NCBI GenBank assembly: GCA_041657385.1
Contig: JBBABZ010000003.1
Span: forward strand, 8,820-72,819
Direction: 5' to 3'
DNA length: 64,000 nt
Source: Minisyncoccota bacterium
GTDB lineage: Bacteria > Patescibacteriota > Minisyncoccia > Minisyncoccales > JAQTVQ01
Shown piece after piece: positions 1 through 64,000 of this stretch. How positions within the stretch are numbered: position 1 is the first letter of the stretch; each line of letters opens with the position of its first letter. Below the pieces are notes generated by a model that ran no database searches, was not told the origin of the DNA, and was given only the letters and a program-made list of their open reading frames with translations. Both the position numbers and the translations under genes were made by a program.

Positions 1-2
1 TG

Positions 3-536
3 GATTGGGTTGAGGTGCTGGAAATAAAAAATAAAAAATATCAATTTAAAAAATACTCAAATAATGATTGCGGCTTTTTTTATCGCTCAAGTATTTTTAA
101 AAAGAAAGCGCCTAATATGATTATTATCTCAGCTCAATTATCTTTGAGCCAAGGCGGAAAAGAAGCGATAGAAGCAAAGATGAAAGAATATGCCGATTAT
201 CGCAAAGCAAGGCATCCATTGGCTTTTCCTTCTGCCGGCAGCGTATTCAAGAATCACGCCAAGCCGATAAAAAACAAAAGCTTGCTTGCGCAATTTCCGG
301 ATCTGGCCGTCTTTAATCAAAAAGGGGAAATACCCGCCGGCTGGCTGATAGCCAAGGCCGGGCTGACCGGAAAAAAAATCGGCGGCGCGCAAATTTCCGA
401 AAAGCATTCCAATTTTTTCGTGAACTTGGGCAATGCCAAAGCCAAAGACATCCGCGCTTTGATAAAATTTGCAAAAAGGAAAGTCAAAAAAGTTTTCGGG
501 ATAGATTTGAAAGAAGAAATAATTTATTTGTCGTGA
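3..536 (+). CDS. murB: UDP-N-acetylenolpyruvoylglucosamine reductase MurB, C-terminal portion (5' end lies outside window)
   Basis: ORF 15..536 is open in frame to the window edge. It carries the MurB C-terminal domain signature (PSAGSVFKNH ... GAQISEKHSNFFVNLGNAKAKDIRALI). Confidence 0.7.
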   Translation, partial: DWVEVLEIKNKKYQFKKYSNNDCGFFYRSSIFKKKAPNMIIISAQLSLSQGGKEAIEAKMKEYADYRKARHPLAFPSAGSVFKNHAKPIKNKSLLAQFPDLAVFNQKGEIPAGWLIAKAGLTGKKIGGAQISEKHSNFFVNLGNAKAKDIRALIKFAKRKVKKVFGIDLKEEIIYLS

Positions 537-798
537 ATTTCAAATGATTTTTTGATTATTGGACTTTTGCGTATGTTTGAAAATTGAATAAATGAAAATT
601 TATTGAAAATTAGAAATTGAAAATTGAAAATTTTTTCGAAAATAGTTTTCCACATATTGACAAATATTTCCAATGATTGAAAATAAAATAAAGAAGAAAT
701 TCTTTTAAAAAATATCGAAGATTTAGCAGGTAGTGGTCGGCTGCTTGCAGTGATATTCAAGATTTTAATAATTTTTTTAAATTTAAATTAAAAATAAA

Positions 799-861
799 AT
801 GGCTACAAAAAAACCAGCTAAGAAAGCAGCTAAAAAAGTTGCCAAAAAAGGCAAGAAATAG
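799..861 (+). CDS. hypothetical 20-aa lysine/alanine-rich peptide (MATKKPAKKAAKKVAKKGKK)
   Basis: ATG at 799 and TAG at 859-861, found by hand (below the ORF-track size cutoff). A strong intrinsic terminator follows immediately. No similarity is claimed. Confidence 0.25.
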   Translation: MATKKPAKKAAKKVAKKGKK

Positions 862-870
862 TTTTCCTAA

Positions 871-907
871 GCAACCTCCTCTCTCAACGAAAGGAGGTTG
901 CTTTTTT
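871..907 (+). terminator. rho-independent terminator
   Basis: Stem GCAACCTCC (871-879) pairs with GGAGGTTGC (893-901), followed by a T6 run. Confidence 0.6.
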
Positions 908-930
908 AAAAAGCCGTAATCGTAAAAAAT

Positions 931-1278
931 ATGCAAATCATTTTCAGAGCCAATAGAGAATTTTTATTAAGGCCGGAGCTTGAAGATTTTTTCCGGCAAA
1001 AAATGGAGAAACTGGAAAAATTTTTACAAGGAGTTGAACCGATAAAGATGGAGTTGGAAGTTTCTTTGGCTTCCGACCGTTTGCGCAAGGGGAGCTTGTT
1101 CTCCGCCAAAGCGCAATTGTGCTTGCCGAGAAAAAATCTAAGAGCCAGCGGCGAGGGAAGAACAATAAGAAACGCGATGATAGAAACGCGCGACGAGCTC
1201 GAAGAGCAGATCAAAAAATATATGACCCAGCCCATAGCGAAAAAACGATCAGAGAAAAAAGAAAGGAAAGCGTTCTAA
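931..1278 (+). CDS. hpf: ribosome hibernation promoting factor / RaiA (YfiA family)
   Basis: 115 aa with an N-terminal MQI...N pattern and the size and charge profile of sigma-54 modulation / HPF proteins. It is followed by a terminator. Confidence 0.7.
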   Translation: MQIIFRANREFLLRPELEDFFRQKMEKLEKFLQGVEPIKMELEVSLASDRLRKGSLFSAKAQLCLPRKNLRASGEGRTIRNAMIETRDELEEQIKKYMTQPIAKKRSEKKERKAF

Positions 1279-1300
1279 AAAACAAACCAACCCTATAAAA

Positions 1301-1332
1301 AAGATGCACAGGCGCCGCCTGGGCATCTTTTT
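1301..1332 (+). terminator. rho-independent terminator after hpf
   Basis: Stem GATGCACAGG pairs with CCTGGGCATC (one mismatch), followed by TTTTT. Confidence 0.65.
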
Positions 1333-1543
1333 AATTTTGTTTTCCAGCGCTTTGATTTTTTTGGCAAAAGCGATACAATAAGAAAGCTTTTATGGGTCAA
1401 TACCCCGCATATTATGCATCGGAGCTTGTCCCAAGAGGATTCCAAAGGGGTGCCCCCTTTGGCCGTAAAATCGGGGTAGAGACCCCGATTGCGGAGTCAA
1501 ATGGAAAATATAAAATTTGTTAGCAGTACAATAACATTCGATT

Positions 1544-4039
1544 ATGTCAATTTTCAGCAATTTATTCGGCAATTCCAACCAAAAATATCTTGAAAGGATC
1601 CAGCCCTTAATGGAAGAAATAAACGGGCTGGAGAAAGAGCTTGAAAAGCTTTCCGACGATCAGCTGAAGGATAAAACTGCGGAATTCCGAGAGTCTTTAA
1701 AGAATGGGAAAACCTTGGACGATCTTTTGCCGCAAGCTTTTGCCGCGGTGAGAGAGGCCGCCAGGCGCAATTTAAAACAGCGCCATTTTGACGTGCAATT
1801 GATAGGAGGTATTGTTTTGCATCAAGGGCGCATCGCTGAAATGAAAACAGGAGAGGGAAAAACTTTGACCGCCACTTTGCCGGTCTATTTGAACGCGCTT
1901 GAGCAAAAAGGATGCCATTTGATAACGGTCAACGATTATCTGTCCCGCCGCGATGCCGTTTGGATGGGCCAAATTTATAATGCCCTCGGGCTTTCGGTCT
2001 CCTGCTTGAACCACGAGCAATCTTTTCTATATGATCCGGGTTATAAAAAGGAAGACGACCAAAGCGATAAGAAGAGAGACGACTTGGGAGGTTTTTATAT
2101 TGTAGAAGATTATCTTAGGCCTTGCTCCAGGAAAGAAGCGTATCTTGCCGACATCACTTACGGCACCAATAATGAATTTGGTTTTGATTATTTGCGCGAC
2201 AATATGGTTTTTGATCTGGAGGATAAAGCCCAAAGGGATTTGAACTTTGCCATCATTGATGAAGTTGATTCTATTTTGATAGACGAAGCGCGCACGCCTT
2301 TGATCATTTCCGCGCCCGATGCGGAAAGCTCTAATTGGTATAAAGAATTTGCCCGCCTTATTCCGAAAGTTACCAAAGGAGATTACGAAATAGATGAAAA
2401 GCTGAAAGCAGTCACTTTGACCGAAGAAGGCATTAAGAAAATTGAAAATATTTTGGGGGTGGAAAATATCTATGAAGAAAAAGGAATAAAATATCTCCAC
2501 TTTTTGGAACAAGCTTTGCGCGCCCAAACTCTTTTTGAAAAAGATAAGGATTATGTTATTCGCAACGGCGAAGTTATTATCGTTGACCAGTTCACCGGAC
2601 GGTTGATGCCCGGACGCCGCTGGTCCGGCGGGCTGCATCAAGCTATTGAAGCCAAGGAGGGAGTGGCAGTCCAGCCGGAATCGCTTACCTTGGCCACAGT
2701 TACTTTTCAAAATTATTTCAGGATGTATAAAAAGATCGCGGGAATGACCGGAACAGCCGCGACCTCGGCTGAAGAATTCGATAAAGTTTATAAATTGGAG
2801 GTAGCTGTTATTCCGACCAATAAAAAATTAGACAGGAGCGATTCGCCTGACCGGGTCTATAAAACCGAATTGGGAAAATTTAAAGCCGTTGTCGAAGAAA
2901 TAGAGCAAAGGCATAAATTGGGCCAGCCTGTTTTGGTTGGCACCACTTCGATCCAAAAAAATGAGCTGCTGGCCAGGATCCTTGAAAAAAAGACCGGTAT
3001 CGCTTTTGAAGTTTTGAATGCCAAGAACCACGAGAGGGAAGGGCAGATCATCGCCCAAGCTGGAAGACTGGGGGCGGTTACTATTGCCACCAATATGGCT
3101 GGCAGAGGCGTGGATATTCTTCTGGGCGGCAATCCGCCCGATCCGCAGAAAGCGGAAAAGGTCCGCGCCCTTGGCGGACTGCATATCATTGGAACGGAAC
3201 GCCACGAAGCGAGGCGCATTGATAATCAGCTGCGAGGACGCGCCGGCCGCCAGGGAGATCCGGGTTCTACCCAGTTTTTTGTTTCCTTAGACGATGATCT
3301 GATGAGGATCTTCGGGGATAATTTGAAATCCGTGATGGAAAAATTCAATTTGCCCGATGATCTGCCCTTGGAGCATGGCATCATCAGCCGGAGCATTGAA
3401 TCAGCTCAATCGAAAGTTGAGGGAATGAACTTTGACTCCCGCAAGCATCTTTTGGAATACGATGATGTTTTGAACAAACACAGGGAAGTTTATTACCAAA
3501 AGAGAAAAGATCTTTTATCAAAAGATCCGGAGCAGCTTAAGTTTTACGCTCTTGAGATACTCGAAAAAGCGCAATTGTCTTTGGAAGAATACGCCAAAAA
3601 AGAAAATAGCGCCGGCTTTGGCCCAATGAGGCAAATGGAAAAAACTATTTGCTTGAGGATTTTTGATATGCTTTGGATGGAGCATTTGGAGAATATGGAA
3701 AGCTTGAGAGATTCGGTCCGATTAAGAGCGTATGGCCAGCGCGATCCTTTAGTGGAATACAAAAGCGAGGGGCATCGTATGTTCCAGCAGCTTTTAGATA
3801 CTATGGAAAAAGTTGCGGCCAATTCCATCGCGAAGGCTAACATCAGCCCCAGCGTCCAGATTTTACCATCCGGAACTCAAAGACCGGAGTTGCCAAAGGG
3901 GGCTGTTAGTGCTAAAATTTTCAATCAGAATTCAGGATTGAAGCTTGGCCGTAATGATCCGTGCCCCTGCGGGAAGATAGACCCTCAAACGAAGAGGCCG
4001 ATGAAGTACAAAAAGTGCTGCTATCCGAAATACGGATAA
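1544..4039 (+). CDS. secA: preprotein translocase ATPase SecA
   Basis: 831 aa with the SecA DEAD motor (MKTGEGKTLTATLPVYLNAL) throughout and a C-terminal Cys-rich zinc-binding tail (CPCGK...KKCC). Confidence 0.97.
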   Translation: MSIFSNLFGNSNQKYLERIQPLMEEINGLEKELEKLSDDQLKDKTAEFRESLKNGKTLDDLLPQAFAAVREAARRNLKQRHFDVQLIGGIVLHQGRIAEMKTGEGKTLTATLPVYLNALEQKGCHLITVNDYLSRRDAVWMGQIYNALGLSVSCLNHEQSFLYDPGYKKEDDQSDKKRDDLGGFYIVEDYLRPCSRKEAYLADITYGTNNEFGFDYLRDNMVFDLEDKAQRDLNFAIIDEVDSILIDEARTPLIISAPDAESSNWYKEFARLIPKVTKGDYEIDEKLKAVTLTEEGIKKIENILGVENIYEEKGIKYLHFLEQALRAQTLFEKDKDYVIRNGEVIIVDQFTGRLMPGRRWSGGLHQAIEAKEGVAVQPESLTLATVTFQNYFRMYKKIAGMTGTAATSAEEFDKVYKLEVAVIPTNKKLDRSDSPDRVYKTELGKFKAVVEEIEQRHKLGQPVLVGTTSIQKNELLARILEKKTGIAFEVLNAKNHEREGQIIAQAGRLGAVTIATNMAGRGVDILLGGNPPDPQKAEKVRALGGLHIIGTERHEARRIDNQLRGRAGRQGDPGSTQFFVSLDDDLMRIFGDNLKSVMEKFNLPDDLPLEHGIISRSIESAQSKVEGMNFDSRKHLLEYDDVLNKHREVYYQKRKDLLSKDPEQLKFYALEILEKAQLSLEEYAKKENSAGFGPMRQMEKTICLRIFDMLWMEHLENMESLRDSVRLRAYGQRDPLVEYKSEGHRMFQQLLDTMEKVAANSIAKANISPSVQILPSGTQRPELPKGAVSAKIFNQNSGLKLGRNDPCPCGKIDPQTKRPMKYKKCCYPKYG

Positions 4040-4082
4040 TCTTGTTTGACTTAATAACAAATTAATTTTATAGTAGAAAACG

Positions 4083-5501
4083 ATGTCTAAGAAAAATACC
4101 GTTTTGAGTTTGCTTTTCATTATTATTTTAGCGGTTGCGGCCGGCTTTTTTTGTTTTCCCAAATATCTCAACCAAGGGATAGATTGGGCCAATAAAATAA
4201 GCGGCTTAGGGATATATAAGGTTTCGGAAAATGAATTCAGGATGGGACTGGATCTCAAAGGCGGAGTGCGCTTGGAATACCAAGCTGAATTAAAAGATAT
4301 TAAGGCTGAAGACAGAAGCAACGCGATGGAAGGATTGAAAGATGTCATTGAGAGAAGAATCAATGGTTTTGGCGTTGCCGAGCCGCAGATCACCGTTTCC
4401 GGGGGCAACCGTTTAATGGTTGAACTGCCGGGGGTGGAGAATATTGAGGACGCCAAAGAATGGATCGGCCAAACTCCTTGGCTGGAATTCTTAGAGGAAA
4501 GAAATGCGAGCGATACAGAGATGATCATTGCGAAGAGAAAAGAAGTACAGGCTGTTGGAAATGATATGGAAAAAATTCAGCAGATCCCTGATTGGCAACT
4601 GGCCTTGGAAAATCCTTACTATATAAAAACGGAGCTGACCAGCCGTTATTTTAAAAAAGCCGCTTTAAGCTATGATCAAACCAGCAATGATCCGGTCATT
4701 GAAATAGAATTCAAGGACGATGGCGCCAAGCTTTTTGAACAAATTACCGAGAGGAATATCGGGAAAACCCTTGCTATAATGTTGGACGGCCAGTCTATCA
4801 TTGATGTGGGAGCAGGAGCGGTCTACGCTCCGAAAATTGACGAAAAGATCAGCGGCGGGAAAGCGGTTATCACCGGGCAGAAAGATATAAAGCAGGCTAA
4901 AATGATCGTTTCAAGGCTTAATCAGGGAGCTTTGCCGGTGCAGATCGGCCAGCCGATCAGCGAAAGCAAGATAGGCCCGACTTTAGGCAAAGTTTCGCTC
5001 AACGACACTTTGAAAGCCGGATTATTGGGATTTTTGCTGATCATTATCTTTATGGTCGTTTATTACCGCTTGCCTGGCTTGCTGGCTTCGCTGGCTTTGG
5101 TTTTTTATGCATTTTTGTTGCTGGCCATCTTCAAATTAATTTCAGTAACATTAACATTGGCAGGCATCGGAGGAGTTATTCTTTCGATTGGAATGGCTAT
5201 TGATGCCAACGTGCTGATCTTTACCAGAATGAACGAAGAGCTGAAACAGGGCAAGAGCTTCGGACAAAGCGTGGAAGAAGGATTCAACAGAGCTTGGCCG
5301 GCCATCCGCGACGGCAACGCCACAACATTATTAGTGGGATTTATTCTGTTGTTTTTGGGAACCAGTTTTGTTAAAGGATTTGCGACCACTTTGAACATCG
5401 GAATTTTGCTTTCAATGTTCACGGCGATCGTTGTCACCAGAACATTTTTAAGACTGTTCGTTGGAACTAAATTAGAAAAAATAACTTGGCTTTGGAAATA
5501 A
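4083..5501 (+). CDS. secD: protein translocase subunit SecD
   Basis: N-terminal TM helix, periplasmic domain (LDLKGGVRLEYQ), C-terminal 6-TM SecD/SecF block. Confidence 0.93.
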   Translation: MSKKNTVLSLLFIIILAVAAGFFCFPKYLNQGIDWANKISGLGIYKVSENEFRMGLDLKGGVRLEYQAELKDIKAEDRSNAMEGLKDVIERRINGFGVAEPQITVSGGNRLMVELPGVENIEDAKEWIGQTPWLEFLEERNASDTEMIIAKRKEVQAVGNDMEKIQQIPDWQLALENPYYIKTELTSRYFKKAALSYDQTSNDPVIEIEFKDDGAKLFEQITERNIGKTLAIMLDGQSIIDVGAGAVYAPKIDEKISGGKAVITGQKDIKQAKMIVSRLNQGALPVQIGQPISESKIGPTLGKVSLNDTLKAGLLGFLLIIIFMVVYYRLPGLLASLALVFYAFLLLAIFKLISVTLTLAGIGGVILSIGMAIDANVLIFTRMNEELKQGKSFGQSVEEGFNRAWPAIRDGNATTLLVGFILLFLGTSFVKGFATTLNIGILLSMFTAIVVTRTFLRLFVGTKLEKITWLWK

Positions 5502-5505
5502 TCTT

Positions 5506-6435
5506 ATGACAATCAATTTTCTTAAATATAAAAATTTCTTTTTCTTTTTTTCTTTGCTTGTCATTATTTCTTGTATTGCCTTGATGATCATCTGGCCTTT
5601 AAAGCCAAGCATTGAATTCACCGGCGGCAGCGTTTTGGAGATAAAATACCAAGACAATCGTCCGGCTACCCAAGAAGTGCAAGATAAAATAAAAGACCTG
5701 GGGTTAGGCGATGTCGTTATCCAGCAAGTAGAAGATAAAGGCCTTGTTCTAAGAATGCAGTCAACGTCTGAAGAAGTTGAAGGCATCCATCAAAAAGTCA
5801 TTGAAAAACTGAAAGAAACCGGCAATTTTGAAGAGCAAAGTTTTGAAGCTATCGGGCCGGTTGTCGGCAGAGAACTTTACCAAAAAACAGTCCTTTTGGT
5901 GATCGTTTCGCTGACCGCGATGCTTTTATATATTGCTTTCGCCTTTAGGAATGTTCCGGGGCCTGTCAGTCCTTGGATCTACGGATTAGCTTCTTTTTTA
6001 ATGCTTGTCCACGATGTCGTTGTCCCGCTGGGAGTTTTTTCCATCCTTGGAAAATTTTACGGAGTTCAAGTTACCATACCGATCATTACCGCCTTGTTAA
6101 CAGTGGTTGGATACGCGATCAACAATGTGATCGTGGTTTATGACCGAACAAGAGAAAACCTTCAAAGGACCAGGAACATTAATTTTGCCGAGATAGCCAA
6201 TCTCTCTATCAATCAAACTTTAAGCAGGCAGATAAATACTTCTTTAGCCGTATTATTTCCCTTATTCGCCATGTATTTTATAAGCGGAGTCGCTTTAAAA
6301 TATTTCTCTTTAGCTTTAATTTTGGGAATAATCACCGGAACTTATTCTTCGATCTTTTTAGCTACGCCTATATTGGTGGCTTGGTTAAATTTTCGTAATA
6401 GCAGGCAAAAAGCCAAAATCGGCAAAAAGAGATAG
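5506..6435 (+). CDS. secF: protein translocase subunit SecF
   Basis: Lies directly downstream of secD. Carries the FTGGSVLEI motif and C-terminal SecDF TM helices. Confidence 0.9.
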   Translation: MTINFLKYKNFFFFFSLLVIISCIALMIIWPLKPSIEFTGGSVLEIKYQDNRPATQEVQDKIKDLGLGDVVIQQVEDKGLVLRMQSTSEEVEGIHQKVIEKLKETGNFEEQSFEAIGPVVGRELYQKTVLLVIVSLTAMLLYIAFAFRNVPGPVSPWIYGLASFLMLVHDVVVPLGVFSILGKFYGVQVTIPIITALLTVVGYAINNVIVVYDRTRENLQRTRNINFAEIANLSINQTLSRQINTSLAVLFPLFAMYFISGVALKYFSLALILGIITGTYSSIFLATPILVAWLNFRNSRQKAKIGKKR

Positions 6436-6591
6436 GCTCCGCGATTGGGGAGTTAGCCCCGATCTTGCGGCAAAGGGTCGTCCCTTTTGCCGCCATCTTT
6501 CGCATAACTACGCGAAGCTATGACAAAGTGGGATGATCTTCTTAGTGCGCTTCCGATGGGGTATTCAGTAAAGATATCCACAGGTTCGTTA

Positions 6592-6620
6592 TTGACAAAA
6601 ATACTAAAAAGTAGTATAAA
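6592..6620 (+). promoter_or_regulatory. sigma70-type promoter (-35 TTGACA, 17-nt spacer, -10 TATAAA)
   Basis: TTGACA at 6592-6597 and TATAAA at 6615-6620, 10 nt upstream of the ATG at 6630. Confidence 0.5.
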
Positions 6621-6629
6621 AAAAAGGTC

Positions 6630-7691
6630 ATGGATAACGATTTTAAGAAATTTTCTTCAAAACTTTTAGAAGGTTTCCCCTTGCGCAACAAAGAGGTCGT
6701 TTTGCGCAGGTTTGGCTTAACTGAAAGCCAAAAAATGGAAACACTTGAAGCTATCGGCAAAGATTATAAGATCACCCGCGAACGCGTCAGGCAGATCGAA
6801 AATGACAGCTTGAAAAAGCTGAAAGAGAAGATCAAAACTCCAAAAATAGAATCAGAGTTTAAAAATCTGGAATCATATATTTCAGCCGTCTTAAAGCAGT
6901 ACGGCGGTATTAGAAGAGAGGATAAGCTTTTGGCTAATTTAACTGCGGAAAAAAACAAGAATTTCGCCTACTTTATTCTTTCTTTGAGCCCTTTATTCCA
7001 AAGGCTTGATGAAGGAAACGGCTGTTATTCCGTCTGGACTTCCAACAAGGAAACTTTTGAGCTGGCAAAATCATTGTGCCAATCGTTTGAAGTAAAGTTT
7101 CAAAAACTGGAAAAAACATTAACCGAACAGGAAGTTTTTGATATTTACGAAAAAGAGCTAAAGACGCAATTTAATATTTCTTTTGCAAAAGAAGCATTTT
7201 TTTCTTATCTGGAGATTTGCTGCCGTTTGGCGAAAACCGTTGATCAAAAATGGGGTTTGGTCTCTTGGGCGGAAGTCAGTCCCAAAACCATAAAAGACAA
7301 AATAGGAATGGTTCTAAAGTGCGAAAATAAACCTTTGCATTTTCAAGATATCTCTCGCTTGATCGAACAATTGAACGGCAGGCTGGAGAATGTCAAAAAG
7401 ATGTCGCCGCATATTCAAACGGTTCATAATGAGCTGATCAAAAACAATAATTTTGTTTTAGTCGGCAGGGGGATGTATGCCCTTAAAGAATGGGGATATG
7501 AATCCGGCCAGGTTAAAGACATAATTGCAAAGGCTTTAAAAGACGCTTCACAGCCCCTCACCAAAGAAGAGATCATCCAGATCGTGGCCAAGCAGAGAGC
7601 CGTGAAGGAATCAACTGTTTTATCAAGCTTAAGAAACAAGAATCTTTTTGGCAAAGACGAATCCGGCAGATATCAAATCCGTGAAGCCTAA
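6630..7691 (+). CDS. sigma-70 region 4 (HTH) domain-containing protein with ~290-aa C-terminal domain of unknown function
   Basis: N-terminus (LEGFPLRNKEVVLRRFGLTESQKMETLEAIGKDYKITRERVRQIENDSLKKLK) matches the sigma-70 region 4 HTH consensus. Regions 1-3 are absent. Confidence 0.6.
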   Translation: MDNDFKKFSSKLLEGFPLRNKEVVLRRFGLTESQKMETLEAIGKDYKITRERVRQIENDSLKKLKEKIKTPKIESEFKNLESYISAVLKQYGGIRREDKLLANLTAEKNKNFAYFILSLSPLFQRLDEGNGCYSVWTSNKETFELAKSLCQSFEVKFQKLEKTLTEQEVFDIYEKELKTQFNISFAKEAFFSYLEICCRLAKTVDQKWGLVSWAEVSPKTIKDKIGMVLKCENKPLHFQDISRLIEQLNGRLENVKKMSPHIQTVHNELIKNNNFVLVGRGMYALKEWGYESGQVKDIIAKALKDASQPLTKEEIIQIVAKQRAVKESTVLSSLRNKNLFGKDESGRYQIREA

Positions 7692-7831
7692 AAGAGGCGT
7701 TATCTTTTTTTGCAATTTTAGCGTTCTTGTGGGATTATTAAATTGTTATTTTCTAATCCGTTTCAAAGTTTCCGAAAGAAATTTTCTAATCTTATTTCAA
7801 AATTTTCTAGTTGGAAATTAGCTTGTCTTAA

Positions 7832-9133
7832 ATGACAGACCCAGAAACCCTAAAAATCCTTTATCAAATCTTCGGGGCGATCAGCTCCTTTTTTTCGTTT
7901 TGCTGGGAAATTTTTAAGATTTTTTGGTGGATCTTGCCGCCGATCATTTTATTTGAGCCGTTAAAAGAATGGTATCTCAAATTCAAACAGAACGGATGGG
8001 TCAGCAAGCAGAGTTTTATTTTATTGGAATTGAAGATGCCCCGGCAGGAATTAAAGCCGATCAAGGCAATGGAAAATGTTTTTGCTACGCTTTGGAGCAC
8101 TTACGATCCGCCCAACAAAAAAGAAAAATGGTTTGAAGGAAAAATTTTGCTTTATTTCACCTTGGAAATAAACAGTATTGAAGGCGTGCCTCATTTTTAT
8201 ATCCGTATTTCCAAGGCCTTAAGAAAGACAGTGGAATCGGCTGTCTATTCTCAATTTCCGGCCGTTGAGATCTCCGAGGTTCCTGATTATGTCAAAAATG
8301 TTCCTTCGGGCCTGCCGAATAAAGATTGGGATATTTGGGGATGCGATTATGTCCAGTCGAAAAGCGATGCTTATCCGATAAAAACTTACCGTCAATTTTT
8401 TCAAGAGAGCGAAGGGTTGAAAGAGGAAAAACAAATAGAGCCTTTGGCCGCTTTACTGGAAGGGCTGGCCCGTTTTGAAAAAGGAGAACAGCTTTGGATC
8501 CAGATAATGACCCGGCCGATCACTGTGGCAGAAGATAATTATGTCCAAAGAGGAAAAGACGAGATCAATAAATTGGTTGGCCGTCCGGAAAAGGTTGGAA
8601 GAAAATCGTTGTTCAAAGAGTTTTTTGATCTGATCTTTTTCAATATAGCCCCCGGGGGAGCCAAAGAGGGAGAGAAACCGATCATTCCTTCGGAAATGAA
8701 ATTAACGCCAGGGGAAAGGGATGTAGTGCAGATCATCGGCGAAAAAATTTCCAAGCCGGCTTTTTCCACTAATATCAGATTTGTTTATGTGGCCAAAAGA
8801 GAGAATTTTTTCGGCGCTATGAAATTAATCCCAATGGCTTTTTTCAACCAGTTCAACACCCAAAATTTGAACGGCCTGAAACCTTATGGCAAAACAGCTA
8901 CTAAAGTCCAAGCCCCCGCTTTTTTTGTCGGAGCCAGAACTTATTTAAAAAAAAGGATCATGTATCAGAGATTTTGCGATAGAGAAAAAATAGGCGAGGC
9001 ATCTTTTATCCTAAATACTGAAGAGCTGGCTACTATTTTTCATTTTCCGACTTTGGAATCCGTCTCTGAAGCTATCTTGCCCAGGATCGAAACTAAAAAA
9101 GGCAGTCCGCCCTTGGAATTGCCCATTGAATAA
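7832..9133 (+). CDS. hypothetical membrane protein genetically coupled to TraD/VirD4-like ATPase
   Basis: 433 aa with a hydrophobic N-terminal segment (IFGAISSFFSFCWEIFKIFWWILPPIILF). It lies immediately upstream of the coupling-protein-like ATPase, in the same orientation. Confidence 0.55.
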   Translation: MTDPETLKILYQIFGAISSFFSFCWEIFKIFWWILPPIILFEPLKEWYLKFKQNGWVSKQSFILLELKMPRQELKPIKAMENVFATLWSTYDPPNKKEKWFEGKILLYFTLEINSIEGVPHFYIRISKALRKTVESAVYSQFPAVEISEVPDYVKNVPSGLPNKDWDIWGCDYVQSKSDAYPIKTYRQFFQESEGLKEEKQIEPLAALLEGLARFEKGEQLWIQIMTRPITVAEDNYVQRGKDEINKLVGRPEKVGRKSLFKEFFDLIFFNIAPGGAKEGEKPIIPSEMKLTPGERDVVQIIGEKISKPAFSTNIRFVYVAKRENFFGAMKLIPMAFFNQFNTQNLNGLKPYGKTATKVQAPAFFVGARTYLKKRIMYQRFCDREKIGEASFILNTEELATIFHFPTLESVSEAILPRIETKKGSPPLELPIE

Positions 9134-9174
9134 TGTTATCATAGGGGAAGAGATATCAGTTTAAGCCAATCCAA

Positions 9175-11037
9175 ATGAAGGAAGAGATCAATTTTTTCGC
9201 TCAAACTAATTTTCGCAATCAGCTCAAAAAATTTGGCATCAAAACCGACGATCGCCGCCGGCATTTTTATGTAGTGGGAAAGACCGGCATGGGCAAGACA
9301 GAGATGATCAAGAATATGGCCATCCAGGATATCAGGAACGGCAAAGGCGTCGGCTTTGTGGACCCTCACGGAGAAGCTTCAATGGAGCTTTTGGAATTTG
9401 TCCCGAAAGAACGCATCAAAGATGTTATTTATTTCAACCCATCCGACTTGGACTGGCCGATATCTTTTAATATTATGGAAAATGTCTCTCTTGAATACCG
9501 CCATTTAGTGGCTGGCGGGCTGATGGGCGTTTTCAAAAAAATATGGCCTGATGTTTGGTCAGCCAGAATGGAATATATTTTAAACAATGCCATTTTAGCC
9601 TTGCTGGAAATTCCTGGATCAACTTTGCTTTCCATTAACCGGCTTTTTTCCGATGTTGATTGGAGGCAGGAAGTGGTGGCCCAGTTGAAAGATTCGGTCG
9701 TTAAGGCTTTTTGGGTTAAAGAATTTGCCCGCTATACCCAGAAATATGAGATCGAAGCGACAGCTGCCATCCAGAATAAGATCGGCCAATTCGTTTCCGC
9801 TCCGCTGATCAGGAATATTATCGGCCAGCCTAATTCCACGATCGATATGCGTAAAATAATGGACGAGAAAAAGATCTTGATATTAAACCTTTCCAAAGGA
9901 TTGGTGGGAGAGGACAATTCAAGGCTTTTAGGCGCCCTTTTGATCACTAAATTACAATTGGCCGCAATGTCGCGCGTGGACATACCCGAAGAGCAAAGAA
10001 ATGATTTTTATCTTTATGTCGACGAGTTTCAAAATTTTGCCACGGATTCTTTCGTCAATGTTTTGTCCGAAGCCCGCAAATACCGTTTGGCTTTAATTTT
10101 AGCCAACCAATACATCGCCCAGCTTACAGAATCCAATAGCGGCGGCCATAACACAAAGGTTAGGGACGCGGTTTTCGGCAATGTGGGAACAATGATCCTT
10201 TTCAGAGTAGGAGCCGAAGATGCAGAATTTTTAGAAAGGGAGTTTTCTCCAGAGTTCGAAGCGCCAGACCTGGTCAATCTTTCCAAATACAATATTTATG
10301 CGAAGCTTATGATAAACGGCGCTTCTTCCCGGCCTTTTTCCGCTCAAACTTTAATGCCCGAACCGCGGCCCGCCCAGTCTTTTAAAAATGAGATCATCGA
10401 TTTTTCCCGTAAAAATTACAGCAATGCGAAACGAACAGTTGAAGAAAGTATTGCCAATGTGGCTGAAACTTCAATTGACAGCAAGGGGCAAATCCAGCAA
10501 AAAGGACCGGTTGAAATTTTTGAAGATATTTGCCAGATTTGCGGCAAGAAGACCAGGATCACTTTCCGTCCAGACGGCAAAAGGCCGGTTTTTTGCCCCG
10601 CCTGTTTTAAAAGAATTGGAAAAGAGCGGCTAGAGGCGCAATTGACCAGCCAGAAAAGAACTTTTAACGGTTTGGCGGGAATGTCTTTGGCCGAAGCTAT
10701 GCAAGAAGAGCCAGTTTCTTTCAGTGGAAAGAAAAAAGAAGAAGACAGCGAAACAAGAGGAGAGGATAAACCCAAAAAAAAGAAAAAAGAAGTCCGGCTT
10801 GACGATTTGCGTTCGGTTTTAAAAGGGATCTCGGATAGAAACAAGGAAAAAGAGGAGGCCTCCCCTGATGAGGTTTTTCCAGGAGATAAGGCCGAAGAAG
10901 AGGGAGAGTTGGGTTTGGGAAGCTTGGAGCCCGAGAAAAAAGAAAATGGCGGAACAAGCATCCAAACAAACGATGGCCAGCCCGCGAAAAGCAAGATCGA
11001 GAAGATAGATCCGGGGCAAGTGGTCAAATTTAACTAA
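9175..11037 (+). CDS. TraD/TraG/VirD4-family (type IV coupling protein-like) P-loop ATPase with C-terminal zinc ribbon and acidic/lysine-rich tail
   Basis: Walker A GKTGMGKT, VDPHGE motif and Walker B FYLYVDEFQNFAT. C-terminus carries CQICGKK...FCPACFKR (CxxC...CxxC) followed by low-complexity EEDSETRGEDKPKKKKKE. A paralogue lies at 54839..56383. Confidence 0.7.
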   Translation: MKEEINFFAQTNFRNQLKKFGIKTDDRRRHFYVVGKTGMGKTEMIKNMAIQDIRNGKGVGFVDPHGEASMELLEFVPKERIKDVIYFNPSDLDWPISFNIMENVSLEYRHLVAGGLMGVFKKIWPDVWSARMEYILNNAILALLEIPGSTLLSINRLFSDVDWRQEVVAQLKDSVVKAFWVKEFARYTQKYEIEATAAIQNKIGQFVSAPLIRNIIGQPNSTIDMRKIMDEKKILILNLSKGLVGEDNSRLLGALLITKLQLAAMSRVDIPEEQRNDFYLYVDEFQNFATDSFVNVLSEARKYRLALILANQYIAQLTESNSGGHNTKVRDAVFGNVGTMILFRVGAEDAEFLEREFSPEFEAPDLVNLSKYNIYAKLMINGASSRPFSAQTLMPEPRPAQSFKNEIIDFSRKNYSNAKRTVEESIANVAETSIDSKGQIQQKGPVEIFEDICQICGKKTRITFRPDGKRPVFCPACFKRIGKERLEAQLTSQKRTFNGLAGMSLAEAMQEEPVSFSGKKKEEDSETRGEDKPKKKKKEVRLDDLRSVLKGISDRNKEKEEASPDEVFPGDKAEEEGELGLGSLEPEKKENGGTSIQTNDGQPAKSKIEKIDPGQVVKFN

Positions 11038-11054
11038 TTTAACAAATTAAAAAT

Positions 11055-12221
11055 ATGCGTACACTCAAACAAACAGATGTCCGAGATCAAAAAGTTTTAG
11101 TGCGTTGCGATTTCAATGTGCCTTTGGATGGAAGCGGCCAAATTTCTGATAATTTCAGGATATTAAAGACTCTGCCCACGATAAAATATTTAATTGAAAA
11201 AAATGCCAAGATAATTTTGATCAGCCACCTCGGATCGCCAAAAGGAAAGGATCCGAAATGCAGCTTGAGGCCGATAGCAGCGGAGCTTTCCAACCTCTTG
11301 GGGCAGGAAGTGAAATTTTTGAATGACTGCGCGGGCTCGGAAGTCGAAAAAGCCGTTAAAGAGATGGAAAAGAGGCAGGTTATTCTTTTGGAAAACTTGA
11401 GATTTTATAAAGAAGAAGAAAAAAACGATCCGCAATTTGCCAAAAAATTAGCCGGATTGGCGGATGTTTTCATCCAGGACGGTTTCGGCGTTTGCCACAG
11501 GGCGCACGCTTCAGTTACGGGAGTCGCCGCTCTTTTGCCTTCAGCCGCGGGGATGCTGCTTGAAAGAGAAGTGGAAGTTTTAAATAAGATCTTGGAAGAT
11601 CCTTACCGGCCTTTGGTGGCGATCATCGGCGGAGCAAAAATTTCTACAAAAATAAGAGTCATCAAAAAATTATTAGACAAGGCCGATCATCTGCTGGTGG
11701 GAGGGAAGATCGCCAACGCTATTCTGGCCATCAAAGGCATTTGCGTCAGAGAGCCGCTGCCCCAGGAGGCGGAGGAAGTTTTGAAAGACGTGGAGGCTAT
11801 GGATTTGACCGATCCTAAGTTGCATTTGCCGATTGACGGAGCGATGTCTTTAGCCAATTTGGATGAAAAGTATTTGAGGATCGGAGCGGTTGGAACGGTG
11901 CGCAAAGAAGAGGAGATTTTTGATGTGGGGCCGGAAACGATCGCTAATTTTAAGAATATTATCGCTTCCGCTAAAATGATCATTTGGAACGGGCCCCTGG
12001 GCTATTCCGAAATAAGGCCTTTTGAAAAATCCAGTTTGGAAATCGCCAAAGCCATCAAGCAAAGCTCTGCTTTTTCAGTGATCGGCGGAGGGGAAACCGT
12101 GGAATTCGTCACTAAGATCGGAATGCTTGATGATTTCGATCATGTTTCCACAGGCGGCGGCGCGATGCTTGATTTTCTTGCCGGAAAAATATTGCCGGGC
12201 CTTGAAGTTTTAAAAAATTAA
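11055..12221 (+). CDS. pgk: phosphoglycerate kinase
   Basis: 388 aa with PGK motifs (VRCDFNVPLDG, ILISHLGSPKG, GGGAMLDFL). Confidence 0.95.
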   Translation: MRTLKQTDVRDQKVLVRCDFNVPLDGSGQISDNFRILKTLPTIKYLIEKNAKIILISHLGSPKGKDPKCSLRPIAAELSNLLGQEVKFLNDCAGSEVEKAVKEMEKRQVILLENLRFYKEEEKNDPQFAKKLAGLADVFIQDGFGVCHRAHASVTGVAALLPSAAGMLLEREVEVLNKILEDPYRPLVAIIGGAKISTKIRVIKKLLDKADHLLVGGKIANAILAIKGICVREPLPQEAEEVLKDVEAMDLTDPKLHLPIDGAMSLANLDEKYLRIGAVGTVRKEEEIFDVGPETIANFKNIIASAKMIIWNGPLGYSEIRPFEKSSLEIAKAIKQSSAFSVIGGGETVEFVTKIGMLDDFDHVSTGGGAMLDFLAGKILPGLEVLKN

Positions 12222-12311
12222 AAAATTTTGAATGGCGATCCAAAAAATCATTAATTTTATATAATTTTGAAAAACGGCTGGTGCTATTCCGGCCGTTTCC
12301 AATTAGAAAGT

Positions 12312-13559
12312 ATGGCTCTGGAAAAAATCAAAAATCTTGAAAAAGCCGCCAAGCGGATAAAAGAAGCCGTCAAAGATCAGGAGCAGATCATTATTTACGC
12401 TGATTCCGATATGGACGGCGTGAGTTCGGCTATTATTTTGAAAGAATCGATAAACAACATCGCTTATTCCGTTTTAAAAGAAGGCCAGTCTCTCCCTCCT
12501 ATCCAGTTTTATCATCCTGATCGCAAAACTGAAGGGTATGGCCTTAATCGAACCGCATTGGAATTTTTAAGTGAAAAATTTTCCACTCCCTTTAAAGAGG
12601 GAGCAAAAAAGAAGGTTAAAAAAGCCAAGCTTGGACTTTTGATAACTTTGGACTGCGGCATTACCAATTTTGAAGAAGTTGAGATGGCCAGATCTTTAGG
12701 TTTTTTTGTCTTGCTGATAGACCATCATCAAGTCCTGGATAAAATGCCTAAGGCCGATATCGTCGTTGACCCGAACCAAGAAGGGGATAAAACTTTTAAA
12801 AGTTTTGCCAATGCCGGATTAACTTTCCAGCTGGCCAAGGAACTTTTGGGCGAGTCTATGTCGCAAGGTTTGCGTTCAAGCTTTTTAGAGCTGGCGGCCT
12901 TGGCAACCATTGCGGATATGATGCCGGAAGTGGAAGAAAATAGCGATATCATCATGGAAGGATTGTCCAGCATTCAAAATTCCCACCGGCCGGGCATCAA
13001 AGTTTTTTTTGAAATTTTTAATTTAAAAGATTTTGTTTCCAAAAGAGATCTGATCTCAAAAATGGTTTCCGTTTTAAATGTCGCTTCGGTCAGGCCGGAT
13101 CATCAGCACGATTGCTATTTGCTTTTAACGACCGGCAATTACGATCTGGCCAAATTGACGGTCCAATCTCTTTTGGAAAAAAGCGGCCGCCGCCATGAAG
13201 AATTAAAAGGCCTGGAAGAAGAAGTAAGATATATCGTCAACAGCAAGAACGGGTCGCCGGTCATTTTTGAAGGTTCCAAAAATTGGGATATTGAATTGCT
13301 CGGAGCCGTGGCTTCCCGCATTGTCCGCGAGTTTCAAAAACCAACTTTTATTTATACAATGAAAGAAGGATCAAGCCGGGGGTCGGTCAGAGCGCCGAAA
13401 GGCATGGATGTGGTTAAAGCTATGGCGGACAGCGCCGATTTATTGGAGATGTTCGGCGGGCATCCTCCGGCCGCGGGATTTACAGTTAAAAATGAGAATT
13501 TAGAAAAATTCAGAGATAAGCTGATCGAATATTTCAGCCGTCATAAAGCGCAAAATTGA
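12312..13559 (+). CDS. DHH/DHHA1 family phosphoesterase (RecJ-like exonuclease / nanoRNase-like)
   Basis: DHH motif (LLIDHHQV) and DHHA1 GGH motif (FGGHPPAAGF). Start chosen at ATG 12312 (MALEK). The upstream part of ORF 12267 overlaps a hairpin that is probably the pgk terminator. Confidence 0.8.
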   Translation: MALEKIKNLEKAAKRIKEAVKDQEQIIIYADSDMDGVSSAIILKESINNIAYSVLKEGQSLPPIQFYHPDRKTEGYGLNRTALEFLSEKFSTPFKEGAKKKVKKAKLGLLITLDCGITNFEEVEMARSLGFFVLLIDHHQVLDKMPKADIVVDPNQEGDKTFKSFANAGLTFQLAKELLGESMSQGLRSSFLELAALATIADMMPEVEENSDIIMEGLSSIQNSHRPGIKVFFEIFNLKDFVSKRDLISKMVSVLNVASVRPDHQHDCYLLLTTGNYDLAKLTVQSLLEKSGRRHEELKGLEEEVRYIVNSKNGSPVIFEGSKNWDIELLGAVASRIVREFQKPTFIYTMKEGSSRGSVRAPKGMDVVKAMADSADLLEMFGGHPPAAGFTVKNENLEKFRDKLIEYFSRHKAQN

Positions 13560-13648
13560 AATAGCGGTTCAAGCATCGTCCAGATCGTTATTTATTTATA
13601 AATTTTTTTTGTGATATATCTAATTCAATAATTATTAACAATTTATTT

Positions 13649-14674
13649 ATGAATTTATCCCAGCTTTTTAAGTCTCGTTTTTTTTCATCCATTGGGAAAA
13701 AACTGAAAAAAATCAAACAAAAAGGCCTCAGGGCCTTCACCCTCATTGAGCTTCTGATCGTCATCGCCATCGTTGCCATTCTCGCCGCGGTTATCATTGT
13801 CGGAACCAGCAGCGCCCAAGCCTCTGCCCGCGATGCCGGCCGTTTAAGCGATCTGTCTCAAACCAAGAAAAGCCTGCAAGCCTACTATCTGGCCTATAAC
13901 AGCTATCCAACCACCAGCGAAGACGGTATCTCGCTGGAAGAGAACGCTACCTTCACCCAAACAATGAAAAACAGCGGATATATGTCCACCGTCCCCAGGG
14001 ATCCGAAATACACCGCTTCCGCCGGAGAATATACCTACAAATATATCTCCACCGCTTCCGATGCCTTCACCCTTTGCGCCAAGTCCGAGGCCAAGAGCGG
14101 CAATTACTTCTGCGCCACCCAAGACAGCGGCGAGGTCAGCCAGACCTCCAGCGCCCCAGTGTTCGGTGTCTGGGGAGGCGGGGGGACTATAACAGTTTTT
14201 AAATCACCAACAGCAACAGGAGACGATTATAATGATTGGTTATTCCCCACTAACGCATATTTTAGCGATGATTTGTATGCCGAGATGACTAGCGCTTTAC
14301 CGGAGGATCAACCGGAGTATCAAGATTATTATAATTTTTCATTCAATATTCCTTCTGGTGCCTCTATCAATGGCGTTGAGATCTCTATTGAGGCGAGAAA
14401 GTATTTCATCCCAGAAACAGATTCTTTTATTTATATTGAATTATCATACGATGGCGGAATAAATTATACTAGTACTGGAAAATGGAAAAGGTTTGGTGAA
14501 TCAGAGGAAATAAAAATCTATGGAAGTCCAACTGATATATGGGGAAGGACCTGGTCGGATAGTGAATTCTCTAACAGCAATTTTAGGGTAAGAATTTCAC
14601 ATGACAGAACCCTTGATGCTTCTTCGCCTGCGTTAGACCATGTTCAAGCTAAAGTTTATTATACGTCGCCTTAA
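13649..14674 (+). CDS. type IV pilin / pseudopilin (prepilin-type N-terminal cleavage-methylation domain)
   Basis: N-terminal KGLRAFTLIELLIVIAIVAILAAVII is the class III signal/prepilin motif. It is followed by a Ser/Thr-rich globular domain. Confidence 0.8.
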   Translation: MNLSQLFKSRFFSSIGKKLKKIKQKGLRAFTLIELLIVIAIVAILAAVIIVGTSSAQASARDAGRLSDLSQTKKSLQAYYLAYNSYPTTSEDGISLEENATFTQTMKNSGYMSTVPRDPKYTASAGEYTYKYISTASDAFTLCAKSEAKSGNYFCATQDSGEVSQTSSAPVFGVWGGGGTITVFKSPTATGDDYNDWLFPTNAYFSDDLYAEMTSALPEDQPEYQDYYNFSFNIPSGASINGVEISIEARKYFIPETDSFIYIELSYDGGINYTSTGKWKRFGESEEIKIYGSPTDIWGRTWSDSEFSNSNFRVRISHDRTLDASSPALDHVQAKVYYTSP

Positions 14675-14727
14675 TTGCTAGAATACAGATAACGGTGTCA
14701 TATGCATAAGGTTTATGAAGCTATGGA

Positions 14728-15204
14728 ATGGCTTCCGTAAAAAATCTCTCTTCCCAGCAAGTTTGTATTCTTATAATAATCAATTATAATAAAGACATGG
14801 AAAGAGCCAAAAAATTAAAAACGAAAGAAAAAAAAGAAATTGATATCGGAGATCAGATCAGGGGTCTTGGCGTGGTAATTGAGCATATTGATAGCAAAGT
14901 TTCGCTTGTCGCGGAACAATACGGGGATATTAAGAAAACATTAGACAGCCATACCAAGATATTAGATCGCCACACTGAAATATTAGATAATCATACACAA
15001 ATATTGGATCGTCATACTAAGATATTGGATCGCCACGCTGATATCTTAGATAGCCACACCGAAATGGTCGGTTCTATGAAAGTGGATATTGAAGTGATCA
15101 AAGCAGATATCACATTCATTAAAGGAGGCCTTAAAAAGAAAGTTGATGCCGATGAATTTTCAGCTCTTGAAAAGCGGGTTGCTTTGCTTGAGAAGCGCCG
15201 GTAA
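14728..15204 (+). CDS. hypothetical coiled-coil protein with tandem heptad repeats (HTKILDR x5)
   Basis: 21-nt tandem DNA repeats (~14950-15065) encode DSHTKILDRHTEILDNHTQILDRHTKILDRHADILDSHTEM. The start may be ATG 14797 (MERAKK). Confidence 0.6.
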   Translation: MASVKNLSSQQVCILIIINYNKDMERAKKLKTKEKKEIDIGDQIRGLGVVIEHIDSKVSLVAEQYGDIKKTLDSHTKILDRHTEILDNHTQILDRHTKILDRHADILDSHTEMVGSMKVDIEVIKADITFIKGGLKKKVDADEFSALEKRVALLEKRR

Positions 15205-15250
15205 AAATAGTTTTGTAAAAATAATTAGGCCAGCCGCTATTTTCAGATCC

Positions 15251-15305
15251 GCAGAGATCAGATCTCTGCAAATTTTACCAGAGGTCTAACCTCTGGTAAA
15301 ATATT
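15251..15305 (+). terminator. tandem hairpins, probable intrinsic terminator
   Basis: GCAGAGATC pairs with GATCTCTGC (15251-15269). TACCAGAGGT-CTA-ACCTCTGGTA (15276-15298) is followed by a T-rich tract. Confidence 0.45.
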
Positions 15306-15311
15306 TTAAAT

Positions 15312-17204
15312 ATGAATTCAAAAGAGATCAGGGGAAAATTTTTAAGGCATTTGGAAAAACAGGGCTGTAAAATAGTGCCGTCCAGTTCTCTTGTGCCGGA
15401 AAATGACCCGACAACTTTATTCACCAGCGCCGGCATGCAGCAGATGGTCCCTTATTTATTGGGCGAAAAGCATCCGCTCGGCACGCGCATTGCCAATTGC
15501 CAAAAATGTTTTCGAGCCAAGGACATCGAAGAGGTCGGCGATCTGCGCCATAATACTTTTTTTGAAATGCTGGGAGACTGGTCTCTCAATGATTTTTTTA
15601 AACAAGAACAATTAACTTGGATCTTTGAATTTTTAACAAAGGAGACCGGACTTGATCCGAAACGTCTTTTTGTGACGGCTTTTCGCGGCAGTCCGGAAAA
15701 CAATATTCCTAAAGACACGGAAACAGCCGATATTTGGAAAAGTCTTTTTAAAAGCGCGGGAGTGGAAGCCAAAGACGCCGATCTTTCCGAAAAGAACGGA
15801 ATGAAAGAAGAGGAAAGGATCTTTTATTACGATGAAAACAAAAATTGGTGGTCCAGATCCGGCAACCCGGAAAATATGCCCATCGGCGAATTAGGCGGGC
15901 CGGACTCGGAAATGTTTTGGGATTTTGGTGCGGAATTAAAATTGCACGAAAATTCCTTATGGAAAGATCAGCCTTGCCATGTCAATTGCGATTGCGGCCG
16001 GTTTTTTGAAATAGGGAATAATGTTTTTATGCAATATGTCAAAGAAAAAGACGGCATCAAGCTTTTTTCAAAAAAGAATGTTGATTTTGGCGGAGGACTG
16101 GAACGCATTGTTGCCGCATCCATAGACAGTCCGGATGTTTTCAGAACTGATCTGTTTTTGCCCATCATTAATCAAGTGGAAAAAATGTCTGGGAAAAAAT
16201 ATAACAGTTCTGACAGCGAAGACGATAAAGCTTTTCGCGTTATCGCCGATCACGCCAGAGCAGCGGTCCTTTTGGTATCTGACGGAGTATTTCCTTCTAA
16301 TAAAGAACGCGGCTATTTTACCCGCAGAGTTATCCGCCGGGCGCTGGTAAAAGCCCAGAAACTTGGCATAAACGAAAATTTTATGGCGCCGATAGCGGAA
16401 ATTGTTTATGAGATTTTCGAAGGCGTCTACGCTTTCCCGAAAGAAAAAGTGGCGGAAGAGCTTGAAAAAGAAGAAACTAAATTTAGAAAAACATTAGTTG
16501 AAGGATTGAAAAAATTCAATGAGCTTGCCTTAAGCGAAAAGGCAAAAGATGGTAATATGGAAGCCAGCCAGCCTAAAAAAACTTTAAGAGGAGTTGAAGC
16601 TTTTTATCTCTACCAATCATTCGGATTTCCGAAGGAATTGATCCAAGAACTGGTTTTGGAAAATAATTTTGAATTTGATGAAAAAGGTTTTGACGAGGAA
16701 TCTTTAAAGCACCAAGAGCTTTCCCGCACCGCGAGCGCGGGAATGTTTAAAGGGGGATTGGCGGATGCCGGAGAGCAGACGACGCGTTTGCACACTGCCG
16801 CCCATTTAATGCTGGCGGCTTTGCGCCAAGTGCTTGGAGATCATGTGTCGCAGAAAGGATCAAACATTACAGCCGAAAGATTGCGTTTTGATGTCGCTCA
16901 TCCCCAAAAAATTACAGCTGAAGAATTGCAGAAAGTTGAAAACTTGGTCAATGAGCAGATAGCTAAAAATATTACAGTAGAAGAAAGCGAGATGGACTTG
17001 GAAGAAGCCAAAAAACAAAACGCCACGGGCGCGTTTGAAAATAAATACGGCAACAGAGTAAAGGTTTATACTATCGGCGATTTTTCCAAAGAGATTTGCG
17101 GCGGCCCCCATATCAAAAATACCGGCGAACTGGGAAATTTCAAGATAACCAAAGAAGAAAGTTCGAGCGCTGGAGTCAGAAGGATCAAAGCCGTTTTGAG
17201 TTAA
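15312..17204 (+). CDS. alaS: alanine--tRNA ligase, lacking the C-terminal C-Ala domain
   Basis: Class II AlaRS catalytic core (FTSAGMQQ, GDWSLNDFFK) plus editing domain (HTAAHLM...H, CGGPH). At 630 aa it ends before the C-Ala/DHHA1-like domain. Confidence 0.9.
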   Translation: MNSKEIRGKFLRHLEKQGCKIVPSSSLVPENDPTTLFTSAGMQQMVPYLLGEKHPLGTRIANCQKCFRAKDIEEVGDLRHNTFFEMLGDWSLNDFFKQEQLTWIFEFLTKETGLDPKRLFVTAFRGSPENNIPKDTETADIWKSLFKSAGVEAKDADLSEKNGMKEEERIFYYDENKNWWSRSGNPENMPIGELGGPDSEMFWDFGAELKLHENSLWKDQPCHVNCDCGRFFEIGNNVFMQYVKEKDGIKLFSKKNVDFGGGLERIVAASIDSPDVFRTDLFLPIINQVEKMSGKKYNSSDSEDDKAFRVIADHARAAVLLVSDGVFPSNKERGYFTRRVIRRALVKAQKLGINENFMAPIAEIVYEIFEGVYAFPKEKVAEELEKEETKFRKTLVEGLKKFNELALSEKAKDGNMEASQPKKTLRGVEAFYLYQSFGFPKELIQELVLENNFEFDEKGFDEESLKHQELSRTASAGMFKGGLADAGEQTTRLHTAAHLMLAALRQVLGDHVSQKGSNITAERLRFDVAHPQKITAEELQKVENLVNEQIAKNITVEESEMDLEEAKKQNATGAFENKYGNRVKVYTIGDFSKEICGGPHIKNTGELGNFKITKEESSSAGVRRIKAVLS

Positions 17205-17244
17205 ACTATATTTTTTAAAATTAGAAAAGTTAATTAAGATCCCT

Positions 17245-18543
17245 ATGGTTAAAAAAATCTTTGATATAATTCCGCCGGGCGCTTCTTTCAAAGATGAAGA
17301 ATCCCAGCAGCTAAAATTTTTTGCGAAAAAAAATGATCTCCGGCCCCAAATGAACAAGCCAAAAGAAAAGATCCCTTTTTCTTCGGCAAAATTATTAGTT
17401 CCGGCAGCTGTTTTGGCCTTGCTTTTCGGGGCGGCTTATTTTTTAATTGAAGCCGAGGCAAAAATTGAAATATGGCCGGAAGCTTCTTCGGCCAAAGCCC
17501 AAGATCAAGTTTTACTCAAAGCGGGAGTAGACGGCCAGCAAGTCGATCTTGAACAAAAGATCATTCCCGCTCTTTTGGTCCAGAATACCATGGAGAATAA
17601 GATGGCTTTTTCCGCTACCGGCCCGATAGAAAATAAGGCCAAGGCCGCAGGAACTTTGAGGGTCTATAACAAATACGAGCCGCCAGCGGCTTTTACGCTG
17701 GTTAAGGGTACCCGCTTTCTTTCTCCACAGGAAAAATATTTTAAATCATTGAGTGTGATCAACTTACCTGCTCCTACCTATAAAGACGGCAAATTGGTTC
17801 CCGGATTCGTAGATATATTAGTCGAAGCTGATCAATCAGGAGCTGACTATAATACAGAATCTTCCGCCACATTTTCTATTCCTAAATTGGTCGGAACGAA
17901 TTATTTCTATACAACTTGGGCTGAAAATTTAAAACCGCTTGCAGGAGGTTCGGATACAGGGGTCAAAACCGTTACAAAGGACGATTTAGATAAAGCCAAG
18001 AATCAATTTCTTGAGGAGTCTTTTAAAAAAGCCAAAACAGCTTTGGCTTCCAGCGTCCAAGCAGATTACGTTTTGCTTGAGAGCCTGCTGAATCAAGAAG
18101 TGAACGGAGACCTTGTTTTTTCAGCCAAAGAAAAGGATGCGCGCGATACCTTCGAAGTTTCCGGCAAGATTGCCTCTAAGGCTTTTGTTTTTAAACAAAG
18201 CGATGTGAACGCTTATACCGTGAATCTTCTTTCCAAGGTTGCCAATTCCTCCAAGGAAATTGTGCCTGGCAGTTTGAAGATCGATCCCGTCGGCAAATCG
18301 ATTGACTTTGGACAGCAAACAGCCCAGCTGGTCCTGTCGGTTAACGCAAAAACCTATATGCTGGATAAGGAGCAAAAGATCAAAGATCTTTTGAAAGGAC
18401 AAAAATTAGATTATGCCGCTTCTTTGATCAATAATTCTTCAGGCGTAGAAAAGGCGAATATAATTTTATCTCCTTTTTGGAAGAACAAGCTTCCGTCCGA
18501 TACAGGCAAGATACAAATCAAGCTTATTTTTGACGGGGAGTAG
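17245..18543 (+). CDS. hypothetical membrane-anchored protein
   Basis: 432 aa with a single N-terminal TM helix (LLVPAAVLALLFGAAYFLI). No recognisable motif. Confidence 0.55.
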   Translation: MVKKIFDIIPPGASFKDEESQQLKFFAKKNDLRPQMNKPKEKIPFSSAKLLVPAAVLALLFGAAYFLIEAEAKIEIWPEASSAKAQDQVLLKAGVDGQQVDLEQKIIPALLVQNTMENKMAFSATGPIENKAKAAGTLRVYNKYEPPAAFTLVKGTRFLSPQEKYFKSLSVINLPAPTYKDGKLVPGFVDILVEADQSGADYNTESSATFSIPKLVGTNYFYTTWAENLKPLAGGSDTGVKTVTKDDLDKAKNQFLEESFKKAKTALASSVQADYVLLESLLNQEVNGDLVFSAKEKDARDTFEVSGKIASKAFVFKQSDVNAYTVNLLSKVANSSKEIVPGSLKIDPVGKSIDFGQQTAQLVLSVNAKTYMLDKEQKIKDLLKGQKLDYAASLINNSSGVEKANIILSPFWKNKLPSDTGKIQIKLIFDGE

Positions 18544-18660
18544 GGATTGAAGGGGCTGTCCCCGTAAGATATTCTACTATCCAAGACAGGAGTAATTCCG
18601 TTATTTGTTCAGAGAACAGCGGTTCTACAAAATACCAGGAATCAAGAATCTCTAACGGGG

Positions 18661-18689
18661 TTGACCAAAATAATGATTTTTGTTACACT
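18661..18689 (+). promoter_or_regulatory. sigma70-type promoter upstream of infA cluster (-35 TTGACC, 17 nt, -10 TACACT)
   Basis: Hexamers at 18661-18666 and 18684-18689. Confidence 0.4.
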
Positions 18690-18708
18690 AGCCTTGCTTT
18701 AAAAACTA

Positions 18709-18933
18709 ATGGAAAATAAAGAAGCAAAAATTAGAAAAGAAGGAGTGGTAGTGGAAAGCTTGCCAAATGCTTATTTTCGGGTATCATTAAACGACGACAG
18801 TTCAATTGTCCTTGCCCATTTGGCCGGAAAGTTGAGAATTAATCGAATTAAAATTTTGCCCGGAGATAAAGTTACAGTGGAACTAACCCCCTACGATAAA
18901 ACGCGGGGTAGAATAACTTACCGAGGAAGGTAA
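18709..18933 (+). CDS. infA: translation initiation factor IF-1
   Basis: 74 aa S1-like OB fold ([38 protein letters not shown]). Confidence 0.95.
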
Positions 18934-19006
18934 TTTAGGTTTCAATGGCAATGATTCAAAATTATCAAACAGATAATTTTGGATTGTCCATTGGGATTTT
19001 GATTTT

Positions 19007-19123
19007 GTGAAAGTACGACCATCAGTTAAAAAAATATGCAATGATTGCAAAATTGTCCGCCGCAAAGGATATGTTTATGTGATCTGTAAAAAAAATCCTA
19101 AGCACAAACAAAGACAGGGTTAA
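19007..19123 (+). CDS. rpmJ: 50S ribosomal protein L36 (bL36)
   Basis: Missed by the ORF track (38 aa, GTG start). Translation is [38 protein letters not shown], with the bL36 zinc-ribbon motif, in the conserved infA-rpmJ-rpsM position. Confidence 0.85.
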
Positions 19124-19148
19124 TTTTAATTTAAGATAAAATAAAAAA

Positions 19149-19538
19149 ATGGCACGTATTGCAGGAGTTAACCTCCCAGAAAATAAACAAATAGAGATCG
19201 CCTTAACTTATATCTACGGAATAGGACGTGTTTTAAGTAAAAGAATTTTAGCGGAAGCCAAAATTCCGTGCAACAAACTTGCTAAAGATTTGGATCAGCA
19301 AGAAGTGGCTATTTTGAAAGATATTGTCGAGAAAAGACACAAAGTCGAGGGAGAACTGAGAAGATCGTTGATGATGAGCATCAAAAGGCTGAAAGATATC
19401 GGCAGCTACAGAGGCTACCGCCATATTAAAGGATTAACTTGCAGAGGGCAGACTACCAGGATCAACAGCCGCACCGTCAGGGGAAATGTCCGAAAGACAG
19501 TTGGTTCCGGCAGAAAAACCGCTTTAGCTCCGACCTAA
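19149..19538 (+). CDS. rpsM: 30S ribosomal protein S13 (uS13)
   Basis: MARIAGVNLP...YIYGIG signature. Confidence 0.97.
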   Translation: MARIAGVNLPENKQIEIALTYIYGIGRVLSKRILAEAKIPCNKLAKDLDQQEVAILKDIVEKRHKVEGELRRSLMMSIKRLKDIGSYRGYRHIKGLTCRGQTTRINSRTVRGNVRKTVGSGRKTALAPT

Positions 19539-19582
19539 TTTAAATTCCGTTTTTTGTTTAATTCCATTTATATTTAATTCCT

Positions 19583-20038
19583 ATGGGTAAAAAGAAAATA
19601 ATCACAACAAATCCCGAACAGCTTATCAAAGAAAAGGAGAATATCGACAAAGCTGTCGCAGCTGAAGCGCCCGTTGCGGTCAGACCCCAAGCAACCAGAG
19701 AGGGTAAGATTTGCATTTTTAGCTCTTACAATAATACGATCATTGTCTTAACTGACAGTTTCGGTAATGTTGTGGCTCAAAAAAGCGCGGGAGGCATCGG
19801 ATTCAAGGGAACCAAAAAATCAACTCCTTTTGCCGCTTCCAAGGTAGCCGAAGCTTTAGGGCAGATCGCCTCGAAAGTGGGAATTAAAAAAGTTTTTGTG
19901 GAGGTTAAAGGAATCGGTTCCGGCCGTGAATCCGCCTTAAGATCCATTGCTAACCAAGGTTTTGATATAGCCGGTATTAAAGACAACACGCCGATCCCTC
20001 ATAATGGATGCCGCGCTAAAAAACCAAGAAGATTATAG
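19583..20038 (+). CDS. rpsK: 30S ribosomal protein S11 (uS11)
   Basis: uS11 core with C-terminal PIPHNGCR. Confidence 0.97.
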   Translation: MGKKKIITTNPEQLIKEKENIDKAVAAEAPVAVRPQATREGKICIFSSYNNTIIVLTDSFGNVVAQKSAGGIGFKGTKKSTPFAASKVAEALGQIASKVGIKKVFVEVKGIGSGRESALRSIANQGFDIAGIKDNTPIPHNGCRAKKPRRL

Positions 20039-20068
20039 AATTTAATCGTCAAGCGACACAAAATTCCT

Positions 20069-20692
20069 ATGCAAGAATTAAAATGTAAAATTTGTAGAAG
20101 ATTGGGCTTAAAACTTTTTTTGAAAGGCGATCGTTGTTATTCCGTCAAATGCGCTATGATCAAAAGGCCATACGCTCCCGGTTTAAAAGGCAAAAGAAGA
20201 ACTTCAGCTCCATCTGAATACGGAAAACAGCTCCACGAATCCCAGAAAGTGAAGAAATGGTATAAGATCAGCGAGTCCCAGTTTGGAAATTACGTCCAAG
20301 ATGTTTTGGAGCACAGAGAAGGAAGCCAGAATGTTGCGAACGTTCTTGTTCAAAAATTGGAAAAAAGGCTTGATAATGTTGTCTATAGGCTCGGTTTTGC
20401 CAGTTCCAGATCGCAAGCCAGACAATTAGTGAATCATGGACATTTTTTAGTGAACGGCAAGGATGTTGATATCCCTTCTTATCAGGTAAAAGTAGGAGAT
20501 AAGATTTCAATCAAGAAAGCGAATGACGGAGCTTTGAAAAATTTGGCAGTTTCGATCAAAAAATACAATGCTCCGGCTTGGATAGAACTCGACAAAGAAA
20601 AGCTGGAAGGAAATATTAAAAAAGATCCTATCTTGGAAGACGCCCAATTACCGGCCGAGATCACTACTATCTTTGAGTTTTATTCCAGATAG
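20069..20692 (+). CDS. rpsD: 30S ribosomal protein S4 (uS4)
   Basis: N-terminal zinc-ribbon-like CKICRRLG...CYSVKC and S4 domain. Confidence 0.95.
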   Translation: MQELKCKICRRLGLKLFLKGDRCYSVKCAMIKRPYAPGLKGKRRTSAPSEYGKQLHESQKVKKWYKISESQFGNYVQDVLEHREGSQNVANVLVQKLEKRLDNVVYRLGFASSRSQARQLVNHGHFLVNGKDVDIPSYQVKVGDKISIKKANDGALKNLAVSIKKYNAPAWIELDKEKLEGNIKKDPILEDAQLPAEITTIFEFYSR

Positions 20693-20771
20693 TCAATAGT
20701 TAAAAACTAAAATAAAAATATAAACAAAAATGCCTCGGCTCTTCTTTGAGCAGAGGCGGACAAGCAAAATT

Positions 20772-21752
20772 ATGATCCCCTTGCCTCAATCGTTCAAAGT
20801 TAAAAAAATCAAGGACAATCATGCTTCTTTCGAAATGGAAGGATTTTGGCCTGGTTACGGCAGTACTTTGGGAAACGCTTTAAGGCGCGTGCTTTTGTCT
20901 TCTTTGGAGGGAGCCGCTGTTACCGAGGTTAAGATCCAGGGAGTTTCCCACGAATTTTCCACCATCCCGGGAGTTTCCGAAGATGTATTGCAGATTTTGA
21001 TGAACTTGAAGAGGCTAAGATTCAAAAGCTTTACCAACGAACCGCAAAAAGTCACTTTGAGCGTTCAGGGAGAAAAAGAAGCCAAGGGGTCGGATATCAG
21101 GCTTTCTCCGCAAGTTGAGCTGGCGAATCCGGAAATGGTCATTGCCACGATCAATGATAAAAAAGCCAGCTTGGAGATGGAATTGCAGATCGAAAGAGGA
21201 GTAGGCTATGTTTCCCAAGAATTGATCAAAAATAAAAAACCGGAGATCGGCGTCATTGCTTTGGATGCTATTTTCACTCCGATCAAGAGCGTTAACTATA
21301 AAGTGGAGAATATGCGCGTAGGAGGCAGAACTGATTTTGATAAACTTGAAGTAGAAGTCGAAACCGACGGCACTATTGATCCAGAAACCGCTTTTGCCCA
21401 AGCTCTTGATATTTTGCTTGGACAGATGCAATTTATTAAAGAAAATTTGAATCCGGTAGAACCCAAGATCATTCCAGCCGAGCCGGTTGAAGAAAAAACA
21501 GAGAAAGCCGCGGAAGAAAAGATCGAAGCCAAAAAAGAACCAGTTGTTTCCGCTGTTGCCGATAAAGATCTAAGCGAGTTGAAAATTTCCAGCCGCACTT
21601 TGAATGTTTTGACCGATCACAAGATCAAAACAGTCGCCGGATTAACTTCCAAAACCGCCGAAGATATTGCTAATTTGAAAGGCATGGGAGAAAAAGGTAT
21701 GAAAGAAATAAGAAAGGCCTTAAAGAAAATGGACCTGGACTTTAAACTGTAA
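20772..21752 (+). CDS. rpoA: DNA-directed RNA polymerase subunit alpha
   Basis: GYGSTLGNALRRVLLSSLEGAAVT motif plus C-terminal domain. Start chosen at MIPLPQ (20772), inside ORF 20730. Confidence 0.95.
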   Translation: MIPLPQSFKVKKIKDNHASFEMEGFWPGYGSTLGNALRRVLLSSLEGAAVTEVKIQGVSHEFSTIPGVSEDVLQILMNLKRLRFKSFTNEPQKVTLSVQGEKEAKGSDIRLSPQVELANPEMVIATINDKKASLEMELQIERGVGYVSQELIKNKKPEIGVIALDAIFTPIKSVNYKVENMRVGGRTDFDKLEVEVETDGTIDPETAFAQALDILLGQMQFIKENLNPVEPKIIPAEPVEEKTEKAAEEKIEAKKEPVVSAVADKDLSELKISSRTLNVLTDHKIKTVAGLTSKTAEDIANLKGMGEKGMKEIRKALKKMDLDFKL

Positions 21753-21785
21753 ATTGGAGCCATTATAAATTAAACCAAAAGAAAG

Positions 21786-22136
21786 ATGCGAAATCTAATC
21801 AAAGGCAGAAAATTTCATAGGGAAAAAGCGCAAAGAGAAGCTATGTTCAAAACAATGGCCACTTCTTTGATTTTGAAAGAAAAGATCAAAACAGGTGAAG
21901 CCAAAGCCAAAGAATTAGCCGGTTATGTGGAAAAGAAGATCACTCATGCCAAAAAAGGCGATTTGGCCGCCACTCGTTATCTGGCCAGATTTTTTTGCGC
22001 GAAAGCGGTCGCCAAATTGGTAAAAGAGATCGGTCCGAAATACAAAGATCGCACCGGCGGATACACCAGCATTACCAAGCTAGGTCCCAGAAAAACAGAT
22101 GGAGCCAAAATGGCGGTAATTGAATTAGTTAAATAA
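21786..22136 (+). CDS. rplQ: 50S ribosomal protein L17 (bL17)
   Basis: bL17 family, in conserved position after rpoA. Confidence 0.95.
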   Translation: MRNLIKGRKFHREKAQREAMFKTMATSLILKEKIKTGEAKAKELAGYVEKKITHAKKGDLAATRYLARFFCAKAVAKLVKEIGPKYKDRTGGYTSITKLGPRKTDGAKMAVIELVK

Positions 22137-22152
22137 ATAAAATTTTTAAAAT

Positions 22153-22503
22153 ATGGAAGCAAGACAAACCCACATTATTGACGCCGCCGACAAGCCCTTG
22201 GGAAGGTTAGCGACGGAATTAGTTATCCTTTTAAGAGGCAAGCAAAAACAAACCTTTGCTCCGAACAAAGATTGTGGCGATTTTGTAGTGGTTAAGAATA
22301 TCAAAAAAGTTTTTTTCAGCGGGGACAAACTTAACCAAAAGAAATATTTTATTCACACAGGATATATCGGCAACGATAGAGAACAAGCTATGTCCGAAGT
22401 TTTTACAAAGAATCCCGGGGAAGTTTTAAAGAGGGCCGTTTCCGGAATGATGCCTAAAAATAAATTAAGACCGATCCAGATTAAAAGACTTAAGGTCCAA
22501 TAA
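22153..22503 (+). CDS. rplM: 50S ribosomal protein L13 (uL13)
   Basis: uL13 N-terminal signature (THIIDAADKPLGRLAT). Confidence 0.95.
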   Translation: MEARQTHIIDAADKPLGRLATELVILLRGKQKQTFAPNKDCGDFVVVKNIKKVFFSGDKLNQKKYFIHTGYIGNDREQAMSEVFTKNPGEVLKRAVSGMMPKNKLRPIQIKRLKVQ

Positions 22504-22526
22504 GAATTTTTGCGAGCAATATCAAT

Positions 22527-23162
22527 ATGCCAACAACTAAATCAAAAGAAACAACAACTAAAAAGAAAGTTCCGGCCAAAAAAGAGGAAACTGTAAAAAG
22601 GGTTGCCAAAAAAGAAGCCGTCGTTGAAGAAAAAAAGATAGCCGCTCCAGTCGTTGAAGTGATTATTGAACCGGTTATCGAACCGGTTGTTGAGCCGGAA
22701 GTTGTTGAAATGTCAGGTACTTCAGTGATCATTGACGGTGAAGAGTTTGCCACTGAGCCGACCGATAAAAATGCCAAGTATTTCGCTGGAGTCGGACGCA
22801 GAAAAACCGCTTCCGCCCGCGCTTTGCTGTTCACTCGCGGAATCAAAGAATTCATTGTTAATGGAAAAGACTATAAACAATATTTCCAAACTTTTGATTT
22901 GCAGCAAAAAGCCCTCGGATCGTTGAATAAAATGAAATCGTTGGAAAGATTTCGAGTGATGGTCAAAGTCCAAGGGGGAGGCCTTACCGGCCAAGCCGAA
23001 GCCATCAGATTGGCAATTGCCAGAGCTTTGATAGACTTCAGCGTTGATTACAGAAAGAGGTTAAAGAAAGCCGGATTTTTGACCAGAGATTCCAGAAGAA
23101 AAGAAAGAAAAAAACCGGGATTGAAGGGAGCTCGCAGAGCACCGCAATTCAGCAAGCGTTAA
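22527..23162 (+). CDS. rpsI: 30S ribosomal protein S9 (uS9) with ~80-aa K/E/V-rich N-terminal extension
   Basis: C-terminal 130 aa is canonical uS9 (GGGLTGQAEAIRLAIARAL ... RKKPGLKGARRAPQFSKR). The N-terminus contains VIEPVIEPVVEPEVVE repeats. Confidence 0.9.
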   Translation: MPTTKSKETTTKKKVPAKKEETVKRVAKKEAVVEEKKIAAPVVEVIIEPVIEPVVEPEVVEMSGTSVIIDGEEFATEPTDKNAKYFAGVGRRKTASARALLFTRGIKEFIVNGKDYKQYFQTFDLQQKALGSLNKMKSLERFRVMVKVQGGGLTGQAEAIRLAIARALIDFSVDYRKRLKKAGFLTRDSRRKERKKPGLKGARRAPQFSKR

Positions 23163-23186
23163 AACCAAAATATATTACACAAAAAG

Positions 23187-23210
23187 CGCACCCCTCGGTG
23201 CGTTTTTTGT
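23187..23210 (+). terminator. rho-independent terminator after rpsI
   Basis: Stem GCGCACC pairs with GGTGCGT, followed by T6. Confidence 0.65.
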
Positions 23211-23239
23211 TGACAAAAACAGATAGATATTGTATATTT
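23211..23239 (+). promoter_or_regulatory. sigma70-type promoter (-35 TTGACA, 17 nt, -10 TATATT) followed by a structured 5' leader
   Basis: Hexamers at 23211-23216 and 23234-23239. Downstream nested inverted repeats TTATTAG/CTAATAA, GACAGC/GCTGTC and GTCGGCCT/AGGCCGAC lie at 23252-23300. Confidence 0.45.
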
Positions 23240-23316
23240 AATTTCATTGCCAGCACTTATTAGTCTGACAGCCTAACGCTGTCGGCCTAATAAGGGTAGG
23301 CCGACGCACATTTAAA

Positions 23317-23730
23317 ATGTCTTTTTGGGATTTTTGCCAATTTATTTTCTTCGTCGTTGTAGTATCTTTTGGTTGTATACTAATGGCTACAATATATGAA
23401 TATATTGATTTGAGAGAAGGCGTAATGTCTGGGACTCCTTTGATTACCGGTTTATATGCTTCAAAGGGGGGTTCTAGCATCAATTTTGCTGAAAACAACT
23501 TCGAGGAAAATAACGGCAGTCGAGGAACGTGGTCTCAATACAAAGAAGAGATCGAGTTAGTCAGAATCGACGGAAATAAAAAAAGCTTTTGCGTATTTTT
23601 TAATTCCGAAAGATTGATAGAAATTACGGATAAATGTAAATGCGAGATGATGACTTTAGCGATCGAAGGCTGTATGAAAAACAGTTATTACAGGCTTTCC
23701 GCGCTTCCCGCTGTTCCTATCCAGCAGTAG
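23317..23730 (+). CDS. hypothetical small membrane-anchored Cys-containing protein
   Basis: 137 aa with an N-terminal TM helix. It has its own promoter and terminator. Confidence 0.5.
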   Translation: MSFWDFCQFIFFVVVVSFGCILMATIYEYIDLREGVMSGTPLITGLYASKGGSSINFAENNFEENNGSRGTWSQYKEEIELVRIDGNKKSFCVFFNSERLIEITDKCKCEMMTLAIEGCMKNSYYRLSALPAVPIQQ

Positions 23731-23745
23731 TAGTATTTCGTATCA

Positions 23746-23803
23746 AAACGCACAACCCTTAGTGCGTTTTTTGTTTTGCCCCTGCCTACCGGCAGGCAGG
23801 GGC
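23746..23803. terminator. bidirectional terminator region (two hairpins) between convergent genes
   Basis: ACGCAC pairs with GTGCGT, followed by T6 (23746-23774). A GC-rich hairpin GCCCCTGCC...GGCAGGGGC lies at 23778-23803. Confidence 0.6.
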
Positions 23804-23843
23804 CGTAGCTTGTAAAGCGGAGGCGGGGGTCTCTACGACAAGG

Positions 23844-25253
23844 TTATAGTCCTAACCCTGTCGGTAAAAGTTTGTCCGAGGCGAAGAGCGAGCCGTTGCT
23901 CAAAGCGTAAAGTTTTTTGTTTTTTTGGCAGAACCAAACTTTAGGATCGGCGAGCTGGCCGATATTGTAAGTGTTAAGATTGGAACGGGTATCGATCTCG
24001 CTTAAAGTTATTTGGCCGGCGTTGGCAAAGGCGAAATAATCGTCCTCGATCCAATCCGAACTCTGGACCGGCTGGCTGAAGCGCGAGATAAAAATTTTAG
24101 ATCCGGCGGTTTCCTGGAAAGGAACATCAATTTTTTTAAGCAAATAGACCTCGATCTCATTTTGCATTTGGCAAAGAAGCTTATCTCCGAAAGGAGACAG
24201 CTTTATGCTTTTTACGCCGTCAAAGATCTTCTCAAGGCCTTTGCTTTTTTCATCCAAGGCATAAAGGCTTTCATCTTCCTTTAAAAATGGACTTCCCTCA
24301 AAAACCATTAGTTCGTAAGCCGGACTTTTTTTAAAATTGAATAATTTTTCCGTTAGTTCCTGGGTCGGAAAATTTTTATTTTGGTCTATTTTTAGAGTTT
24401 TTCCTTCCTGGGTCAAAAGATAAAAGTAGCCGTTGTCCAATGTAAAAGTCTTGATCTTGTCTTTCAAAAATTGGGCGGGCAGATCGTCGGAATTAAGAGA
24501 TTTTTTCAAAATAAAGCCTTCTTCCTGCCAAAAGAACAATTCTTCTCCAAAGGAGCTGGCCAAAAAGATATTTTCAGACTTCTTGCTTAAAAAATCGAGT
24601 TTTTGCGCGGACGGATCGTCGGTTTTCAGATCAGCAAAAAAGTAATTTTCTTTCAGGGTTTTTTTATTTTTTAAATATAGCAGCAAATATTGGGAGCCGA
24701 CAGTCCTTAATTCAAGCAATTCGTATCCGGCCAAGAAAAGATCGAGTTTTTTTAGCTCCGTTTCTTTTTCGCGCCCAAGATCATAGATCGATATTCTTTT
24801 TAATTGGTTCGATCCGGTCGAGTTTTGCAAAATAATTTTTTCGCCGTCTAGCGGATAAAAATTTTCAATGTTCGATTTGACTTCGGCAAAAGAAATTTTT
24901 TCTGGGAAAAGAATGATGTTTTTTGCTTCAGCCACTTTGGTTTCTTTGACTTCCAAATTTTTAGACCAAGAAGAATATCCTTCTTTTTCTATCGTGACAT
25001 TGTATTCTTTGGGCAATAAACCTTGGACGAAAAGATAGTCATTGATAGGCTGGGTTCGGCCGATCAATTTTTGATTCAAGATGACTTTGGCGTTAGACGG
25101 AGAAACTTTGACAAATATCCCTCCGGTTTTTAAGAATTTTAAATTTTTGAGATCAAAGCGGTATCCTTGGGCGTAAAAAACGGCGCTTATCGCTCCTAAA
25201 GCGAATAGGACAGACAAAATTAAAAAGAGAAAAGTTCGCGTTGTTTTGGTCAT
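23844..25253 (-). CDS. hypothetical PEGA-domain-like membrane-anchored protein
   Basis: The only large minus-strand gene in the core region. N-terminal TM helix, then a PEGA-like segment (VKVSPSNAKVILNQKLIGRT ... YNVTIEKEGY). Confidence 0.5.
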   Translation of the reverse strand: MTKTTRTFLFLILSVLFALGAISAVFYAQGYRFDLKNLKFLKTGGIFVKVSPSNAKVILNQKLIGRTQPINDYLFVQGLLPKEYNVTIEKEGYSSWSKNLEVKETKVAEAKNIILFPEKISFAEVKSNIENFYPLDGEKIILQNSTGSNQLKRISIYDLGREKETELKKLDLFLAGYELLELRTVGSQYLLLYLKNKKTLKENYFFADLKTDDPSAQKLDFLSKKSENIFLASSFGEELFFWQEEGFILKKSLNSDDLPAQFLKDKIKTFTLDNGYFYLLTQEGKTLKIDQNKNFPTQELTEKLFNFKKSPAYELMVFEGSPFLKEDESLYALDEKSKGLEKIFDGVKSIKLSPFGDKLLCQMQNEIEVYLLKKIDVPFQETAGSKIFISRFSQPVQSSDWIEDDYFAFANAGQITLSEIDTRSNLNTYNIGQLADPKVWFCQKNKKLYALSNGSLFASDKLLPTGLGL

Positions 25254-25319
25254 TTTGCGCTATTATAGCCTAATTTTTCGGGCTTGCCAACCCAAAAAAA
25301 TTAAGTTAAGATACCCGTA

Positions 25320-26585
25320 ATGGAAGAGAAATTCGTTATAAAAGGAGGCAAATATCTGTCAGGGGAAGTAGAAATAGGGGGTTATAAAAATGCGGCCGGA
25401 CCGGCGTTGGCCGCAGCCTTATTGACGGAAGAAGAATGCCGGCTGTCCAATATGCCGTTAGTGGAAGATGTTTTCCGGCTTGTTGAAGTTTTGAAGGGAA
25501 TGGGAGCGGAAATTTCATGGGTAGGCAAAAATGAATTAAAAATAAAAGCCGGATCTAATCTTGATCCGAATAAGATCGATCCGTTGTTGGTCAGTAAATC
25601 CCGCATATCCGTTCTGCTTATAGGAGCTTTGGCTGCCCGCTTTAAAGAGTTCAAGATCGCTCATCCGGGCGGCGATCGGATCGGCTTAAGGCCGATTTTT
25701 ACGCATCTCAAAGCGTTAGAAGCTTTGGGGGTAAGATCTTTCGCCGAAGATAATTTTTATCATTTCAAAAGAGAAGAGTTAAAAGGGGCAGAAGTTATTT
25801 TGAAGGAATTTTCCGTGACTGCCACCGAGAATTTGATTTTGGCCGCGGTTTTAGCCGAAGGAACTACCGTTATCAAAATTGCGGCTGCCGAACCTCAAGT
25901 CCAGGATCTTTGCTTCCAGCTTGTTCAGATGGGAGCTAAGATCGAAGGGATCGGCACTCATACTTTAAAAATAGAAGGGCAGAAAAAGCTTTCGGGAGTC
26001 AACTATCGCATCATTCCCGATGTTAATGAATCCGCAACTTTTATTGCCGCTAGCGTTTTTACTAAAGATAAAGTCAAGGTCATTAATGCTCTGCCGGATC
26101 ATCTAGATCTGTTCTTGGATAAATTGCAAGAAATGGGAGTTAATTTAAAAAAGGGAAAAGACTTTGTGGAGGTTTACGCTTCCCCCGATTTGCGTGCTGT
26201 GCGCATTCAAGCTTTGCCTTTCCCGGGTTTTGCCACTGATTTTTTACCCGTAACTTTGCCGCTTCTAACCCAAGCTGTCGGGAAAAGCTTGATCCATGAT
26301 CCTCTTTACGAAAACAGGCTTAACTATACTCAAGAGCTTAAAAAGATGGGAGCGGATATTGAAATAGTCGATCCCCACCGCGTTATTGTTTTTGGCAAGA
26401 CCCCTTTGAGCGGGGTTGATATCGAAAGCTGGGACATCAGAGCTGGCGCCTCGCTTGTCATTGCCGGGCTTTTCGCCAAAGGCACGACCGTAGTGAAGAA
26501 TATTTATCAGATCGACCGCGGCTATGAAAAAATGGAAGAAAAACTCCAAAAGATGGGAGCGGATATTAAAAGGATTAAAGTTTAG
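25320..26585 (+). CDS. murA: UDP-N-acetylglucosamine 1-carboxyvinyltransferase
   Basis: 421 aa EPSP-synthase-fold MurA (KNAAGPALAAALL, catalytic loop region). Confidence 0.95.
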   Translation: MEEKFVIKGGKYLSGEVEIGGYKNAAGPALAAALLTEEECRLSNMPLVEDVFRLVEVLKGMGAEISWVGKNELKIKAGSNLDPNKIDPLLVSKSRISVLLIGALAARFKEFKIAHPGGDRIGLRPIFTHLKALEALGVRSFAEDNFYHFKREELKGAEVILKEFSVTATENLILAAVLAEGTTVIKIAAAEPQVQDLCFQLVQMGAKIEGIGTHTLKIEGQKKLSGVNYRIIPDVNESATFIAASVFTKDKVKVINALPDHLDLFLDKLQEMGVNLKKGKDFVEVYASPDLRAVRIQALPFPGFATDFLPVTLPLLTQAVGKSLIHDPLYENRLNYTQELKKMGADIEIVDPHRVIVFGKTPLSGVDIESWDIRAGASLVIAGLFAKGTTVVKNIYQIDRGYEKMEEKLQKMGADIKRIKV

Positions 26586-26595
26586 AAAAAAATAT

Positions 26596-27600
26596 ATGAA
26601 AATAGGCATCGATCTAGGAACAAAAAATTCATTGGTTTTTTTACCAAAAAAGGGGGTGGTTTTGGACGAGCCTTCGGTGATCGCTGTTTCTCTTAGCGAG
26701 AATAAGATTTTAGCTGTAGGCAAGGACGCCAAAGAAATGATCGGCCGCACTCCGGACAGCATTCAAGTTTTCCGTCCATTGAAAGACGGCGTGATCGCCG
26801 ATCACCGTATTACCCAAGCGATGTTGAGGCATTTTATCAAGAAAGCTTGCACTGGGTTCCATCGTTTTATAAAGCCGGAACTTTTGATCGGCGTGCCGGT
26901 CGGCATTACTTCAACTGAAAGGAGGGCGGTTATTGAAGCCGGTATTCTGGCCGGAGCCAAAGAAGTTTTTATTGCTAAAGAGCCTATCTTGTCGGCTATC
27001 GGCGCGGGCATCCCGATCAACTCTTGCTCAGGCCATCTGATCTTGGATATGGGCGGAGGAACTTCCGAAGTGGCTGTGATCTCTTTGGGCGGGATCGTTT
27101 CCGGCCGTTCTATCCGCATTGCCGGCGACGAGCTCGATGAAGCGATCGCCCAATATATCAAAGACAAATATAATTTAGCCATTGGCGACCAAACAGCTGA
27201 AGAATCAAAAATAAAGATCGGTACCGCGGTCAACGAAAAAGATCCCAGGTTTTTGGAGATCCGCGGACGGGATCTTATTTTGGGATTGCCTAAGACGATA
27301 AAAGTTTCTTCAAATGAAATTTGCACCGCCATAGAGGATCCGCTAGAAGAGATCGTCCAGTGCGTGAAAGATGTTCTAAGGGAGACTCCGCCGGAATTGG
27401 CAGCCGATATCATGAATACTGGAATGGTTATGGCCGGAGGAGGGGCTTTAATACGCAATATCTCCATCCTGATCTCCCAATCGATCGGCGTGCCTTGTTT
27501 TGTTGCCGATGATCCTTTACGCTGCGTGGCGAAGGGAGCCGGACTAATGCTGGATAATCTTGATCTTTATAAGCGCAGCGTGATGACTAAAAAGATTTAA
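26596..27600 (+). CDS. mreB: rod shape-determining protein MreB (actin-like ATPase)
   Basis: MKIGIDLGTKNSLVF..., DMGGGTSEVAVISLGG, MAGGGALIRN. Start chosen at ATG 26596. Confidence 0.9.
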   Translation: MKIGIDLGTKNSLVFLPKKGVVLDEPSVIAVSLSENKILAVGKDAKEMIGRTPDSIQVFRPLKDGVIADHRITQAMLRHFIKKACTGFHRFIKPELLIGVPVGITSTERRAVIEAGILAGAKEVFIAKEPILSAIGAGIPINSCSGHLILDMGGGTSEVAVISLGGIVSGRSIRIAGDELDEAIAQYIKDKYNLAIGDQTAEESKIKIGTAVNEKDPRFLEIRGRDLILGLPKTIKVSSNEICTAIEDPLEEIVQCVKDVLRETPPELAADIMNTGMVMAGGGALIRNISILISQSIGVPCFVADDPLRCVAKGAGLMLDNLDLYKRSVMTKKI

Positions 27601-27627
27601 TTTTTTTCGAACTTAAGTTTTACAATT

Positions 27628-28536
27628 ATGCTGGTTGGCCTTCAAAAACAATGGCATATTTTAAGAATAATGGCTGATGCGGAAAAGCTGCCGCACGCGC
27701 TTTTGCTTTCCGGACCGGATAAGATCGGCAAAAAAACTTTAGCCTTGGAATTGGTTAAATTTATTTTTTGCCAAGAAGAAAATAAGCTAGACGGGTTCGC
27801 CTGCGGAAAATGCCGCGCTTGCCTTGATGTTGAAAAAAAGACCCACCCCGATCTCGCCATGATCCTGCCCGAAGAAGGGTCCATCAAAATAGCGCAGATA
27901 AGAGATCTGGAATGGCGCCTTTCGTTAAAGCCTTATAGTGCTAAAATAAAAGTAGGGATCATCGATGACGCCCATCTTATACTGCCCGATGCCCAAAACA
28001 GCTTATTGAAAACCTTGGAAGAGCCAAAAGGAAAAACACTTTTGATCTTGGTCTCTTCCAATCCGCAGATGCTTTTGAAAACGGTTTTTTCAAGAGTCCA
28101 AACAATGAAATTTTTTTTGGCTTCCGATAAGGAGATCAGAGAAAGTCTTATTGATCTGGGCGCGGGCAAAGAGAAAGCCGAAAAAATTGCGAAATTTTCT
28201 TTAGGGAGGCCAGGCCAGGCCATAGATTTTTTAAGAGTCCCGGAAAAATTTTCAGCTCGGGAAGAAATTTTGGCGGAGATAGAAAAAATTATCAAGGCCA
28301 AAATTCCGGAAAGATTCAGTTATGTTAAAAAAATAACAGATGCTCCCGAGAGCACAAATGAAATATTGGCTTTGTGGGAGAGGCAATTAAGGGATATGCT
28401 GATCGCTGATCCGAAAGCCCCATCCAGCTTTGTCCAGTCGATTAAAAACTTGGAAGAAACGGTCCATTTAATTAAAACGACCAATGTAAACCAAAGATTG
28501 GCTTTAGAAAATTTAATGTTGAATTTAAATATTTAG
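27628..28536 (+). CDS. holB: DNA polymerase III subunit delta'
   Basis: AAA+ clamp-loader fold with degenerate P-loop (GPDKIGKKTLA), zinc module CGKCRAC, and SRV motif. Confidence 0.8.
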   Translation: MLVGLQKQWHILRIMADAEKLPHALLLSGPDKIGKKTLALELVKFIFCQEENKLDGFACGKCRACLDVEKKTHPDLAMILPEEGSIKIAQIRDLEWRLSLKPYSAKIKVGIIDDAHLILPDAQNSLLKTLEEPKGKTLLILVSSNPQMLLKTVFSRVQTMKFFLASDKEIRESLIDLGAGKEKAEKIAKFSLGRPGQAIDFLRVPEKFSAREEILAEIEKIIKAKIPERFSYVKKITDAPESTNEILALWERQLRDMLIADPKAPSSFVQSIKNLEETVHLIKTTNVNQRLALENLMLNLNI

Positions 28537-28620
28537 TCTGTCTGGCTGCGCCAGACAGCCGCCTAATTAATTTCGCAGGTTAAAAGCCCAAGAAAAAAAT
28601 TGGCGGAAATAAAATAATAT

Positions 28621-29181
28621 ATGATGACATACAAACAAATCATAGACTCGATTAAGCCGGAATTGATAAAAGTGGTTGATTTCACCCAGAAAAAATTATC
28701 GTCTATCCGCACCGGACGCGCGAGTCCCGTTCTGGTTGAAAATATCCAGGTTGAAATTTTTGGGGAGAAGATGCCCGTTAAGCAATTAGGCGCTATTTCT
28801 ATTCTAAACGCCCAGCAGCTTCTGATCCAATGCTGGGATACCTCTTATATGGATCCGATACAAAGAGCTATTCTTGAACACGGATCGGGGATGGGATGCT
28901 CGGTTGACCAAGACGGAGTGAAAGTTAATTTGCCGCCTCTTTCCTCTGACCTTCGTAAGGAGTTAGTTAAAGTTCTCTCCCAAACCGAAGAAGAAGGAAA
29001 TAAGACGATCAGGCGTTTCCGCGATGAAGCTTGGTCTACTTTACAGAGAGAGCAAAGAGAGGGAAACATCCGCGAGGACGACAAATTCAAAGGCAAAGAC
29101 GATCTGCAAAAACTGGTGGACGAATACAGCAAAAAGATCGGAGACCTGATCAAGATCAAACAAAAAGAGCTGGAAGAATAA
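28621..29181 (+). CDS. frr: ribosome recycling factor
   Basis: 186 aa RRF (LSSIRTGRASPVLVENIQVE ...). Confidence 0.95.
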   Translation: MMTYKQIIDSIKPELIKVVDFTQKKLSSIRTGRASPVLVENIQVEIFGEKMPVKQLGAISILNAQQLLIQCWDTSYMDPIQRAILEHGSGMGCSVDQDGVKVNLPPLSSDLRKELVKVLSQTEEEGNKTIRRFRDEAWSTLQREQREGNIREDDKFKGKDDLQKLVDEYSKKIGDLIKIKQKELEE

Positions 29182-29187
29182 CCGTGT

Positions 29188-29304
29188 AATTTTCAATTTT
29201 CAATTTTTAATTTTCATTCAATTTTCAATTTTATAATTTTCAAACCAATCCATTCCGGTAGTGCGGTTTAGAAATTAATCCGCCAGCAGGCGGAATTAGA
29301 AATT
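29188..29304 (+). repeat. intergenic repeat element copy A (AATTTTCAAT-rich tract + TCCGCCAGCAGGCGGA palindrome)
   Basis: ~85% identical to 33118..33212. Shares the motif ttttcattcaattttcaatttt ... atccgccagc(a/t)ggcggaattagaaatt. Confidence 0.6.
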
Positions 29305-29310
29305 CAAGTC

Positions 29311-30444
29311 ATGGCTTTAATCATCACCATCATCGCGTTTATCATTGTCCTCGGCGGGGTTGTTTTTGTGCATGAGCTCGGCCATTTTTTGGCTGCCAAA
29401 AGATCGGGCGTTAAAGTGGAAGAGTTCGTTTTGGGTTTTCCTCCTTTGATCTATAAAAAACAAGTAGGGGAAACTTTATATGGCTTAGGGCTGATCCCTT
29501 TTGGAGGTTACAATAAAATTTTAGGAGAAGACGTCAATGATCCAAATGCGATTGCCAATCCGCGGTCTTACGAATCGCAAAAGCCGCTGATAAAATTTTT
29601 GATCATCGCCGGGGGCATTTTTATGAACTTGATTCTGGCCGCTGTTATCTTCTATTTTTTGGCAGTTTCTTCCGGTTTCCAGCTTTGGCAGACCTTGCTT
29701 TATCCTGATTACAAATTTCCTTTCGGCCAGCAAGAGAATTTTCCTATGATCGCGGGAGTTTTTAGCGGTTCGGCTGCGGATAAAGCGGGGCTGGAAGCGA
29801 AAGACGCCATTCTTTCAGCTAACGGAACTTCCATTTCCAACTCTACGGATTTTATGGATTTTATCAGCAAGAACCAGGAAAAAGAAATATCGTTGAATTT
29901 AAAAAATACGAAAAGCGGGCAAGAAAGATCGGTAAAATTGAAGCTTGGCAAAGACGACGGGACAAAGCAGGCTTTGGGAGTAGCATTGGCCGATACCGCT
30001 TTGATCTCTTATAAGGAACCCTTTGAAAAAATAAGCGTTGGCTTCTTGCACTCTTATAACATTACCGATTTTTCTTTTTCTACGATCGGCCGGATCATCA
30101 AATCTTCTTTCGTGGAAAAAGACGCCAGCCTTTTAGGAGTTTCTTTTGTCGGTCCGGTCGGGATCTTTGCCGCAACAAAAATTATAATAAACCAGGGCTG
30201 GTTTGAAATGCTTAATCTTTGCGGGATCATTTCTTTGGCCCTTGCCACCACTAATATTTTGCCGATCCCGGCTTTTGACGGAGGCAAGATTGTTTTTATC
30301 TTTTTGCAGGCGATCGATAAGAAGAGATTTACTTTAGCGATGCAGTACAAGATCGAACAGGCCGGAGCGTTAGTTCTGATCGGCTTGGCGATATTGATCA
30401 CGCTGAAAGATTTCTGGGTCTTTAAAGACATAATATTCAAATAG
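29311..30444 (+). CDS. rseP: RIP metalloprotease RseP (site-2 protease family)
   Basis: HELGHFLAAK zinc motif, PDZ-like central region, C-terminal LDGG motif. Confidence 0.9.
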   Translation: MALIITIIAFIIVLGGVVFVHELGHFLAAKRSGVKVEEFVLGFPPLIYKKQVGETLYGLGLIPFGGYNKILGEDVNDPNAIANPRSYESQKPLIKFLIIAGGIFMNLILAAVIFYFLAVSSGFQLWQTLLYPDYKFPFGQQENFPMIAGVFSGSAADKAGLEAKDAILSANGTSISNSTDFMDFISKNQEKEISLNLKNTKSGQERSVKLKLGKDDGTKQALGVALADTALISYKEPFEKISVGFLHSYNITDFSFSTIGRIIKSSFVEKDASLLGVSFVGPVGIFAATKIIINQGWFEMLNLCGIISLALATTNILPIPAFDGGKIVFIFLQAIDKKRFTLAMQYKIEQAGALVLIGLAILITLKDFWVFKDIIFK

Positions 30445-30446
30445 AT

Positions 30447-31943
30447 ATGGCAGAAAAAATATTCGAGAAAAAACAATTGGCCAAAAAATCAGAAGATTTT
30501 TCCGAATGGTATACTGATGTCATTTTGAAATCCGGTTTAGCCGATTATGCTCCAGTGAAAGGCTGTATGGTTTTTAAGCCTTACGGCTATGCCATTTGGG
30601 AATTGATCCAAAAAGTTTTGGATGAAAAAATAAAAGCCAACGGCGTCAAAAACGCTTATTTCCCGCTTTTTATTCCGGAAAGTTTTTTAAACAAGGAAAA
30701 GGAGCATATCAAAGGTTTTTCGCCGGAGCTGGCCGTGGTAACGGTCGGCGGAGGGAAAGAGCTGGAAGAAAAGCTTATCGTGCGTCCGACCTCGGAAACG
30801 ATAATGTATTCTATGTTCTCCAATTGGATAAGCTCCTGGCGAGATTTGCCTTACAAAGTCAACCAATGGTGCAATGTCGTCCGCTGGGAAAAAAGGCCAA
30901 GATTTTTTATCCGCAATATCGAGTTTCTTTGGCAAGAGGGGCATACGGTCCACGCTTCCAGCGAGGAGGCGCAAGAGCAAGTGGATTGGGCGATGGAGAC
31001 TTATAAAAATATGTACCGCGATTATTTTGCAGTTGACGGGATAGCTGGCCGGAAGTCTGAAAGCGAGAAATTTCCGGGAGCCGATGCAACCACTACCTTT
31101 GAGACTCTTATGCCTTCCGGTATGGTTTTACAGAGCGCCACTTCCCACAACTTAGGCCAAAGATTTGCTAAGTCTTTCAACATAGAGTTTTCTGACCAAG
31201 AAGGGAAAAAAGCTTTTCCTTGGCAGACTTCTTGGGGTTTTTCAACCCGCAGTATCGCTGCTTTGATAATGGCGCATGGCGACGATTCCGGATTGGTTTT
31301 GCCTCCGGCTTTGGCTCCGATCCAGGTCGTGATAATACCGGTGCTCCGCGGCAAAGACGGCGATGCGGCAGTGGTTAAAAAATGCCAAGAACTAAAAGAA
31401 GAAGATCTGAAAAATTGCCGGGTTGAGTTAGATGCGAGAGAAGGCTACTCTATGGGATGGAAATTCAACGAGTGGGAACTGAAAGGAGTGCCCTTAAGGA
31501 TCGAGATCGGCCCCAAAGAATTGGAGGCGGGGAAAGCGACATTGGTCCGAAGGATAGATGGACAAAAAAGATCAGTTGATCTAAAAGATTTAAAAGAGGA
31601 TGTCGGAAAAGAATTAGCGCAGATTCAGGCCGAACTTTTGCAAAGAAGTAACAGCTATCTTTTAGAGAATACGCGTGAAGTCGAAAATTACGATGAATTT
31701 AAAAAAATAATGGCCGGACCGAAAGGATTTATAAAAGCGTGGTGGTGCGAAGATCCGGTTTGCGAAGCAAAAATAAAAGAAGAAACCAAAGCGACGACAA
31801 GGTGCCTGCCTGCCGATAGGCACGGTTTGCCTTCGTCCGCTTCGCCCGCCGTAGCTTCAGCGAAGGAGGGCCAGTCCGAAGGCATCTGCGTTTATTGCGG
31901 CAAACCGGCTAAAAACCAATGGATTTTCGCCCAAGCTTACTAA
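30447..31943 (+). CDS. proS: proline--tRNA ligase, archaeal/eukaryote-like type
   Basis: Class II core without the bacterial INS domain. C-terminal zinc-binding extension (CVYCGKPA) typical of archaeal-type ProRS. Confidence 0.9.
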   Translation: MAEKIFEKKQLAKKSEDFSEWYTDVILKSGLADYAPVKGCMVFKPYGYAIWELIQKVLDEKIKANGVKNAYFPLFIPESFLNKEKEHIKGFSPELAVVTVGGGKELEEKLIVRPTSETIMYSMFSNWISSWRDLPYKVNQWCNVVRWEKRPRFFIRNIEFLWQEGHTVHASSEEAQEQVDWAMETYKNMYRDYFAVDGIAGRKSESEKFPGADATTTFETLMPSGMVLQSATSHNLGQRFAKSFNIEFSDQEGKKAFPWQTSWGFSTRSIAALIMAHGDDSGLVLPPALAPIQVVIIPVLRGKDGDAAVVKKCQELKEEDLKNCRVELDAREGYSMGWKFNEWELKGVPLRIEIGPKELEAGKATLVRRIDGQKRSVDLKDLKEDVGKELAQIQAELLQRSNSYLLENTREVENYDEFKKIMAGPKGFIKAWWCEDPVCEAKIKEETKATTRCLPADRHGLPSSASPAVASAKEGQSEGICVYCGKPAKNQWIFAQAY

Positions 31944-31966
31944 AATATTAACAACCAAGAGAAATT

Positions 31967-33073
31967 TTGTTACAATTACCCATTATGTTCAACTCGAAAA
32001 TGTTCAATCTGATAAAAGGAAAGTTTGTCCATGATATCGCTATTGATCTGGGCACAGCCAATTGTTTGGTTTATGTTAAAGGCCGCGGCATTATTTTAAG
32101 CGAGCCTTCAGTGGTTGCTATTAATAAAAAAACAGGGCAGGTGCTGGCCATTGGGCGCGAAGCCGAAAAAATGGTTGGCCGCACTCCCGGGCATATTGTT
32201 GCCAGCAAGCCGTTGGTCGGAGGAGTTATTTCCGATTTTGAGGTAACGGAACAAATGTTAAGGTATCTGATAGAACGCAGCCGCCAAAAAGGATTTTCTT
32301 TGTCTCCTTTTTGCCGCGCAGTGATCGGCGTTCCCTGCGGCGTAACCGAGGTCGAAAAAAAGGCGGTAAAGGACGCGGCTAAGTCGGCCGGCGCCCGCGA
32401 AGTTTTTTTGATCGAAGAACCGATGGCCGCGGCCATCGGAGCTCATTTGCCGGTGCAGGAAGCGTCTGGAAATTTTATCGTGGATATTGGAGGAGGCACA
32501 GCCGAGGTGGCTGTAGTTTCTTTGGGAGGAATAGTAGTTTCTAAAAGTTTGAGAGTGGCTGGCAATAGATTTGATGAAGACATAGTCAATTTTTCCCAAG
32601 AGGAATATAAGCTTTTGATCGGTCCAAGGACTGCTGAACATATCAAGGTTAGTATCGGTTCGGTTTGCGCTGATGCTGTTTCTTCGAGCGGAAAAGATTT
32701 GCCTAAGGAAATTTCCATGCGCGGCCGTAATTTAGTAACCGGCTTGCCCGAGGAAGTTGTAATAACTCAATCCGATGTCCGCCGGGCTTTAGAAAAATCA
32801 GTCAAACAGATAATTTCCGAAGTAAAAGAAACCATAGAGCTTACTCCTCCGGAGCTTATTTCTGATGTAATGAAAAAAGGGATTTTTATGTCCGGCGGCG
32901 GCGCTTTATTGAGGGGTCTGGATAAATTGATCGCTAAAGAAACAAAGATCCCTACAATGATCATTGAAGATCCTATGACATCGGTAGTGCGCGGAGCGGG
33001 AGTGGTTCTTGAGAATTTGGACGAATTTTATAATGTCTTAGCCGAGATAGAAGAATTGGAAGTCCCGAAATAG
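31967..33073 (+). CDS. mreB: MreB-like actin homologue (second paralogue)
   Basis: DIAIDLGTANCLVYVKGRGIILSEPSVVAI and DIGGGTAEVAVVSLGG. The true start is probably ATG 31985 or 32000. Confidence 0.85.
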   Translation: MLQLPIMFNSKMFNLIKGKFVHDIAIDLGTANCLVYVKGRGIILSEPSVVAINKKTGQVLAIGREAEKMVGRTPGHIVASKPLVGGVISDFEVTEQMLRYLIERSRQKGFSLSPFCRAVIGVPCGVTEVEKKAVKDAAKSAGAREVFLIEEPMAAAIGAHLPVQEASGNFIVDIGGGTAEVAVVSLGGIVVSKSLRVAGNRFDEDIVNFSQEEYKLLIGPRTAEHIKVSIGSVCADAVSSSGKDLPKEISMRGRNLVTGLPEEVVITQSDVRRALEKSVKQIISEVKETIELTPPELISDVMKKGIFMSGGGALLRGLDKLIAKETKIPTMIIEDPMTSVVRGAGVVLENLDEFYNVLAEIEELEVPK

Positions 33074-33075
33074 CG

Positions 33076-33213
33076 AATTTTCAATTTTCCCTGCCTGCCG
33101 GCAGGCAGGAATTCCTAATTTTCATTCAATTTTCAATTTTACAATTTTTAAACTAATCCGTCCTGTTAGTAATGTTTAGAAATTATTCCGCCAGCTGGCG
33201 GAATTAGAAATTT
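33076..33213 (+). repeat. intergenic repeat element copy B incl. CCTGCCTGCCGGCAGGCAGG and TTCCGCCAGCTGGCGGAA palindromes
   Basis: Homologous to 29188..29304. The extra GC-rich palindrome at 33094-33113 resembles the hairpin at 23781-23800. Confidence 0.6.
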
Positions 33214-33252
33214 AATAAAAATTTAAAATTAATAATTAGAAATTCACAAAAA

Positions 33253-33546
33253 ATGGTTTCCGAAGAAGAAATAAAACATATCGCAAAATTATCCCGATTG
33301 GATTTTTCAGAAAGCCAATTGGAAAAATTTCAAAAAGAATTTTCCGCTATTTTGGAATATGTGGAAACCTTGGAAAAAGCCGATGTTGAAGGCGTTGAGC
33401 CGATGTCCCATTCAGTAAAGATCTCTAACATTTTCAGCGATGATAATTTTAATCAGCAGGGGACAAGGATCAATGATAATAAAAAATTGTTGGAAGCCGC
33501 CCCGGAATCTAAGGGAGATTATTTGAAATCAAAATCAGTTTTTTAA
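33253..33546 (+). CDS. gatC: Asp/Glu-tRNA amidotransferase subunit C
   Basis: 97 aa (IKHIAKLSRLDFSESQLEKFQKEFSAILEYVE). Confidence 0.9.
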   Translation: MVSEEEIKHIAKLSRLDFSESQLEKFQKEFSAILEYVETLEKADVEGVEPMSHSVKISNIFSDDNFNQQGTRINDNKKLLEAAPESKGDYLKSKSVF

Positions 33547-33547
33547 T

Positions 33548-34990
33548 ATGGAACCGGACAAACTTTCTATCCAGCAGCTTCATCAGGAATTAGTTGATAA
33601 AAAAATTTCCGCCGTGGAATTGGCTAAGTTTTTTTTAGATAAGATCAAAAAAGAAGACGGCGATATAAGATCGTTTATCACGATCACCGAAGATCTTGCA
33701 TTAAAGCAAGCTAGGATGGCGGACGAGATCATTGCTAAAGAAAAAGAAGAATTGCCGCTGCTGGGGGGAATTCCCTGCGCGATCAAAGATAATATTTTGA
33801 TCGATGGGATAAAATGCACTTCAGCTTCTAAAATTTTGGAAAATTATACGGCTCCTTACGATGCCACGGTTGTAAAAAAACTAAAAGACCAAGGAGCGGT
33901 TATTCTAGGCAAAACAAATATGGATGAATTTGCCATGGGCTCTTCCACCGAAAATTCCGCCTTTTTCGTTACCAAGAATCCTCGCGATACCAGCCGCGTT
34001 CCGGGAGGATCGTCCGGCGGTTCGGCCGCGGCAACTGCCGCTGGTTTTTGCAAATTTGCCTTGGGATCGGATACTGGCGGATCAATAAGACAGCCCGCTT
34101 CTTTTTGCGGCGTAGTTGGATTGAAACCCACTTATGGGGCTGTTTCGCGCTATGGGGCCATGGCTTTTGCTTCTTCCTTGGATCAGATCGGCCCGTTCGC
34201 CAGAAATTCCGAAGACTGCCGGATCGTTTTTGATGCGATCAAGGGCCGCGACCCTCTTGATTCAACTTCCTTAGACGCATCGGAAAGCCAGGAAGAATTC
34301 GATCTAAAAAATTTAAAGATCGGCGTCCCTAAAGAATATTTTGTGGCAGGAATGGATAAAGATGTCGAAAAAACCATTAAAGACGCGATTGAAAAATACG
34401 AGGAAATGGGGGCAAAAATTGTCGAGGTCTCTTTGCCTCATACCGAATACGCTTTGCCTTGCTATTATATAATCGCAACGGCCGAAGCCAGCGCTAATTT
34501 AGCCAGATATGACGGCATCAAATACGGATCTTCCGAGGTTAATAATCCTGAAGTAAAAGATCTTTTAGAGGTTTATATAAAAAGCCGTGAGAAATATTTC
34601 GGCAGCGAAGTGAAGCGCCGTATTATGTTGGGAACCTATGTTTTGTCTTCAGGCTATTATGATGCTTACTATAAAAGGGCTCAAAAGGTAAGGACCTTGA
34701 TCAAGAATGATTTTGAAAAAGCTTTGAGCCAGGCGGATATCTTATTAACTCCGGTTTCTCCTACTTTGCCTTTTAAGATCGGCGAAAAAATGGATGATCC
34801 TCTTTCAATGTATCTGTCCGATATTTATACGATTTCTATCAATCTAGCCGGCGTAGGAGCTTTATCCTTGCCTGCGGGATGGGTGGATCTGCCGTCTGGC
34901 AGATTGCCGGTGGGGATGCAGCTTATCGCTAAACCCTTTGAAGAAAAAAAGATGTTCCAGGCCGCCGCCGCTTTCGAAAAAATAAATTAA
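33548..34990 (+). CDS. gatA: Asp/Glu-tRNA amidotransferase subunit A (amidase)
   Basis: Amidase signature GGSSGGSAAA, S-cisS-K triad context. Confidence 0.95.
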   Translation: MEPDKLSIQQLHQELVDKKISAVELAKFFLDKIKKEDGDIRSFITITEDLALKQARMADEIIAKEKEELPLLGGIPCAIKDNILIDGIKCTSASKILENYTAPYDATVVKKLKDQGAVILGKTNMDEFAMGSSTENSAFFVTKNPRDTSRVPGGSSGGSAAATAAGFCKFALGSDTGGSIRQPASFCGVVGLKPTYGAVSRYGAMAFASSLDQIGPFARNSEDCRIVFDAIKGRDPLDSTSLDASESQEEFDLKNLKIGVPKEYFVAGMDKDVEKTIKDAIEKYEEMGAKIVEVSLPHTEYALPCYYIIATAEASANLARYDGIKYGSSEVNNPEVKDLLEVYIKSREKYFGSEVKRRIMLGTYVLSSGYYDAYYKRAQKVRTLIKNDFEKALSQADILLTPVSPTLPFKIGEKMDDPLSMYLSDIYTISINLAGVGALSLPAGWVDLPSGRLPVGMQLIAKPFEEKKMFQAAAAFEKIN

Positions 34991-35007
34991 AAAATAAATT
35001 TTATAAT

Positions 35008-35562
35008 TTGGATGATTGCCCCAATAAAAGTAAAATGGTTTTTCAAGAAATAATCTCGTATTTGAATTCTTCGCCGGTTCAAGGCTTTCTTTTGCCATTC
35101 AAAATAATTTTTATTTTGCTTTCTATTTTTTTTGCCGGGGCGATCTCTTATTTTATTCATAAAGCGCCCGGTGATATTTTGAGCGAAAAACAGAAGTACT
35201 CCGATCTTTTATTTTTCAACAATTTCAAAAAAGCTTCCGATACAAAATTCAAGAAAACATGGAAGAAGGCTTGCCAACTTTTGAAAAATGACCTTGAGCC
35301 GGAATATAAGCTGGCTGTTCTTGAGGCTTATGCTTTGTTTTCCGATTTTTTAGCTCAAAGGGACTGGAATGGGGGAAGTTTAGCCGCTCAGCTTGACTCA
35401 GCCCGATCGGATAAAGATTTTATGTTCGACAGAGGGAACATTCTTCGTCTTTCCAATTTGCGCGATAATATAGTTGCGGATAAAAATTATAGGCTCGATA
35501 TGAAAGAGGTTAAAAATCTTTTCACCGATATTGAAGGGGATATCAAAAGAGCGGAAGAATAA
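35008..35562 (+). CDS. hypothetical membrane protein
   Basis: One TM helix (FLLPFKIIFILLSIFFAGAISYFI), then a soluble alpha-helical domain. Confidence 0.5.
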   Translation: MDDCPNKSKMVFQEIISYLNSSPVQGFLLPFKIIFILLSIFFAGAISYFIHKAPGDILSEKQKYSDLLFFNNFKKASDTKFKKTWKKACQLLKNDLEPEYKLAVLEAYALFSDFLAQRDWNGGSLAAQLDSARSDKDFMFDRGNILRLSNLRDNIVADKNYRLDMKEVKNLFTDIEGDIKRAEE

Positions 35563-35647
35563 ATTTTATTGCTTTTTTAACATTGGAGATTTTTATCATT
35601 TTTAGGGCGGTTTGACTTTTGTTAGCAATAAAAGATAATAAAAAATA

Positions 35648-36220
35648 ATGATTGCAGTATTTTCTTTCCTCTTTTTTATTTTTTCCTGCCTTTATTTTTT
35701 CCTGCCGATCTACTTGGCCAATATGACCCCGCCGCTGGTAAAAAATCTTCCTTTTCTCCGCAATTTCAATACGCCGGTGGATTTTGGTTTTAAATTGCGA
35801 AACCATTATTTGTTCGGCGATCACAAGACTTGGCGCGGCGTGATTTGCGCTATCATGGTTGGAACAGTTGCGGTTTTGGTCCAAGGCTGGCTGGAATCCA
35901 ATTTTAAACTTTTTCAAAAAATTTCTTTAGTGGATTACGGCGGTTTTAATTTGTTTTCTCTGGGTATCTTAATGTCGGCTGGCGCTATGGCCGGAGATTT
36001 GGGAGCGGCTTTCATTAAGCGGCGCATAGACTTGAAACCGGGAGAAGCTTTCATGCCTTGGGATCAAACCAACTATGTGATCGGCAGTTTTATTTTTTTA
36101 CAGCCTTATGTCCATTTTAGCTGGATCATTTGGACCATATTATTCGTCTCAACCTTTTTTCTTCATCTGTTGATCAACCGGTGGGGCTATATGCTGGGAT
36201 TGCATAAAGCAAAATGGTAA
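35648..36220 (+). CDS. CDP-archaeol synthase-like (CarS/DUF46, CTP-transferase superfamily) integral membrane protein
   Basis: P(A/I)Y-LANMTPPL and PVDFG...FGDHKTWRG match the CarS/DUF46 signature. 4-5 TM helices. Confidence 0.55.
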   Translation: MIAVFSFLFFIFSCLYFFLPIYLANMTPPLVKNLPFLRNFNTPVDFGFKLRNHYLFGDHKTWRGVICAIMVGTVAVLVQGWLESNFKLFQKISLVDYGGFNLFSLGILMSAGAMAGDLGAAFIKRRIDLKPGEAFMPWDQTNYVIGSFIFLQPYVHFSWIIWTILFVSTFFLHLLINRWGYMLGLHKAKW

Positions 36221-36834
36221 AGAATCCAAAAGCCCTGCGCCTGAAAAAATTTTTCCAGAACCGTTATTTTGTTCTTCGCCACGGCTATTCCAATGTCCAA
36301 ATTGAAAAAGCTGCCGGCCGGCCGGCAAAAGATGAAAATTGCGGTTTGACCATAGAGGGGCGGGAAGAAGTTTCTGCCAGCGCCCAAAAACTCAAAAAAG
36401 AAGGGATCGATCTAATAGTGGCGTCGGACGTAGAAAGAGCCAGGGAAACGGCAGAAATTGCCAGCCGCATTATTGGAGCTAAGATTATTTTTGACAAACG
36501 GCTGCGCGAATTTGACGTAGGGGATTTGAAGGGCCGCAACTCTGATAAGATATGGAGCTATCTATGCGACCAAGACGATTTGGCAAACGCCGTTTTGCCC
36601 AATGGCGAAAGCCTTTCTGATGTCCAAAAAAGAGCTTATGAATGTTTGGCTGATTTGGATAAGAAATACAAAAATAAGACTCTTATTATAATTTCTCATG
36701 AATTTCCTTTGATGCTTTTGGAATGGACCTTAAAAGGAATGGAGCTTGAGGAGATCGTTGAAAAAAGATGTTCGGGTAAGATCAAGAAGATCGGCACCGG
36801 CTGTTTTCGCGAACTGTCTTTTAAAAATCGTTAA
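36214..36834 (+). CDS. histidine phosphatase family protein (phosphoglycerate mutase-like)
   Basis: RHG catalytic motif (FVLRHGYSN) and downstream His in ISHEFP. ATG overlaps the upstream stop (ATGGTAA). Confidence 0.7.
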   Translation: MVKNPKALRLKKFFQNRYFVLRHGYSNVQIEKAAGRPAKDENCGLTIEGREEVSASAQKLKKEGIDLIVASDVERARETAEIASRIIGAKIIFDKRLREFDVGDLKGRNSDKIWSYLCDQDDLANAVLPNGESLSDVQKRAYECLADLDKKYKNKTLIIISHEFPLMLLEWTLKGMELEEIVEKRCSGKIKKIGTGCFRELSFKNR

Positions 36835-36917
36835 AAGCAGAGTTTTTGATAATTTTTTGCCAAATTTTTTCTGGCAATTTTTCTTGCCAAATTTTTTAAA
36901 TTATTTTATAATTTTAA

Positions 36918-37413
36918 GGCCAAGCAGGCAGGCGATCGCGCCGTTTTCCGCGAGGAAAATGGTGAGGAAAGTCCGAACACCCAGTCCCGCAAAATGCGGA
37001 ATTAAAAGTAGAGGGCAACACCCTTCATCCGTAAGGATCGAGGTGCGAACAGTGACGTGTCTGGCCGAAAGGCTGGACAGCCCCGCCCTCTAAGCCCGTG
37101 GAATAAGACTTGCTGTAGAATACGGCATTAACTGTATCTCAGCATTTTATTGATTCAACGAGCATAGAGGGCGGGGATATTCCTATAGCGATATAGGGGT
37201 GCAACGGCTAAATCCTTACTCGGGTGCAAGAGCAAACTTGGGTGCGCAAGCATCCAAAGAAAAGTGGCTCGCTAGAGCCGAAGAGCAATTTTCGGCCCAG
37301 ATAGATGATCGCTTCGCCTCGCCGTAGCCTTTGGTTATGGCGGGCGATACCCGCCTTCGCTCCTTTTGGAGCTATGGCGGGTGATACAGAATTCGGCTTA
37401 TTGCCTGCTTGGC
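36918..37413 (+). ncRNA. rnpB: RNase P RNA (bacterial type A) with internal expansion
   Basis: CR-I GAGGAAAGTCCGAAC...TAGAGGGCA, CR-II/III GTAAGG..GGTGCGAACAG, CR-V ACAGAATTCGGCTTA. P1 stem GCCAAGCAGGCA/TGCCTGCTTGGC closes the ends. No real CDS here (ORF 36746..37093 is spurious). Confidence 0.85.
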
Positions 37414-37424
37414 ATCTTTTTCAA

Positions 37425-37449
37425 ATCCATAGTCGTCTATGGATTTTTA
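37425..37449 (+). terminator. rho-independent terminator after rnpB
   Basis: ATCCATAG-TCGT-CTATGGAT followed by T5. Confidence 0.7.
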
Positions 37450-37499
37450 AATAGATCGGTTCCCTTTTTAATTATTGCAGAAAAGGTTAAAATATTATT

Positions 37500-39161
37500 A
37501 TGGTTTTGAAAAATGCGTTTAATTCTTCGTCTAAAAGCGTCAGCCAGGCTACGGTTATTTTGGCCATAGCTGTTTTTTTGAGCCAGCTTTTGGGTCTTTT
37601 TCGGGACCGTTTGCTGGCCGGAACTTTCGGAGCCGGCCTTGATCTGAGCATCTATTACGCCGCTTTCCGCATACCTGATTTTATTTACAATATTCTTTTT
37701 GCCGGCAGTATTGTGGTTGCTTTCTTGCCTGTTTTTGCCGAGCATTACACCAAGGATAAAGACGAAGCCTGGCGAATGTCTAATTATGTTTTAAATTCGT
37801 TTTTATTTTTTACATTCATTTTGATAGCAATTCTTTTTGTTTTCGCTTCTCAATTCATCAAATTGATCGTTCCAGGTTTTGATTTAGAGGCTCAAACTAA
37901 AACCGTTGCTTTGACCAGGTTGATGCTTTTAAGTCCTTTGTTTTTTGGGTTGTCTTCCTTCTTCTCTTCGGTCCTGCAATATTTCAATAAATTTTTGGCT
38001 TACTCTTTGGCTCCGCTTCTTTATAATTTAGGCATAATTTTTGGCGTTATTTTCCTATCTCCAAAATTCGGCATATTCGGGGTTGGCTTGGGAGTGGTTT
38101 TAGGCGCGGCGGCGCATTTGCTGGTTCAAGTTCCGGCCACCATAAGCTGCGGTTTCAAGTATCGCCCGTTATTTGATCTAAAACATCCAGCGGTTTTAAA
38201 AATAGTCAATTTGACTCTTTTTCGATCTTTGGCCGCTTCTCTCAATCAGATCAATTTTATGGTCATCGCGGCTATTTCTTCGGGCATCAGTCTTGGCGCT
38301 GTAGCGATCTTTAATCTTTCTTTCAACCTTTCTTTTCTGCCGATCGGCATTCTCGGCGTTTCCTTAGCCACAGCCGTTTTTCCAAAACTTGCCCAAAATT
38401 GGGTTGAAGGGGAAAAAGAAGAATTTTATGAAAATTTTTCCTTGGCTTTCCGCCAAATTCTTTACTTGGCTTTGCCTATCGGGATCATGTTTTTCGTTTT
38501 AAGGGAGACTATCGTAGGGTTGATCCTGCAAACCGGCCAATTCGGGATGAGAGACGCGGCTTTGACATCAGCCTGCTTGGGTATATATTCTTTTGCTATC
38601 CTTCCCCAGTGTTTAGTGCCCTTGATCCTAAGAGGATTTTTCAGTGCAAAAGACACAAAAACTCCGGCGATCTTGGCTGCGCTGTTTGTCGGCCTTAATG
38701 TGGCACTGGCCTTATGGTTTGTCTTTTTAGCTGGCCAAGCCAATTCGTTTTCCTCTTTTTTAAGAAACAGCTTCGGTTCCAGCCAGCCAGTTGCCAACTT
38801 AAAAATACTAGCTCTTTGTTTAGCTTTTTTAGTTGCCCTTATCTTCCAGTTCGCGATCTTTATGGTTTTTTTGTACAGAAAAATAGGGAACTTTAAACTA
38901 GGAGAGATCTGGCGATCTTCTTGGAAGATATTTATCGGCGGTTTGGTCATTTTTATTTTTGGCCGATATTTTTTGGCAAAAATGATCCCAATTTTGGGTT
39001 TGGGTTTCTGGGGAAATTTTTGGCAGGGTGCAGTTGTTGGGGGGGCAAGTTTTCTGCTATACTTTTCAATAACGCTTATGCTGGGTTCGACCGAAGCAAA
39101 AGGTTTTATTCCCGGCCTTTTAAGCCGTTTCAAGAGATATGGAAAGCCCAAAACAAATTAG
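37500..39161 (+). CDS. murJ: lipid II flippase MurJ (MviN family)
   Basis: 553 aa polytopic MOP-family protein (GLFRDRLLAGTFGAG, AFRIPDFIYNI). Confidence 0.9.
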   Translation: MVLKNAFNSSSKSVSQATVILAIAVFLSQLLGLFRDRLLAGTFGAGLDLSIYYAAFRIPDFIYNILFAGSIVVAFLPVFAEHYTKDKDEAWRMSNYVLNSFLFFTFILIAILFVFASQFIKLIVPGFDLEAQTKTVALTRLMLLSPLFFGLSSFFSSVLQYFNKFLAYSLAPLLYNLGIIFGVIFLSPKFGIFGVGLGVVLGAAAHLLVQVPATISCGFKYRPLFDLKHPAVLKIVNLTLFRSLAASLNQINFMVIAAISSGISLGAVAIFNLSFNLSFLPIGILGVSLATAVFPKLAQNWVEGEKEEFYENFSLAFRQILYLALPIGIMFFVLRETIVGLILQTGQFGMRDAALTSACLGIYSFAILPQCLVPLILRGFFSAKDTKTPAILAALFVGLNVALALWFVFLAGQANSFSSFLRNSFGSSQPVANLKILALCLAFLVALIFQFAIFMVFLYRKIGNFKLGEIWRSSWKIFIGGLVIFIFGRYFLAKMIPILGLGFWGNFWQGAVVGGASFLLYFSITLMLGSTEAKGFIPGLLSRFKRYGKPKTN

Positions 39162-40953
39162 AAATTTCAGTATCATCTCCCATATAGACCACGGCAAATC
39201 CACTTTAGGAGACCGGCTTTTGGATATGACCGGAACGATCGCCAAAAACAAGCTGACCCCGCAATTTTTAGACTCGATGGATCTGGAAAAAGAAAAAGGC
39301 ATCACTATAAAAATGAAGCCTGTTTCAATGAAATACAGGCCGAAAAATTCGGATATAGAATACAATCTTAATTTGATCGATACCCCCGGCCACGTGGATT
39401 TTTCTTACGAAGTTTCCAGGTGCATGGCTGCCGTAGAGGGAGCCATACTTTTAGTTGACGCTACCAAAGGCATCCAGGCTCAGACTCTTTCCAATTTGGA
39501 AATGGCCAGAAAGGAGGGAATTACCATTATCCCAGTGGTCAACAAAATCGATCTGCCTCAAGCCAGAGTAGAAGAAACAAAAAAAGAATTAGCTAGCCTT
39601 CTAGGAATTTTTGAAGAGGATGTGATCCCGATCTCGGCAAAGACCGGAGAAAATGTTGAATTTCTTTTGGAAAAAGTTATCGCCAATGTTCCAGCGCCGG
39701 AACTGGCTCCGGAAAAACCTTTTCGCGCCGTTATTTTTGATTCCAAATTCGATGCTTTTTTGGGAGTTTTGGCTTATGTCAGGGTGGTTGACGGAAGTAT
39801 CAAGAAATACGATAAATTTTTCCTTTACGCTACCAAGGCTAGGGGAGAAGTCAAAGAACTAGGCTTTTTTAAACCTAATTTGGTCCCGGCAGAAGAACTG
39901 AATTCCGGTGAGATCGGTTATATCGCTACCGGAATTAAGGAGCTGGAAAAGATCAGCATTGGAGACACAATAGCAAGAGATTACGGTCCTGATGAAGTTG
40001 CTATCACTGTTGAGCCGCTGCCCGGCTATCAGCAGGCCAACCCTAAAGTATTTGTTTTCATCTGCCCAGAGAACCAGGCTGATTTTGAGTTATTGCGTAT
40101 TGCTTTATCAAAACTCAAACTTAGCGATTCTGCCTTGTTTTTCCAGCCCCAGACTTATCAGGTTTTGGGCCGGGGATTTTTATGCGGATTTTTAGGAACA
40201 CTGCACGGCGAAATTACTATTGAACGATTGAAAAGGGAATTCAATTTGAGCCTGGTCATCGGCGCACCGCAAGTTTGCTATAAGGTGATTGAATTTAATG
40301 GCAAAGAATCCCTGATCTTCAGCCCGAGCGAATTTCCCGAAACTCCGAAAACGGTCTTGGAGCCTTGGGCGGAAATAAAGATCATCACGCCCACCCAGTA
40401 TTTAGGCAATATTTACGATCTTTTAAAAAGTTTTGAGGGAGAGCATCTTGATTCTGTTTCTTTTTTGGGAGAGAAGTTTCTTTTGACCTATAACATTCCG
40501 ATGCGAAATTTGATAGGCAGTTTTTATGAAAGGCTTTTAAACACCAGCCAAGGATTCGCTTCTTTGTCTTATAAGGAAATAGGGTTTCGTCCGGGAGAAC
40601 TTGCAAAAATGGAAATTTTGATCTCCGGTAAAAAAGAGGAAGCTCTTTCGCGCATTGTGCCTAAAGATAAAGCTCATTTTGAAGGCAAAAGGATGGTAGA
40701 GATGCTTGAGGATGTTTTGCCTCCCCAGATGTTCGCCGTTTCCATCCAAGCGTGTTCTATGGGCCGTATCGTAGCTAGGGCAGACAAGAGTGCTAAGCGC
40801 AGGGATGTGATCGCTCCTTTATATGGCGGCGACTATACCCGTAAGAAAAAGCTTTTAGAACAGCAAAAGAAAGGAAAAGAAAAGTTGAAAGCCAGAGGGC
40901 AAATGAGGATCCCGCCGGAAGTATTTGTTAAGATATTTACTTCTTCCAACTAA
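39139..40953 (+). CDS. lepA: elongation factor 4 (LepA)
   Basis: RNFSIISHIDHGKSTL, DTPGHVDF, NKID, LepA-specific C-terminal domain. Confidence 0.97.
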   Translation: MESPKQIRNFSIISHIDHGKSTLGDRLLDMTGTIAKNKLTPQFLDSMDLEKEKGITIKMKPVSMKYRPKNSDIEYNLNLIDTPGHVDFSYEVSRCMAAVEGAILLVDATKGIQAQTLSNLEMARKEGITIIPVVNKIDLPQARVEETKKELASLLGIFEEDVIPISAKTGENVEFLLEKVIANVPAPELAPEKPFRAVIFDSKFDAFLGVLAYVRVVDGSIKKYDKFFLYATKARGEVKELGFFKPNLVPAEELNSGEIGYIATGIKELEKISIGDTIARDYGPDEVAITVEPLPGYQQANPKVFVFICPENQADFELLRIALSKLKLSDSALFFQPQTYQVLGRGFLCGFLGTLHGEITIERLKREFNLSLVIGAPQVCYKVIEFNGKESLIFSPSEFPETPKTVLEPWAEIKIITPTQYLGNIYDLLKSFEGEHLDSVSFLGEKFLLTYNIPMRNLIGSFYERLLNTSQGFASLSYKEIGFRPGELAKMEILISGKKEEALSRIVPKDKAHFEGKRMVEMLEDVLPPQMFAVSIQACSMGRIVARADKSAKRRDVIAPLYGGDYTRKKKLLEQQKKGKEKLKARGQMRIPPEVFVKIFTSSN

Positions 40954-41017
40954 ATAAAATTAAAGCACAAAAACCTCTTTTTAAAGAGGTCCGTCAAATA
41001 TCCCCAAAGACCCTTTT

Positions 41018-41125
41018 TTAGAAGGCGGGAGCAATCAAGCTTAGGATAGTAGAGATCGCGATCAGTACGACCAGAACGATCCAGATGATCCTAAAATTTC
41101 TTTTTGACTTTTTATCGCTTAACAT
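41018..41125 (-). CDS. hypothetical 35-aa hydrophobic peptide (MLSDKKSKRNFRIIWIVLVVLIAISTILSLIAPAF)
   Basis: Found by hand. Convergent with lepA. Followed on its own strand by hairpin CCTCTTT/AAGAGG (40974-40989) plus a T-run. One predicted TM helix. Confidence 0.3.
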   Translation of the reverse strand: MLSDKKSKRNFRIIWIVLVVLIAISTILSLIAPAF

Positions 41126-41134
41126 ATCGGCTGT

Positions 41135-41551
41135 ATGATAGCAAAAAAATCAAAAATTAAAAAGAGGTTTTTTTCACCTGACAGGAGAAGCCTTTTTTTA
41201 TCAATTTTGCTTTTGTTTCCGATAATCTATCTTGCTATCACTAATTTAAATCTAAATCAGGAGAGGCAGAAGATCATGGCCGAGATGGAGCAGGCAAAAG
41301 CAGCAGTCTCTGAATCAGCCGAGAAGGAAAATCATTTAAACAATTTATTAAGCCAAGTTTCCAGCCCCCAAGCCCTGGAGAAAGTGGCCCGCGAAGACCT
41401 GAACTTGCAAAAGCCGGGAGAAAAGATATTGGTAATTAAAAGAGAAGGCGAAGATCAAAACCAAAATACCACTTCATCCCAAAAAGAAAAGCCTGGCTTT
41501 TCTTTCCAAAATATAATAAATTGGGTAAAAGAAAAGCTGGGAATAAAGTAG
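41135..41551 (+). CDS. septum formation initiator family protein (FtsB/DivIC-like)
   Basis: N-terminal TM helix, coiled coil, and C-terminal ALEKVAREDLNLQKPGEKILVI motif typical of DivIC/FtsB. Confidence 0.65.
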   Translation: MIAKKSKIKKRFFSPDRRSLFLSILLLFPIIYLAITNLNLNQERQKIMAEMEQAKAAVSESAEKENHLNNLLSQVSSPQALEKVAREDLNLQKPGEKILVIKREGEDQNQNTTSSQKEKPGFSFQNIINWVKEKLGIK

Positions 41552-41666
41552 AGAGGCAGGCGGGCTTTGCCCCGCCGAAGCCGAGCCATCAAAAAAGATA
41601 TAGTTTGGGATAAAAAGAAAGACTATGCCCGCCTTCGCTCCTTTCAGGAGCTACGGCGAGGCGAAG

Positions 41667-41738
41667 GCGGGTGTCGTATAACGGCTATTATGGTTCCTTC
41701 CCAAGGAACAGACGGCGGTCCGACTCCGCTCACCCGCT
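41667..41738 (+). tRNA. tRNA-like element, possible tRNA-Gly(CCC) or pseudo-tRNA abutting recombinase 3' end
   Basis: Acceptor GCGGGTG/CACCCGC, perfect anticodon arm GTTCC-TTCCCAA-GGAAC (U33, CCC, A37), T-arm GGCGG-TCCGACT-CCGCT (T-loop has C55), weak D-arm. It competes with an alternative 11-bp hairpin (GCCCGCCTTCGC/GCGAAGGCGGG). No CCA encoded. Confidence 0.3.
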
Positions 41739-43190
41739 CATAGAGATAAACTCGTGTTTTTTAGACGACAGCGACCACGGTTTTTGCAATGAAATAATGG
41801 GTTTTTGGCCGGCAATAAGGTAGTCCGAGCCGATCTTTTTCAGGAAGTCCCGTTTTCCCTCCAAATTTTCGCTTTCCGCGATGGAATTGGCTTGAAATGC
41901 CTGCAAAATCCACTCTTTGAAGAGTCCGAGCCGAACATTTCCCTTTCGTCCAAAATTTTCTAGCTCCTCGTTAATTTCAACCTTGCGGTTGAGCAGTTTT
42001 TGTTTTTTGGCGACGTACTCTTCGCGGCTGATTGCTTGGTCTAAATAAGAGTCCAAGAGCCTGTTCAGTTTTGCCTCGACGGTTCTTAGTTCGGCTTTTA
42101 AATTTTGGGCGGAAGCGTTGGCGGTAGTGGAAAGCTCTTTGTGATCTTTTTCCCATCGTTTGAGAAAATTATCTTTCCACTCCGCGTTTAAAGCAACTTT
42201 TTGAAAAAGCTTATTCAGCTGTTGTTTTAATTTTTGCTCGCCGATATATTTTTGGCTGCAAACTCTGTTTTTCTTGGTACAGCGATAATAGGTGTAGGCT
42301 TTGCCAGAAGGTTTAACTCTGGTTTCAGCGGTGATCTGGCGGCCGCACTCGCCGCATTTAAACACTCCTCGGAAAGTGTAGGGTTTTAAACTTTTTGCCT
42401 GCGGCTTGCCGTGCTCCCGCATTATGCGCTGCACTTTTTCAAAAAGTTGCTTGGAAATGATCGGCTCGTGATTGCCTTGATATATTTCTCCTTTGAATCG
42501 GAACAGGCCATAGTAAAATGGATTTTTGAGCACATCCTGCAGCTTAGAGAGAGCGATGGCTTTCTTTTTCCTCTGTCCAACTAACCCGAGAGAAAAAGAC
42601 AATTTTTGTAAATTTTCTAAAGTATATTTTCCCGTAGCGTATGCCTCGAAAATTTTTTTAATGATTTCCGCCCTTTGAGGATCTTTAATGATCGTATGAT
42701 GGCGCAATTCATTTAAATATCCGACAGGAGCATAAGCCGGATATTCGCCATTTTTCAATTTTTGCCTTAACCCGCGTTTTACATTCTCGCTCAAATTATC
42801 AATGTAGTATTTTGACTGGCCGAAAGCGATATTAAGCATAAACTTTCCCTGCGGTGTCGGCTCAAACCAGAAAGTAGGGAATTTTAAGCCTTCGATTTTT
42901 CCGGTATCTACGAGATAGATGATCTTCCCTCCGTCAACACTGTTGCGCGCCAGCCTATCGGGATGCCAGCTTAAAATTCCAAAAGGCCCGCCAGATTCTA
43001 TCCTTGCGATCATTTGGTTGAATATGGGCCTGCCCGGAACCTTGGCGGTCTTTGCTTCGATGAATTGATCGGCGATTTCCAGTCCTTCCTTGGCGGCAAA
43101 TTCTTTTAATTCCATCAGCTGGGCTTCAATGCTCAAGACTTGGCGTTCTTCTTCGTCCGTGGATTTTCGAGCGTATAAAAAATATTTCAT
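41730..43190 (-). CDS. large serine recombinase (resolvase N-domain + recombinase domain + zinc ribbon + coiled coil)
   Basis: N-terminus MKYFLYARKSTDEEERQVLSIEAQ (catalytic Ser region), Cys cluster CGECGR...YYRC, C-terminal coiled coil. 486 aa. Confidence 0.9.
   Translation of the reverse strand: MKYFLYARKSTDEEERQVLSIEAQLMELKEFAAKEGLEIADQFIEAKTAKVPGRPIFNQMIARIESGGPFGILSWHPDRLARNSVDGGKIIYLVDTGKIEGLKFPTFWFEPTPQGKFMLNIAFGQSKYYIDNLSENVKRGLRQKLKNGEYPAYAPVGYLNELRHHTIIKDPQRAEIIKKIFEAYATGKYTLENLQKLSFSLGLVGQRKKKAIALSKLQDVLKNPFYYGLFRFKGEIYQGNHEPIISKQLFEKVQRIMREHGKPQAKSLKPYTFRGVFKCGECGRQITAETRVKPSGKAYTYYRCTKKNRVCSQKYIGEQKLKQQLNKLFQKVALNAEWKDNFLKRWEKDHKELSTTANASAQNLKAELRTVEAKLNRLLDSYLDQAISREEYVAKKQKLLNRKVEINEELENFGRKGNVRLGLFKEWILQAFQANSIAESENLEGKRDFLKKIGSDYLIAGQKPIISLQKPWSLSSKKHEFISMSG
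41735..41791. repeat. inverted repeat arm (57 bp, perfect) inside recombinase-1 3' coding end; partner at 43312..43368
   Basis: cgctcatagagataaactcgtgttttttagacgacagcgaccacggtttttgcaatg is the exact reverse complement of 43312..43368. Confidence 0.85.
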
Positions 43191-43311
43191 ATTCCTTTTA
43201 AGAATAAAAAATTAATTTGGCTTGGTGAAAATTTGGAGGGAAAAAATCGTCTTTCGTTTTCAATAAAAACATAATCGGACTTCCATATCGTCGGCCAAAA
43301 ACCTATTATTC

Positions 43312-43368
43312 CATTGCAAAAACCGTGGTCGCTGTCGTCTAAAAAACACGAGTTTATCTCTATGAGCG
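43312..43368. repeat. inverted repeat arm upstream of recombinase-1 start; partner of 41735..41791
   Basis: Exact reverse complement of 41735..41791. Explains spurious ORF 43187..43468. Confidence 0.85.
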
Positions 43369-43466
43369 ATTTATATGAAAAAGTTCGGACTTTCTTCCTT
43401 AACGGGGAGGACTGAAAAGCTGTCTTTTTTCTGTTGTATCTTTTTTGGTTAAAAGGCGCAAATCCC

Positions 43467-43602
43467 ACCCCGACTATTGCTCGTCAGCCCGGGTTTAGCC
43501 TTAAACCCAGTCTTCCTCGCAGACCGCGGCCCTGCTCGGGCAGGTCCGCTCGGATTGGGCCGCCAGCCAACGCATTTTAGCCGCAGGTGGGGGTAAAAAG
43601 GG
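43467..43602. repeat. ~133-bp inverted repeat (left copy) flanking the 17-kb cargo; partner at 60889..61021
   Basis: Reverse complement ~90% identical to 60889..61021. A diverged direct copy lies at ~62786..62930. Confidence 0.8.
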
Positions 43603-43763
43603 GGCTAAAATATAATATAAATCGAAGCCGATAGGCTTCGCCAAAAAATTGAAATAAAGTCGAAAAAGAGCTATCTTGAATAAAAATATAGCTTATTTAT
43701 CTTTGATTAAATTAGCCTAAAAATCAGAAAGGAGCGGCGTTGATGATTTAACAAAACAAAAAC

Positions 43764-45215
43764 ATGTTTGAACAATCATTTAAAAATATAGACAATATTC
43801 TTCATACTGATTCCGGTTGCGCAACAGAGCTTGATTATGTTGAACAAACTTCGTGGATCCTTTTTTTGAAATATCTTGATGATTTGGAAGATACTAAAAA
43901 AACTGAAGCGGCGCTGGCCGGAAAAAAATATGAATATATCTTGTCGCCGGAATATCGTTGGAATGTTTGGGCTTGTCCAAAGAATGGCGGCGGTAAACTG
44001 GACCACGGCAAAGCGTTGGACGGAGATGATCTTAGAGATTTTGTAAATCAAAATCTTTTTTCATATCTTAAAAAATTTAAAGCCGATGAACCGAATACCA
44101 TTGAGTATAAAATCGGAGAAATTTTTTCCGAATTAAAAAATAAAATTTCCAGCGGTTATAAGATGCGGGAAATTTTGAATATTGTTGATGGAATGCATTT
44201 TCGTCTTTACGAAGAGAAACACGAGCTTTCGCATCTCTACGAAGCCAAAATTAAGAATATGGGCAACGCCGGACGAAACGGCGGCGAATATTACACGCCA
44301 CGGCCGCTTATTAAAACCATTGTCAAAGTGGTCGCGCCAAAAATTGGCGACAAGATCTATGACGGAGCTTGCGGCAGCGCGGGATTTTTAGTGGAAGCTT
44401 ATAAATATCTTACAGAGAACCAATCCAAGCTTTCTTCAAGCCAGATGTCGACGCTTCAAAATAAATCGTTTTACGGCAAAGAAATAAAATCCCTCGCTTA
44501 CATCATCGGCATCATGAATATGATCCTGCACGGCATTGAAGCGCCAAATATCAGGCATATGAATACGCTGGCCGAAAACATCAATGACATCCAGGAAAAA
44601 GATCGTTTTGATGTTATTCTGGCAAATCCTCCTTTCGGCGCGGGTATTGGCCGAGAAATTCAGCAAAATTTTCCAATCAAGACCGGCGAAACAGCGTTTC
44701 TTTTTCTGCAACATTTCATCAAAATTCTCAAAGCTGGAGGTAAGGCAGGAATCGTTATTAAAAATACCTTTCTTTCCAACACCGATAATGCCTCGGTGTC
44801 TTTGCGAAAATTGCTTTTAGAAAATTGCAATTTACATACCGTTCTTGACTTACCAGGGGGTGTCTTTGCTGGCGCAGGCGTGAAAACCGTTGTTTTGTTT
44901 TTTGAAAAGGGTGCGCCAACAAAAAAAGTTTGGTTTTACCAGCTCAATCTTAGCCGCAATCTTGGTAAGGGCAGCCCTCTAAAAGAAGCGGATCTGGCGG
45001 AATTTGTGGAGCTACAAAAGACCAAGGCGGATAGTGAGAGCTCGTGGAGCGTTGACACTAAAGATATTGATCAAAATACTTTTGATTTGTCGGTAAAGAA
45101 TCCGACCAAGAGCAATGAAGTGATTTTGCGTGAGCCGAAAGAGATTTTGGATGAGATGAACAAATTAGATAAAGATAGTAGTGAAATTTTGAATAACATT
45201 AAAAGATTTTTATAA
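43764..45215 (+). CDS. hsdM: type I restriction-modification system methyltransferase subunit (HsdM, N6-adenine)
   Basis: 483 aa with HsdM N-domain, SAM motif (DGACGSAGFL) and catalytic NPPFG. Confidence 0.9.
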   Translation: MFEQSFKNIDNILHTDSGCATELDYVEQTSWILFLKYLDDLEDTKKTEAALAGKKYEYILSPEYRWNVWACPKNGGGKLDHGKALDGDDLRDFVNQNLFSYLKKFKADEPNTIEYKIGEIFSELKNKISSGYKMREILNIVDGMHFRLYEEKHELSHLYEAKIKNMGNAGRNGGEYYTPRPLIKTIVKVVAPKIGDKIYDGACGSAGFLVEAYKYLTENQSKLSSSQMSTLQNKSFYGKEIKSLAYIIGIMNMILHGIEAPNIRHMNTLAENINDIQEKDRFDVILANPPFGAGIGREIQQNFPIKTGETAFLFLQHFIKILKAGGKAGIVIKNTFLSNTDNASVSLRKLLLENCNLHTVLDLPGGVFAGAGVKTVVLFFEKGAPTKKVWFYQLNLSRNLGKGSPLKEADLAEFVELQKTKADSESSWSVDTKDIDQNTFDLSVKNPTKSNEVILREPKEILDEMNKLDKDSSEILNNIKRFL

Positions 45216-45218
45216 AAT

Positions 45219-46499
45219 ATGGTTGACAGTGAACAAAAGATTAAGTGTCCTAAATGTGGAGAATCAATTTCAATTGATGATGTTCTAACGCACCAAATTG
45301 AAGAAAAAATTAAAAAGGATTTTGAGGTAACTCAAAAAATAAAAGAGGGAGAATTAGCTCAAAAATCAGAAGATTTAAAAAAACAGGCTGCGGAAATTGC
45401 CGAGAACAAAAAAGATATTGGTTCAATGGTGGCAAAACAAGTAGCCGAACAGATGGGGAAAGAAAGACTGGGGCTTTTTAAAGAAGCGAGAACGGAGGCG
45501 GAAAAAGAACAGAGCGCAAAAACCGTGCTTTTAGAAGAACAATTGAAGAGCAAGGATGAGAAATTGGCACAGGCAACAAAGAATGAAGTGGAGTTACGCA
45601 AAGACAAGATAAAGCTAGAGGAAGATAAGCAGGTATTTGAATTGGAAAAAATACGTCAATTGGAAGAATCAAAGAAGGCAATTATTGAAGAAGCAAACAA
45701 GAAAGCAACAGAAGAGCAACAATATGTTATTGCTCAACTGAAAAAACAGCTTACGGATGCAACAAAAGCCAAAGATGATTTGGCACGTAAACTCGAACAG
45801 GGTTCGCAACAAACACAAGGCGAGGTTTTGGAATTAGAGCTTGAAGAGATTTTGAAAACGGAATTTTCACAAGATGAAATAATCCCCGTACCCAAAGGAG
45901 TAAAGGGCGCTGATGTAATTCATAAAATCATAGATCGTTCCGGCCGTTTATGCGGGCAGATTGTTTGGGAATCGAAAAAGACAAAAGCGTGGAGTGAAGG
46001 CTGGATTCAAAAGCTTAAAGACGACCAAAGACTTATAAAGGCGGATGTGGCGGTAATTGTCTCAATAATATTGCCCGAAGGTGTAAAGGGTTTTGCCCTT
46101 AGAGATGGTGTTTTTGTTTGTGATGTAAAACTGGCAATCAATCTTGCCTCATTATTAAGATATGATTTGCTAAAAGTAGCCGAAGCAAACAGAGCATTGG
46201 CTGGGAAAGAAGAGAAAAAAGACGTGGTTTATGCATATGTAAATAGTACTGAATTTAAACAAAGAATCCAAGCCATTGCGGAAGCGTTTATTGAAATGAA
46301 GAACGATATAGATAAGGAGAAAAGATCATATCAAGCCATTTGGGCAAAGAGAGAAAAACAGGTGCAGCGAGTTATAGACAATACATTTGGAATTTATGGA
46401 GACCTAAAAGGGTTAACTGGTGGAACAATACAAGAAATTAAAATGTTGGAATTAGATGCTGGTGAAATTAGAGTAAATGAAGATGAAAAAAATATTTAA
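45219..46499 (+). CDS. DUF2130-like protein (N-terminal CPKCG zinc ribbon, long coiled coil, C-terminal globular domain) embedded in type I R-M locus
   Basis: KCPKCGESISIDD at the N-terminus, ~200 aa of K/E-rich heptads, and a conserved C-terminal domain. Sits between hsdM and hsdS. Confidence 0.55.
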   Translation: MVDSEQKIKCPKCGESISIDDVLTHQIEEKIKKDFEVTQKIKEGELAQKSEDLKKQAAEIAENKKDIGSMVAKQVAEQMGKERLGLFKEARTEAEKEQSAKTVLLEEQLKSKDEKLAQATKNEVELRKDKIKLEEDKQVFELEKIRQLEESKKAIIEEANKKATEEQQYVIAQLKKQLTDATKAKDDLARKLEQGSQQTQGEVLELELEEILKTEFSQDEIIPVPKGVKGADVIHKIIDRSGRLCGQIVWESKKTKAWSEGWIQKLKDDQRLIKADVAVIVSIILPEGVKGFALRDGVFVCDVKLAINLASLLRYDLLKVAEANRALAGKEEKKDVVYAYVNSTEFKQRIQAIAEAFIEMKNDIDKEKRSYQAIWAKREKQVQRVIDNTFGIYGDLKGLTGGTIQEIKMLELDAGEIRVNEDEKNI

Positions 46500-46517
46500 T
46501 TTTAAAAAAGAGTAATT

Positions 46518-48410
46518 GTGTTTTTATCTAAATTTACTATCTTAAATAATAAAAGTTGTAAAACCATTAATCTTGCTCCGTCAAAAACTGAACCGGAAGT
46601 TTTGATTGGTATTAATGATTGTGGTAAATCAACGATACTCAGATCATTAGATATTTTTTTTGATGAGAAAAAAAGCCTCTATTTTCTTCGAGAAGATCAA
46701 CAAAAAAGTGATTTGTCTAATTCCCCGCTCACTGCGCAAGAATTCAACCATGCAATAAGTGATTTTGGATATGCACCATTTTACAATTATTCAGGAAATG
46801 TTATCGGAATCTTATGTGAATTCGAATTAGAAGAAGCTGATAAAACAGATACCGAATTTCAGGACAGTGCAAAAAATCTGCATTTGAAATGGGCTATCGG
46901 TGATTCCAACAAAATCGTCATTTTGCGTATATTTCATGATAACGCTGTCGCGGGTCCAAACCTAAATGGATATTACTTATTAAATAATGATTACAAAAAA
47001 GATGATAATTTTCTTGAGGCTTGGAATAAAACAAAAGAAGTATTAAAAAAAATTCGTAAAGATTTAGCTATAGCTGATGCGGATGTAACTAATGAAAATG
47101 GCAAAGGACCTTTTAAAAATATTGAAGAAATAAGGGCTATTTATAAAAAAGTAGAAGTTGATTTGGAGCTATCATGGTTTTTATATAAGGACTTCTCAAA
47201 AGATAAAACATTTTTTCCAAGTTTTAAATATCTTGATTGGAATTTTTCCTTGAAAGATTTAGAGGATTTGGCCACCGAAGCCATGAATGAGGTAACAAGT
47301 CCGTTATTAGGAGAAATAAAAAGTTTAGCCTCAACAAAGCAAGTTGAAGCAATTGTGGGAGTAAACAAGAAATTTGAAGAATTGATGGGCAATCTAAAAG
47401 ATGAATTGCCTACAAGCATAAAAAAAATTAGTTCCTCTGTATTTTTTAATGTAAACCAAAAAATTACTGATATAAAATTAACGAAGGAGAATGTTGATGG
47501 GGAGGTGCATATTGATAATCAAGGTGACGGAATAAAAAGACAAATTTGGTTCGCGTTATTAAAATGGCGCAGTAAGCTGCCCGTAAGCGAGATAAAAAGA
47601 AACAAATATATTTGGTGTTTTGACGAGCCGGAAACACATTTGTATCCATCAGCGCAAAGACAGCTTTTTAGCACCTTCCGTGATATGTGCGAAAAAGAGT
47701 TCCAAGTATTATTAAGCACTCACTCCACAGTGTTTATTGATAGAACAAGGATAAACAATATTAACAAAGTCGTTTTAAATAATGGCTATTCCGTAATTAA
47801 TAAAACGGACGATATAGATGATATTTTTGATTGTTTGGGTTTGAAAAATAGCGATTTTCTATTTTTTGATAAATTTCTTGCCGTTGAAGGTCCGACCGAA
47901 TATGAACTAATCCCAAAGCTGTATAAACTAAAATTTGGTAAAACTTTAATTGAAGATGGAATTCAGTTGATAAATTTAAAAGGTAAATCGCAGTGTGAAA
48001 ACCATAAACAAATTTTGGAAGATATTTTGTCAAAATTTAAAAAAGCTGATGACAAGATTTATTATTTATTTGATGCTGATACCAAAGTTACTAGAGGAAC
48101 GAATGTTTGTGTAGTTGGAACAAATGACATAGAGGATTCTATCCCTAACAATATTTGGATTAAATTTGTTAAAGATAATTGTGATATTGATTTGACAGAG
48201 CAAATCTTAGATGACGAGATAAGAGCAAAATTAGACCCTCAAAAGAAATTTTATAAATTACTTCATGATTATATTGCAAATAATGTAGTCAATGATAAAT
48301 ATTTACCATCAAAAGGCAGTGATTCTGGATCAATATTAGCAGGATGCTTTACCAATAAAGAAGAAATACCAACGAGTATTAATGATTTTTTTGATTGTAT
48401 CAATTTGTAA
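46518..48410 (+). CDS. OLD-family (overcoming lysogenization defect) ABC-type ATPase + TOPRIM nuclease
   Basis: Walker A GINDCGKSTILRSL, Walker B/D-loop IWCFDEPETHLYPSAQRQL, H-motif LLSTHS, then TOPRIM (LAVEGPTEYELIP glutamate, YYLFDADTK DxD). Confidence 0.75.
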   Translation: MFLSKFTILNNKSCKTINLAPSKTEPEVLIGINDCGKSTILRSLDIFFDEKKSLYFLREDQQKSDLSNSPLTAQEFNHAISDFGYAPFYNYSGNVIGILCEFELEEADKTDTEFQDSAKNLHLKWAIGDSNKIVILRIFHDNAVAGPNLNGYYLLNNDYKKDDNFLEAWNKTKEVLKKIRKDLAIADADVTNENGKGPFKNIEEIRAIYKKVEVDLELSWFLYKDFSKDKTFFPSFKYLDWNFSLKDLEDLATEAMNEVTSPLLGEIKSLASTKQVEAIVGVNKKFEELMGNLKDELPTSIKKISSSVFFNVNQKITDIKLTKENVDGEVHIDNQGDGIKRQIWFALLKWRSKLPVSEIKRNKYIWCFDEPETHLYPSAQRQLFSTFRDMCEKEFQVLLSTHSTVFIDRTRINNINKVVLNNGYSVINKTDDIDDIFDCLGLKNSDFLFFDKFLAVEGPTEYELIPKLYKLKFGKTLIEDGIQLINLKGKSQCENHKQILEDILSKFKKADDKIYYLFDADTKVTRGTNVCVVGTNDIEDSIPNNIWIKFVKDNCDIDLTEQILDDEIRAKLDPQKKFYKLLHDYIANNVVNDKYLPSKGSDSGSILAGCFTNKEEIPTSINDFFDCINL

Positions 48411-48411
48411 T

Positions 48412-49608
48412 ATGGATAAGAAGAACAAAACTAACTGGCAAATAAAAAAACTTGGCGAGGTTTGTGATTTTGAGGGCGGTTCGCAACCGCCTAAAGTTAA
48501 TTTTATTCACGAACCAAGAAAAGGTTATGTGCGCTTTTTACAAATAAGAGATTTTGGAAGCGATAAACACATTACATATATCCCAGACTCGAAGAAAAAT
48601 AGACACTGCACAGAGGATGATATTTTACTTGGTAGATACGGAGCTTCCGTTGGAAAAATATTGATCAATAAAAAGGGAGCATATAATGTAGCTGTAATGA
48701 AAACATTGCCCAAATACGATCTTTTAGATAAAAAGTATTTCTATTTTTATTTAATTTCAGATGAGTTTCAAAAGCGTTTAAGCAAGGTGGCGGCTAGGTC
48801 AGCACAAGCAGGATTTAGTAAAGATGATATTTATGACTTTCCAGTTGTAACGCCGCCCCTCCCTGAACAACGCCGTATTGTGAAAATTTTGGATGAGGTT
48901 TTCGAGAAGACGGCGAAGGCGAAAGAAAATGCGCAAAAAAATCTGCAAAATGCCAAAGAGCTTTTTGAATCGTATTTGCAGAGTGTTTTTGCTCCTCCTT
49001 CGCTAAAGTTAAGAGCGGACAAGGAACCATCGGGAACGAATTGGAAGGAAAAAAAATTGGGAGAAATCGCATCTTTTTCGCAGGGAATACAAGTTGGGTT
49101 AGAAAAACATTTGACGGAGCCAAAAAAAGATTATGTTAGATTTATCAGGATTGTCGATTACACTCAGGACACAGAAGATATCAGATATATTCCAAATCCT
49201 GGAGATAAATATTTTGTTAATGAGAATGATATCGTAATGGTCCGGTATGGCACACCTGGTTTAATCGGGAGAGGAAAAGCGGGTGTAATTGCCAATAATC
49301 TATTCAAGATAACAATAGATAAAAATTATTTGTTGAACGATTATTTATGTTTTTACCTATCTCAAAAAAATATACAAATTTATTTAAGTACCCGAGGTTC
49401 TGCTACTATGCCTGCATTAAATTTTGGGCAGCTTAAAACAGTAGTTATCAATTTTCCATCATTATCCGAGCAAAAAGCGATTGTTGCCAAACTTGATGCA
49501 CTTTCTACCGAAACTAAAAAATTGGAGGCGATTTATAAACAAAAATTAGCGGATTTAGATGAGCTGAAAAAGTCAGTTCTTAAACGTGCCTTTATTGGTG
49601 ATTTATAA
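48412..49608 (+). CDS. hsdS: type I restriction-modification system specificity subunit (HsdS)
   Basis: Two target-recognition domains separated by conserved coiled-coil regions, repeated at the C-terminus (LDEVFEKTAKAKENAQKNLQNAKELFESYLQ). ATG 48412 abuts the OLD gene stop. Confidence 0.85.
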   Translation: MDKKNKTNWQIKKLGEVCDFEGGSQPPKVNFIHEPRKGYVRFLQIRDFGSDKHITYIPDSKKNRHCTEDDILLGRYGASVGKILINKKGAYNVAVMKTLPKYDLLDKKYFYFYLISDEFQKRLSKVAARSAQAGFSKDDIYDFPVVTPPLPEQRRIVKILDEVFEKTAKAKENAQKNLQNAKELFESYLQSVFAPPSLKLRADKEPSGTNWKEKKLGEIASFSQGIQVGLEKHLTEPKKDYVRFIRIVDYTQDTEDIRYIPNPGDKYFVNENDIVMVRYGTPGLIGRGKAGVIANNLFKITIDKNYLLNDYLCFYLSQKNIQIYLSTRGSATMPALNFGQLKTVVINFPSLSEQKAIVAKLDALSTETKKLEAIYKQKLADLDELKKSVLKRAFIGDL

Positions 49609-49620
49609 TAAACTACATTT

Positions 49621-52011
49621 ATGAACGAATCAGAAACACGAGCCGAATATATTGACCCGAAACTTAAAGCGAGCGGATGGGGCGAAGTTGAGGGATCAAA
49701 AGTCCATCGCGAATTTCGTATTACCGAAGGTAAAATTCAAGCTGGCGGAATGCGGGGCAAGCCGGAAATTGCCGACTATATTTTGGTTTATAAAAACCGT
49801 AAAATTGGCGTGATCGAAGCCAAAGCCGAAAACTTGGAAGCCACTGAAGGTGTAGCGCAAGCCAAAGCGTATGCGCAAAAATTGCAGATTGATTATACTT
49901 ACGCCACCAACGGCAAAGAGATTTACGAAATATCTATGAAAACCGGGCGAGAAGGGATTATCGCCGATTTTCCAACTCCTGATGAATTGTGGAATAAGAC
50001 ATATTCTGACCAAAACGAATGGAAAGAAAAGTTTGCGAGCGTGCCAAACGAGGGCGAATACGGCAAGCGCTATTATCAAGAAATCGCCATCAATAATATT
50101 CTAAACGCTGTAGCGGAAGAAAAAAGCAGAATTCTTTTAACTATGGCAACCGGTACCGGAAAAACTGCTGTAGCTTTTCAGGTCGCCTGGAAACTTTTTC
50201 AAACTCGCTGGAATTTGAAACGCGATGGCGCCCGCCGACCGAGAATTTTATTTTTAGCTGACAGGAATATTTTAGCCGATCAAGCGTTCAACGCTTTTTC
50301 CGCTTTTGATAAAGATGCACTTGTCCGCATTAATCCGTTGGATATTCGCAAAAAGGGCGGAGTCCCGATGAGCGGCAGCGTTTATTTCACAATTTTTCAA
50401 ACTTTTATGAGCGGCCAGGGCGGCAGCCCGTATTTCGGCGATTATCCGGCCGACTTTTTTGATTTTATTATAATTGACGAGTGCCATCGCGGCGGAGCCA
50501 ACGATGAAAGCAATTGGCGGGGGATTTTGGAATATTTTTCACCGGCGGTCCAGCTTGGTCTGACTGCCACGCCAAAACGGGCAGATAATATTGATACTTA
50601 TAAGTATTTTGGCGAACCGGTTTATATTTATTCGCTTAAAGAGGGCGTAAATGATGGTTTTTTAACGCCTTTCAAGGTTAAACGGATCAAAACTACGCTT
50701 GATGATTATGTTTATACTTCCGACGATCAAATCATTGAAGGAGAAGTAGAAGAAGGGAAAATTTATGAAGAACCAGATTTCAATCGGATTATTGTTATTA
50801 AAGAACGCGAAGCCAAAAGAGTTCGCGTATTATTGGACGAAATAAATCAAAACGAAAAGACGATTATATTTTGCGCGACCCAAGATCATGCGTTGGCCGT
50901 TCGTGATTTGGTGAATCAAATGAAGAAAAGCAAAGACCCGAATTATTGCGTGCGCGTAACGGCAAATGATGGCGCCCGAGGCGATCAGTTTTTACGTGAA
51001 TTTCAAGATAACGAAAAAACGATCCCGACAATTCTTACAACATCGCAAAAACTTTCTACTGGCGTTGATGCTCGTAATATTAGAAATATTGTTTTAATGC
51101 GACCGGTAAATTCAATGATTGAGTTCAAACAGATCATTGGCCGCGGAACCAGGCTTTTTGATGGAAAGGAATACTTCACGATTTATGATTTTGTGGATGC
51201 CTATAAACATTTCTCCGATCCGGAATGGGATGGCGAACCGGTCGACGAAATATGCTCAAAGTGCGGGAAAGAACCTTGTATTTGTGAAAAGGAACCTCCT
51301 CAAATATGTTCAATATGCGGGAAAGAACCATGTGAATGCGAAAAACCGCCTAAGCTTTGCCCAATATGCGGCAAACTGCCATGCGAATGTAAAAATCAAC
51401 CAAAGAAAAAATTGAAAATAAAACTGCGTGATGGTAAGGAGCGCGAGATAAAGCATATGATCTCCACTTCTTTTTGGGGTGCCGATGGCAAGCCGATCTC
51501 TATTCAAGAGTTTATGGACAATATGTTTGGTACTATGCCGGAATTTTTCAAAAGCGAAGAAGAGCTGAGAAAGATTTGGTCGAATCCGACAACGCGGAAA
51601 GCGTTTTTAGAAAAAATTGCCGAAGCTGGTTATGGCAAAGACGAATTGGAAACGCTGCAAAAAATGATTGATGCCGAGCAAAGCGATTTGTTTGATGTTT
51701 TGTCATACATATCATTCTTAACTCAGCCAATTTCAAGAGTGCAGCGAGTAGAACAAGCAAAAGACAACATTTTTGAAGGCTTAGAAGAAAAACAAAAAGA
51801 ATTTTTAGATTTTGTTTTATCAAAATACGAACAAAAAGGCGTTGAGGAGCTTGATGAAGAAAAATTACCGATCTTACTAAATTTAAAATATCATTCGCCA
51901 GCTGATGCAATAAACATTCTCGGTGATGTAGAAAACATTCGATCAATTTTCTTCGCCTTTCAGAAAAATTTGTATGCCAAAACGAGCAAGGAGTACGCGC
52001 AGAAGAATTGA
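49621..52011 (+). CDS. hsdR: type I restriction enzyme R subunit (HsdR) with Cys-rich tandem-repeat insertion
   Basis: N-terminal PD-(D/E)xK domain (ADYILVY...VIEAKA) and SF2 helicase motifs (ATGTGKT, DECHR). Near the C-terminus, three ~36-39-nt tandem repeats encode C-x2-CGK-x-PC-x-CE (51243-51400). Confidence 0.9.
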   Translation: MNESETRAEYIDPKLKASGWGEVEGSKVHREFRITEGKIQAGGMRGKPEIADYILVYKNRKIGVIEAKAENLEATEGVAQAKAYAQKLQIDYTYATNGKEIYEISMKTGREGIIADFPTPDELWNKTYSDQNEWKEKFASVPNEGEYGKRYYQEIAINNILNAVAEEKSRILLTMATGTGKTAVAFQVAWKLFQTRWNLKRDGARRPRILFLADRNILADQAFNAFSAFDKDALVRINPLDIRKKGGVPMSGSVYFTIFQTFMSGQGGSPYFGDYPADFFDFIIIDECHRGGANDESNWRGILEYFSPAVQLGLTATPKRADNIDTYKYFGEPVYIYSLKEGVNDGFLTPFKVKRIKTTLDDYVYTSDDQIIEGEVEEGKIYEEPDFNRIIVIKEREAKRVRVLLDEINQNEKTIIFCATQDHALAVRDLVNQMKKSKDPNYCVRVTANDGARGDQFLREFQDNEKTIPTILTTSQKLSTGVDARNIRNIVLMRPVNSMIEFKQIIGRGTRLFDGKEYFTIYDFVDAYKHFSDPEWDGEPVDEICSKCGKEPCICEKEPPQICSICGKEPCECEKPPKLCPICGKLPCECKNQPKKKLKIKLRDGKEREIKHMISTSFWGADGKPISIQEFMDNMFGTMPEFFKSEEELRKIWSNPTTRKAFLEKIAEAGYGKDELETLQKMIDAEQSDLFDVLSYISFLTQPISRVQRVEQAKDNIFEGLEEKQKEFLDFVLSKYEQKGVEELDEEKLPILLNLKYHSPADAINILGDVENIRSIFFAFQKNLYAKTSKEYAQKN

Positions 52012-52128
52012 AGAAATATTATTGGGATAGTTCCTTTAAGGCAATATCCGAAGTAGGGATTTAAAAAGTAGTCTTCGACAAATCTTCTAAAGGTTTCAAA
52101 AAATAATGATTTATTTAATAAGCAAAAC

Positions 52129-52965
52129 ATGGAATTAAGAGACAGGATGCAAGAATTTAATCAACGCTGGAATGTTGAAAATAATGAATCGTATGGTGAG
52201 AGTTTTGCGAAATTTAAGATTCGCATTCTTAATATCTTAAAAAATATAGATAACCAAGTTACGGAAGGCAGCGTAACTTTATTTTGCCAATTGTATGGCA
52301 TACCAGAAAGTTGGGGATCTTATTCAGGGAGACGCAGATTGAGTGCGAACATTATCAATAGGATTAATGGTGAGAACAATGAAGTGGAGTTTTACAGGTT
52401 GCTAGAGGTTATTTTTTCTTTAGATATCCGTAGCCTCGATGGATATGGCGGATGGGAAGAATATAATAAGCGAAGCATCTATAAGGAAGTATGCCAAGCC
52501 ATTGGATTTTCAGATGTGAACCTTGCCACAACCATGACAGAAAAAGGGGAAATAATTTTTTATCCTAAGGGAGAAGAATTGTTAGATAACGAGCTTGTCA
52601 ATTTTGTTTTAAGCTTTTTATCGGTGGAGAGTAACAAACATTTTGAAGAAGCCCTTGGTTTTTATGGCGCCAAAAAATGGGTTAAATGTGCCGAGAGCTT
52701 ACGCCGTTCCCTTGAACAATATTTGCGAAAAAAGTTCAATAATAATATCGGCCTCAAGACGAATATCGTTGAAATCGGGAAAAAGTTAAAGAACCAAAAT
52801 TCGCCAGCGCAGATTAGAAGTATTGTTTCTATAATCTTTGGCCATCTTGATCAGTTTTTTAACGATAATAGCAAACACAATGATGGCGAGTTGGAAGAAT
52901 CTGATGCTGAATTTTTGATTTACCAAACAGCATTACTTATGCGTTATATCGAGAAATATCTCTAA
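52129..52965 (+). CDS. hypothetical protein
   Basis: 278 aa, alpha-helical, no motif recognised. Confidence 0.5.
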   Translation: MELRDRMQEFNQRWNVENNESYGESFAKFKIRILNILKNIDNQVTEGSVTLFCQLYGIPESWGSYSGRRRLSANIINRINGENNEVEFYRLLEVIFSLDIRSLDGYGGWEEYNKRSIYKEVCQAIGFSDVNLATTMTEKGEIIFYPKGEELLDNELVNFVLSFLSVESNKHFEEALGFYGAKKWVKCAESLRRSLEQYLRKKFNNNIGLKTNIVEIGKKLKNQNSPAQIRSIVSIIFGHLDQFFNDNSKHNDGELEESDAEFLIYQTALLMRYIEKYL

Positions 52966-52987
52966 AATCTTAACAGGAACAAATTAC

Positions 52988-53485
52988 GTGAATTTTTTAG
53001 CCGAAGATCTATTAAAAATTAAAACATTGGATCACTCTAAAATTCAAGCGTGGATCAAGCGGTATTTTTATGATTGTGGCTACTATTCCCGAACGGAAAA
53101 GGAAGTTTGGCGGGATAGAAAAGGCCGGATCGATGTGTTCGCCCAAAAGGGGAGCTATACGGTCGGGATCGAAGTCGATCACAGCTCGATCCGGCTGAAC
53201 TCAATTGAAAAGTTGAACGCACTTAATCCGTCTTTGGCGGTTTTTGTTTTAAAGGGGAAAGTTTTCAATTGGGAAAAAACTTATTCTCGTTTCAAATTTT
53301 TAAAGGTGAAATCTTTGATAATCCATTTGCAGACGAAAAGGTACAAGTGGGTCTGTCCCCAAGAGAAAAATTCTTGTAAAATAGACGAAAGTGTGGATAT
53401 TTACAATAAAAAAATACTTTCTAAAATGTGCCAAAATACAGATTCAGAAAATTTGAAAAAAGCCAAACGCCCCTCAAATTCATAA
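52988..53485 (+). CDS. hypothetical protein, possible restriction-endonuclease-like fold
   Basis: 165 aa. GRIDVF...YTVGIEVD could be a D...E-x-D/K nuclease core. Weak. Confidence 0.3.
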   Translation: MNFLAEDLLKIKTLDHSKIQAWIKRYFYDCGYYSRTEKEVWRDRKGRIDVFAQKGSYTVGIEVDHSSIRLNSIEKLNALNPSLAVFVLKGKVFNWEKTYSRFKFLKVKSLIIHLQTKRYKWVCPQEKNSCKIDESVDIYNKKILSKMCQNTDSENLKKAKRPSNS

Positions 53486-54282
53486 TCGGGCCTAAAGATA
53501 TTTTAATACTCCAAGACCTTGCCGCCTATAAGTTTTTAGATTCAAAACATATATTAGCCTTGCATCCGGAAATAAAGGAAAGAAGCCTTCAATCAAGGCT
53601 TCATTTGCTTTTCCACGGAGGATTGGTGGAGCGGCCGCCAAGCCAATTCACATACTTCCAAAAGGCGGCCCATATCGTTTACAGCCTGACCAAGAAAGGA
53701 GCGGAGCTGGTTTCTCAAGATATGGGAGTTTCCGATCAAGTAAAACAGCCCAAAAATATGGGCGTGTCTTTTTTACAGCACTCGCTGATGATCTCCAATT
53801 TCAAAACAATTCTGGAATTGGCCTTAAAAGAAAACGGCCAGTCAAAACTTTCTTTTTGGAGCGAGCCGAAAACCATTGATGTGATCTATTCCGGCGGCGA
53901 AAGGCTGCCAATCGCACCGGACGCGTTTTTCACGATAGAGGATAAGGATTATTTGATGCATTTTTTCCTTGAAGTGGACCGCTCAACGATGGCGCTTGAG
54001 CGGATGGTAAAGAAATTCAAAGGATACTGGGATTGGCGCGCCGAAGGCGGACACAAGCGAAAGCTGAAGATTTCCAATTTCCGCGTGCTGACGGTGGCCT
54101 TAACCGAAGACCGCAAAGAGAATATAAGAAAGATCGCTAGAAAAGCGGATGACAATCAAACCGGCAGCGAAATGTTCTGGTTTGCCTGTGAAAAAGCGTA
54201 TAATTTAGAAAACACCGGAAAGATATTGGATCCCATTTGGAAAACTTCGAAAAATGAAAATTTACACCATATATTGGAATAA
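53428..54282 (+). CDS. replication-relaxation family protein (plasmid/ICE-associated)
   Basis: PIAPDAFFTIEDKDYLMHFFLEVDRSTM matches the Replic_Relax core. The true start is probably internal (N-terminal region overlaps the previous ORF). Confidence 0.55.
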   Translation: MPKYRFRKFEKSQTPLKFIIGPKDILILQDLAAYKFLDSKHILALHPEIKERSLQSRLHLLFHGGLVERPPSQFTYFQKAAHIVYSLTKKGAELVSQDMGVSDQVKQPKNMGVSFLQHSLMISNFKTILELALKENGQSKLSFWSEPKTIDVIYSGGERLPIAPDAFFTIEDKDYLMHFFLEVDRSTMALERMVKKFKGYWDWRAEGGHKRKLKISNFRVLTVALTEDRKENIRKIARKADDNQTGSEMFWFACEKAYNLENTGKILDPIWKTSKNENLHHILE

Positions 54283-54330
54283 AGGTCGGCCAGGTTTTAA
54301 ATGTAATATTTTAACGCAACAATAAAACTT

Positions 54331-54837
54331 ATGTTTGCAAGAATAAAACAGGAAGCGATCTTGGAGAGTTGGGGAACTTTGGTCGGATCTGTCAGCGGCC
54401 GGAGCGAGGAATTTTTTAGAAAGACGGGAGAAGCCATAAATAGCTATAAAGTGCCATTTCTTGTAATGGACTATAAGGAAGTTGCTCCCAGTTTTGAAAA
54501 GGGGCTTTTCGGCAAAAAGCGTCCGGCCATCATCGTAACAAACAGAAAAATGCCTGAATATAAGATGTTTATCATGTGCAGGGATTATGGAACGCAACTT
54601 TCGATTTCTTGGTATCTTCTTTCCGCCAGCCCGTTGATGTACGCGATAACGACATTTGCGCAGACCTTAGCGCAAACAAAGAAGCCCATGGATGTATTTC
54701 AACTTGAAGAGCTTTCGTGCTGGACGGCAACCGTCCATCACGCGACAACCGCCGCCTCAAAAGAGATCGCCGAATCGGTTGGCTTCGATTTCTCCAAGGT
54801 TGATCAAAAATCAAGAGGTTTTTTAAATATTTCTTAA
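54331..54837 (+). CDS. hypothetical protein upstream of TraD/VirD4-like ATPase
   Basis: 168 aa. Its stop abuts the ATPase start. Confidence 0.5.
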   Translation: MFARIKQEAILESWGTLVGSVSGRSEEFFRKTGEAINSYKVPFLVMDYKEVAPSFEKGLFGKKRPAIIVTNRKMPEYKMFIMCRDYGTQLSISWYLLSASPLMYAITTFAQTLAQTKKPMDVFQLEELSCWTATVHHATTAASKEIAESVGFDFSKVDQKSRGFLNIS

Positions 54838-54838
54838 A

Positions 54839-56383
54839 ATGATTCCAGGCTGGTTGCGCCAATTCTTGGAAAAAGCCAAAGCGGTTTTGAAAAAGATTTG
54901 GGCCATCTTGAATAAGGATATTTTCGTCAAACCGCGTCCGTCAAAACCGGATGCGGCGAATGAAGTGCCTCCAGAAAGGAGGCTGGATTTGGGCTACGCT
55001 TGGGGCGTTGACGAGAAAACGAATATGGAAGGCTTTACCCAGAGAAAAGCGATCTATACGGATTATCGAAAGACGCATTTTTATATAATTGGCGCAACCG
55101 GCACCGGCAAGACCAAGTTTTTGGAGTCGCTCATTATCCAGGACCTCGTGAATGGCGAAGGCTTTGCGGTTATAGATCCGCACGGCGATCTGACCGAGAA
55201 TATCAAGGGTTGGCTGTATCACAAAACGCAAAAAGATTTTCAAAAGGATATTATTTTGATCGAGCCGACTAATCTTGAAAAGACCGTTAGTTTCAACCCC
55301 TTGGAGCCGATACCGGGCATCTCAAGCTCGGAGATCGCCAGCGAGCTGGTGGAAGTGTTTAGAAAGATTTGGATCGATTCCTGGGGCGAGCGGATGGCCG
55401 ATATAATGCGCAACTCTTTGATCGCGCTGGTGGAAAACGGCCTGACCTTGGCCGAATTGCCGCCGTTTTTGACAAATACCGCTTTCCGTAGAAAAGTGAT
55501 GCGTAATGTGAAGAATCCAACCTGCTTGGAACGGCTCGAATATTTCAATTCTTTGCCGCCTTCCACTTGGCGGGAATGGATCGAATCGACCTTGAATAAA
55601 GTAGATGCTTTTCTTTCGGATGCGAGGATCCGTGATATATTCTCTTCGCCTAAAAGTTCTTTCAACCTTCGGGAAATTATGGACAGCGGGAAAATCCTGC
55701 TGGTCAATCTAAGCCGGGGAAGACTGAAAGGCGGAGCCAATCTTTTGGGAGCGCTTCTGGTCAGCAAAATCCAGATGGCCGCTTTTTCCCGTGCCGATAT
55801 GCCGCAAACCAGCCGAAAGCAGTTTTATCTTTACATCGACGAGTTTCAAAATTTTGCCACGGAAAGTTTTGTCGAGATGTTAAGCGAGGCGCGGAAATAC
55901 AAACTTTCCCTGATAATGGCGCACCAGAATTTAAGCCAGCTCCCAAGAACTTTGAAGGATTCTATCCTTGCCAATTGCGGCATTCAAGCCTGTTTTCGCG
56001 TTAATCGTGAAGATGCCCAATTGCTGGCCAAGGAGCTGTTAAGCCCGCTTTACCAGCACCAGCCCGGCTGGGAGCTGAACATCCAGCGCTTGCAGGAACT
56101 GCCGCCGCGGACCTGCTTTGTGGCCAACCGGATGGAAGGCGGGATAATTTATATCTCCACGCCGGACGTGCCTAATCCTTGGGAGCTTATCTGGGGCGAA
56201 GAAGACGGCGAATGGAAGACTTATGACGAGGAAACTTTTCGCAGATTTATGGATGTAATGGGTTACGGTGCCTCTTATTTGCGGGATAGGGCCGAAGTAG
56301 AGGAGGAATATCTGCAAAGGTATACCGAGCTCGTTAAAAGCAAGGAAGGAGAGAATTTCAGGGAAAGAAAAGGCCAAATTTGA
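54839..56383 (+). CDS. TraD/TraG/VirD4-family coupling-protein-like P-loop ATPase (island copy)
   Basis: Walker A GATGTGKT, IDPHGD and Walker B FYLYIDEFQNFAT, the same signature as 9175..11037. Confidence 0.7.
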   Translation: MIPGWLRQFLEKAKAVLKKIWAILNKDIFVKPRPSKPDAANEVPPERRLDLGYAWGVDEKTNMEGFTQRKAIYTDYRKTHFYIIGATGTGKTKFLESLIIQDLVNGEGFAVIDPHGDLTENIKGWLYHKTQKDFQKDIILIEPTNLEKTVSFNPLEPIPGISSSEIASELVEVFRKIWIDSWGERMADIMRNSLIALVENGLTLAELPPFLTNTAFRRKVMRNVKNPTCLERLEYFNSLPPSTWREWIESTLNKVDAFLSDARIRDIFSSPKSSFNLREIMDSGKILLVNLSRGRLKGGANLLGALLVSKIQMAAFSRADMPQTSRKQFYLYIDEFQNFATESFVEMLSEARKYKLSLIMAHQNLSQLPRTLKDSILANCGIQACFRVNREDAQLLAKELLSPLYQHQPGWELNIQRLQELPPRTCFVANRMEGGIIYISTPDVPNPWELIWGEEDGEWKTYDEETFRRFMDVMGYGASYLRDRAEVEEEYLQRYTELVKSKEGENFRERKGQI

Positions 56384-56430
56384 AGAAATCCTTTACTTCT
56401 TTACTGTTTGTATAGTAAGAATAAGGCAAT

Positions 56431-57180
56431 ATGGATTTTATAGCTTCAAACTTAATAACTCCGGCCATAATTATTTCTGCGGCCGCCTATCTTACAAGAT
56501 TTTACGGTAAGGTTATCTCAGATCGAAAACCATTTTCTGACGATCGAGATTGGGAGATCGAATTTTCCGGAATTCTTTTTTTTATAACCATGCTCCTCTC
56601 TGTTGTGCCTGGGATTTTTAGCGCTTTAAAAATCGGTTGGCTTTTCCCTTTTGAGTGCCCTATAATTATGATTGTCTTTTTTTCGACGCTTTGGTTATCG
56701 ATTAGTATAGATATTCTTATTGATAAAAACACATATAAAAAGATATACGATATCAAAATTCCATTTATCCAAAATTTATTTAAATCAGCTAAAGATGACA
56801 GGACAAGATTAAAAGAACCCAACGCAAAATTTTGGACCATTAACGAATATGTGATACTTTGGTTTTTCCCATTCTTATATACATATATTTTGACCATCGA
56901 ATACCAGTCTCAAAATATAGAACGGTTATTCTCCGCAGGGCTCCTCGTTTTTTTAAATTCTATTTTAATAGCACTATTCTACTCACTAAGGAGAAATCGG
57001 CCACGGAAAGCTGATATAATTTTTATAAATAGAGAAAGGTCTCTTTTTGATGTGCTGTTATTAAAGGTAAATAATGATAATGTTCGCATTAAGCAGAAAG
57101 AGAAGGTTTCTATTATTAATAAAGACCAAATTGAGAGGATAGAATTACTTCCGATAAAAGATAATGCTAAAAAATATTAG
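56431..57180 (+). CDS. hypothetical polytopic membrane protein
   Basis: 249 aa, at least 5 hydrophobic helices. Confidence 0.5.
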   Translation: MDFIASNLITPAIIISAAAYLTRFYGKVISDRKPFSDDRDWEIEFSGILFFITMLLSVVPGIFSALKIGWLFPFECPIIMIVFFSTLWLSISIDILIDKNTYKKIYDIKIPFIQNLFKSAKDDRTRLKEPNAKFWTINEYVILWFFPFLYTYILTIEYQSQNIERLFSAGLLVFLNSILIALFYSLRRNRPRKADIIFINRERSLFDVLLLKVNNDNVRIKQKEKVSIINKDQIERIELLPIKDNAKKY

Positions 57181-57201
57181 AATTAATTAAAAAAACGATA
57201 A

Positions 57202-57984
57202 ATGCCAGATAAGATTATCATTTACCCGGAATTTACTATAGAAGAAATGGAGAGCGCTTTGTCTCCTTTTATGTCGAGTAGAACCCATAGCAGAAATATA
57301 GCTTACAGTTTGCAATTTTTGAAATATTGCGAAGAATTGATAAAACAAAAAATTGAGGTTAAATTTGCGATAGATTCTATCTTCTCAAAAGCGATGACCG
57401 TTATAGCATCTTCTGTCATAGAATGTTTGATATTTGATTCTTTAAAGAAAAATGATTGTTGCTTAGAGAAATGGAAAGACTTCCAACCTCCAACAGAGTT
57501 ACCGATTTATAAAGATGATCCAAACAGAAGGGTGAGGATAGTTTATCAAGAAAAAATAGAAGAGCCTCTAGACAAGTTTGTTCCTTTCGGAATGGCTATA
57601 AACTTAGCTATTGAAAATCAAATTATTGATAGTGGGATTAGATCATCGCTCGACAAAGTAAAAAGCGCAAGAGATTTGATACATATCAGAGGCGGCGAGG
57701 ATTTGGATATGAAAAAAATTAATTTAGATTTTTATTTTAAAATTACGCGGCCTACCTTAATAAAGATAATGGAGAAATTAAAACTAAAAAAAGCTATAGA
57801 ACTATTTGAATTGAGCAAAGCATCAGAATCAAAACCAAAAGAGATTGTTAAAAAACCATATTATAAGGGAGCTTCTATGGTTTGGTCTGTATCTAATAAG
57901 AAATGGTATTTAGTTAAAAAAGAAGGGGGGTTGGTTGATTTTCTTGGGGAGGAGAAAGATATTGAATGGCGAATTGTAAAATAA
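57202..57984 (+). CDS. hypothetical protein
   Basis: 260 aa, no motif recognised. Confidence 0.5.
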   Translation: MPDKIIIYPEFTIEEMESALSPFMSSRTHSRNIAYSLQFLKYCEELIKQKIEVKFAIDSIFSKAMTVIASSVIECLIFDSLKKNDCCLEKWKDFQPPTELPIYKDDPNRRVRIVYQEKIEEPLDKFVPFGMAINLAIENQIIDSGIRSSLDKVKSARDLIHIRGGEDLDMKKINLDFYFKITRPTLIKIMEKLKLKKAIELFELSKASESKPKEIVKKPYYKGASMVWSVSNKKWYLVKKEGGLVDFLGEEKDIEWRIVK

Positions 57985-58003
57985 ATATAAGATCAAAAAT
58001 AAA

Positions 58004-58816
58004 ATGCAAATTGATTCACCCGATATCAACGCGTTAATAAAGGATATTTTGCCGATCGAGGCTTCTTTCACCGGAGATCCCGGCCGTCCGGAGTCGGAAC
58101 AGGCTGTGGCGCAAAGCATAGAACGGTGGAGATTAAGCTATTTAAAAGAGCTGGAGGCGAACAATTCCCTTGATGATATCAAAAAATTCAAAGTTTTTAT
58201 CACCAGCCTATTATTAAGGGCCAACAGAGGCGAGGTCGGCGGGAGATTGTATAGGGCTCTTAACGATAGAATAAACGATTTCAAAGATCTGGATAGGAAA
58301 ACCGTCGCAGCCGTTTTAAAAGATGCTGGTTACCGTTTCCAACTTCAAGGCATAGAGACGGTGCTGGATGCCAAAAAATTATTGCTTGATAGGTATCAAG
58401 GCAGCTGGGATGGATATTTTAAAGAAGCAAAAGAAAATTACAGAAATAATTTTCCAGATGACGATTTTTTAAAGATAAAGGGGGTGGGCTTCAAGGTAAG
58501 AGATCTGGCCTCGAGCTGTTTTTTAAAAGAATATTCCGCTAATGATTTTCATGTAGTGGATGTTCTAGTAAGGACAGGTTTGATTTTATACGGATACGGC
58601 AATTTTAATTTTGGAACTAATCCTAATAATAACGAAAACTATTTATTTTTAAGGAATTTGATAATCAATATCTCCGAGCAAACACCTTATTCCCCAGGAG
58701 AAATTGATAGAATTTTTTGGCATTTCGGTCGGGCAGTTTGCAAAAGTAAGCCGTTGTGTGAAAAATGCTTCATTAAAAATATATGTTTGACCTATAGAAA
58801 TATAAAAGAGATTTGA
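58004..58816 (+). CDS. HhH-GPD superfamily DNA glycosylase with C-terminal 4-Cys (FeS-type) cluster, endonuclease III/MutY-like
   Basis: HhH-GPD signature LKIKGVGFKVRDLASSCFL...FHVVDVLVRTG (Lys + Asp). C-terminal C-x5-C-x2-C-x5-C (CKSKPLCEKCFIKNIC). Confidence 0.65.
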   Translation: MQIDSPDINALIKDILPIEASFTGDPGRPESEQAVAQSIERWRLSYLKELEANNSLDDIKKFKVFITSLLLRANRGEVGGRLYRALNDRINDFKDLDRKTVAAVLKDAGYRFQLQGIETVLDAKKLLLDRYQGSWDGYFKEAKENYRNNFPDDDFLKIKGVGFKVRDLASSCFLKEYSANDFHVVDVLVRTGLILYGYGNFNFGTNPNNNENYLFLRNLIINISEQTPYSPGEIDRIFWHFGRAVCKSKPLCEKCFIKNICLTYRNIKEI

Positions 58817-58842
58817 TAGGAAACTAAAAATTACAATATTTT

Positions 58843-59364
58843 ATGGCAAAACTTTTTACGGATGGAAATAAACACAACGAACTTGCTGATGAAGTTATCA
58901 ATGCATCTACGAAAGCTCTTTCATATTTTTTTGAAGAGTGCCAGGAAGCGATTAGAACGAAAGATATAAGCGCAGTTGAGCTGTATCTTTTTTATCTTTG
59001 CCAGACGTGGTTTTTGTTAAAAAGTCATATTTTAGAGATGGGCGCAGACCAAAACGACCAAATGGTATTATTCGGAACAATAATTCATAAATTTTGCAAC
59101 AGAGCTGCCTCCTTAACATTTTCTAAGAACTTAGCGGCGGAAAATAATAATTTAGATTTTTGGGGTCAGGAATTAAAGAAAAATTTGATTTTTTATCAAC
59201 AAATAGCAAATGAGGGGGGAGTGGCTGAATTAATGCAGGTTGCTTATAATAAGATTATTAAGTCTGATGATCAAGATTTTCAATCGGCAACAGGCAAAGC
59301 GTTTTTAGCATCCGCATACATTGCCTCTGTTCATATCGAAGAAAAATTAGAAGAACTAATGTAG
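58843..59364 (+). CDS. hypothetical protein
   Basis: 173 aa, helical. Confidence 0.45.
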   Translation: MAKLFTDGNKHNELADEVINASTKALSYFFEECQEAIRTKDISAVELYLFYLCQTWFLLKSHILEMGADQNDQMVLFGTIIHKFCNRAASLTFSKNLAAENNNLDFWGQELKKNLIFYQQIANEGGVAELMQVAYNKIIKSDDQDFQSATGKAFLASAYIASVHIEEKLEELM

Positions 59365-59390
59365 AGAAGCATTTTTTATCTATAAAAATT

Positions 59391-59654
59391 ATGGCTAAAA
59401 AGACTCAAAAACTTTCTAATCTTAGTCCATTCGCATTCCAGAGGGAGCTTTATGCATCTGATGGTATAAACATTATAAGGACAATTCCGACTAAGGGCGG
59501 AAAGGCTCCCTTCATCGCTTATCTTAAAATTGGTTATGGGAAAGAGATTGAAGTCGATTATTCGATTGACGATGTCGCCCAAGTTTTATCTTCCGGATAT
59601 GAAATTACGAAAGAAGATTATGACAAATCTGACGGCGAAGTTAGGAATAGATAG
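59391..59654 (+). CDS. hypothetical protein
   Basis: 87 aa. Confidence 0.4.
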   Translation: MAKKTQKLSNLSPFAFQRELYASDGINIIRTIPTKGGKAPFIAYLKIGYGKEIEVDYSIDDVAQVLSSGYEITKEDYDKSDGEVRNR

Positions 59655-59700
59655 TTTCCCGCGGTATGATAACCTTTATTTTTTAAAAGAAAGTTAAGCT

Positions 59701-60237
59701 ATGGATTTTCCTAAGGAGCTACGACCAGCAAATAAAATGGAACTTCGGCTTTCGGATGGCATAGTAGTAGCCTTGCCAGTGGCTTATCCAAAGTTTTTAG
59801 CTTGGAAGGGACCATCTGTTGTTTTTGATTATGGAAACAAGCCCATAATTAATTACAAAGAGGAAGCGTGTTTTGCTGAGCTTGCAGTTCTTCGCCTTTT
59901 ACTTGATCAGGGATGGGACGGAGTGTGGGTTGAAAGTTACGGGGGCACTCATTATTTGCGAAGTATGCCTCAAGCATGGAATTTGCAATCGGAACATATA
60001 TTGATCCCGCAAGACAAAGAATGTTTACTGCAAAAGATATGGAAAGTAGCCAAGACGACGGCTTGTTTCGATGTTTTTGCATGGCACGATGACCAGTTAG
60101 TATTTTTTGAGGCTAAAAGGACAGGAAAAGATAAGCTTACTTCTCCTCAGATAAGATTTATAGAAGGAGCCTTGGCGTGTGGGATATCGCCGGAATCGCT
60201 CATTATTGTTGAGTGGGAAGATATTTCTTCGAGTTAA
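59701..60237 (+). CDS. VRR-NUC / PD-(D/E)xK-type nuclease domain protein
   Basis: FDVFAWHDDQLVFFEAKRTGKDKLTSPQIRFIEGALACG matches the VRR-NUC core (D ... E-A-K ... Q). Confidence 0.55.
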   Translation: MDFPKELRPANKMELRLSDGIVVALPVAYPKFLAWKGPSVVFDYGNKPIINYKEEACFAELAVLRLLLDQGWDGVWVESYGGTHYLRSMPQAWNLQSEHILIPQDKECLLQKIWKVAKTTACFDVFAWHDDQLVFFEAKRTGKDKLTSPQIRFIEGALACGISPESLIIVEWEDISSS

Positions 60238-60239
60238 AT

Positions 60240-60780
60240 TTCTCCTTATAGGCTATTCGGGCGGTCGTCGTTGGTTTTAAGTAATCAGCCGCCGCCGGTA
60301 GGCCTTGCTCTCTTTGACGATAGGAAAAGTGTGTTTTAAAGGTCCCGCCAAAGCGGGATTTTTAAAAGCCGGACGGCGGCGGCTGATTAGTATCCTGAGC
60401 TGGAAATTTTCGGAAAGGCTTTTGCGATAGAGTAAAAGACTTTCGGGAAAAGCGGACCCGCAAAAAACTATAGGAACCGGCCGCCGGAAAATCAAATGTC
60501 TCCGCGTCAGGTGTCATTTGATAGCGAAGCGGTTTATGGCGGCGGTTCCGTTAAATGGTTTTTGGCGGGGGAGCGGTTTCCGGCGGCCCCTGCCTGCTTT
60601 CTTGGAGTCTTGTCACTGGCCTTGGTCAGTTCATCGCGTGATTATGGCTCTATCCATCACATACCTCTGTCCAGGCGCTGTTTTGGCTTGGAGTTACCTC
60701 TTACTTAGGCATTGCTTCCAAAACAGCGCCGTTGACTACGGCAGAACCGTCCGGCGTTCGGATTGGGCCGCTTTCGATAG
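60240..60780. other. GC-rich noncoding region with multiple long perfect stem-loops (candidate structured RNA or oriT/ori/att region)
   Basis: 17-bp stem TAATCAGCCGCCGCCGG ... CCGGCGGCGGCTGATTA; GGAACCGGCCGCC ... GGCGGCGGTTCC enclosing ATCAAATG...CATTTGAT; 13-bp stem GGCGCTGTTTTGG ... CCAAAACAGCGCC. No long ORF. Confidence 0.5.
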
Positions 60781-60782
60781 CT

Positions 60783-60872
60783 AAAAAGTCTGCGTTCTTC
60801 ATTTCTCTGCGTGTTACCTTTACTCTGCGTTCTTAGAACGCAGAGTCAACGCAGAGAGAACGCAGACTTTTT
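60783..60872. repeat. nested palindrome (AAAAAGTCTGCGTTC ... GAACGCAGACTTTTT with inner CTCTGCGTTC-TTA-GAACGCAGAG)
   Basis: Perfect 15-bp outer and 10-bp inner inverted repeats centred at 60833-60835. CTCTGCG/CGCAGAG occurs four times. Confidence 0.8.
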
Positions 60873-60888
60873 AGCGAGCCAACGCATA

Positions 60889-61021
60889 CCTTTTTACCCC
60901 CACCTGCGGCTAAAATGCGTTGGCTACGGCCCAATCCGAGCGGACCTGCCCGAGCAGGGCCGCGGTCTGCGAGGAGGACTGGGTTTTAGCAAAAATACAG
61001 GCTGACGAGCAATAGTCGGGG
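60889..61021. repeat. ~133-bp inverted repeat (right copy), partner of 43467..43602; overlaps 3' extension of recombinase 2
   Basis: ~90% identical to the reverse complement of 43467..43602. Confidence 0.8.
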
Positions 61022-62529
61022 ATGGCAAGACTAAGAATTATTGATAAAATAGGTCCTAGCTTCGTTGTAGATATACTCATTTCAGAAAACGCCAATTTTT
61101 TGGCCGACAATGCCCACGGTTTTTGAAGCGAAATAGACGGTTTTTGGCCGACAATGCGGAAGTCCGAGCCGATTTTTTTGAGGAAGTTTTGTTTTTCCTC
61201 CAAATTTTCACTTTCCGCGATGGAATTGGCTTGAAATGCCTCTAAAATCCATTCTTTGAAGAGTCCGAGCCGAACATTTCCCTTCCGTCCAAAATTTTCC
61301 AGCTCCTCGTTAATTTCAACCTTGCGGTTGAGAAGTTTTTGTTTTTTGGCGGCGTATTCTTCGCGGCTGATCGTTTGGTCTATGTAAGCGTCCAAAAGTC
61401 GGTTTAATTTCGCGTTCACTGTTTTTAGTTCCGTTTTTAAATTTTGGGCGGAATCGTTGGCGGTAGTGGAAAATTTCTTGCGATCATTTTCCCATCGTTT
61501 GAGAAAGTTATTTTTCCATTCCGCGTTTAAAGAAACTTTTTGAAAAAGTTTATTCAGCTGTTCCGATAGATTTTTTTCGCCGATATATTTTTGGTGGCAA
61601 ACGCGGTCTTTCTTGGTACAGCGGTAATAGGTGTATGATTTGCCGGAAGGTTTGACCCTTGTTTCGGCGGTGATCTGGCGGCCGCACTCGCCGCATTTGA
61701 ACACGCCGCGGAAAGCGTAATGTTTCAAACTCTTTGCCTGCGGTTTGCCTCGTTCTCGCATAACGCGTTGAACTTTTTCAAAAAGTTGTTTGGAAATGAT
61801 CGGCTCGTGATTGCCTTGATATATTTCGCCTTTGAATTTAAACAAGCCGTAATAAAACGGATTTTTTAGCATTGTTTGGATTTTGGAAACGGCGATGGCT
61901 TTTCCTTTTCTTTGTCCGGCTAAGCCAATGGAAAAAGAAAGTTTTTGCAAATCTTCCAAAGTATATTTTCCCGTGGCGTAAGCTTCAAAAACTTTCTTGA
62001 CCGCTTCGGCGCGCTGTGTGTCTTTGACAATGGTGTGATGGCGCAGTTCGTTTAGATAGCCGATAGGGGCGTAGGCCGGATAATCGCCGTTTCGCAGTTT
62101 TTGGCGCAATCCGCGCTTGATGTTCTCGCTCAAATTGTCGATGTAATACTTTGACTGGCCGAAAGCGATATTTAACATAAACTTTCCCTGCGGGGTTGCG
62201 TCAAACCAAAAGGTGGGGAATTTTAAGCCGCCAATCTTGCCAGTGTCCACGAGATAAATAATCTTTCCGCCGTCAACGCTATTACGCGCCAGCCTGTCCG
62301 GGTGCCAGCTTAAAATTCCAAAAGACCCGCCCGCTTCTATTTTGGCGATCATTTGGTTGAATATGGGACGGCCTGGAACCTTGGCGGTTTTCGATTCAAT
62401 AAACTCATCGGCGATTTCCAATCCTTCTTTTAAAGCAAATTCTTTTAGCTCCGTTATCTGGGCTTCAATGCTTAGGACTTGGCGTTCTTCTTCGTCCGTG
62501 GATTTTCGAGCGTATAAAAAATATTTCAT
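60910..62529 (-). CDS. large serine recombinase (second copy) with C-terminal read-through extension into the inverted-repeat element
   Basis: MKYFLYARKSTDEEERQVLSIEAQ start chosen at 62529 (the ORF-track N-terminal extension is probably spurious). ~80% identical to recombinase 1. Its C-terminus runs ~55 aa past the point where recombinase 1 stops. Confidence 0.85.
   Translation of the reverse strand: MKYFLYARKSTDEEERQVLSIEAQITELKEFALKEGLEIADEFIESKTAKVPGRPIFNQMIAKIEAGGSFGILSWHPDRLARNSVDGGKIIYLVDTGKIGGLKFPTFWFDATPQGKFMLNIAFGQSKYYIDNLSENIKRGLRQKLRNGDYPAYAPIGYLNELRHHTIVKDTQRAEAVKKVFEAYATGKYTLEDLQKLSFSIGLAGQRKGKAIAVSKIQTMLKNPFYYGLFKFKGEIYQGNHEPIISKQLFEKVQRVMRERGKPQAKSLKHYAFRGVFKCGECGRQITAETRVKPSGKSYTYYRCTKKDRVCHQKYIGEKNLSEQLNKLFQKVSLNAEWKNNFLKRWENDRKKFSTTANDSAQNLKTELKTVNAKLNRLLDAYIDQTISREEYAAKKQKLLNRKVEINEELENFGRKGNVRLGLFKEWILEAFQANSIAESENLEEKQNFLKKIGSDFRIVGQKPSISLQKPWALSAKKLAFSEMSISTTKLGPILSIILSLAIPDYCSSACIFAKTQSSSQTAALLGQVRSDWAVANAF
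61075..61165. repeat. inverted repeat arm (~91 bp, 1 mismatch) inside recombinase-2 3' coding region; partner at 62612..62703
   Basis: ctcatttcagaaaacgccaattttttggccgacaatgcccacggtttttgaagcg... is the reverse complement of 62612..62703. Contains an internal direct repeat tttttggccgacaatgc. Confidence 0.85.
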
Positions 62530-62611
62530 ATTCCTTTTAAGGATAAAAATAATTTGAATTTGTGAAAATTTGGAGGAAAAAAATCGGCTTTCGTTTTCGA
62601 TTAACATTTTC

Positions 62612-62703
62612 GGACTTCCACATTGTCGGCCAAAAACCGTCTATTTCGCTTCAAAAACCGTGGGCATTGTCGGCCAAAAAATTGGCGTTTTCTGAAATGA
62701 GCT
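62612..62703. repeat. inverted repeat arm upstream of recombinase-2 start; partner of 61075..61165
   Basis: Reverse complement of 61075..61165. Explains spurious ORF 62562..62750, which encodes the recombinase C-terminal peptide. Confidence 0.85.
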
Positions 62704-63021
62704 GTTTGTATGAAAAAGTTCGGACTTTCTTCCTTGAAGAGAACAGCTAAAAACGGTCAAACTGCTCCGGTTTCTGTCTGGTATTTTTGTTGTATCTTTT
62801 TTGAGTAAAAGGCGCAACTTCTTGCCCCCGACTAAGCTCACTTCGCCCTGTTTTGGAGTACCAATCCAGAGCTTCGCTCGCAGACCGGCAACCGGCTTGG
62901 GAATCGGGCTTGGCACAACGCATTTTAGCCGAAAAGATGGGGGGGAGGGGAGAATTTAAAAATATATCGAAGCCGTAGGCTTCGCGTTAAATTTGAAAAA
63001 ACACTATAAAAAAGGTAAATT

Positions 63022-63810
63022 ATGGTTATGAACTACTGGACAAAACTAAGCATTGATTACGCAAGCCAAAAGAGCTACTTGGACGATTTGTTCCAAGTTT
63101 ATCCCACTATCCCAGAGGGAATACGCGATATAGACAAAAACCTTTGGGGGAACATCGAAAAGGCGTTTGAAAAAAAGGATAATGTAGAGTTATTGAACAA
63201 CCTTTTAAAGTTGGATTTATTTCCTATCAAGGATTCTTATGTCGCATATTTAAAAAGGGATAAATCTTCATTAGAAAGAAACCCTGCAACAGTAGATCGT
63301 CTTTGCGGGCGAATATACGAGATCGGGCTAGATAATCTTTTTTCGCAATGCTCGGAGCCTAAAGAAACGAATAGGCAAATCGGGCCATTGTTTAGAAGAT
63401 GGCTAAACAAGAAAAGTTTAGGGATTCAGGCAGTTAAACTAGCCGAATTTAGCAAAACAACTGGCAATGCTATTTTAGACGGCGGCGATGCCGAGATGAT
63501 GCATTTTGCAAAAGAACATTTAAATTACAAGCGAAATAAGGGGCTTGATTTTATTGGTCGATTCAATGGCAAATATGTGATAGGCGAGGCGAAATTTTTA
63601 ACCGATTTTGGGGGTCATCAAAACGCTCAATTTAATGACGCAATTTCGACCCTCAAAACTAAAGGTGTAAAAGCGATACCAGTTGCGATTCTTGACGGAG
63701 TGCTCTACATAGAGGGTAAGAATAAAATGTATAAGGAGATAACAGCTAAGCTAAAGAATGAAAATATTATGAGTAGCTTGGTGCTAAGAGAATTTTTGTA
63801 TCAAATATAA
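63022..63810 (+). CDS. putative type II restriction endonuclease (PD-(D/E)xK candidate)
   Basis: LDFIGRFNGKYVIGEAKFLTDFGG gives a D ... E-A-K core. Lies immediately upstream of a DNA methyltransferase gene. Confidence 0.4.
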   Translation: MVMNYWTKLSIDYASQKSYLDDLFQVYPTIPEGIRDIDKNLWGNIEKAFEKKDNVELLNNLLKLDLFPIKDSYVAYLKRDKSSLERNPATVDRLCGRIYEIGLDNLFSQCSEPKETNRQIGPLFRRWLNKKSLGIQAVKLAEFSKTTGNAILDGGDAEMMHFAKEHLNYKRNKGLDFIGRFNGKYVIGEAKFLTDFGGHQNAQFNDAISTLKTKGVKAIPVAILDGVLYIEGKNKMYKEITAKLKNENIMSSLVLREFLYQI

Positions 63811-63819
63811 CTTTTTATT

Positions 63820-64000
63820 ATGTTTTTGGAATACGAAAATAAAAAATCAGAAACAGACATATTGGCCAACACCGAAAAAGTTGAGCTTGAGTTTGTTTCT
63901 GGTCAAAATTCCTCCAACAAACTAATAAAAGGAGATAATCTTGCCGTTTTAAAAACCTTATTAGATGATTACAAATTGGGTGGCAAAATAGACTTAATTT
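63820..64000 (+). CDS. DNA methyltransferase (N6-adenine/N4-cytosine, ParB-less Mod/MboII-like), 5' part only
   Basis: NKLIKGDNLAVLKTLLDDYKLGGKIDLI is the canonical N-terminus preceding DPPY in N-4/N-6 MTases. The ORF continues past the window end. Confidence 0.7.
   Translation, partial: MFLEYENKKSETDILANTEKVELEFVSGQNSSNKLIKGDNLAVLKTLLDDYKLGGKIDLI

Follow-up and report, generated by a model that had tools for sequence, protein, structure and literature searches.

Why should a bacterium of the Patescibacteria keep, among its housekeeping genes, a gene for an ATPase resembling type IV coupling proteins (T4CPs), just behind a gene for a protein predicted to be anchored in the membrane? The question arises from two neighboring reading frames, ORF A and ORF B, in the window analyzed here, which is the whole stretch of 64,000 nucleotides from a Minisyncoccota bacterium (Table 1). 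Both of them, and a third reading frame for a second ATPase in a genomic island, are present as described in the first-pass annotation of this DNA. Patescibacteria, the ultrasmall "CPR" bacteria, are host-dependent and make up a very large part of the diversity of bacteria. According to PMC12102498 and PMC12857230, a chromosomal relaxase-less type IV secretion system (T4SS) is essential for epibiotic growth in the one member tested.

Table 1. Features of the core A-B locus and of the island paralog (positions within the window).
Feature	Position	Strand	Description
Upstream neighbor of A	6630..7691	+	Sigma-70 region 4 and HARE-HTH domains (Pfam); member of the syntenic block
ORF A	7832..9133	+	433 aa, DUF8128 (PF26449) protein; the half of the split ATPase proposed to provide membrane anchoring and docking
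N-terminal hydrophobic segment of ORF A	7859..7957	+	Residues ~10-42, predicted single membrane-anchor helix
Cytoplasmic alpha/beta domain of ORF A	8009..9067	+	Residues ~60-412, predicted fold resembling the VirB4 N-terminal domain
EELATIFHFP motif of ORF A	9020-9049	+	Residues 397-406, invariant, closes the cytoplasmic domain
A-B spacer	9134..9174	+	41 nt; lies where the fused gene has been split
ORF B	9175..11037	+	620 aa, soluble P-loop ATPase resembling type IV coupling proteins
Walker A of ORF B	9277..9300	+	GKTGMGKT, residues 35-42
Walker B region of ORF B	10006..10035	+	FYLYVDEFQN, residues 278-287; hhhhDE 279-284
Zinc ribbon of ORF B	10516..10614	+	CxxC-x17-CxxC treble-clef, residues 448-480; C453, C456, C474, C477
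K/E-rich tail of ORF B	10615..11034	+	Predicted disordered, pLDDT <50
Replic_Relax protein	53428-54282	+	PF13814, 3.1e-22; neighbor of the island paralog
168-aa ORF	54331-54837	+	Directly upstream of the island paralog, unrelated to A
Island paralog of B	54839..56383	+	514 aa; without DUF8128 partner, zinc ribbon, transmembrane segment or K/E-rich tail

ORF B is closest to the TraD/VirD4/TrwB-type coupling-protein-like ATPases, remote as it is in sequence from the canonical ones, and the first-pass annotation was right to place it there rather than with FtsK. The Pfam profiles TrwB_AAD_bind (PF10412) and TraG-D_C matched it with E values of 8.6e-11 (profile positions 9-311 of 387) and 4.3e-6, respectively. 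In profile-profile comparison by hhalign, TrwB was aligned over 264 columns (95% probability, E 3e-8) and TrsK over 294, whereas VirB4 proteins were aligned over 24-86 columns near the Walker motifs only (TrwK at the P-loop only, TrsE over 86) and Escherichia coli FtsK over 25 P-loop columns (18% probability). Foldseek placed DotL (1.8e-8), TrwB (2.5e-8, target TM 0.60), and Cagβ above HerA, and HerA above the VirB4 C-terminal domain. The closest PDB sequences are those of TrwB and DotL, and an HMM of the B clade gave 37 bits to TrwB against 11 bits to CPR VirB4. The PADLOC profile mad8 was matched by ORF B (2.9e-15, profile positions 22-283 of 314) and by the island copy (6e-22); no effector gene, a feature of HerA/mad8-type defence, adjoins A-B. 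Two other identities were considered and rejected: FtsK/SpoIIIE, given the P-loop-only alignment, the absence of a PF01580 match, of any such protein among the best 50 Foldseek matches, and of a transmembrane segment; and the VirB4-type C-terminal ATPase, given the P-loop-only alignment of TrwK and the HMM scores above.

ORF B has a TrwB-type P-loop nucleotide-binding domain with both Walker motifs. G35, T37, G38, G40, and K41 of Walker A are invariant in the alignment, as are D283, E284, F285, Q286, N287, and F288, in a region that aligns with the Walker B region of TrwB. Between the two motifs, helices 106-230 of the structural model form an all-alpha insertion, which is crossed by the TrwB and TrsK alignments with low per-column confidence. 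A hydropathy scan of ORF B found no hydrophobic window and no transmembrane segment. The zinc ribbon that follows the motor was matched by PF23477 (zf_Tbcl_2; 1.5e-10, 41 bits against a cutoff of 27) and TIGR04272 (2.7e-9, 36.6 bits against a cutoff of 36), and its four cysteines are each at least 90% conserved. Of the 130 residues of the tail, 20 are K, 20 are E, and 9 are D; the tail bears two conserved short motifs, SLxEA...PxSF at about residues 504-516 and a terminal PGxxVKF, which persist even in orthologs without the zinc ribbon.

The island ATPase is a paralog of ORF B, as had been proposed from common motifs: the two are 39% identical over 360 aa (BLASTP, E 8e-80) and share GKTGMGKT/GATGTGKT, VDPHGE/IDPHGD, and FYLYVDEFQNFAT/FYLYIDEFQNFAT (core/island). 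It scored 358 bits against the motor HMM of the B clade and is about 37% identical to split and fused forms (see below) alike. The zinc ribbon and the acidic, lysine-rich tail, ascribed by the first-pass annotation to the core copy alone, are indeed lacking in the island copy, which resides in an integrated element with serine recombinases, the Replic_Relax protein, and a type I restriction-modification (R-M) system. The two T4CP copies of the window may be compared with about two per genome given for Patescibacteria in PMC12102498. Each ATPase had also been described as following an unrelated partner gene. The partners are unrelated to each other, with a probability of 0.07% in the hhalign comparison of the A family with the 168-aa island ORF, but A is not simply a partner; it is a DUF8128 protein and corresponds to the N-terminal half of an ATPase that is fused elsewhere.

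The DUF8128 (PF26449) assignment comes from a precomputed match on P0001, which is 100% identical to ORF A, and on most homologs. Searches of ORF A and three homologs against our Pfam copy returned nothing even at E<=10, and the copy is therefore taken to lack the PF26449 model. The family comprises 2618 clusters (50% identity, E<=1e-3). The description of A as a membrane protein holds for one N-terminal hydrophobic segment, where the Kyte-Doolittle average of a 19-residue window exceeds 1.6 (residues 23-41 only), but not for the remainder: in the AF2 model (pLDDT 80.5, pTM 0.76), a single long helix (residues 4-59) is followed by a soluble alpha/beta part of ~370 residues. The significant PDB matches of this model in Foldseek were only full-length TrwK/VirB4 chains (E 1e-4 to 1e-2, probability 0.91-1.00), reported as whole chains without residue ranges and, for TrwK, with a low query TM of 0.35-0.39. 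The VirB4 structure 4ag5/4ag6, which we take to be the C-terminal domain alone, was matched by ORF B and is absent among the ORF A matches listed. In BFVD, ORF A matched gp156 of Bacillus phage G (5e-17), the VirB4-like gp155 (1.9e-6), and a "Component of type IV transporter system" (3.9e-4). Profile-profile comparison of ORF A with TrwK, TrsD, TrsE, CPR VirB4, and TrsD-like proteins by hhalign gave no signal, and the positive control, TrsD against VirB4, likewise failed. These matches, which carry no residue ranges, suggest a VirB4-N-terminal-like fold for the cytoplasmic domain of A, and DUF8128, a Pfam domain of unknown function, thereby gains a structural context.

The relation between A and B becomes evident from proteins that contain both. 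The 824-position profile phrog_5156 matches A and then B. The A family aligned with residues 48-315 of phage G gp156 (825 aa; hhalign 97%, E 1e-10), and the C-terminal half of the same protein was matched by ORF B with an identity of only 27%. PF26449 and PF10412 occur in one chain in about 90 proteins of Patescibacteria (725-1142 aa) from Berkelbacteria, Falkowbacteria, Saccharibacteria, and Gottesmanbacteria. Of 119 fused proteins, 86 were matched by A as well as by B, in every case colinearly and with the A part first. The junction falls precisely where A ends and B starts, running continuously from "...PPxxLP..." to "...INFFA.T.Y/F...", and in 69 loci with separate genes the median gap between the A stop and the B start is 11 nt. 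A strong N-terminal hydrophobic segment was found in 63 of 92 fused CPR forms, against none of 27 phage-clade proteins. Because a single polypeptide comprises both DUF8128 and the B-type ATPase in other classes of Patescibacteria and in Bacillus phage G, the window is considered to hold a split gene, and A and B are very probably the two halves of one Patescibacteria-wide protein consisting of a membrane helix, a DUF8128 domain, and a VirD4/TrwB-type motor. The Paceibacteria (Parcubacteria) lineage to which the window belongs has the gene in split form, with the C-terminal zinc ribbon and the K/E-rich tail as further gains of B; CxxC-x17-CxxC is present in 54 of 69 complete split B orthologs but in only 1 of 119 fused proteins.

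The core pair is chromosomal and vertically inherited. It belongs to a block with the conserved order secD-secF-HTH-A-B-pgk-recJ, in which B directly follows A in 78 of 80 species and the HTH gene directly precedes A in 77 of 80 loci. The first-pass annotation had made its reading depend in part on synteny of the upstream gene with the ATPase in relatives, and that synteny is strict. No other gene of the block is as well conserved as B, whose median identity is 66% compared with 51% for SecD and 48% for Pgk, and at least 582 matches were found in species-representative genomes. The divergence of the core pair tracks that of its housekeeping neighbors, and its GC content resembles that of the flanks. 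A scan of ORFs from the core region of the window and of the conserved block revealed no relaxase, recombinase, VirB4, or T4SS gene near A-B, and the other ORFs scanned outside the island are housekeeping genes. The earlier view that the pair is not a conjugation module, with neither relaxase nor VirB4 adjoining it, thus agrees with its vertical inheritance in a housekeeping block. At a distance of 2.6 kb, ORF B is followed by a type IV pilin-like gene (13649-14674), to which none of the 80 related loci had a match; the flanks of these loci extend to about that point.

What is observed for A-B is its homology, its fusion in some lineages and fission in others, the similarity of predicted folds, the synteny and sequence conservation, and the vertical inheritance. 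The best explanation overall, which we hold to be reasonably probable, is a split coupling-type ATPase serving a patescibacterial T4SS. In one lineage, a fused ortholog divergently adjoins a cluster of PrgI, a TrsD-sized ORF, VirB4, and peptidase M23 beside dnaN, without a relaxase; this arrangement was seen in 23 of 80 related VirB4 loci. The wide distribution of VirD4-type homologs, of which PMC12102498 counts 5,713 in 2,918 of 3,035 Patescibacteria genomes, also speaks for the link to the T4SS. More specifically, and only tentatively, A-B might act as the membrane-docked coupling ATPase of the relaxase-less T4SS. In that role, A would insert into the cytoplasmic membrane via its single N-terminal helix and expose a cytoplasmic domain with the VirB4-N-terminal-domain fold. 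It is through its N-terminal part that VirB4 docks on VirB3 and on the platform of the T4SS in the inner membrane. B would bind A, form a ring by analogy with TrwB, and use ATP to recruit substrate and push it into a membrane channel. The substrate would most likely be a nucleic acid or nucleoprotein, judging from the descent of B from coupling proteins, its zinc ribbon, and its basic tail, and the channel at which the pair may dock would most likely be the chromosomal relaxase-less T4SS encoded elsewhere in the genome. The resulting hypothesis, that DUF8128 binds VirB3, VirB4, or VirB6, provides a handle on the cargo that crosses the membrane.

Several observations speak against this T4SS role. 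In the window, as in most Patescibacteria, the gene is far from virB4; what links DUF8128 to VirB4 is predicted-structure matches with the low TM values given above; and B is remote from the canonical coupling proteins, as the TrwB score against the B-clade HMM indicates. The 2,918 genomes with a T4CP homolog outnumber the 2,417 with VirB4, and just 148 of the 5,713 homologs are near virB4 (PMC12102498). The same paper reports that the T4CP homolog of Southlakia epibionticum, which may or may not be of the DUF8128 type, is non-essential while other T4SS genes are essential, and its authors raise exaptation of the patescibacterial T4CP homologs.

These published data fit another possibility, in essence that of the first-pass annotation: A-B would be a T4SS-independent DNA translocase whose membrane-tethered ring imports or exports DNA, either unaided or together with a different channel, and might serve transformation or the uptake of DNA as a source of nucleotides. 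The zinc ribbon and lysine-rich tail of the split form are plausible nucleic-acid binders, although DNA binding by the ribbon is an assumption, and recJ is a conserved neighbor. However, no link of A-B to ComEC, ComF, or pilus genes was found, the pilin-like gene being unmatched in related loci that end about there; A, with its one membrane helix, supplies no channel; and the fused gene stands beside a T4SS cluster in one lineage, the sole genomic link that was found. In addition, a comEC mutant of S. epibionticum is viable according to a review (PMC12857230), and uptake is therefore not an essential nucleotide route in that species. We regard such a translocase as rather unlikely. A broader reading, to which we give similarly little credence, is that DUF8128-T4CP proteins are a third, previously unrecognized branch of the VirB4/VirD4 superfamily, a living intermediate with a VirB4-type N-terminal docking domain and a VirD4-type motor that works in Patescibacteria as a core nucleic-acid-moving membrane machine largely independent of the T4SS. 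It would fit the presence in more genomes than VirB4 and the gain of the zinc ribbon in Paceibacteria.

It is very improbable that A-B functionally substitutes for FtsK/SpoIIIE, the division-site chromosome translocase, in reduced genomes. The core housekeeping context, the very strong conservation with B at the top of its block, the membrane tether, and the common ATPase superfamily would suit such a function, but similarity to E. coli FtsK ends at the P-loop, neither a Pfam FtsK_SpoIIIE match nor an FtsK among the best 50 Foldseek matches was obtained for B, and the all-alpha insertion is of the TrwB type. Least likely of all is that A-B is left over from, or carried as cargo by, a mobile or defence element, as either a conjugative or mobilization coupling protein or a HerA/mad8-like defence ATPase, because this reading, for all the paralog in the integrated element, the mad8 matches, and the relatives in Bacillus phages, suits the island copy only, while the core pair keeps its chromosomal position, diverges with its housekeeping neighbors, has the GC content of its flanks and no relaxase or recombinase close by, and has no relative of A in IMG/VR or INPHARED.

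As a split coupling-type ATPase, the pair most resembles the VirD4/TrwB/TraD-type T4CPs (TrwB of R388, DotL, Cagβ, and TrsK of pGO1), which share with B the P-loop motor, the all-alpha insertion, and the TraG-D_C region, give its best sequence-profile and fold matches, and likewise end in a variable C-terminal tail. In TraD and DotL, this tail mediates partner binding. In contrast to these proteins, the B polypeptide has no N-terminal transmembrane domain; protein A contributes one helix instead, and DUF8128, with its predicted VirB4-N-terminal-like fold, forms the N-terminal module. Moreover, A-B is a vertically inherited chromosomal core gene without a relaxase and, in the lineage of the window, without an adjacent T4SS, and B carries a zinc ribbon. 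The resemblance of A to the N-terminal domain of VirB4 (TrwK) is one of predicted fold, seen with full-length TrwK and VirB4-like phage proteins, and the gene order recalls TrsD/TrsE of pGO1-type systems, where the gene for a stand-alone VirB4-N-terminal-like protein immediately precedes that for its ATPase; the motor partnered with A is, however, of the T4CP and not the VirB4 type, and no sequence similarity to VirB4/TrsD is detectable. The combination of a coupling-type motor with a VirB4-like N-terminal domain bears on the divergence of the two T4SS ATPases. DUF8128 and ATPase are likewise found in a single chain in Bacillus phage G gp156, whose gene adjoins that of the VirB4-like ATPase gp155, and its relatives (phrog_5156; phages JL and Slash), but these proteins are phage-borne, lack the N-terminal membrane helix, and are distant from B in sequence. 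FtsK/SpoIIIE and HerA belong to the same ASCE P-loop superfamily as B, HerA being among the lower Foldseek matches and the similarity to FtsK being confined to the P-loop. The TraI/TraJ pair of pIP501 consists of a soluble T4CP ATPase that lacks a transmembrane domain and a membrane protein, the product of a separate gene, that brings this ATPase to the membrane; the likeness to A/B is in concept alone, as the pIP501 system is plasmid-borne and conjugative. Finally, the orphan VirD4-type T4CP homologs of Patescibacteria (Quinonero-Coronel et al. 2025, PMC12102498) are, like A-B, near-universal, mostly far from virB4, and without a relaxase. The excerpted text on them makes no mention of a DUF8128 module, a split form, a zinc ribbon, or conserved synteny, but judging from the features in common, they are almost certainly DUF8128-ATPase genes. 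The near-universal orphan T4CP homolog would now have a defined and conserved architecture, would have undergone a clean fission in Paceibacteria, and would, in at least one lineage, be physically linked with a T4SS cluster.

ORF A and the P-loop ATPase encoded by ORF B, which are separated by 41 nt in the window (from a Candidatus Paceibacterota MAG), form a split DUF8128-coupling protein-like ATPase; DUF8128 is the name of PF26449, a family to which homologs of A are assigned. One PHROG, 824 positions long, matches A along 49-311 and B along 408-812, and the best phage match of B, Bacillus phage G gp156 (825 aa), was aligned with the A family by hhalign through gp156 residues 48-315 (97% probability, E 1e-10), the alignment stopping at an invariant EELATIFHFP-like motif. 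A search seeded with gp156 yielded ~90 Patescibacteria proteins of 725-1142 aa that combine PF26449 with TrwB_AAD_bind, DUF87, and TraG-D_C domains in a single polypeptide; Berkelbacteria, Falkowbacteria, Saccharibacteria, and Gottesmanbacteria are among the source names. By BLASTP, 86 of 119 fused proteins had matches to A as well as B, the A match coming first in every one, and the median identity of B to the C-terminal halves was 42% (54% for a Berkelbacteria protein). The junction in the fused chains, "...PPxNLP...INFFA.TEY...DRR.H.Y..GKTGTGKS", corresponds exactly to the end of A ("...PPLELPIE", followed by the stop) and the start of B ("MKEEINFFAQTNF..."). The colinearity of the fused proteins and this exact junction therefore indicate the fission of a phylum-wide gene in the Paceibacteria lineage, and since other lineages have both parts in one chain, the large domain of A must be cytoplasmic, on the ATPase side of the membrane. 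The first-pass annotation had regarded the core ATPase B and its paralog on an integrated island as each preceded by an unrelated partner gene; the two upstream genes are indeed unrelated to each other, but A is the other half of B's own protein. In jumbo phage G (locus L081, 196-4338), gp155, a VirB4-like ATPase (P-loop_TraG/AAA_10), is encoded immediately upstream of fused gp156, and this T4SS-style ATPase pair has structural relatives in Bacillus phages JL and Slash. A tblastn search of INPHARED phages with A gave no match, and a scan of IMG/VR with the A profile gave no relatives.

B has a Pfam TrwB_AAD_bind match, and its sequence matches in the PDB are TrwB and DotL only; no transmembrane segment was found in it. 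Using hhalign, B was aligned with TrwB over 264 columns (95%) and with TrsK over 294 columns; the alignment with TrwK/VirB4 comprised the P-loop only and that with TrsE/VirB4 86 columns around Walker B only. The AF2 model of B, with a well-predicted core and a disordered tail, gave DotL, TrwB (target TM 0.60), and Cagβ as the leading fold matches, then HerA, the VirB4 C-terminal domain, and TrwK. An HMM of the B clade scored the island copy at 358 bits, gp156 at 210, TrwB at 37, TrsE at 26, TrsK at 21, and CPR VirB4 at 11, with no match reported for TrwK or VirB11. The profile, fold, and HMM scores therefore assign B to a distinct and remote clade, which among known proteins is closest to the VirD4/TrwB-type coupling proteins. 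B and the island copy have the Walker A, DPHG, and YLYxDEFQNFAT motifs in common, and the paralogy proposed from this signature holds, the two being 39% identical across 360 aa (E 8e-80). Peculiar to B and absent from the island copy, as also proposed at first pass, are a K/E-rich tail and a CxxC-x17-CxxC zinc ribbon (PF23477, 1.5e-10; TIGR04272, barely over cutoff). The ribbon is associated with the split form, occurring in 54 of 69 split B orthologs versus 1 of 119 fused proteins, and B orthologs devoid of it keep conserved tail motifs.

The AF2 model of A (pLDDT 80.5) shows one hydrophobic helix at the N terminus and then an alpha/beta domain, and the only significant PDB fold matches were 13 TrwK/VirB4 chains from R388 T4SS structures (E 1e-4 to 1e-2, probability 0.91-1.00, query TM 0.35-0.39). 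The VirB4 structure 4ag5/4ag6, which we take to hold the C-terminal domain only, was matched by B but is missing among the listed matches of A. Because of this, and because A lacks a P-loop, the TrwK match of the predicted fold presumably falls in the VirB4 N-terminal domain, and a VirB4-N-terminal-like fold is thus probable for A. In a viral model library, A matched the fused phage proteins (gp156, 5e-17), gp155 of phage G (1.9e-6), and a protein (3.9e-4) whose annotation reads "Component of type IV transporter system". Direct hhalign comparison of the A family with TrwK, TrsD, TrsE, and gp155 gave probabilities of ≤0.25%, and a DUF8128 profile of 117 sequences reached ≤2.4% against CPR VirB4, TrsD-like, and PrgI-like profiles in local hhalign, where the TrsD-versus-VirB4 control failed too. 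Since the relation of TrsD to VirB4 described in the literature was also missed at that depth, this sequence-profile test of the link between DUF8128 and VirB4 has little power. A and three of its homologs had no match in Pfam or NCBIfam scans, not even at E≤10, and the scanned Pfam is taken to lack PF26449.

In a Microgenomates-type genome, the fused ortholog is divergent from an adjoining cluster of PrgI (VirB3-like), a TrsD-sized ORF, VirB4, and peptidase M23 beside dnaN; of 80 related VirB4 loci, 23 show the same arrangement. An oriC-proximal T4SS site has been described for Patescibacteria in a survey, and the dnaN-side cluster is at that location (PMC12102498). The fused orthologs of Saccharibacteria and Falkowbacteria lie amid housekeeping genes, like the pair in the window. 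VirB4 makes contact with VirB3 and with the inner-membrane complex through its N-terminal domain. In the best-supported model, A would sit in the membrane via its single N-terminal helix and its VirB4-N-terminal-like domain would dock on the inner-membrane platform, while B would bind A, forming a TrwB-like ring, and would couple ATP hydrolysis to substrate recruitment and translocation into a relaxase-less patescibacterial T4SS. In the split form, nucleic acid or a partner may be bound by the zinc ribbon and the basic tail. The main alternative is that A-B is a DNA translocase independent of any T4SS, and the distribution data favor it: the survey text reports 5,713 VirD4-type homologs, of which just 148 lie near virB4, spread over 2,918 of 3,035 Patescibacteria genomes, and VirB4 in 2,417 genomes (PMC12102498). 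Relaxases are almost absent according to the survey (PMC12102498). According to the same text, the T4CP (type IV coupling protein) homolog of S. epibionticum is non-essential, in contrast to its essential T4SS genes, and the authors regard exaptation as possible (PMC12102498). We infer that the homologs counted there are the DUF8128 family, which fits their number of about two per genome because the window also holds two copies. The adjacency of the fused ortholog to T4SS genes in one lineage, however, disfavors T4SS independence and agrees with A-B as a T4SS-coupled motor.

An A-family profile search over one genome per species found at least 582 relatives, and the best 80 loci were analyzed; nearly all are labeled Parcubacteria/Paceibacteria or generic Patescibacteria MAGs, and they include cultured Ca. 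Microsyncoccus archaeolyticus and a complete Nealsonbacteria genome. The synteny of the upstream gene with the ATPase extends to these relatives, B being directly downstream of A in 78 of the best 80 of at least 582 loci, with a median gap of 11 nt between the stop of A and the start of B. The block secD-secF-(sigma4/HARE-HTH)-A-B-pgk-recJ is kept wherever contigs extend far enough, and median identity to the window protein is highest for B (66%), followed by SecD (51%), Pgk (48%), SecF (46%), and A and RecJ (44% each). The GC content of the pair is that of its flanks. The core pair is a vertically inherited core unit, and an ATPase of a mobile or defense element is an unlikely identity for the core copy, the syntenic block, its conservation, and the flank-like GC content ruling out a mobile-element origin. 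Also weak is the reading as an FtsK substitute, as FtsK was aligned with B by hhalign at the P-loop only, was not among the best 50 fold matches of the B model, and had no reported match to the B-clade HMM; the FtsK-type clustering weighed in the first-pass annotation is thus rejected.

The other ORFs scanned in the core part of the window all belong to housekeeping genes (secA, secD, secF, pgk, recJ-like, alaS, rpoA, rpsD, murA, two mreB, holB, rseP, proS, gatA, murJ, and lepA), with no T4SS or relaxase gene among them, in agreement with the earlier statement that the core copy has no such neighbors. The two mreB genes are full-length paralogs (E 1e-130 each) <5 kb apart in this ultrasmall-genome bacterium. 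In a promoter/terminator scan of 6300-12400, sites were not more numerous than in shuffled sequence, and an Rfam scan found no RNA element close to the pair. Elsewhere in the window, a bacterial class A RNase P RNA scored 103.5 bits against an Rfam gathering score of 100, which suggests that it is divergent. The protein encoded directly upstream of A in 77 of the best 80 of at least 582 loci has an N-terminal sigma-70 region 4 and a HARE-HTH domain (residues 220-288), and could be a regulator or DNA-binding partner of A-B, or a mere conserved member of a housekeeping operon. A type IV pilin/pseudopilin-like protein (N_methyl and T2SSG, C-terminal extension of ~200 aa), encoded 2.6 kb downstream of B, was rejected as a module member, since no match to it turned up among the 80 related loci, the flanks of which reach only about that far. 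MAG CAYNRO01 has, on a contig (L068) separate from its other locus (L059), a second A-family gene (38% identity) with neither a B-like gene nor the usual neighbors, which could be a DUF8128 paralog that stands alone, or else an artifact of binning. The B ortholog of a Staskawiczbacteria MAG (L071, 7299 onward) runs into pgk as a single 825-aa ORF without the zinc ribbon, probably because of a frameshift or misassembly and not of a true fusion.

Coordinates of the core pair, the island element, and other features in the window
Feature	Position	Strand	Remark
sigma4/HARE-HTH gene	6630-7691		353 aa
ORF A	7832-9133	+	433 aa
ORF B	9175-11037	+	620 aa
Pilin/pseudopilin-like gene	13649-14674		
mreB, first paralog	26524-27600		
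mreB, second paralog	31967-33073		
RNase P RNA	36920-37416		bacterial class A
Integrated element	41667-62607		next to tRNA-Gly(CCC)
tRNA-Gly(CCC)	41667-41739		element boundary
Large serine recombinase	41730-43190	-	overlaps tRNA-Gly 3' end
hsdM	43764		type I R-M
DUF2130 gene	45219		
OLD-family AAA_15/TOPRIM gene	46518		
hsdS	48382		type I R-M
hsdR	49621		type I R-M
Replic_Relax gene	53428		immediately upstream of 168-aa ORF and island ATPase
Island ATPase	54839-56383		
Second serine recombinase	60910-62607	-	other element boundary
Tsp45I-type type II restriction endonuclease	63022-63810		E 1e-123; just past second serine recombinase

The type I R-M system of the island element is interrupted by the DUF2130 and OLD-family genes, and the element also holds several family-less ORFs, with GC down to 0.32-0.38 in parts. 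Because its identity is alike (about 37-39%) whether it is compared with B or with the fused forms, the island copy is a mobile-element member of B's clade that lacks DUF8128, and not a recent duplicate of B. The 168-aa gene upstream of it was rejected as a reduced DUF8128, being unrelated to A. PADLOC mad8 of the methylation-associated defense system (MADS) matched B (2.9e-15) and the island copy (6e-22). A defense-linked role of the island copy is conceivable because it lies just downstream of the type I R-M/OLD cluster.

The first-pass observation of the ATPase pair is thereby confirmed, and its interpretation as a DNA translocation or uptake module is supported in part. Literature searches on DUF8128 and on Parcubacteria T4CPs found nothing specific. 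What is already known comprises the DUF catalogue entry for the N-terminal domain and, presumably, the family as counted in the survey. In the literature examined no description was found of the features that appear to be new here, namely the fused/split unit, the probable VirB4-like fold of the N-terminal domain, the synteny across the class, and the gain of a zinc ribbon.

Follow-up and report, generated by a model that had tools for sequence, protein, structure and literature searches.

Tandem islands at a tRNA-Gly gene with an inverted second attachment site and a possibly invertible large serine integrase cassette

The window analyzed here, a 64-kb stretch (64,000 nucleotides) of DNA from a Minisyncoccota bacterium, contains a large serine recombinase gene bracketed by a perfect inverted repeat. 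A sequence-only reading had proposed either a segment invertible in the manner of hin or a minimal IS-like or integrative cassette, and the question is what kind of mobile unit the repeat belongs to. The 57-bp perfect repeat claimed there is real. Positions 41735–41791 (plus strand) and 43312–43368 (minus strand) are exact reverse complements with 0 mismatches, the 57-nt sequence occurs only at these two places in the window, and no such match appeared in 100 dinucleotide-preserving shuffles. A repeat finder lengthened the arms to 41735–41828 and 43275–43368 (94 nt, 94% identity), and the self-BLAST span of 41735–41870 and 43227–43368 includes an 18-nt exact inner box (41853–41870 and 43227–43244) displaced by a 6-nt indel. 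The identity is abrupt at the outer edge and falls off inward.

Since the source of the window is a metagenome-assembled genome, an assembly artefact or a chance repeat has to be considered. Such an origin is practically negligible given the outcome of the shuffles, and the arms are imperfect past 57 nt, unlike the product of a collapsed repeat. Moreover, an independent assembly of the window's locus agrees with it, and the same layout is found in a second element within the window (E2, see below) as well as in CP174360.1, AP024682.1 and CP055308.1, three records whose titles call them complete genomes.

As had been claimed, only the recombinase gene lies between the arms: a single ORF was found there (41730–43190, minus strand). 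It encodes a large serine integrase of 486 aa, int1, which matches protein P0001 at 100%. Three Pfam domains in the expected order, namely Resolvase (PF00239, E = 7.7e-20), Recombinase (PF07508, E = 1.4e-13) and Zn_ribbon_recom (PF13408, E = 2.2e-08), bear out its assignment to the large serine recombinases. Residues R8 and S10 and the zinc-ribbon cysteines C279, C282, C304 and C311 are invariant across 26 members of the integrase family. Residues 210–330 match the A118 integrase structure (4KIS), and the distant relatives of int1 are phage serine integrases with an identity of no more than 28%. The protein lacks the features of the Hin/Gin type, having 486 aa and the recombinase and zinc-ribbon domains. 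It is an integrase-type enzyme aimed at tRNA genes, not a Hin-type invertase.

The target is encoded next to int1 and convergent with it. The 'tRNA-Gly(CCC)-like element' of the sequence-only reading is a genuine tRNA-Gly(CCC) gene (41667–41739, plus strand; ARAGORN, and Rfam RF00005 at 50.2 bits), which provides the B half-site for attachment. Its T-loop motif GTCCGA begins 17 nt before the edge of the repeat, and its final 5 nt, CGCTC, overlap the first arm. These 5 nt form the attL core (41735–41739), which is common to the tRNA 3' end, the internal site described below and, in the relative L081, the distal end of the element. The first arm (arm A, 41735–41870: perfect to 41791, 94% to 41828, with the inner box at 41853–41870) is the element-side (P') arm of attL. 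It codes for the final ~45 residues of int1, in line with the proposal that one arm lies inside the 3' coding end of the recombinase, except that the stop codon (41730–41732) is located 2 nt outside the arm, in the tRNA gene on the antisense strand. The 3' part of the tRNA is not directly repeated at any other place in the window; a search gave only one 16-mer with 3 mismatches, at 60565. The 17-nt match between the region upstream of the arm and rnpB also exists (37350–37366 and 41628–41644), but chance can account for a single pair of 17-mers in a sequence of 64 kb, and the match is probably accidental.

The second arm (arm A', 43227–43368, from self-BLAST and the repeat search) is an inverted copy of arm A and contains an outward-reading pseudo-copy of the final ~32 codons of the integrase gene. 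It is also the P' half of a complete second attP, inverted and placed between int1 and the cargo. By analogy with the relatives L081 and L087, in which the two repeats share an overlap of exactly 5 nt, the core of this internal site was assigned to GAGCG at 43364–43368, the reverse complement of CGCTC. The core is followed by the outer half-site X' (43369–43400, minus strand). In it the motif GTCCGAAC (43383–43390, minus strand) begins 22 nt from the core, which is 5 nt beyond the position of the T-loop motif in the tRNA. The A118/LI integrase work reportedly describes such a 5-nt shift as the spacing that distinguishes attP from attB in serine integrases. The spacing suggests that X' functions as a genuine half-site of the P type. 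Farther out lies a GC-rich part (43440–43610), 90% identical to an inverted copy at 60889–61020.

This inverted copy belongs to the far end of the island, where the outer half of the internal attP is repeated as the distal P arm (60889–61075, plus strand), consisting of the GC-rich stretch 60889–61020 and then GGTCCTAGCTTCGTTGTAGATATA at 61052–61075. Between the two copies the cargo (43764–60237, plus strand) includes hsdM (43764), a DUF2130 gene, an OLD-family nuclease gene, hsdS (48382), hsdR (49621), a Replic_Relax gene (53428), a type IV coupling protein gene (54839) and unknowns; hsdM, hsdS and hsdR constitute a type I restriction-modification system. The mobile unit, E1, extends from 41735 in tRNA-Gly to ~61075, that is, over 19.3 kb including the defense cargo, and the repeat noted at first is one end of this island, inserted by a large serine integrase into tRNA-Gly. 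Since the region upstream of int carries both a copy of the attL arm and a copy of the far-end P arm, the order of each island is attL, int, inverted attP, cargo and attR. Inverted repeats thus enclose the integrase cassette on the one hand and the cargo on the other, and these repeats meet at a core of 3–17 nt. We are highly confident in this anatomy and in the assignment of the attachment sites.

The minimal IS or integrative cassette bounded by the two arms therefore does not hold, because the mobile unit measures 19.3 kb and the right arm lies within a full inverted attP. A self-contained 1.6-kb element ending at the arms would agree with the sharp outer edge of the repeat and with the many family members found on contigs of 1.6–2 kb. 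However, these short contigs result from assembly breaks at the repeats, with 29 of 80 contigs ending in the upstream arm region. Homology among related elements runs 110–400 nt past the upstream arm, the flank outside this arm is part of the element and recurs beyond the distal end of the cargo, and a target-site duplication is absent, which makes an element of this kind very improbable.

The GC-rich part was also examined as an RNA element. At the gathering threshold and at E ≤ 1, Rfam searches of both elements matched only rnpB and the tRNA, with no match in the GC-rich part, and neither the folding of the sequence nor a consensus fold of four sequences was convincing (z = +0.56 and -1.78; 3 covarying pairs, two sequence groups). 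A BLAST comparison of the GC-rich flanks with 80 distant loci found them conserved in close relatives only. The derivation of the outer flank from a degenerate second tRNA was considered and dropped.

A second island, E2, 80% identical to E1 and of the same anatomy, follows in tandem from 61.1 kb. Its arm A2 (61076–61211, junction core CTCA at 61076–61079) adjoins the distal P arm of E1, and positions 61076–61167 are 99% complementary to 62610–62701. Its integrase, int2 (60910–62529, minus strand; 539 aa), is identical to protein P0002 and 86% identical to int1, and its ORF continues through the adjoining P arm of E1; int2 itself is not on record. The internal inverted attP of E2 (62562–62960) comprises arm A2' (62562–62701), followed by the X motif and a GC-rich part, and the first cargo gene encodes a Tsp45I-type restriction enzyme (63022–63810, plus strand). 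The analysis thus showed that tRNA-Gly(CCC) in the window is followed by two integrative islands, related to each other and arranged in tandem.

The two islands were compared for the identity of their repeats. Arms are 93.6–96.8% identical within an element versus 74.5–76.6% between E1 and E2, and P arms are 90% identical within an element versus 64–66% between them. The recent recombination or gene conversion proposed from the perfect identity of the arms fits with this pattern (~94–100% within, ~75% between), which indicates that the arms are subject to ongoing homogenization.

The layout with an inverted attP copy beside the integrase gene is conserved across the family, and a search of the literature found no description of it. 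The inverted-repeat bracket was found in 62 of 64 loci with enough flank from species-representative genomes (GTDB genome contigs) and in 71 of 83 loci of a second set, obtained from metagenomes and exact-protein look-ups. Altogether, ~130 related loci are bracketed, nearly all of them in candidate phyla radiation (CPR) bacteria. Without gaps, the arms are ~95% identical in the 60 nt that adjoin the core, and the median perfect run is 75 nt. A tRNA or tmRNA gene adjoins the 3' end of the integrase gene in 45 and 52 loci (~97), and the arm overlaps the last 4–8 nt of the tRNA.

The three-site layout was recovered in 17 complete elements of 2.5–9.3 kb, in which the second repeat is near-perfect, for example 236 nt at 100% in L081, 135 nt at 100% in L087 and 324 nt at 98.8% in L102. 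All three sites share a core at the CCA end of the tRNA, in which the terminal bases of the acceptor stem are followed by the discriminator and CCA; as this core is 3–17 nt long, it places the crossover only approximately. In L081, a different island occupies the same tRNA-Gly site, and the empty site as reconstructed gives back ...CACCCGC-T-CCA. Each element has one recombinase gene, the minimal elements being 2.5 kb, and the cargo varies among the window, L081, L085 and L087. In 30 of 37 loci, the distance between the core and the start of the GTYCGR motif is 5 nt greater for the element site than for the tRNA.

When the inner (P') half-site was scanned with a weight matrix for a symmetric motif resembling X, no clear signal emerged in either orientation. 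Conserved small ORFs that might encode a directionality factor were sought in the cargos of minimal elements, and none was found; a recurring ORF across the internal site simply tracks DNA conservation. The position of the integrase promoter differs by subfamily, within the arm in some and outside it in others. The two negative results count against the reading favored below, and the varying promoter position counts against an expression toggle. The strand of the cargo genes relative to the integrase gene (18 divergent, 9 same, 10 mixed) is uninformative, since the cargos differ.

Inversion between the arms had been predicted to leave an intact gene, and this is correct: in the inverted form int1 would remain complete and the final residues alone would change, from ...ISMSG* to ...ISMSDLYEKVRTFFLNGED*. 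Contigs in both orientations were found among the relatives. In L105 and L112, the integrase cassette lies in opposite orientations relative to tRNA-Asn in otherwise 100% identical sequences, and in L165 a tmRNA gene is located directly upstream of the integrase gene. The cargo is inverted between the contigs L141 and L142, and also between L176 and L186. A path choice of the assembler is possible for L105/L112 and L141/L142, as perfect repeat stretches of 129–139 nt are present there. The cargo inversion in L176/L186, whose contig names carry the prefix k141 (presumably MEGAHIT with k = 141), cannot be an assembly error. Its breakpoints retain only a 56-nt repeat of 89% identity without the att core, which demonstrates a homologous or older inversion, not one catalyzed by the integrase. 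An all-against-all search for inverted cargo in the first 90 loci and the window found none, and the inverted pairs emerged only once the metagenome loci and exact-protein look-ups had joined the set.

The two orientations are far from equally frequent: the tRNA is at the 3' end of the integrase gene in ~97 loci and at its 5' end in 2, and other contigs with the window's own integrase have the same orientation as the window. Because of this bias, the cassette is not a freely balanced switch. The hin-like reading of the segment is therefore retained in part: the minority orientation is seen in the contigs of L105/L112 and L165, but the enzyme is of the integrase type and the bias is strong. Taking these data together, the integrase cassette is most likely invertible. 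That inversion truly occurs is somewhat more probable than its opposite, and tandem tRNA islands with an invertible integrase cassette, as the best explanation of the whole locus, stand slightly above even chances in our estimate.

The orientation bias would equally be expected if the layout were static and inversions were rare accidents. Here the internal attP would be a regulatory duplicate, an operator or decoy near the integrase and cargo promoters that never recombines, with identity kept by RecA gene conversion and with accidental inversions that have no function. The position of the site between divergent integrase and cargo genes in the window, L081, L085 and L087 agrees with this, as does the clean cargo inversion of L176/L186. 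In addition, canonical serine integrases are not known to recombine attL with attP. However, in most loci a distance of 135–440 nt separates the core from the start of the integrase gene downstream, too much for promoter occlusion, and the identity extends over 75–324 nt, well above the ~50 bp that a binding site needs. Passive conversion alone would also leave unexplained why a complete P-type half-site with the 5-nt spacing has been retained by all members. We consider the static duplicate unlikely, although it is the strongest of the rival explanations.

For the invertible cassette, the following course of events can be suggested. Given that tandem arrays exist, an occupied site, in which the tRNA half is joined to any other sequence, is probably accepted by the integrase as a target. 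The integrase could then also act on attL and the internal attP of its own element; as these sites are inverted relative to each other, this would flip the integrase cassette and restore the same two site types, so the inversion would be reversible. Flipping of this kind, or recombination of the arms by RecA, would hold the arms identical near the core. In the usual orientation int would read against the tRNA promoter and be silent, and after a flip it would lie directly behind that promoter. A stochastic on/off toggle of integrase expression as the purpose of the inversion is a tentative idea only. Equally speculative is the widest form of the proposal: a family of serine integrases, found so far almost only in CPR bacteria, that would use the T-arm and acceptor end of tRNA or tmRNA as the B half-site, target occupied sites and, through a built-in inverted attP, flip their own gene reversibly without a directionality factor as a stochastic expression switch, with modules that could be inverted and exchanged separately. 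Tandem arrays may alternatively arise from insertion at attR. Two other ideas were considered and dropped, namely a head-to-head duplication of the integrase gene and an origin of the repeat in the hairpin-capped integration of single-stranded DNA.

The second attP could instead work in the free form of the element, where two inverted attP sites would separate the integrase part of the excised circle from the cargo part, much as the FLP/FRT repeats divide the yeast 2-micron plasmid. It might then allow integration either way, replication-coupled amplification or a CTXphi-like fold-back of single-stranded DNA into a double-stranded attP. The geometry is indeed similar, with two repeats of 200–400 nt that each contain a crossover site and with one of the unique segments holding the recombinase gene, and both the integrase and the cargo segments have been seen inverted. 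Single-stranded transfer is plausible in view of the relaxase-like and coupling-protein genes of E1. On the other hand, replication and transfer genes are absent from most elements, integration through the internal site would put the tRNA upstream of the integrase gene, as in only 2 of ~100 loci, and cutting of a fold-back stem by a serine integrase would, by our own reasoning, leave hairpin-capped chromosome ends. A scan of viral contigs for the integrase family gave only 2 truncated matches, and a free circular form was not recovered. A role in the free form thus appears quite improbable.

Serine integrases are valued for genome engineering because they are simple and unidirectional. Recognition of the T-arm and CCA end, tolerance of many tRNAs and a second inverted attP that may enable reversible inversion by the integrase alone would, if true, widen both the range of targets and the repertoire of reactions. 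The islands also seem to be a main carrier of defense systems in the tiny CPR genomes: type I and type II restriction-modification, OLD-family nuclease, Abi and DpnI were seen among the cargo, together with a diversity-generating retroelement. In addition, the repeats account for the frequent breaks of CPR assemblies at these loci.

Among known systems, phage serine integrases (A118/LI, 4KIS; phiC31; Bxb1) share the order of catalytic domain, recombinase domain and zinc ribbon, as well as outer half-sites with a 5-nt shift of the distal motif, as in the attP/attB rule of this family. Known phage enzymes mostly target protein-coding genes and have one attP, whereas here, at an identity of no more than 28%, the B half-site is the T-arm and acceptor stem of a tRNA and a second, inverted attP is present. 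The invertible segments of Hin, Gin and Cin likewise hold a serine recombinase gene between inverted repeats, so that inversion regenerates the gene. Hin-type enzymes are proteins of ~190 aa with a C-terminal helix-turn-helix, acting on 26-bp sites and requiring an enhancer and Fis, and their segments contain a promoter or alternative gene ends; here, in contrast, the integrase has 486 aa, the arms are 57–180 nt long and the segment consists of the integrase gene alone.

Parallels are also found among genomic islands. Islands of the Islander type and tycheposons similarly have an integrase gene adjoining the 3' end of a tRNA gene whose end is restored, a variable and often defensive cargo and tandem accretion, but they use tyrosine integrases and direct repeats of 15–50 nt from the tRNA 3' part and have no internal inverted attP. 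In the DsiB islands of Dehalococcoides, a serine integrase gene overlaps attL at the tmRNA gene (PMC3146451). As in the window, a large serine recombinase at the island end adjoins the target gene (ssrA, tmRNA), the integrase 3' end overlaps attL with the stop codon only outside the island, and tandem arrays carry variable cargo (PMC3146451). The DsiB islands differ in having 20-bp direct repeats, with no inverted copy of the attachment site described (PMC3146451), and an integration module of six genes, among them one for a second, small serine recombinase (DsiA) that is absent here. The islands analyzed here target many different tRNAs with a shared core of only 3–17 nt. Finally, the FLP/FRT system of the yeast 2-micron plasmid resembles them in its long inverted repeats with crossover sites, which are kept identical and delimit two invertible segments, one with the recombinase gene. 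However, FLP is a tyrosine recombinase of an autonomously replicating eukaryotic plasmid, whereas the islands are integrated into the chromosome, with one copy of the repeat split between attL and attR.

The segments 41735–41791 (+) and 43312–43368 (−) of the window form the 57-nt inverted repeat that had been noticed in the sequence-only reading; it contains 0 mismatches, and a match of this length was found in 0 of 100 shuffles of the window. An assembly artefact as the source of the repeat is contradicted by the data. The arms extend to 94 nt at 94% identity (41735–41828 and 43275–43368) and are accompanied by an exact 18-nt box farther inside (41853–41870 and 43227–43244). Their outer edge is abrupt, and identity falls off inward. 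The only gene between the arms, int1 (41730–43190, minus strand, 486 aa), encodes Resolvase, Recombinase and zinc-ribbon domains, on the basis of which its product was assigned to the large serine recombinases, as had been proposed. Its identity with phage serine integrases is at most 28%, and residues 210–330 match the A118 integrase structure. The left arm does lie at the 3′ end of tRNA-Gly(CCC) (41667–41739, plus strand), a genuine tRNA whose last 5 nt are overlapped by the arm.

The int1 product belongs to a very large integrase family, almost all members of which come from genomes of the candidate phyla radiation (CPR)/Patescibacteria. Among 80 loci from species-representative genomes, the bracket was found in 62 of the 64 with enough flank; one arm lies on the 3′ end of the gene and the other 25–440 nt upstream of its start. 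A second set, composed of metagenome loci and exact-protein look-ups, contained the bracket in 71 of 83 loci. Across the family, ungapped arm identity is about 95% for the first 60 nt inward of the outer edge, and perfect runs have a median length of 75 nt. In 45 and 52 loci of the first and second sets, respectively, the integrase gene is convergent with a tRNA or tmRNA gene. The target genes are those of Gly, Asn, Ala, Gln, Glu, Ser, Ile, Asp and Trp tRNAs and tmRNA, and the arm starts within the last 4–8 nt of the tRNA, namely the last acceptor bases, the discriminator and CCA. Among loci L001–L170, about one-third of the contigs with a family integrase end ≤400 nt upstream of the gene and about one-fifth at the 3′ arm, and many integrase contigs are 1.6–2 kb long and contain the gene alone. 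The integrase-flanking repeats are a systematic cause of CPR assembly fragmentation.

A third site was revealed in the closest relative genome (locus L081), whose integrase is 84% identical to that of the window and lies in the same host synteny, MurJ–LepA–DivIC–tRNA-Gly. The segment just beyond its upstream arm (5599–5834) has an inverted 100% copy at 721–956, 4.6 kb off. The overlap between the two repeats is exactly 5 nt long; its sequence, CGCTC, also forms the junction with the tRNA, and ...CACCCGC-T-CCA is restored when the far flank is placed next to the tRNA side. In locus L087, the second repeat is 135 nt long at 100% identity, with a 5-nt overlap and its far end beside tRNA-Gln. Fifteen more complete elements (2.5–9.3 kb) have the same three-site layout, with cores of 3–17 nt at the tRNA CCA end. 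These repeats give the order attL (tRNA/P′)–int–inverted complete attP (P′/P)–cargo–attR (P/flank), where attL and attR are the island ends, P′ is the half-site on the arm side and P is the outer half-site. The earlier description of a bracket with the recombinase as its only cargo holds in that one gene lies between the arms, but the right arm is the P′ half of the internal attP; a minimal self-contained IS is contradicted by the data.

A T-loop-like motif, GTYCGR, is present in the outer half of the internal site; in 30 of 37 loci its start is more distant from the core than the tRNA T-loop GTTCGA, by exactly 5 nt (22 nt versus 17 nt in the window). In serine integrases, attP and attB half-sites are told apart by a 5-bp outward shift of the zinc-ribbon motif. 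The motif search found no clear motif in the inner half-site.

The cargo of the window and of loci L081, L085 and L087 is mostly related to defence, and includes DpnI and an AAA_15 ATPase in L081, Abi in L087 and a diversity-generating retroelement in L085 (705–7003) with reverse transcriptase, bAvd and a 1271-aa DUF5907 target protein, which has repeats of about 200 nt. In L081, tRNA-Gly and DivIC are separated by a 23S_rRNA_IVP-family gene (7639–7986), which has no counterpart at the equivalent position of the window.

The window contains two tandem islands. The first, E1 (41735 to about 61075; 19.3 kb), carries a type I restriction–modification system, OLD nuclease, a relaxase-like protein and a coupling protein, and the second, E2, carries Tsp45I. 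The E2 integrase gene, int2 (60910–62529, minus strand, 539 aa), is a paralogue of int1 (86% identity) with an inverted bracket of 92 nt at 99% (61076–61167 and 62610–62701) and the same inner box. Self-BLAST and alignment revealed a ~400-nt module on the upstream side of both genes, made up of the arm, the conserved short motif GTCCGAACTTTTT and a GC-rich stretch. The outer portion of the int1 module recurs in inverted form at 60889–61075, where it directly abuts the int2 arm; the distal P arm of E1 is joined to the E2 arm, as expected for a tandem array. In the window, arm identity is 93.6–96.8% within a copy versus 74.5–76.6% between copies. The GC-rich segment 43466–43601 is 90% identical to 60889–61020 and only 64–66% identical to its counterpart in copy 2. 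The repeats thus undergo concerted evolution within each element.

The GC-rich stretch, about 150 nt long, makes up the outer part of all P arms in the sub-lineage of the window (window 43440–43610, 60889–61020 (inverted) and 62800–62950; L081 790–960 and 5599–5760), and more distant relatives have other GC-rich sequences in its place. It had no Rfam match, and the evidence for a fold is weak, with z = −1.78 for one of the strands and few covarying pairs. An accessory site, a leader RNA and a single-strand origin are candidate functions. An iteron-like palindrome just inside the distal P arm (60770–60885), with CTGCGT/ACGCAG units three times per orientation, could be an origin, oriT or a regulator binding site; a related CTGCAT cluster is found at the equivalent position of L081 (977–1068). 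The cargo end of E1 (60240–60760) is about 0.5 kb of non-coding DNA with about 50% GC in a 41% GC genome and contains a 25-nt inverted repeat (60282–60306 and 60365–60389) and a partial additional copy of the GC-rich element near 60740–60770.

The stop codon of int1 lies inside tRNA-Gly(CCC), on the opposite strand. In the family alignment, conservation of the integrase C-terminus runs right up to the tRNA/arm boundary. The codon of a conserved Trp, TGG, is the antisense of CCA, and the frequent ending WSG-stop is the antisense of the tRNA-Gly acceptor end. The tails past this Trp are antisense readings of the target tRNA (41730–41745 in the window), and the tail WLRR-DSN... derives from Asn/Gln T-loops. 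Protein length therefore varies with the integration state: int1, at the tRNA, has 486 aa, and int2, which adjoins a P arm, has 539 aa. A strong hairpin (cccgccttcgc...gcgaaggcggg; 41627–41673) overlaps the tRNA-Gly 5′ end. A T-rich run follows it on the minus strand, so it is a possible terminator of integrase transcripts that have crossed the tRNA. The previously noticed 17-nt match with rnpB was confirmed as a hairpin arm recurring there at 37350–37366. The rnpB gene itself (36920–37416; 103.5 bits against a gathering threshold of 100) encodes a divergent RNase P RNA, as expected of a CPR genome.

The anatomy and its conservation are observed directly, and a mechanism can be proposed from them. 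Because tandem arrays exist, any sequence joined to a tRNA half is probably an acceptable target for the integrase. With such broad acceptance, attL would be a legitimate partner of the internal attP, and since the two are inverted, their recombination would flip the integrase cassette. The same two site types would be regenerated, so the reaction should be reversible without a helper protein. Cassette flips, or RecA recombination between the 75–324-nt arms, would lead to homogenisation strongest at the core. Our best guess at the purpose is a toggle by which the integrase gene either faces the tRNA promoter or comes after it. Alternatively, the internal site could be a static operator or decoy, its identity kept through gene conversion, or the two attP sites could have a role in a free form, like that of 2-micron or CTXphi.

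Orientation isomers bear on the proposed flipping. Loci L105 and L112 come from different samples and have 100% identity, but the integrase cassette (129-nt arms) is in opposite orientations relative to tRNA-Asn; the order in L112 is tRNA, arm, integrase start codon. In L165, tmRNA is directly upstream of the arm and integrase, and the arms are only 90% identical. Loci L141 and L142 are identical apart from inverted cargo between 199-nt arms, and the arm alleles move with the cargo, which places the crossover within 139 nt of the core. All these isomers could also reflect an assembler's choice of path through a perfect repeat. Another family integrase, P0105, was found on 17 contigs from many samples, beside one 9.4-kb cargo that occurs in either orientation. 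The full contig L186 has a single repeat at the cargo breakpoints, 56 nt at 89%; the P0105 contig names bear the prefix k141, taken as MEGAHIT at k = 141, so this repeat should not mislead the assembler. This inversion is real, though its breakpoints lack an att core. L186 also shows a decayed arrangement at tRNA-Ser(CGA) (11555–11693 and 1767–2168): all that adjoins the tRNA is an arm-like remnant of about 50 nt that has lost its integrase, and beyond it come 9.4 kb of cargo and a P arm, the latter joined to the arm of another, intact integrase. This appears to be an integrase-less proximal island, which could be mobilisable in cis by its neighbour.

Overall, about 97 loci have the tRNA at the 3′ end of the integrase gene, compared with 2 that have it at the 5′ end, and this strong bias suggests that one orientation is stable. 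The minority orientation is represented by the isomers in relatives (L105/L112 and L165). The window locus has the same orientation in other assemblies as here.

Serine-integrase islands at tmRNA genes are already known. The literature searched yielded no account of tRNA T-arm recognition by serine integrases, of separate repeat brackets around the integrase and cargo modules, or of an inverted attP inside an element. The serine integrase gene of Dehalococcoides, DsiB, overlaps attL at the tmRNA gene and has a stop codon only outside the island (PMC3146451). The int1 gene of the window likewise overlaps attL; its own stop codon lies inside tRNA-Gly(CCC).

Follow-up and report, generated by a model that had tools for sequence, protein, structure and literature searches.

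Two recombinase modules at a tRNA-Gly gene

The 64-kb stretch of DNA that we analysed (hereafter the window) carries two co-oriented genes, rec1 and rec2, for large serine recombinases, each with Resolvase, Recombinase, and Zn_ribbon_recom domains (E-values in rec1 of 7.7e-20, 1.4e-13, and 2.2e-8, respectively) and with 86% identity between their proteins. Each gene is flanked by an inverted repeat pair, IR-a around rec1 and IR-c around rec2 (Table 1), and a third pair, IR-b, whose arms are spaced 17.3 kb apart, encloses a cargo region. The IR-b arms are 92% complementary over 95 nt (43468-43562 with 60927-61021) and 100% complementary over 37 nt (43565-43601 with 60889-60925). Besides IR-b and the two rec-flanking pairs, the 64-kb window contained no further inverted repeat of comparable size, and the IR-b pair is therefore not a chance occurrence. 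A sequence-only reading of this DNA had described the two recombinases, the inverted IR-b repeats, and the nested layout of IR-a with rec1, IR-b with cargo, and IR-c with rec2, and all three descriptions proved correct. The third copy of IR-b that it reported also exists, in diverged form (~70% identical), but it lies slightly to the right of the proposed 62786-62930.

Two features had been overlooked: the tRNA-Gly(CCC) gene, which adjoins the rec1 stop codon, and a direct repeat (41748-43640 versus 61087-62975) comprising the complete module of rec, upstream region, IR-b, and hairpin. The window holds two integrative islands of one family, E1 (41735 to ~61075) and E2 (61076 to past 64000, running out of the window), stacked at tRNA-Gly. 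Between an invertible or shufflon-like segment and tandem islands mobilised by serine recombinases, the two alternatives offered previously, the latter was the right one.

Pfam searches confirmed the type I restriction-modification (R-M), replication-relaxation, and TraD/VirD4-like genes read earlier between the IR-b arms, and nine further ORFs of the E1 cargo had no firm family. The supposed glycosylase and nuclease genes are weak, as their Ogg-HhH (E=1e-3) and Cas4 (E=1.7e-3) matches both fail Pfam cut-offs. A second R-M system had been proposed beyond rec2, and the Tsp45I match bears this out.

Table 1. Features of the window with their positions, strands, and supporting details
Feature	Position	Strand	Details
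tRNA-Gly(CCC)	41667-41739	+	Rfam 50.2 bits; ARAGORN; B half of attachment site
rec1, large serine recombinase, truncated state	41730-43190	-	486 aa; Pfam + tail analysis
J1 core CGCT (attL crossover region)	41735-41738		tRNA positions 70-73: acceptor-stem end + discriminator
X1 arm (IR-a), P' arm of attL	41735-41828		holds final ~30 rec1 codons; inverted repeat I2, 94 nt, 94%
X1' arm (IR-a), noncoding inverted copy of rec1 3' end	43275-43368		starts 85 nt upstream of rec1 ATG
J2 of E1	43365-43415	+	inverted internal attP core AGCG (43365-43368) + proximal P arm
IR-b (Y1)	43467-43602	+	distal P arm at J2; copies first 133 nt of structured element
E1 cargo	43603-60239	+ (every gene)	Pfam + ORF list
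hsdM	43764-45215	+	Pfam
DUF2130	45219-46499	+	Pfam
OLD/AAA_15 nuclease	46518-48410	+	Pfam
hsdS	48382-49608	+	Pfam
hsdR	49621-52011	+	Pfam
Replic_Relax	53428-54282	+	Pfam
VirD4/TraD-like ATPase	54839-56383	+	Pfam
Large structured noncoding element	60540-61021	- (rec sense)	possibly reaching ~60240; first 133 nt = IR-b'
IR-b' (Y1')	60889-61021		P arm, E1 right end (attR side)
rec2, large serine recombinase	60910-62529	-	539 aa
Degenerate proximal P arm of E1, joined to X2	61022-61075		GGTCCTAGC..GATATA; aligned to rc(43369-43466)
X2 arm (IR-c)	61076-61167		inverted repeat I1, 92 nt, 99%
X2' arm (IR-c)	62610-62701		partner of X2
J2 of E2	62697-62750	+	core + P arm coding for spare tail CLYEKVRTFFLEENS and stop codon
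IR-b'' (Y2), diverged	62818-62950	+	nearest match is the version at L212
Tsp45I-type restriction enzyme	63022-63810	+	first E2 cargo gene; PF06300, E=1.2e-123

An attachment site at the tRNA 3' end and inside the integrase gene

The layout tRNA / X-rec-X' / Y-cargo-Y' / flank recurred in a comparison of 160 related loci, which came from CPR genomes and metagenomes. Of 111 eligible loci, 103 had an X pair (median 97.5 nt, 99% identity), and in 67 of 112 a convergent tRNA reached 4-8 nt into the X arm with its 3' end. A Y pair was found in 43 of the 72 loci having at least 3 kb upstream, and in 37 of 52 cases it either adjoined X' or shared 3-13 nt with it; in the window, a 98-nt gap separates the two. 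R-M and defence genes predominate in the cargo across the family, most elements lack replication genes, and unrelated cargo was found behind similar Y arms. The X/X' and Y/Y' repeats arise from J2, an intact, inverted internal copy of the whole attP region that every element retains between rec and cargo. J2 comprises X', which duplicates the rec 3' end, as well as the core and the P arm Y with its tail codons, stop codon, and downstream sequence. In the window, IR-a and IR-c are X pairs, and IR-b forms E1's Y pair together with IR-b'.

The junction triplets of 37 loci had one common core, with arms fitting B/P', P/P', and P/B'. The junction of the tRNA 3' end with X constitutes attL and that of Y' with the flank attR, and X' meets Y in an internal attP that is intact and inverted. 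The family targets tRNA 3' ends, its core consisting of the final acceptor-stem bases and the discriminator (plus CCA) and its B half-site being the tRNA T-arm. In E1, the identity of the IR-a arms runs exactly into the four tRNA bases of J1, a geometry common to the 37 loci. In 24 of the 26 well-scored loci, the P arm carried a T-loop-like GTTCGRAT motif whose distance from the core exceeded that of the tRNA T-loop by exactly 5 bp; in the window, 14 nt separate the P-arm motif (GTTCGGAC; complement GTCCGAAC) from the core, versus 9 nt for the T-loop GTCCGACT at 41718-41725. The published rule for phage-type serine integrases likewise places a zinc-ribbon-type DNA motif closer to the centre in attB, by 5 bp relative to attP (PMC3783163). 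Half-sites P' and B' showed no clear mirror motif.

The crossover core lies within the rec ORF, 15-25 codons ahead of the true stop, and integration swaps the conserved C-terminal tail (15-25 residues, ..L-x-K-V/I-R-T-F-F..) for tRNA read-through. The final three codons of rec1, which ends in ..FISMSG, come from the tRNA. The X1' arm gave a tblastn fragment matching residues 441-485 on the + strand, and the adjoining J2 P arm codes for a spare conserved tail, DLYEKVRTFFLNGED followed by a stop codon; virtual joining of rec1 with this tail yielded a 500-aa Rec ending in ..SMSDLYEKVRTFFLNGED and a stop codon. The virtual tail was conserved across ~90 loci, and it varies as coding sequence typically does, as indicated by its entropy per codon position (1.18, 0.71, and 1.28) and by synonymous variation of the Arg and Thr codons. 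Conservation (..F-F-x-E-N-P-D-x-x-F) extends past the 25-bp half-site. AlphaFold predicted a tail helix with modest confidence (pLDDT 54-61), preceded by a disordered linker. Rec was full-length in 7 of 133 loci and in ~7 of 110 protein clusters, that is, in ~5-7% of copies. That the repeats are copies of integrase att arms, that the target is the tRNA 3' end, and that crossover falls inside the integrase gene had escaped the sequence-only reading.

Island junction, structured element, and inversions

The E1/E2 junction is the hybrid P(E1)-core-P'(E2) of a tandem array, and arrays with such P·P' junctions occurred in the window and at one other locus (L042). The rec2 ORF gains 54 extra codons across the degenerate P arm and IR-b', and its read-through of the junction gives ..TKLGP.. 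where ..EKVRT.. is expected. RNase-P sites aside, the P-arm motif was found only at J2 of E2 and at 43380. The X1 and X2 arms are just 77% alike. E1 looks partly decayed, with X arms 94% identical and a scrambled attR-proximal P arm, and because its right-end P arm is degenerate, E1 may be immobile. At the same LepA-DivIC-tRNA-Gly site, a sister genome carries an integrase 84% identical, unrelated cargo, and 236-nt arms that are 100% identical; this comparison had been proposed beforehand, and a differing cargo at the same tRNA-Gly favours mobility.

The noncoding region that had been described as large and structured folded accordingly (60540-61026, - strand; MFE -209.6 kcal/mol, z = -10.25). 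It is 85% identical to positions 2378-2861 of locus L105, where it begins 2 nt past the stop codon of a full-length rec, and a homolog is present in the sister genome L212. The element has 114 consensus pairs, 19 of them with compensatory changes, and an Rfam search at E<=10 gave no family. This ~480-nt structured element, which directly follows full-length rec in the attP configuration, begins at its 5' end with IR-b, and the covariance analysis suggested for the 133-bp repeat succeeded only when the repeat was treated as part of the longer structure.

The rec segment was inverted at L099 relative to L106, and also at L014, and the cargo was inverted at L135 relative to L136; the orientations of L099/L106, and partly those of L135/L136, could be the assembler's choice because their perfect arms exceed common k-mers. 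A second cargo inversion, at L222 relative to L223-225, has arms of 56 nt, below the assembler k of 141. The two cargo inversions had crossed over at different positions, one no more than 139 nt from the core and the other in the innermost 28 nt, a difference more in keeping with homologous recombination than with a dedicated site. The cargo was fully divergent from rec in 33 cases versus 5 in which it was fully co-directional. The suggestion of an invertible segment holds insofar as both rec and cargo segments are inverted in other members. A shufflon was rejected: cargo coding sequences are unrearranged, cargo promoters lie inside the segment, and orientation is biased.

Alternative explanations and known systems

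We think it probable, though well short of certain, that these are tandem tRNA-targeting islands whose integration truncates the integrase and which keep a spare inverted gene end for re-arming. The nested repeats could instead lack any regulatory role, as an ancestral inverted attP duplication homogenised by gene conversion, with equivalent tails and neutral inversions. Cargo-inversion crossover points are indeed not fixed, the arms evolve in concert (99% identity within elements, 77% between E1 and E2), and the truncated state prevails in a hugely successful family. We nevertheless regard such a relic as unlikely, since the duplication is kept in 103 of 111 loci although Rec proteins are only ~50% identical, the spare tail on the non-expressed strand still conserves frame, stop codon, and protein sequence, and 200-500 nt of relic should decay or vanish in streamlined CPR genomes. 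It is less plausible still that Rec flips the 17.3-kb cargo, or a rec segment bearing an outward promoter, as a shufflon-like phase-variation switch toggling R-M and defence genes. This class of genes is often phase-varied and makes up most of the cargo, both segments occur in both orientations, and the Salmonella Hin gene lies within its own invertible segment, where inverted repeats flank the flipping DNA. However, the cargo genes begin with their own HTH or promoter region within the segment, the repeats neither split nor swap coding sequence, orientation is strongly biased (33 versus 5), att-arm duplication, always at a tRNA 3' end, accounts fully for the repeats, and Rec is an integrase-type enzyme of 486-540 aa, not a small invertase.

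We give very little credence to the reading of X-rec-X' as an IS-like transposon of 1.6 kb that is autonomous, has a serine transposase and terminal inverted repeats of ~100 nt, and neighbours the islands by coincidence. Many contigs of 1.5-1.8 kb are bare X-rec-X' and contig breaks are frequent at the arms, but contigs should break wherever a perfect inverted repeat exceeds k. Some genomes do hold several copies, but these have diverged from one another (in the window, the proteins share 86% and the arms 77% identity), the unit lies nearly always between a tRNA 3' end and a P arm, one of the "terminal repeats" consists of coding sequence, namely the 3' end of rec, with the ORF running on across it, and there is no target-site duplication. 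It is equally hard to believe that IR-b is a small RNA gene in three copies with no tie to recombination. IR-b is GC-rich and conserved, shows compensatory changes between copies, and belongs to a strongly structured element; alone, however, it folds no better than shuffles (z -0.2 to -2.6), for two of its helix halves the sole pairing partners lie in full-element sequence at 60540-60888, its position relative to the att core is fixed in the window, L105, and L212, and unrelated Y arms occupy the equivalent place in other subfamilies.

Tandem islands with a self-truncating integrase share parts with several known systems. In Tn4451 and Tn5397, a lone large serine recombinase (TnpX, TndX) excises and inserts a circle and the ends resemble the joint, but unlike Rec islands these elements lack long repeats and a tRNA target and keep the recombinase gene uninterrupted. 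The yeast 2-micron plasmid has 599-bp inverted repeats and two unique segments flipped relative to each other by FLP, the tyrosine recombinase of a eukaryotic plasmid, and this flipping serves copy-number amplification; by analogy only, an excised Rec circle would carry two long inverted site copies and two flipping segments. Hin/Gin/Cin systems and R64-type shufflons, like Rec elements, flip a segment between inverted repeats, but the former rely on small serine invertases, on sites of 26 bp, and on a Fis enhancer, and the latter on the tyrosine recombinase Rci. Their inversions switch promoters or exchange the ends of other genes, whereas the repeats of Rec elements are 70-400-nt att-arm copies and the swapped gene end is the recombinase's own. 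Phage-type large serine integrases (Listeria A118/LI, phiC31, Bxb1) resemble Rec in their Resolvase/Recombinase/Zn ribbon domains with a coiled-coil region and in their short core with P-type and B-type half-sites. The Rec family differs from them in its tRNA 3' end target with the T-loop as B-site motif, in a core within the integrase ORF, in the extra inverted attP kept when integrated, and in tandem arrays and flips, which point to events of the attL x attP type; a directionality factor was not found for it.

A parallel to self-disruption is offered by the SSV-type "suicidal" integrases from viruses and plasmids of archaea (SSV1, pTN3, pT26-2), which carry the site in their own gene and break it on integration, a break thought to bar excision until an intact copy is available, and which according to a review are known only in archaea (PMC8371274). 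Like Rec, they are disrupted through an internal recombination site, but they are tyrosine recombinases split into two large fragments, whereas the bacterial serine recombinase Rec loses ~15-25 C-terminal residues and its elements carry a spare tail copy that inversion can reconnect. Tycheposons are likewise small islands at tRNA genes, carrying cargo or defence genes, stacked in tandem, and variable among close relatives, with tyrosine recombinases in 910 of 937 and direct tRNA-fragment repeats (bioRxiv 10.1101/2020.12.28.424599); unlike for Rec islands, an internal inverted att copy and self-truncation are not described for them.

With more than 7,900 homologs at E<1e-50, the Rec family is very large and mainly from CPR/Patescibacteria, and one clade of large serine recombinase mobilises its islands. 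Canonical serine integrases do not carry out attL x attP recombination; flips and tandem arrays produced by Rec would therefore depart from canonical behaviour. The rec segment could flip through homologous recombination between its long, nearly perfect arms and/or through the action of Rec on attL and the internal attP, and cargo inversion would be a by-product of the same attP duplication. By truncating Rec itself, integration would stabilise the island, and a rare flip of the 1.6-kb rec segment would rejoin rec to its spare tail, re-arming excision or transfer.

Two stacked recombinase islands at a tRNA-Gly gene

A sequence-only reading of the window had placed there two co-oriented serine recombinases, each inside its own inverted repeat, with a cargo between them bounded by a further inverted repeat of ~133 bp. 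The recombinases (Rec; rec1 and rec2) are both encoded on the minus strand, and their proteins are 86% identical. We recovered the repeat around each of them (41735-41828 / 43275-43368, 94%; 61076-61167 / 62610-62701, 99%) as well as the cargo repeat IR-b, which pairs as 43468-43562 / 60927-61021 (95 nt, 92% complementary) and 43565-43601 / 60889-60925 (37 nt, 100%) and whose third, diverged direct copy is present at ~62818-62950. The 64-kb window holds no long inverted repeats other than the IR-b pair and the two recombinase-flanking pairs. That reading overlooked a tRNA-Gly(CCC) gene at 41667-41739, abutting the rec1 stop codon, and a 1.9-kb direct repeat (41748-43640 versus 61087-62975) which comprises rec, its upstream region, IR-b and a hairpin. 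Below, X/X' denotes the inverted repeat around rec, Y/Y' the one around the cargo, and E1 and E2 the two islands stacked at tRNA-Gly; B and P are the tRNA-side and element-side half-sites of the attachment (att) sites.

Features of the two islands (window positions)
Feature	Position	Strand	Description
rec1	41730-43190	-	486 aa, large serine recombinase
rec2	60910-62529	-	539 aa, large serine recombinase
E1	junction J1 core 41735-41738 to ~61075		
E2	61076 to past window end		
IR-b	43467-43602		distal portion of E1 internal P arm
IR-b'	60889-61021		E1 right end, same sequence as IR-b
Scrambled proximal P arm joined to X2	61022-61075		54 nt

Both recombinases matched PF00239, PF07508 and PF13408 (Resolvase catalytic, Recombinase and zinc-ribbon domains), and S10, the nucleophilic serine, is invariant within YxRxSTxxQ across 51 homologs; Rec is a large serine recombinase of the integrase type. 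For the cargo, the proposed type I restriction-modification (R-M) locus, Replic_Relax gene and VirD4-like ATPase were confirmed, and the matches behind the "glycosylase/nuclease" genes fell below Pfam cut-offs; Pfam additionally identified DUF2130 and an OLD-family nuclease. Past rec2, where a second R-M system had been placed, a Tsp45I restriction enzyme was confirmed. A promoter and terminator scan of 43150-43800 gave chance-level results only.

E1 is a tRNA-bounded integrative island, with tRNA-Gly abutting rec1 and content that varies between relatives. In a sister genome (GCA_022710775.1), a Rec 84% identical to rec1 occupies the same LepA-DivIC-tRNA-Gly(CCC) site with canonical Y arms (236 nt, 100% identical), and its cargo (AAA_15, pP_pnuc_1, DpnI) is unrelated to that of E1. 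The sequence-only reading had suggested this comparison, counting the same block in all relatives as evidence against mobility; the differing cargo at the same tRNA-Gly argues for it. With 94% identity between its X arms, below the family median of 99%, E1 looks partly decayed. Searching viral contigs with rec1 returned two N-terminal fragments only, with no sign that the elements are phages.

Elsewhere in the window, we observed a class A RNase P RNA (36920-37416) which is unusually long (497 nt against a 367-position model) and scores barely over its gathering threshold (103.5 versus 100 bits). Toward the left end there is a second VirD4/TraD-like ORF (9175-11037; the cargo copy is 54839-56383), the two having in common an 86-nt stretch that is 78% identical (9998-10083 / 55815-55900), and there may be another mobile element upstream. 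Within hsdR (49621-52011), three tandem 51-54-nt repeats at 51239-51394 add Cys-rich units (C..CGK.PC.CE) to the type I restriction subunit. AT-rich "GAAAATT"-type repeats, inverted at 575-632 / 29188-29245 (28.5 kb apart) and direct at 29202-29307 / 33110-33215 (3.9 kb apart), bear no relation to the islands.

Family layout and attachment sites

We used rec1 to query species-representative genomes and JGI metagenomes. Each scan returned >550 relatives, and 160 loci were retained (49-63% identity to rec1, nearly all from CPR/Patescibacteria). The best match in these scans was 63% identical, so they returned no close relatives of the window Rec; those came from the protein database only, where >7,900 Rec homologs were found at E<1e-50 and where the exact rec2 protein has no record.

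Of the 111 eligible loci, 103 had a near-perfect X/X' inverted repeat (median 97.5 nt and 99% identity), with one arm spanning the last rec codons and the other lying 30-200 nt upstream of the ATG. A convergent tRNA gene (Asn, Ala, Gln, Gly, Ser, Glu, Asp, Trp or Phe) overlapped the X arm by 4-8 nt in 67/112 loci. The second near-perfect pair, Y/Y', was found in 43 of the 72 loci whose upstream sequence reached 3 kb or more (median 144 nt, maximum 400 nt). In 37 of 52 cases its proximal arm abutted X' or overlapped it by 3-13 nt; in the remaining 15 the two lay 13-125 nt apart (98 nt in the window). The distal arm lay 0.6-8.5 kb away. These counts define a canonical layout of tRNA, X-rec-X', Y-cargo-Y', flank, which all three repeats of the sequence-only reading match: IR-a (the X pair of E1), IR-b (Y) and IR-c (the X pair of E2).

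The 132 cargo proteins of 47 elements belonged most often to DNA methyltransferases, restriction enzymes, OLD nucleases, LexA/S24-like repressors and HTH regulators; cargo genes usually ran divergently from rec, fully so in 33 elements, and were fully co-directional with it in 5. One relative, at tRNA-Gly(GCC) (L217, 286-7520; rec P0005, 76% identical), has a cargo resembling a diversity-generating retroelement (RVT_1, bAvd and a 1271-aa DUF5907 protein). A 7.3-kb contig (L154) contains two identical rec units in inverted orientation (94-2044 and 5268-7218), which could reflect either a repeat-caused palindromic mis-assembly or a real head-to-head pair. In eight loci (L010, L016, L030, L036, L101, L107, L118, L134), a T-arm/acceptor-like 3' end (..GGTTCGAATCC..GGAGC) lies just beyond the X arm, after rec; ARAGORN called no tRNA at these ends, which could represent tRNA fragments, unusual tRNAs or tmRNA 3' ends serving as targets.

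We aligned the three junctions (J1-J3) across 37 loci and found one common core (3-13 nt) made up of the end of the acceptor stem, the discriminator base and, in some cases, CCA. J1 is attL (B·P'; tRNA-core-X') and J3 is attR (P·B'; Y-core-flank), and J2, within the element, is an intact attP (P·P'; Y-core-X') inverted relative to both. The P arm has the motif GTTCGRAT, whose counterpart in the B arm is the tRNA T-loop GTTCGAAT, and of the 26 loci that scored well, 24 have the P-arm motif displaced outward from the core by exactly 5 bp relative to the T-loop. In the window, GTCCGACT in the tRNA is 9 nt from the core CGCT and GTCCGAAC in the P arm is 14 nt from it. Serine integrases recognize an outer DNA motif which is 5 bp nearer the center in attB than in attP (PMC3783163). 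We take the spacing as strong evidence that integration is a true attP x attB reaction in which the universal T-loop serves as recognition motif, which would also explain the use of many different tRNAs by one family. Mirror motifs were sought in the P' and B' arms of the junction alignments and none was clear, and no candidate recombination directionality factor (RDF) was identified.

A recombination core inside the recombinase gene

The rec ORF crosses the core in nearly all loci, so integration changes the protein. In the common configuration, the ORF enters the tRNA and ends in junk, ..DSNxxP.. before the stop being the T-arm translated backwards. Joining the rec 3' end in silico to the P arm, which recreates the context of attP or of a flipped rec segment, brought out a conserved tail (15-25 residues) in ~90 loci, with the consensus W-x-x-(L/I)(L/Y)-x-(K/E)-(I/V)-R-T-(F/Y/H)-F-x-(E/Q)-N-P-D-x-x-F-stop, and solely in the P·P' context. 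Its entropy by codon position (1.18 / 0.71 / 1.28) follows the pattern typical of coding sequence, its Arg codons are CGA, AGA or CGG, its Thr codons include all four ACN, and its conservation reaches past the 25 bp that a half-site needs. In the window both virtual proteins are 500 aa, rec1 ending ..SMSDLYEKVRTFFLNGED and rec2 ..EMSCLYEKVRTFFLEENS before the stop. For rec1, the joined form is Rec500 with DLYEKVRTFFLNGED and the truncated form is Rec486, whose junk end reads ..SMSG. As E2 stands, X2 is joined to the scrambled P arm, and the rec2 frame therefore stays open for another 54 codons and lacks a proper tail. For a natural full-length homolog, AlphaFold predicted with modest confidence a tail helix (481-495) after a disordered 30-residue linker.

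Because X' copies the rec 3' end and the P arm supplies the tail codons, together they form a spare intact 3' end, inverted and upstream of rec. As a separate peptide, this spare end has no convincing start codon in the window; at L212 (9796-9981, minus strand), and also at L214 and L216, gene callers annotate it with its tail as a 61-aa ORF.

The truncated state dominates: of 133 complete ORFs at the loci just 7 had the conserved tail, as did ~7 of 110 protein clusters. Full-length rec appears to arise by two routes, the first being a flipped rec segment. Two loci have in common a unit that is 100% identical, and the tRNA-Asn together with 6.4 kb of host DNA adjoins the rec 3' end in one (L099) and lies upstream of rec in the other (L106); L014 has the same arrangement as L106. 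By the second route, the distal member of a tandem array reads into its neighbor's P arm (L042, L123, L222). At the tRNA-Ser end of L222 (11499-11693), a remnant of ~25 nt of X arm is joined to a shortened Y arm, and a deletion seems to have removed the rec of the tRNA-proximal element; the distal rec owes its full length to reading into the P arm of that neighbor.

Cargo segments also occur in both orientations. The whole 6.4-kb Y'-cargo-Y block is inverted between L135 and L136 at 100% identity, and L222 differs from L223-225, which have the same full-length rec, in the orientation of its cargo. In this second case, the arms are 56 nt and 89% identical, with the crossover in the innermost perfect 28 nt; they are shorter than the assembler k of 141, so this is not assembly ambiguity. 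Arm identity is 99% within an element and 77% between E1 and E2, and this concerted evolution, along with the differing crossover positions, fits homologous recombination between arms. By contrast, tandem arrays join elements with X arms only 77% alike through hybrid P·P' junctions, which suggests that Rec may also recombine attP with attL. The hybrid junctions and flips together suggest attL x attP-type events, although homologous recombination may also account for them. For the window lineage a single arrangement came up, shared by one 11.3-kb ENA contig.

Structured element, rival readings and significance

Read from 61021 to 60540 on the minus strand (rec sense), IR-b' leads into an element of ~480 nt, perhaps extending to 60240, with a folding energy of -209.6 kcal/mol (z = -10.25). 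A copy that is 85% identical (L105, 2378-2861) starts 2 nt past the stop of a full-length rec, itself ~54% identical to rec1, and the attR end of the sister-genome element has a more diverged copy (L212, 4834-5330). Comparison of the three copies yields 114 consensus pairs, of which 19 show compensatory changes, and places the G·U pairs on the rec-sense strand. We gave little weight to IR-b as an independent sRNA: folded alone (plus strand), it was no better than shuffles, because two of its helix halves pair solely with sequence in 60540-60888. IR-b marks the beginning of this larger structured element. Nor did it match a known RNA family, Rfam 15 giving nothing at gathering threshold for IR-b or the structured element in the window and nothing relevant at E<=10 in 60200-63050. 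Searches with nhmmer and blastn found no IR-b homologs in L001-L080, exact 15-mers matched viral contigs 47 times, each by chance and none fitting the element profile, and other Rec subfamilies have unrelated Y arms. The structured noncoding region flanking a recombinase led us to consider RNA-guided (bridge-RNA-like) targeting, which we set aside: protein-type half-sites explain target choice, and the tRNA shares only 4-8 nt.

The comparisons establish the architecture, the attachment-site logic, the core within the ORF, the conserved spare tail, the two orientations and the turnover of cargo at one site. We propose that removal of the tail on integration would disarm Rec and stabilize the island, that a rare flip of the rec segment would reconnect the tail and re-arm Rec for excision or transfer, and that cargo flipping would be a side effect. 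We consider this combination probable. The shufflon or invertase switch, one alternative of the sequence-only reading, agrees with the occurrence of both segment orientations (L135/L136, L099/L106, L222/L223-225), but Rec is an integrase-type protein of 486-540 aa and not a small serine invertase or Rci-type enzyme, the repeats are 70-400-nt copies of att arms, and no cargo gene is split, leaving this reading little room. We likewise see slight merit in X-rec-X' as an IS or transposon with terminal inverted repeats, as its copies are diverged and always adjoin a tRNA or P arm, and the rec ORF crosses the "end". That the repeats are duplications without function is unlikely, set beside the codon pattern of the tail.

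The archaeal SSV-type "suicidal" tyrosine integrases are alike in self-disruption, but Rec, a serine recombinase of CPR bacteria, is not a member; a 2021 review knew self-disrupting recombinases only in archaea (PMC8371274). Hin-type switches, tycheposons, the 2-micron plasmid and Tn4451 each have one feature in common with Rec elements. A full-text literature search, covering part of the journals, found no description of this architecture, and within the searchable literature the T-loop as attB motif, the crossover in the integrase's own ORF and the reconnectable spare inverted end are undescribed for serine integrases. More tentatively, with confidence just short of even, we view Rec as a bacterial, serine-recombinase counterpart of the suicidal integrases: thousands of CPR islands would enter tRNA 3' ends through T-loop mimicry and in doing so remove the conserved C-terminal helix of their own integrase, the spare inverted 3' end would serve as an inversion switch between disarmed and re-armed forms and so control direction in place of an excision factor, and in one subfamily an undescribed structured RNA of ~480 nt would lie immediately downstream of the re-armed gene.

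Long perfect repeats of this kind account for many contig breaks in CPR metagenome assemblies, and integrases with predictable tRNA targets would be of interest for genome engineering. If the tail sets activity or direction, it would provide a compact, factor-free control of a serine integrase, and the two natural isoforms would bear directly on how direction is set without an RDF. CPR bacteria have tiny genomes and few recognized mobile elements, and the Rec family, with >7,900 close homologs and its constant position at tRNA genes, appears to be a main vehicle by which R-M and defense genes move among them.
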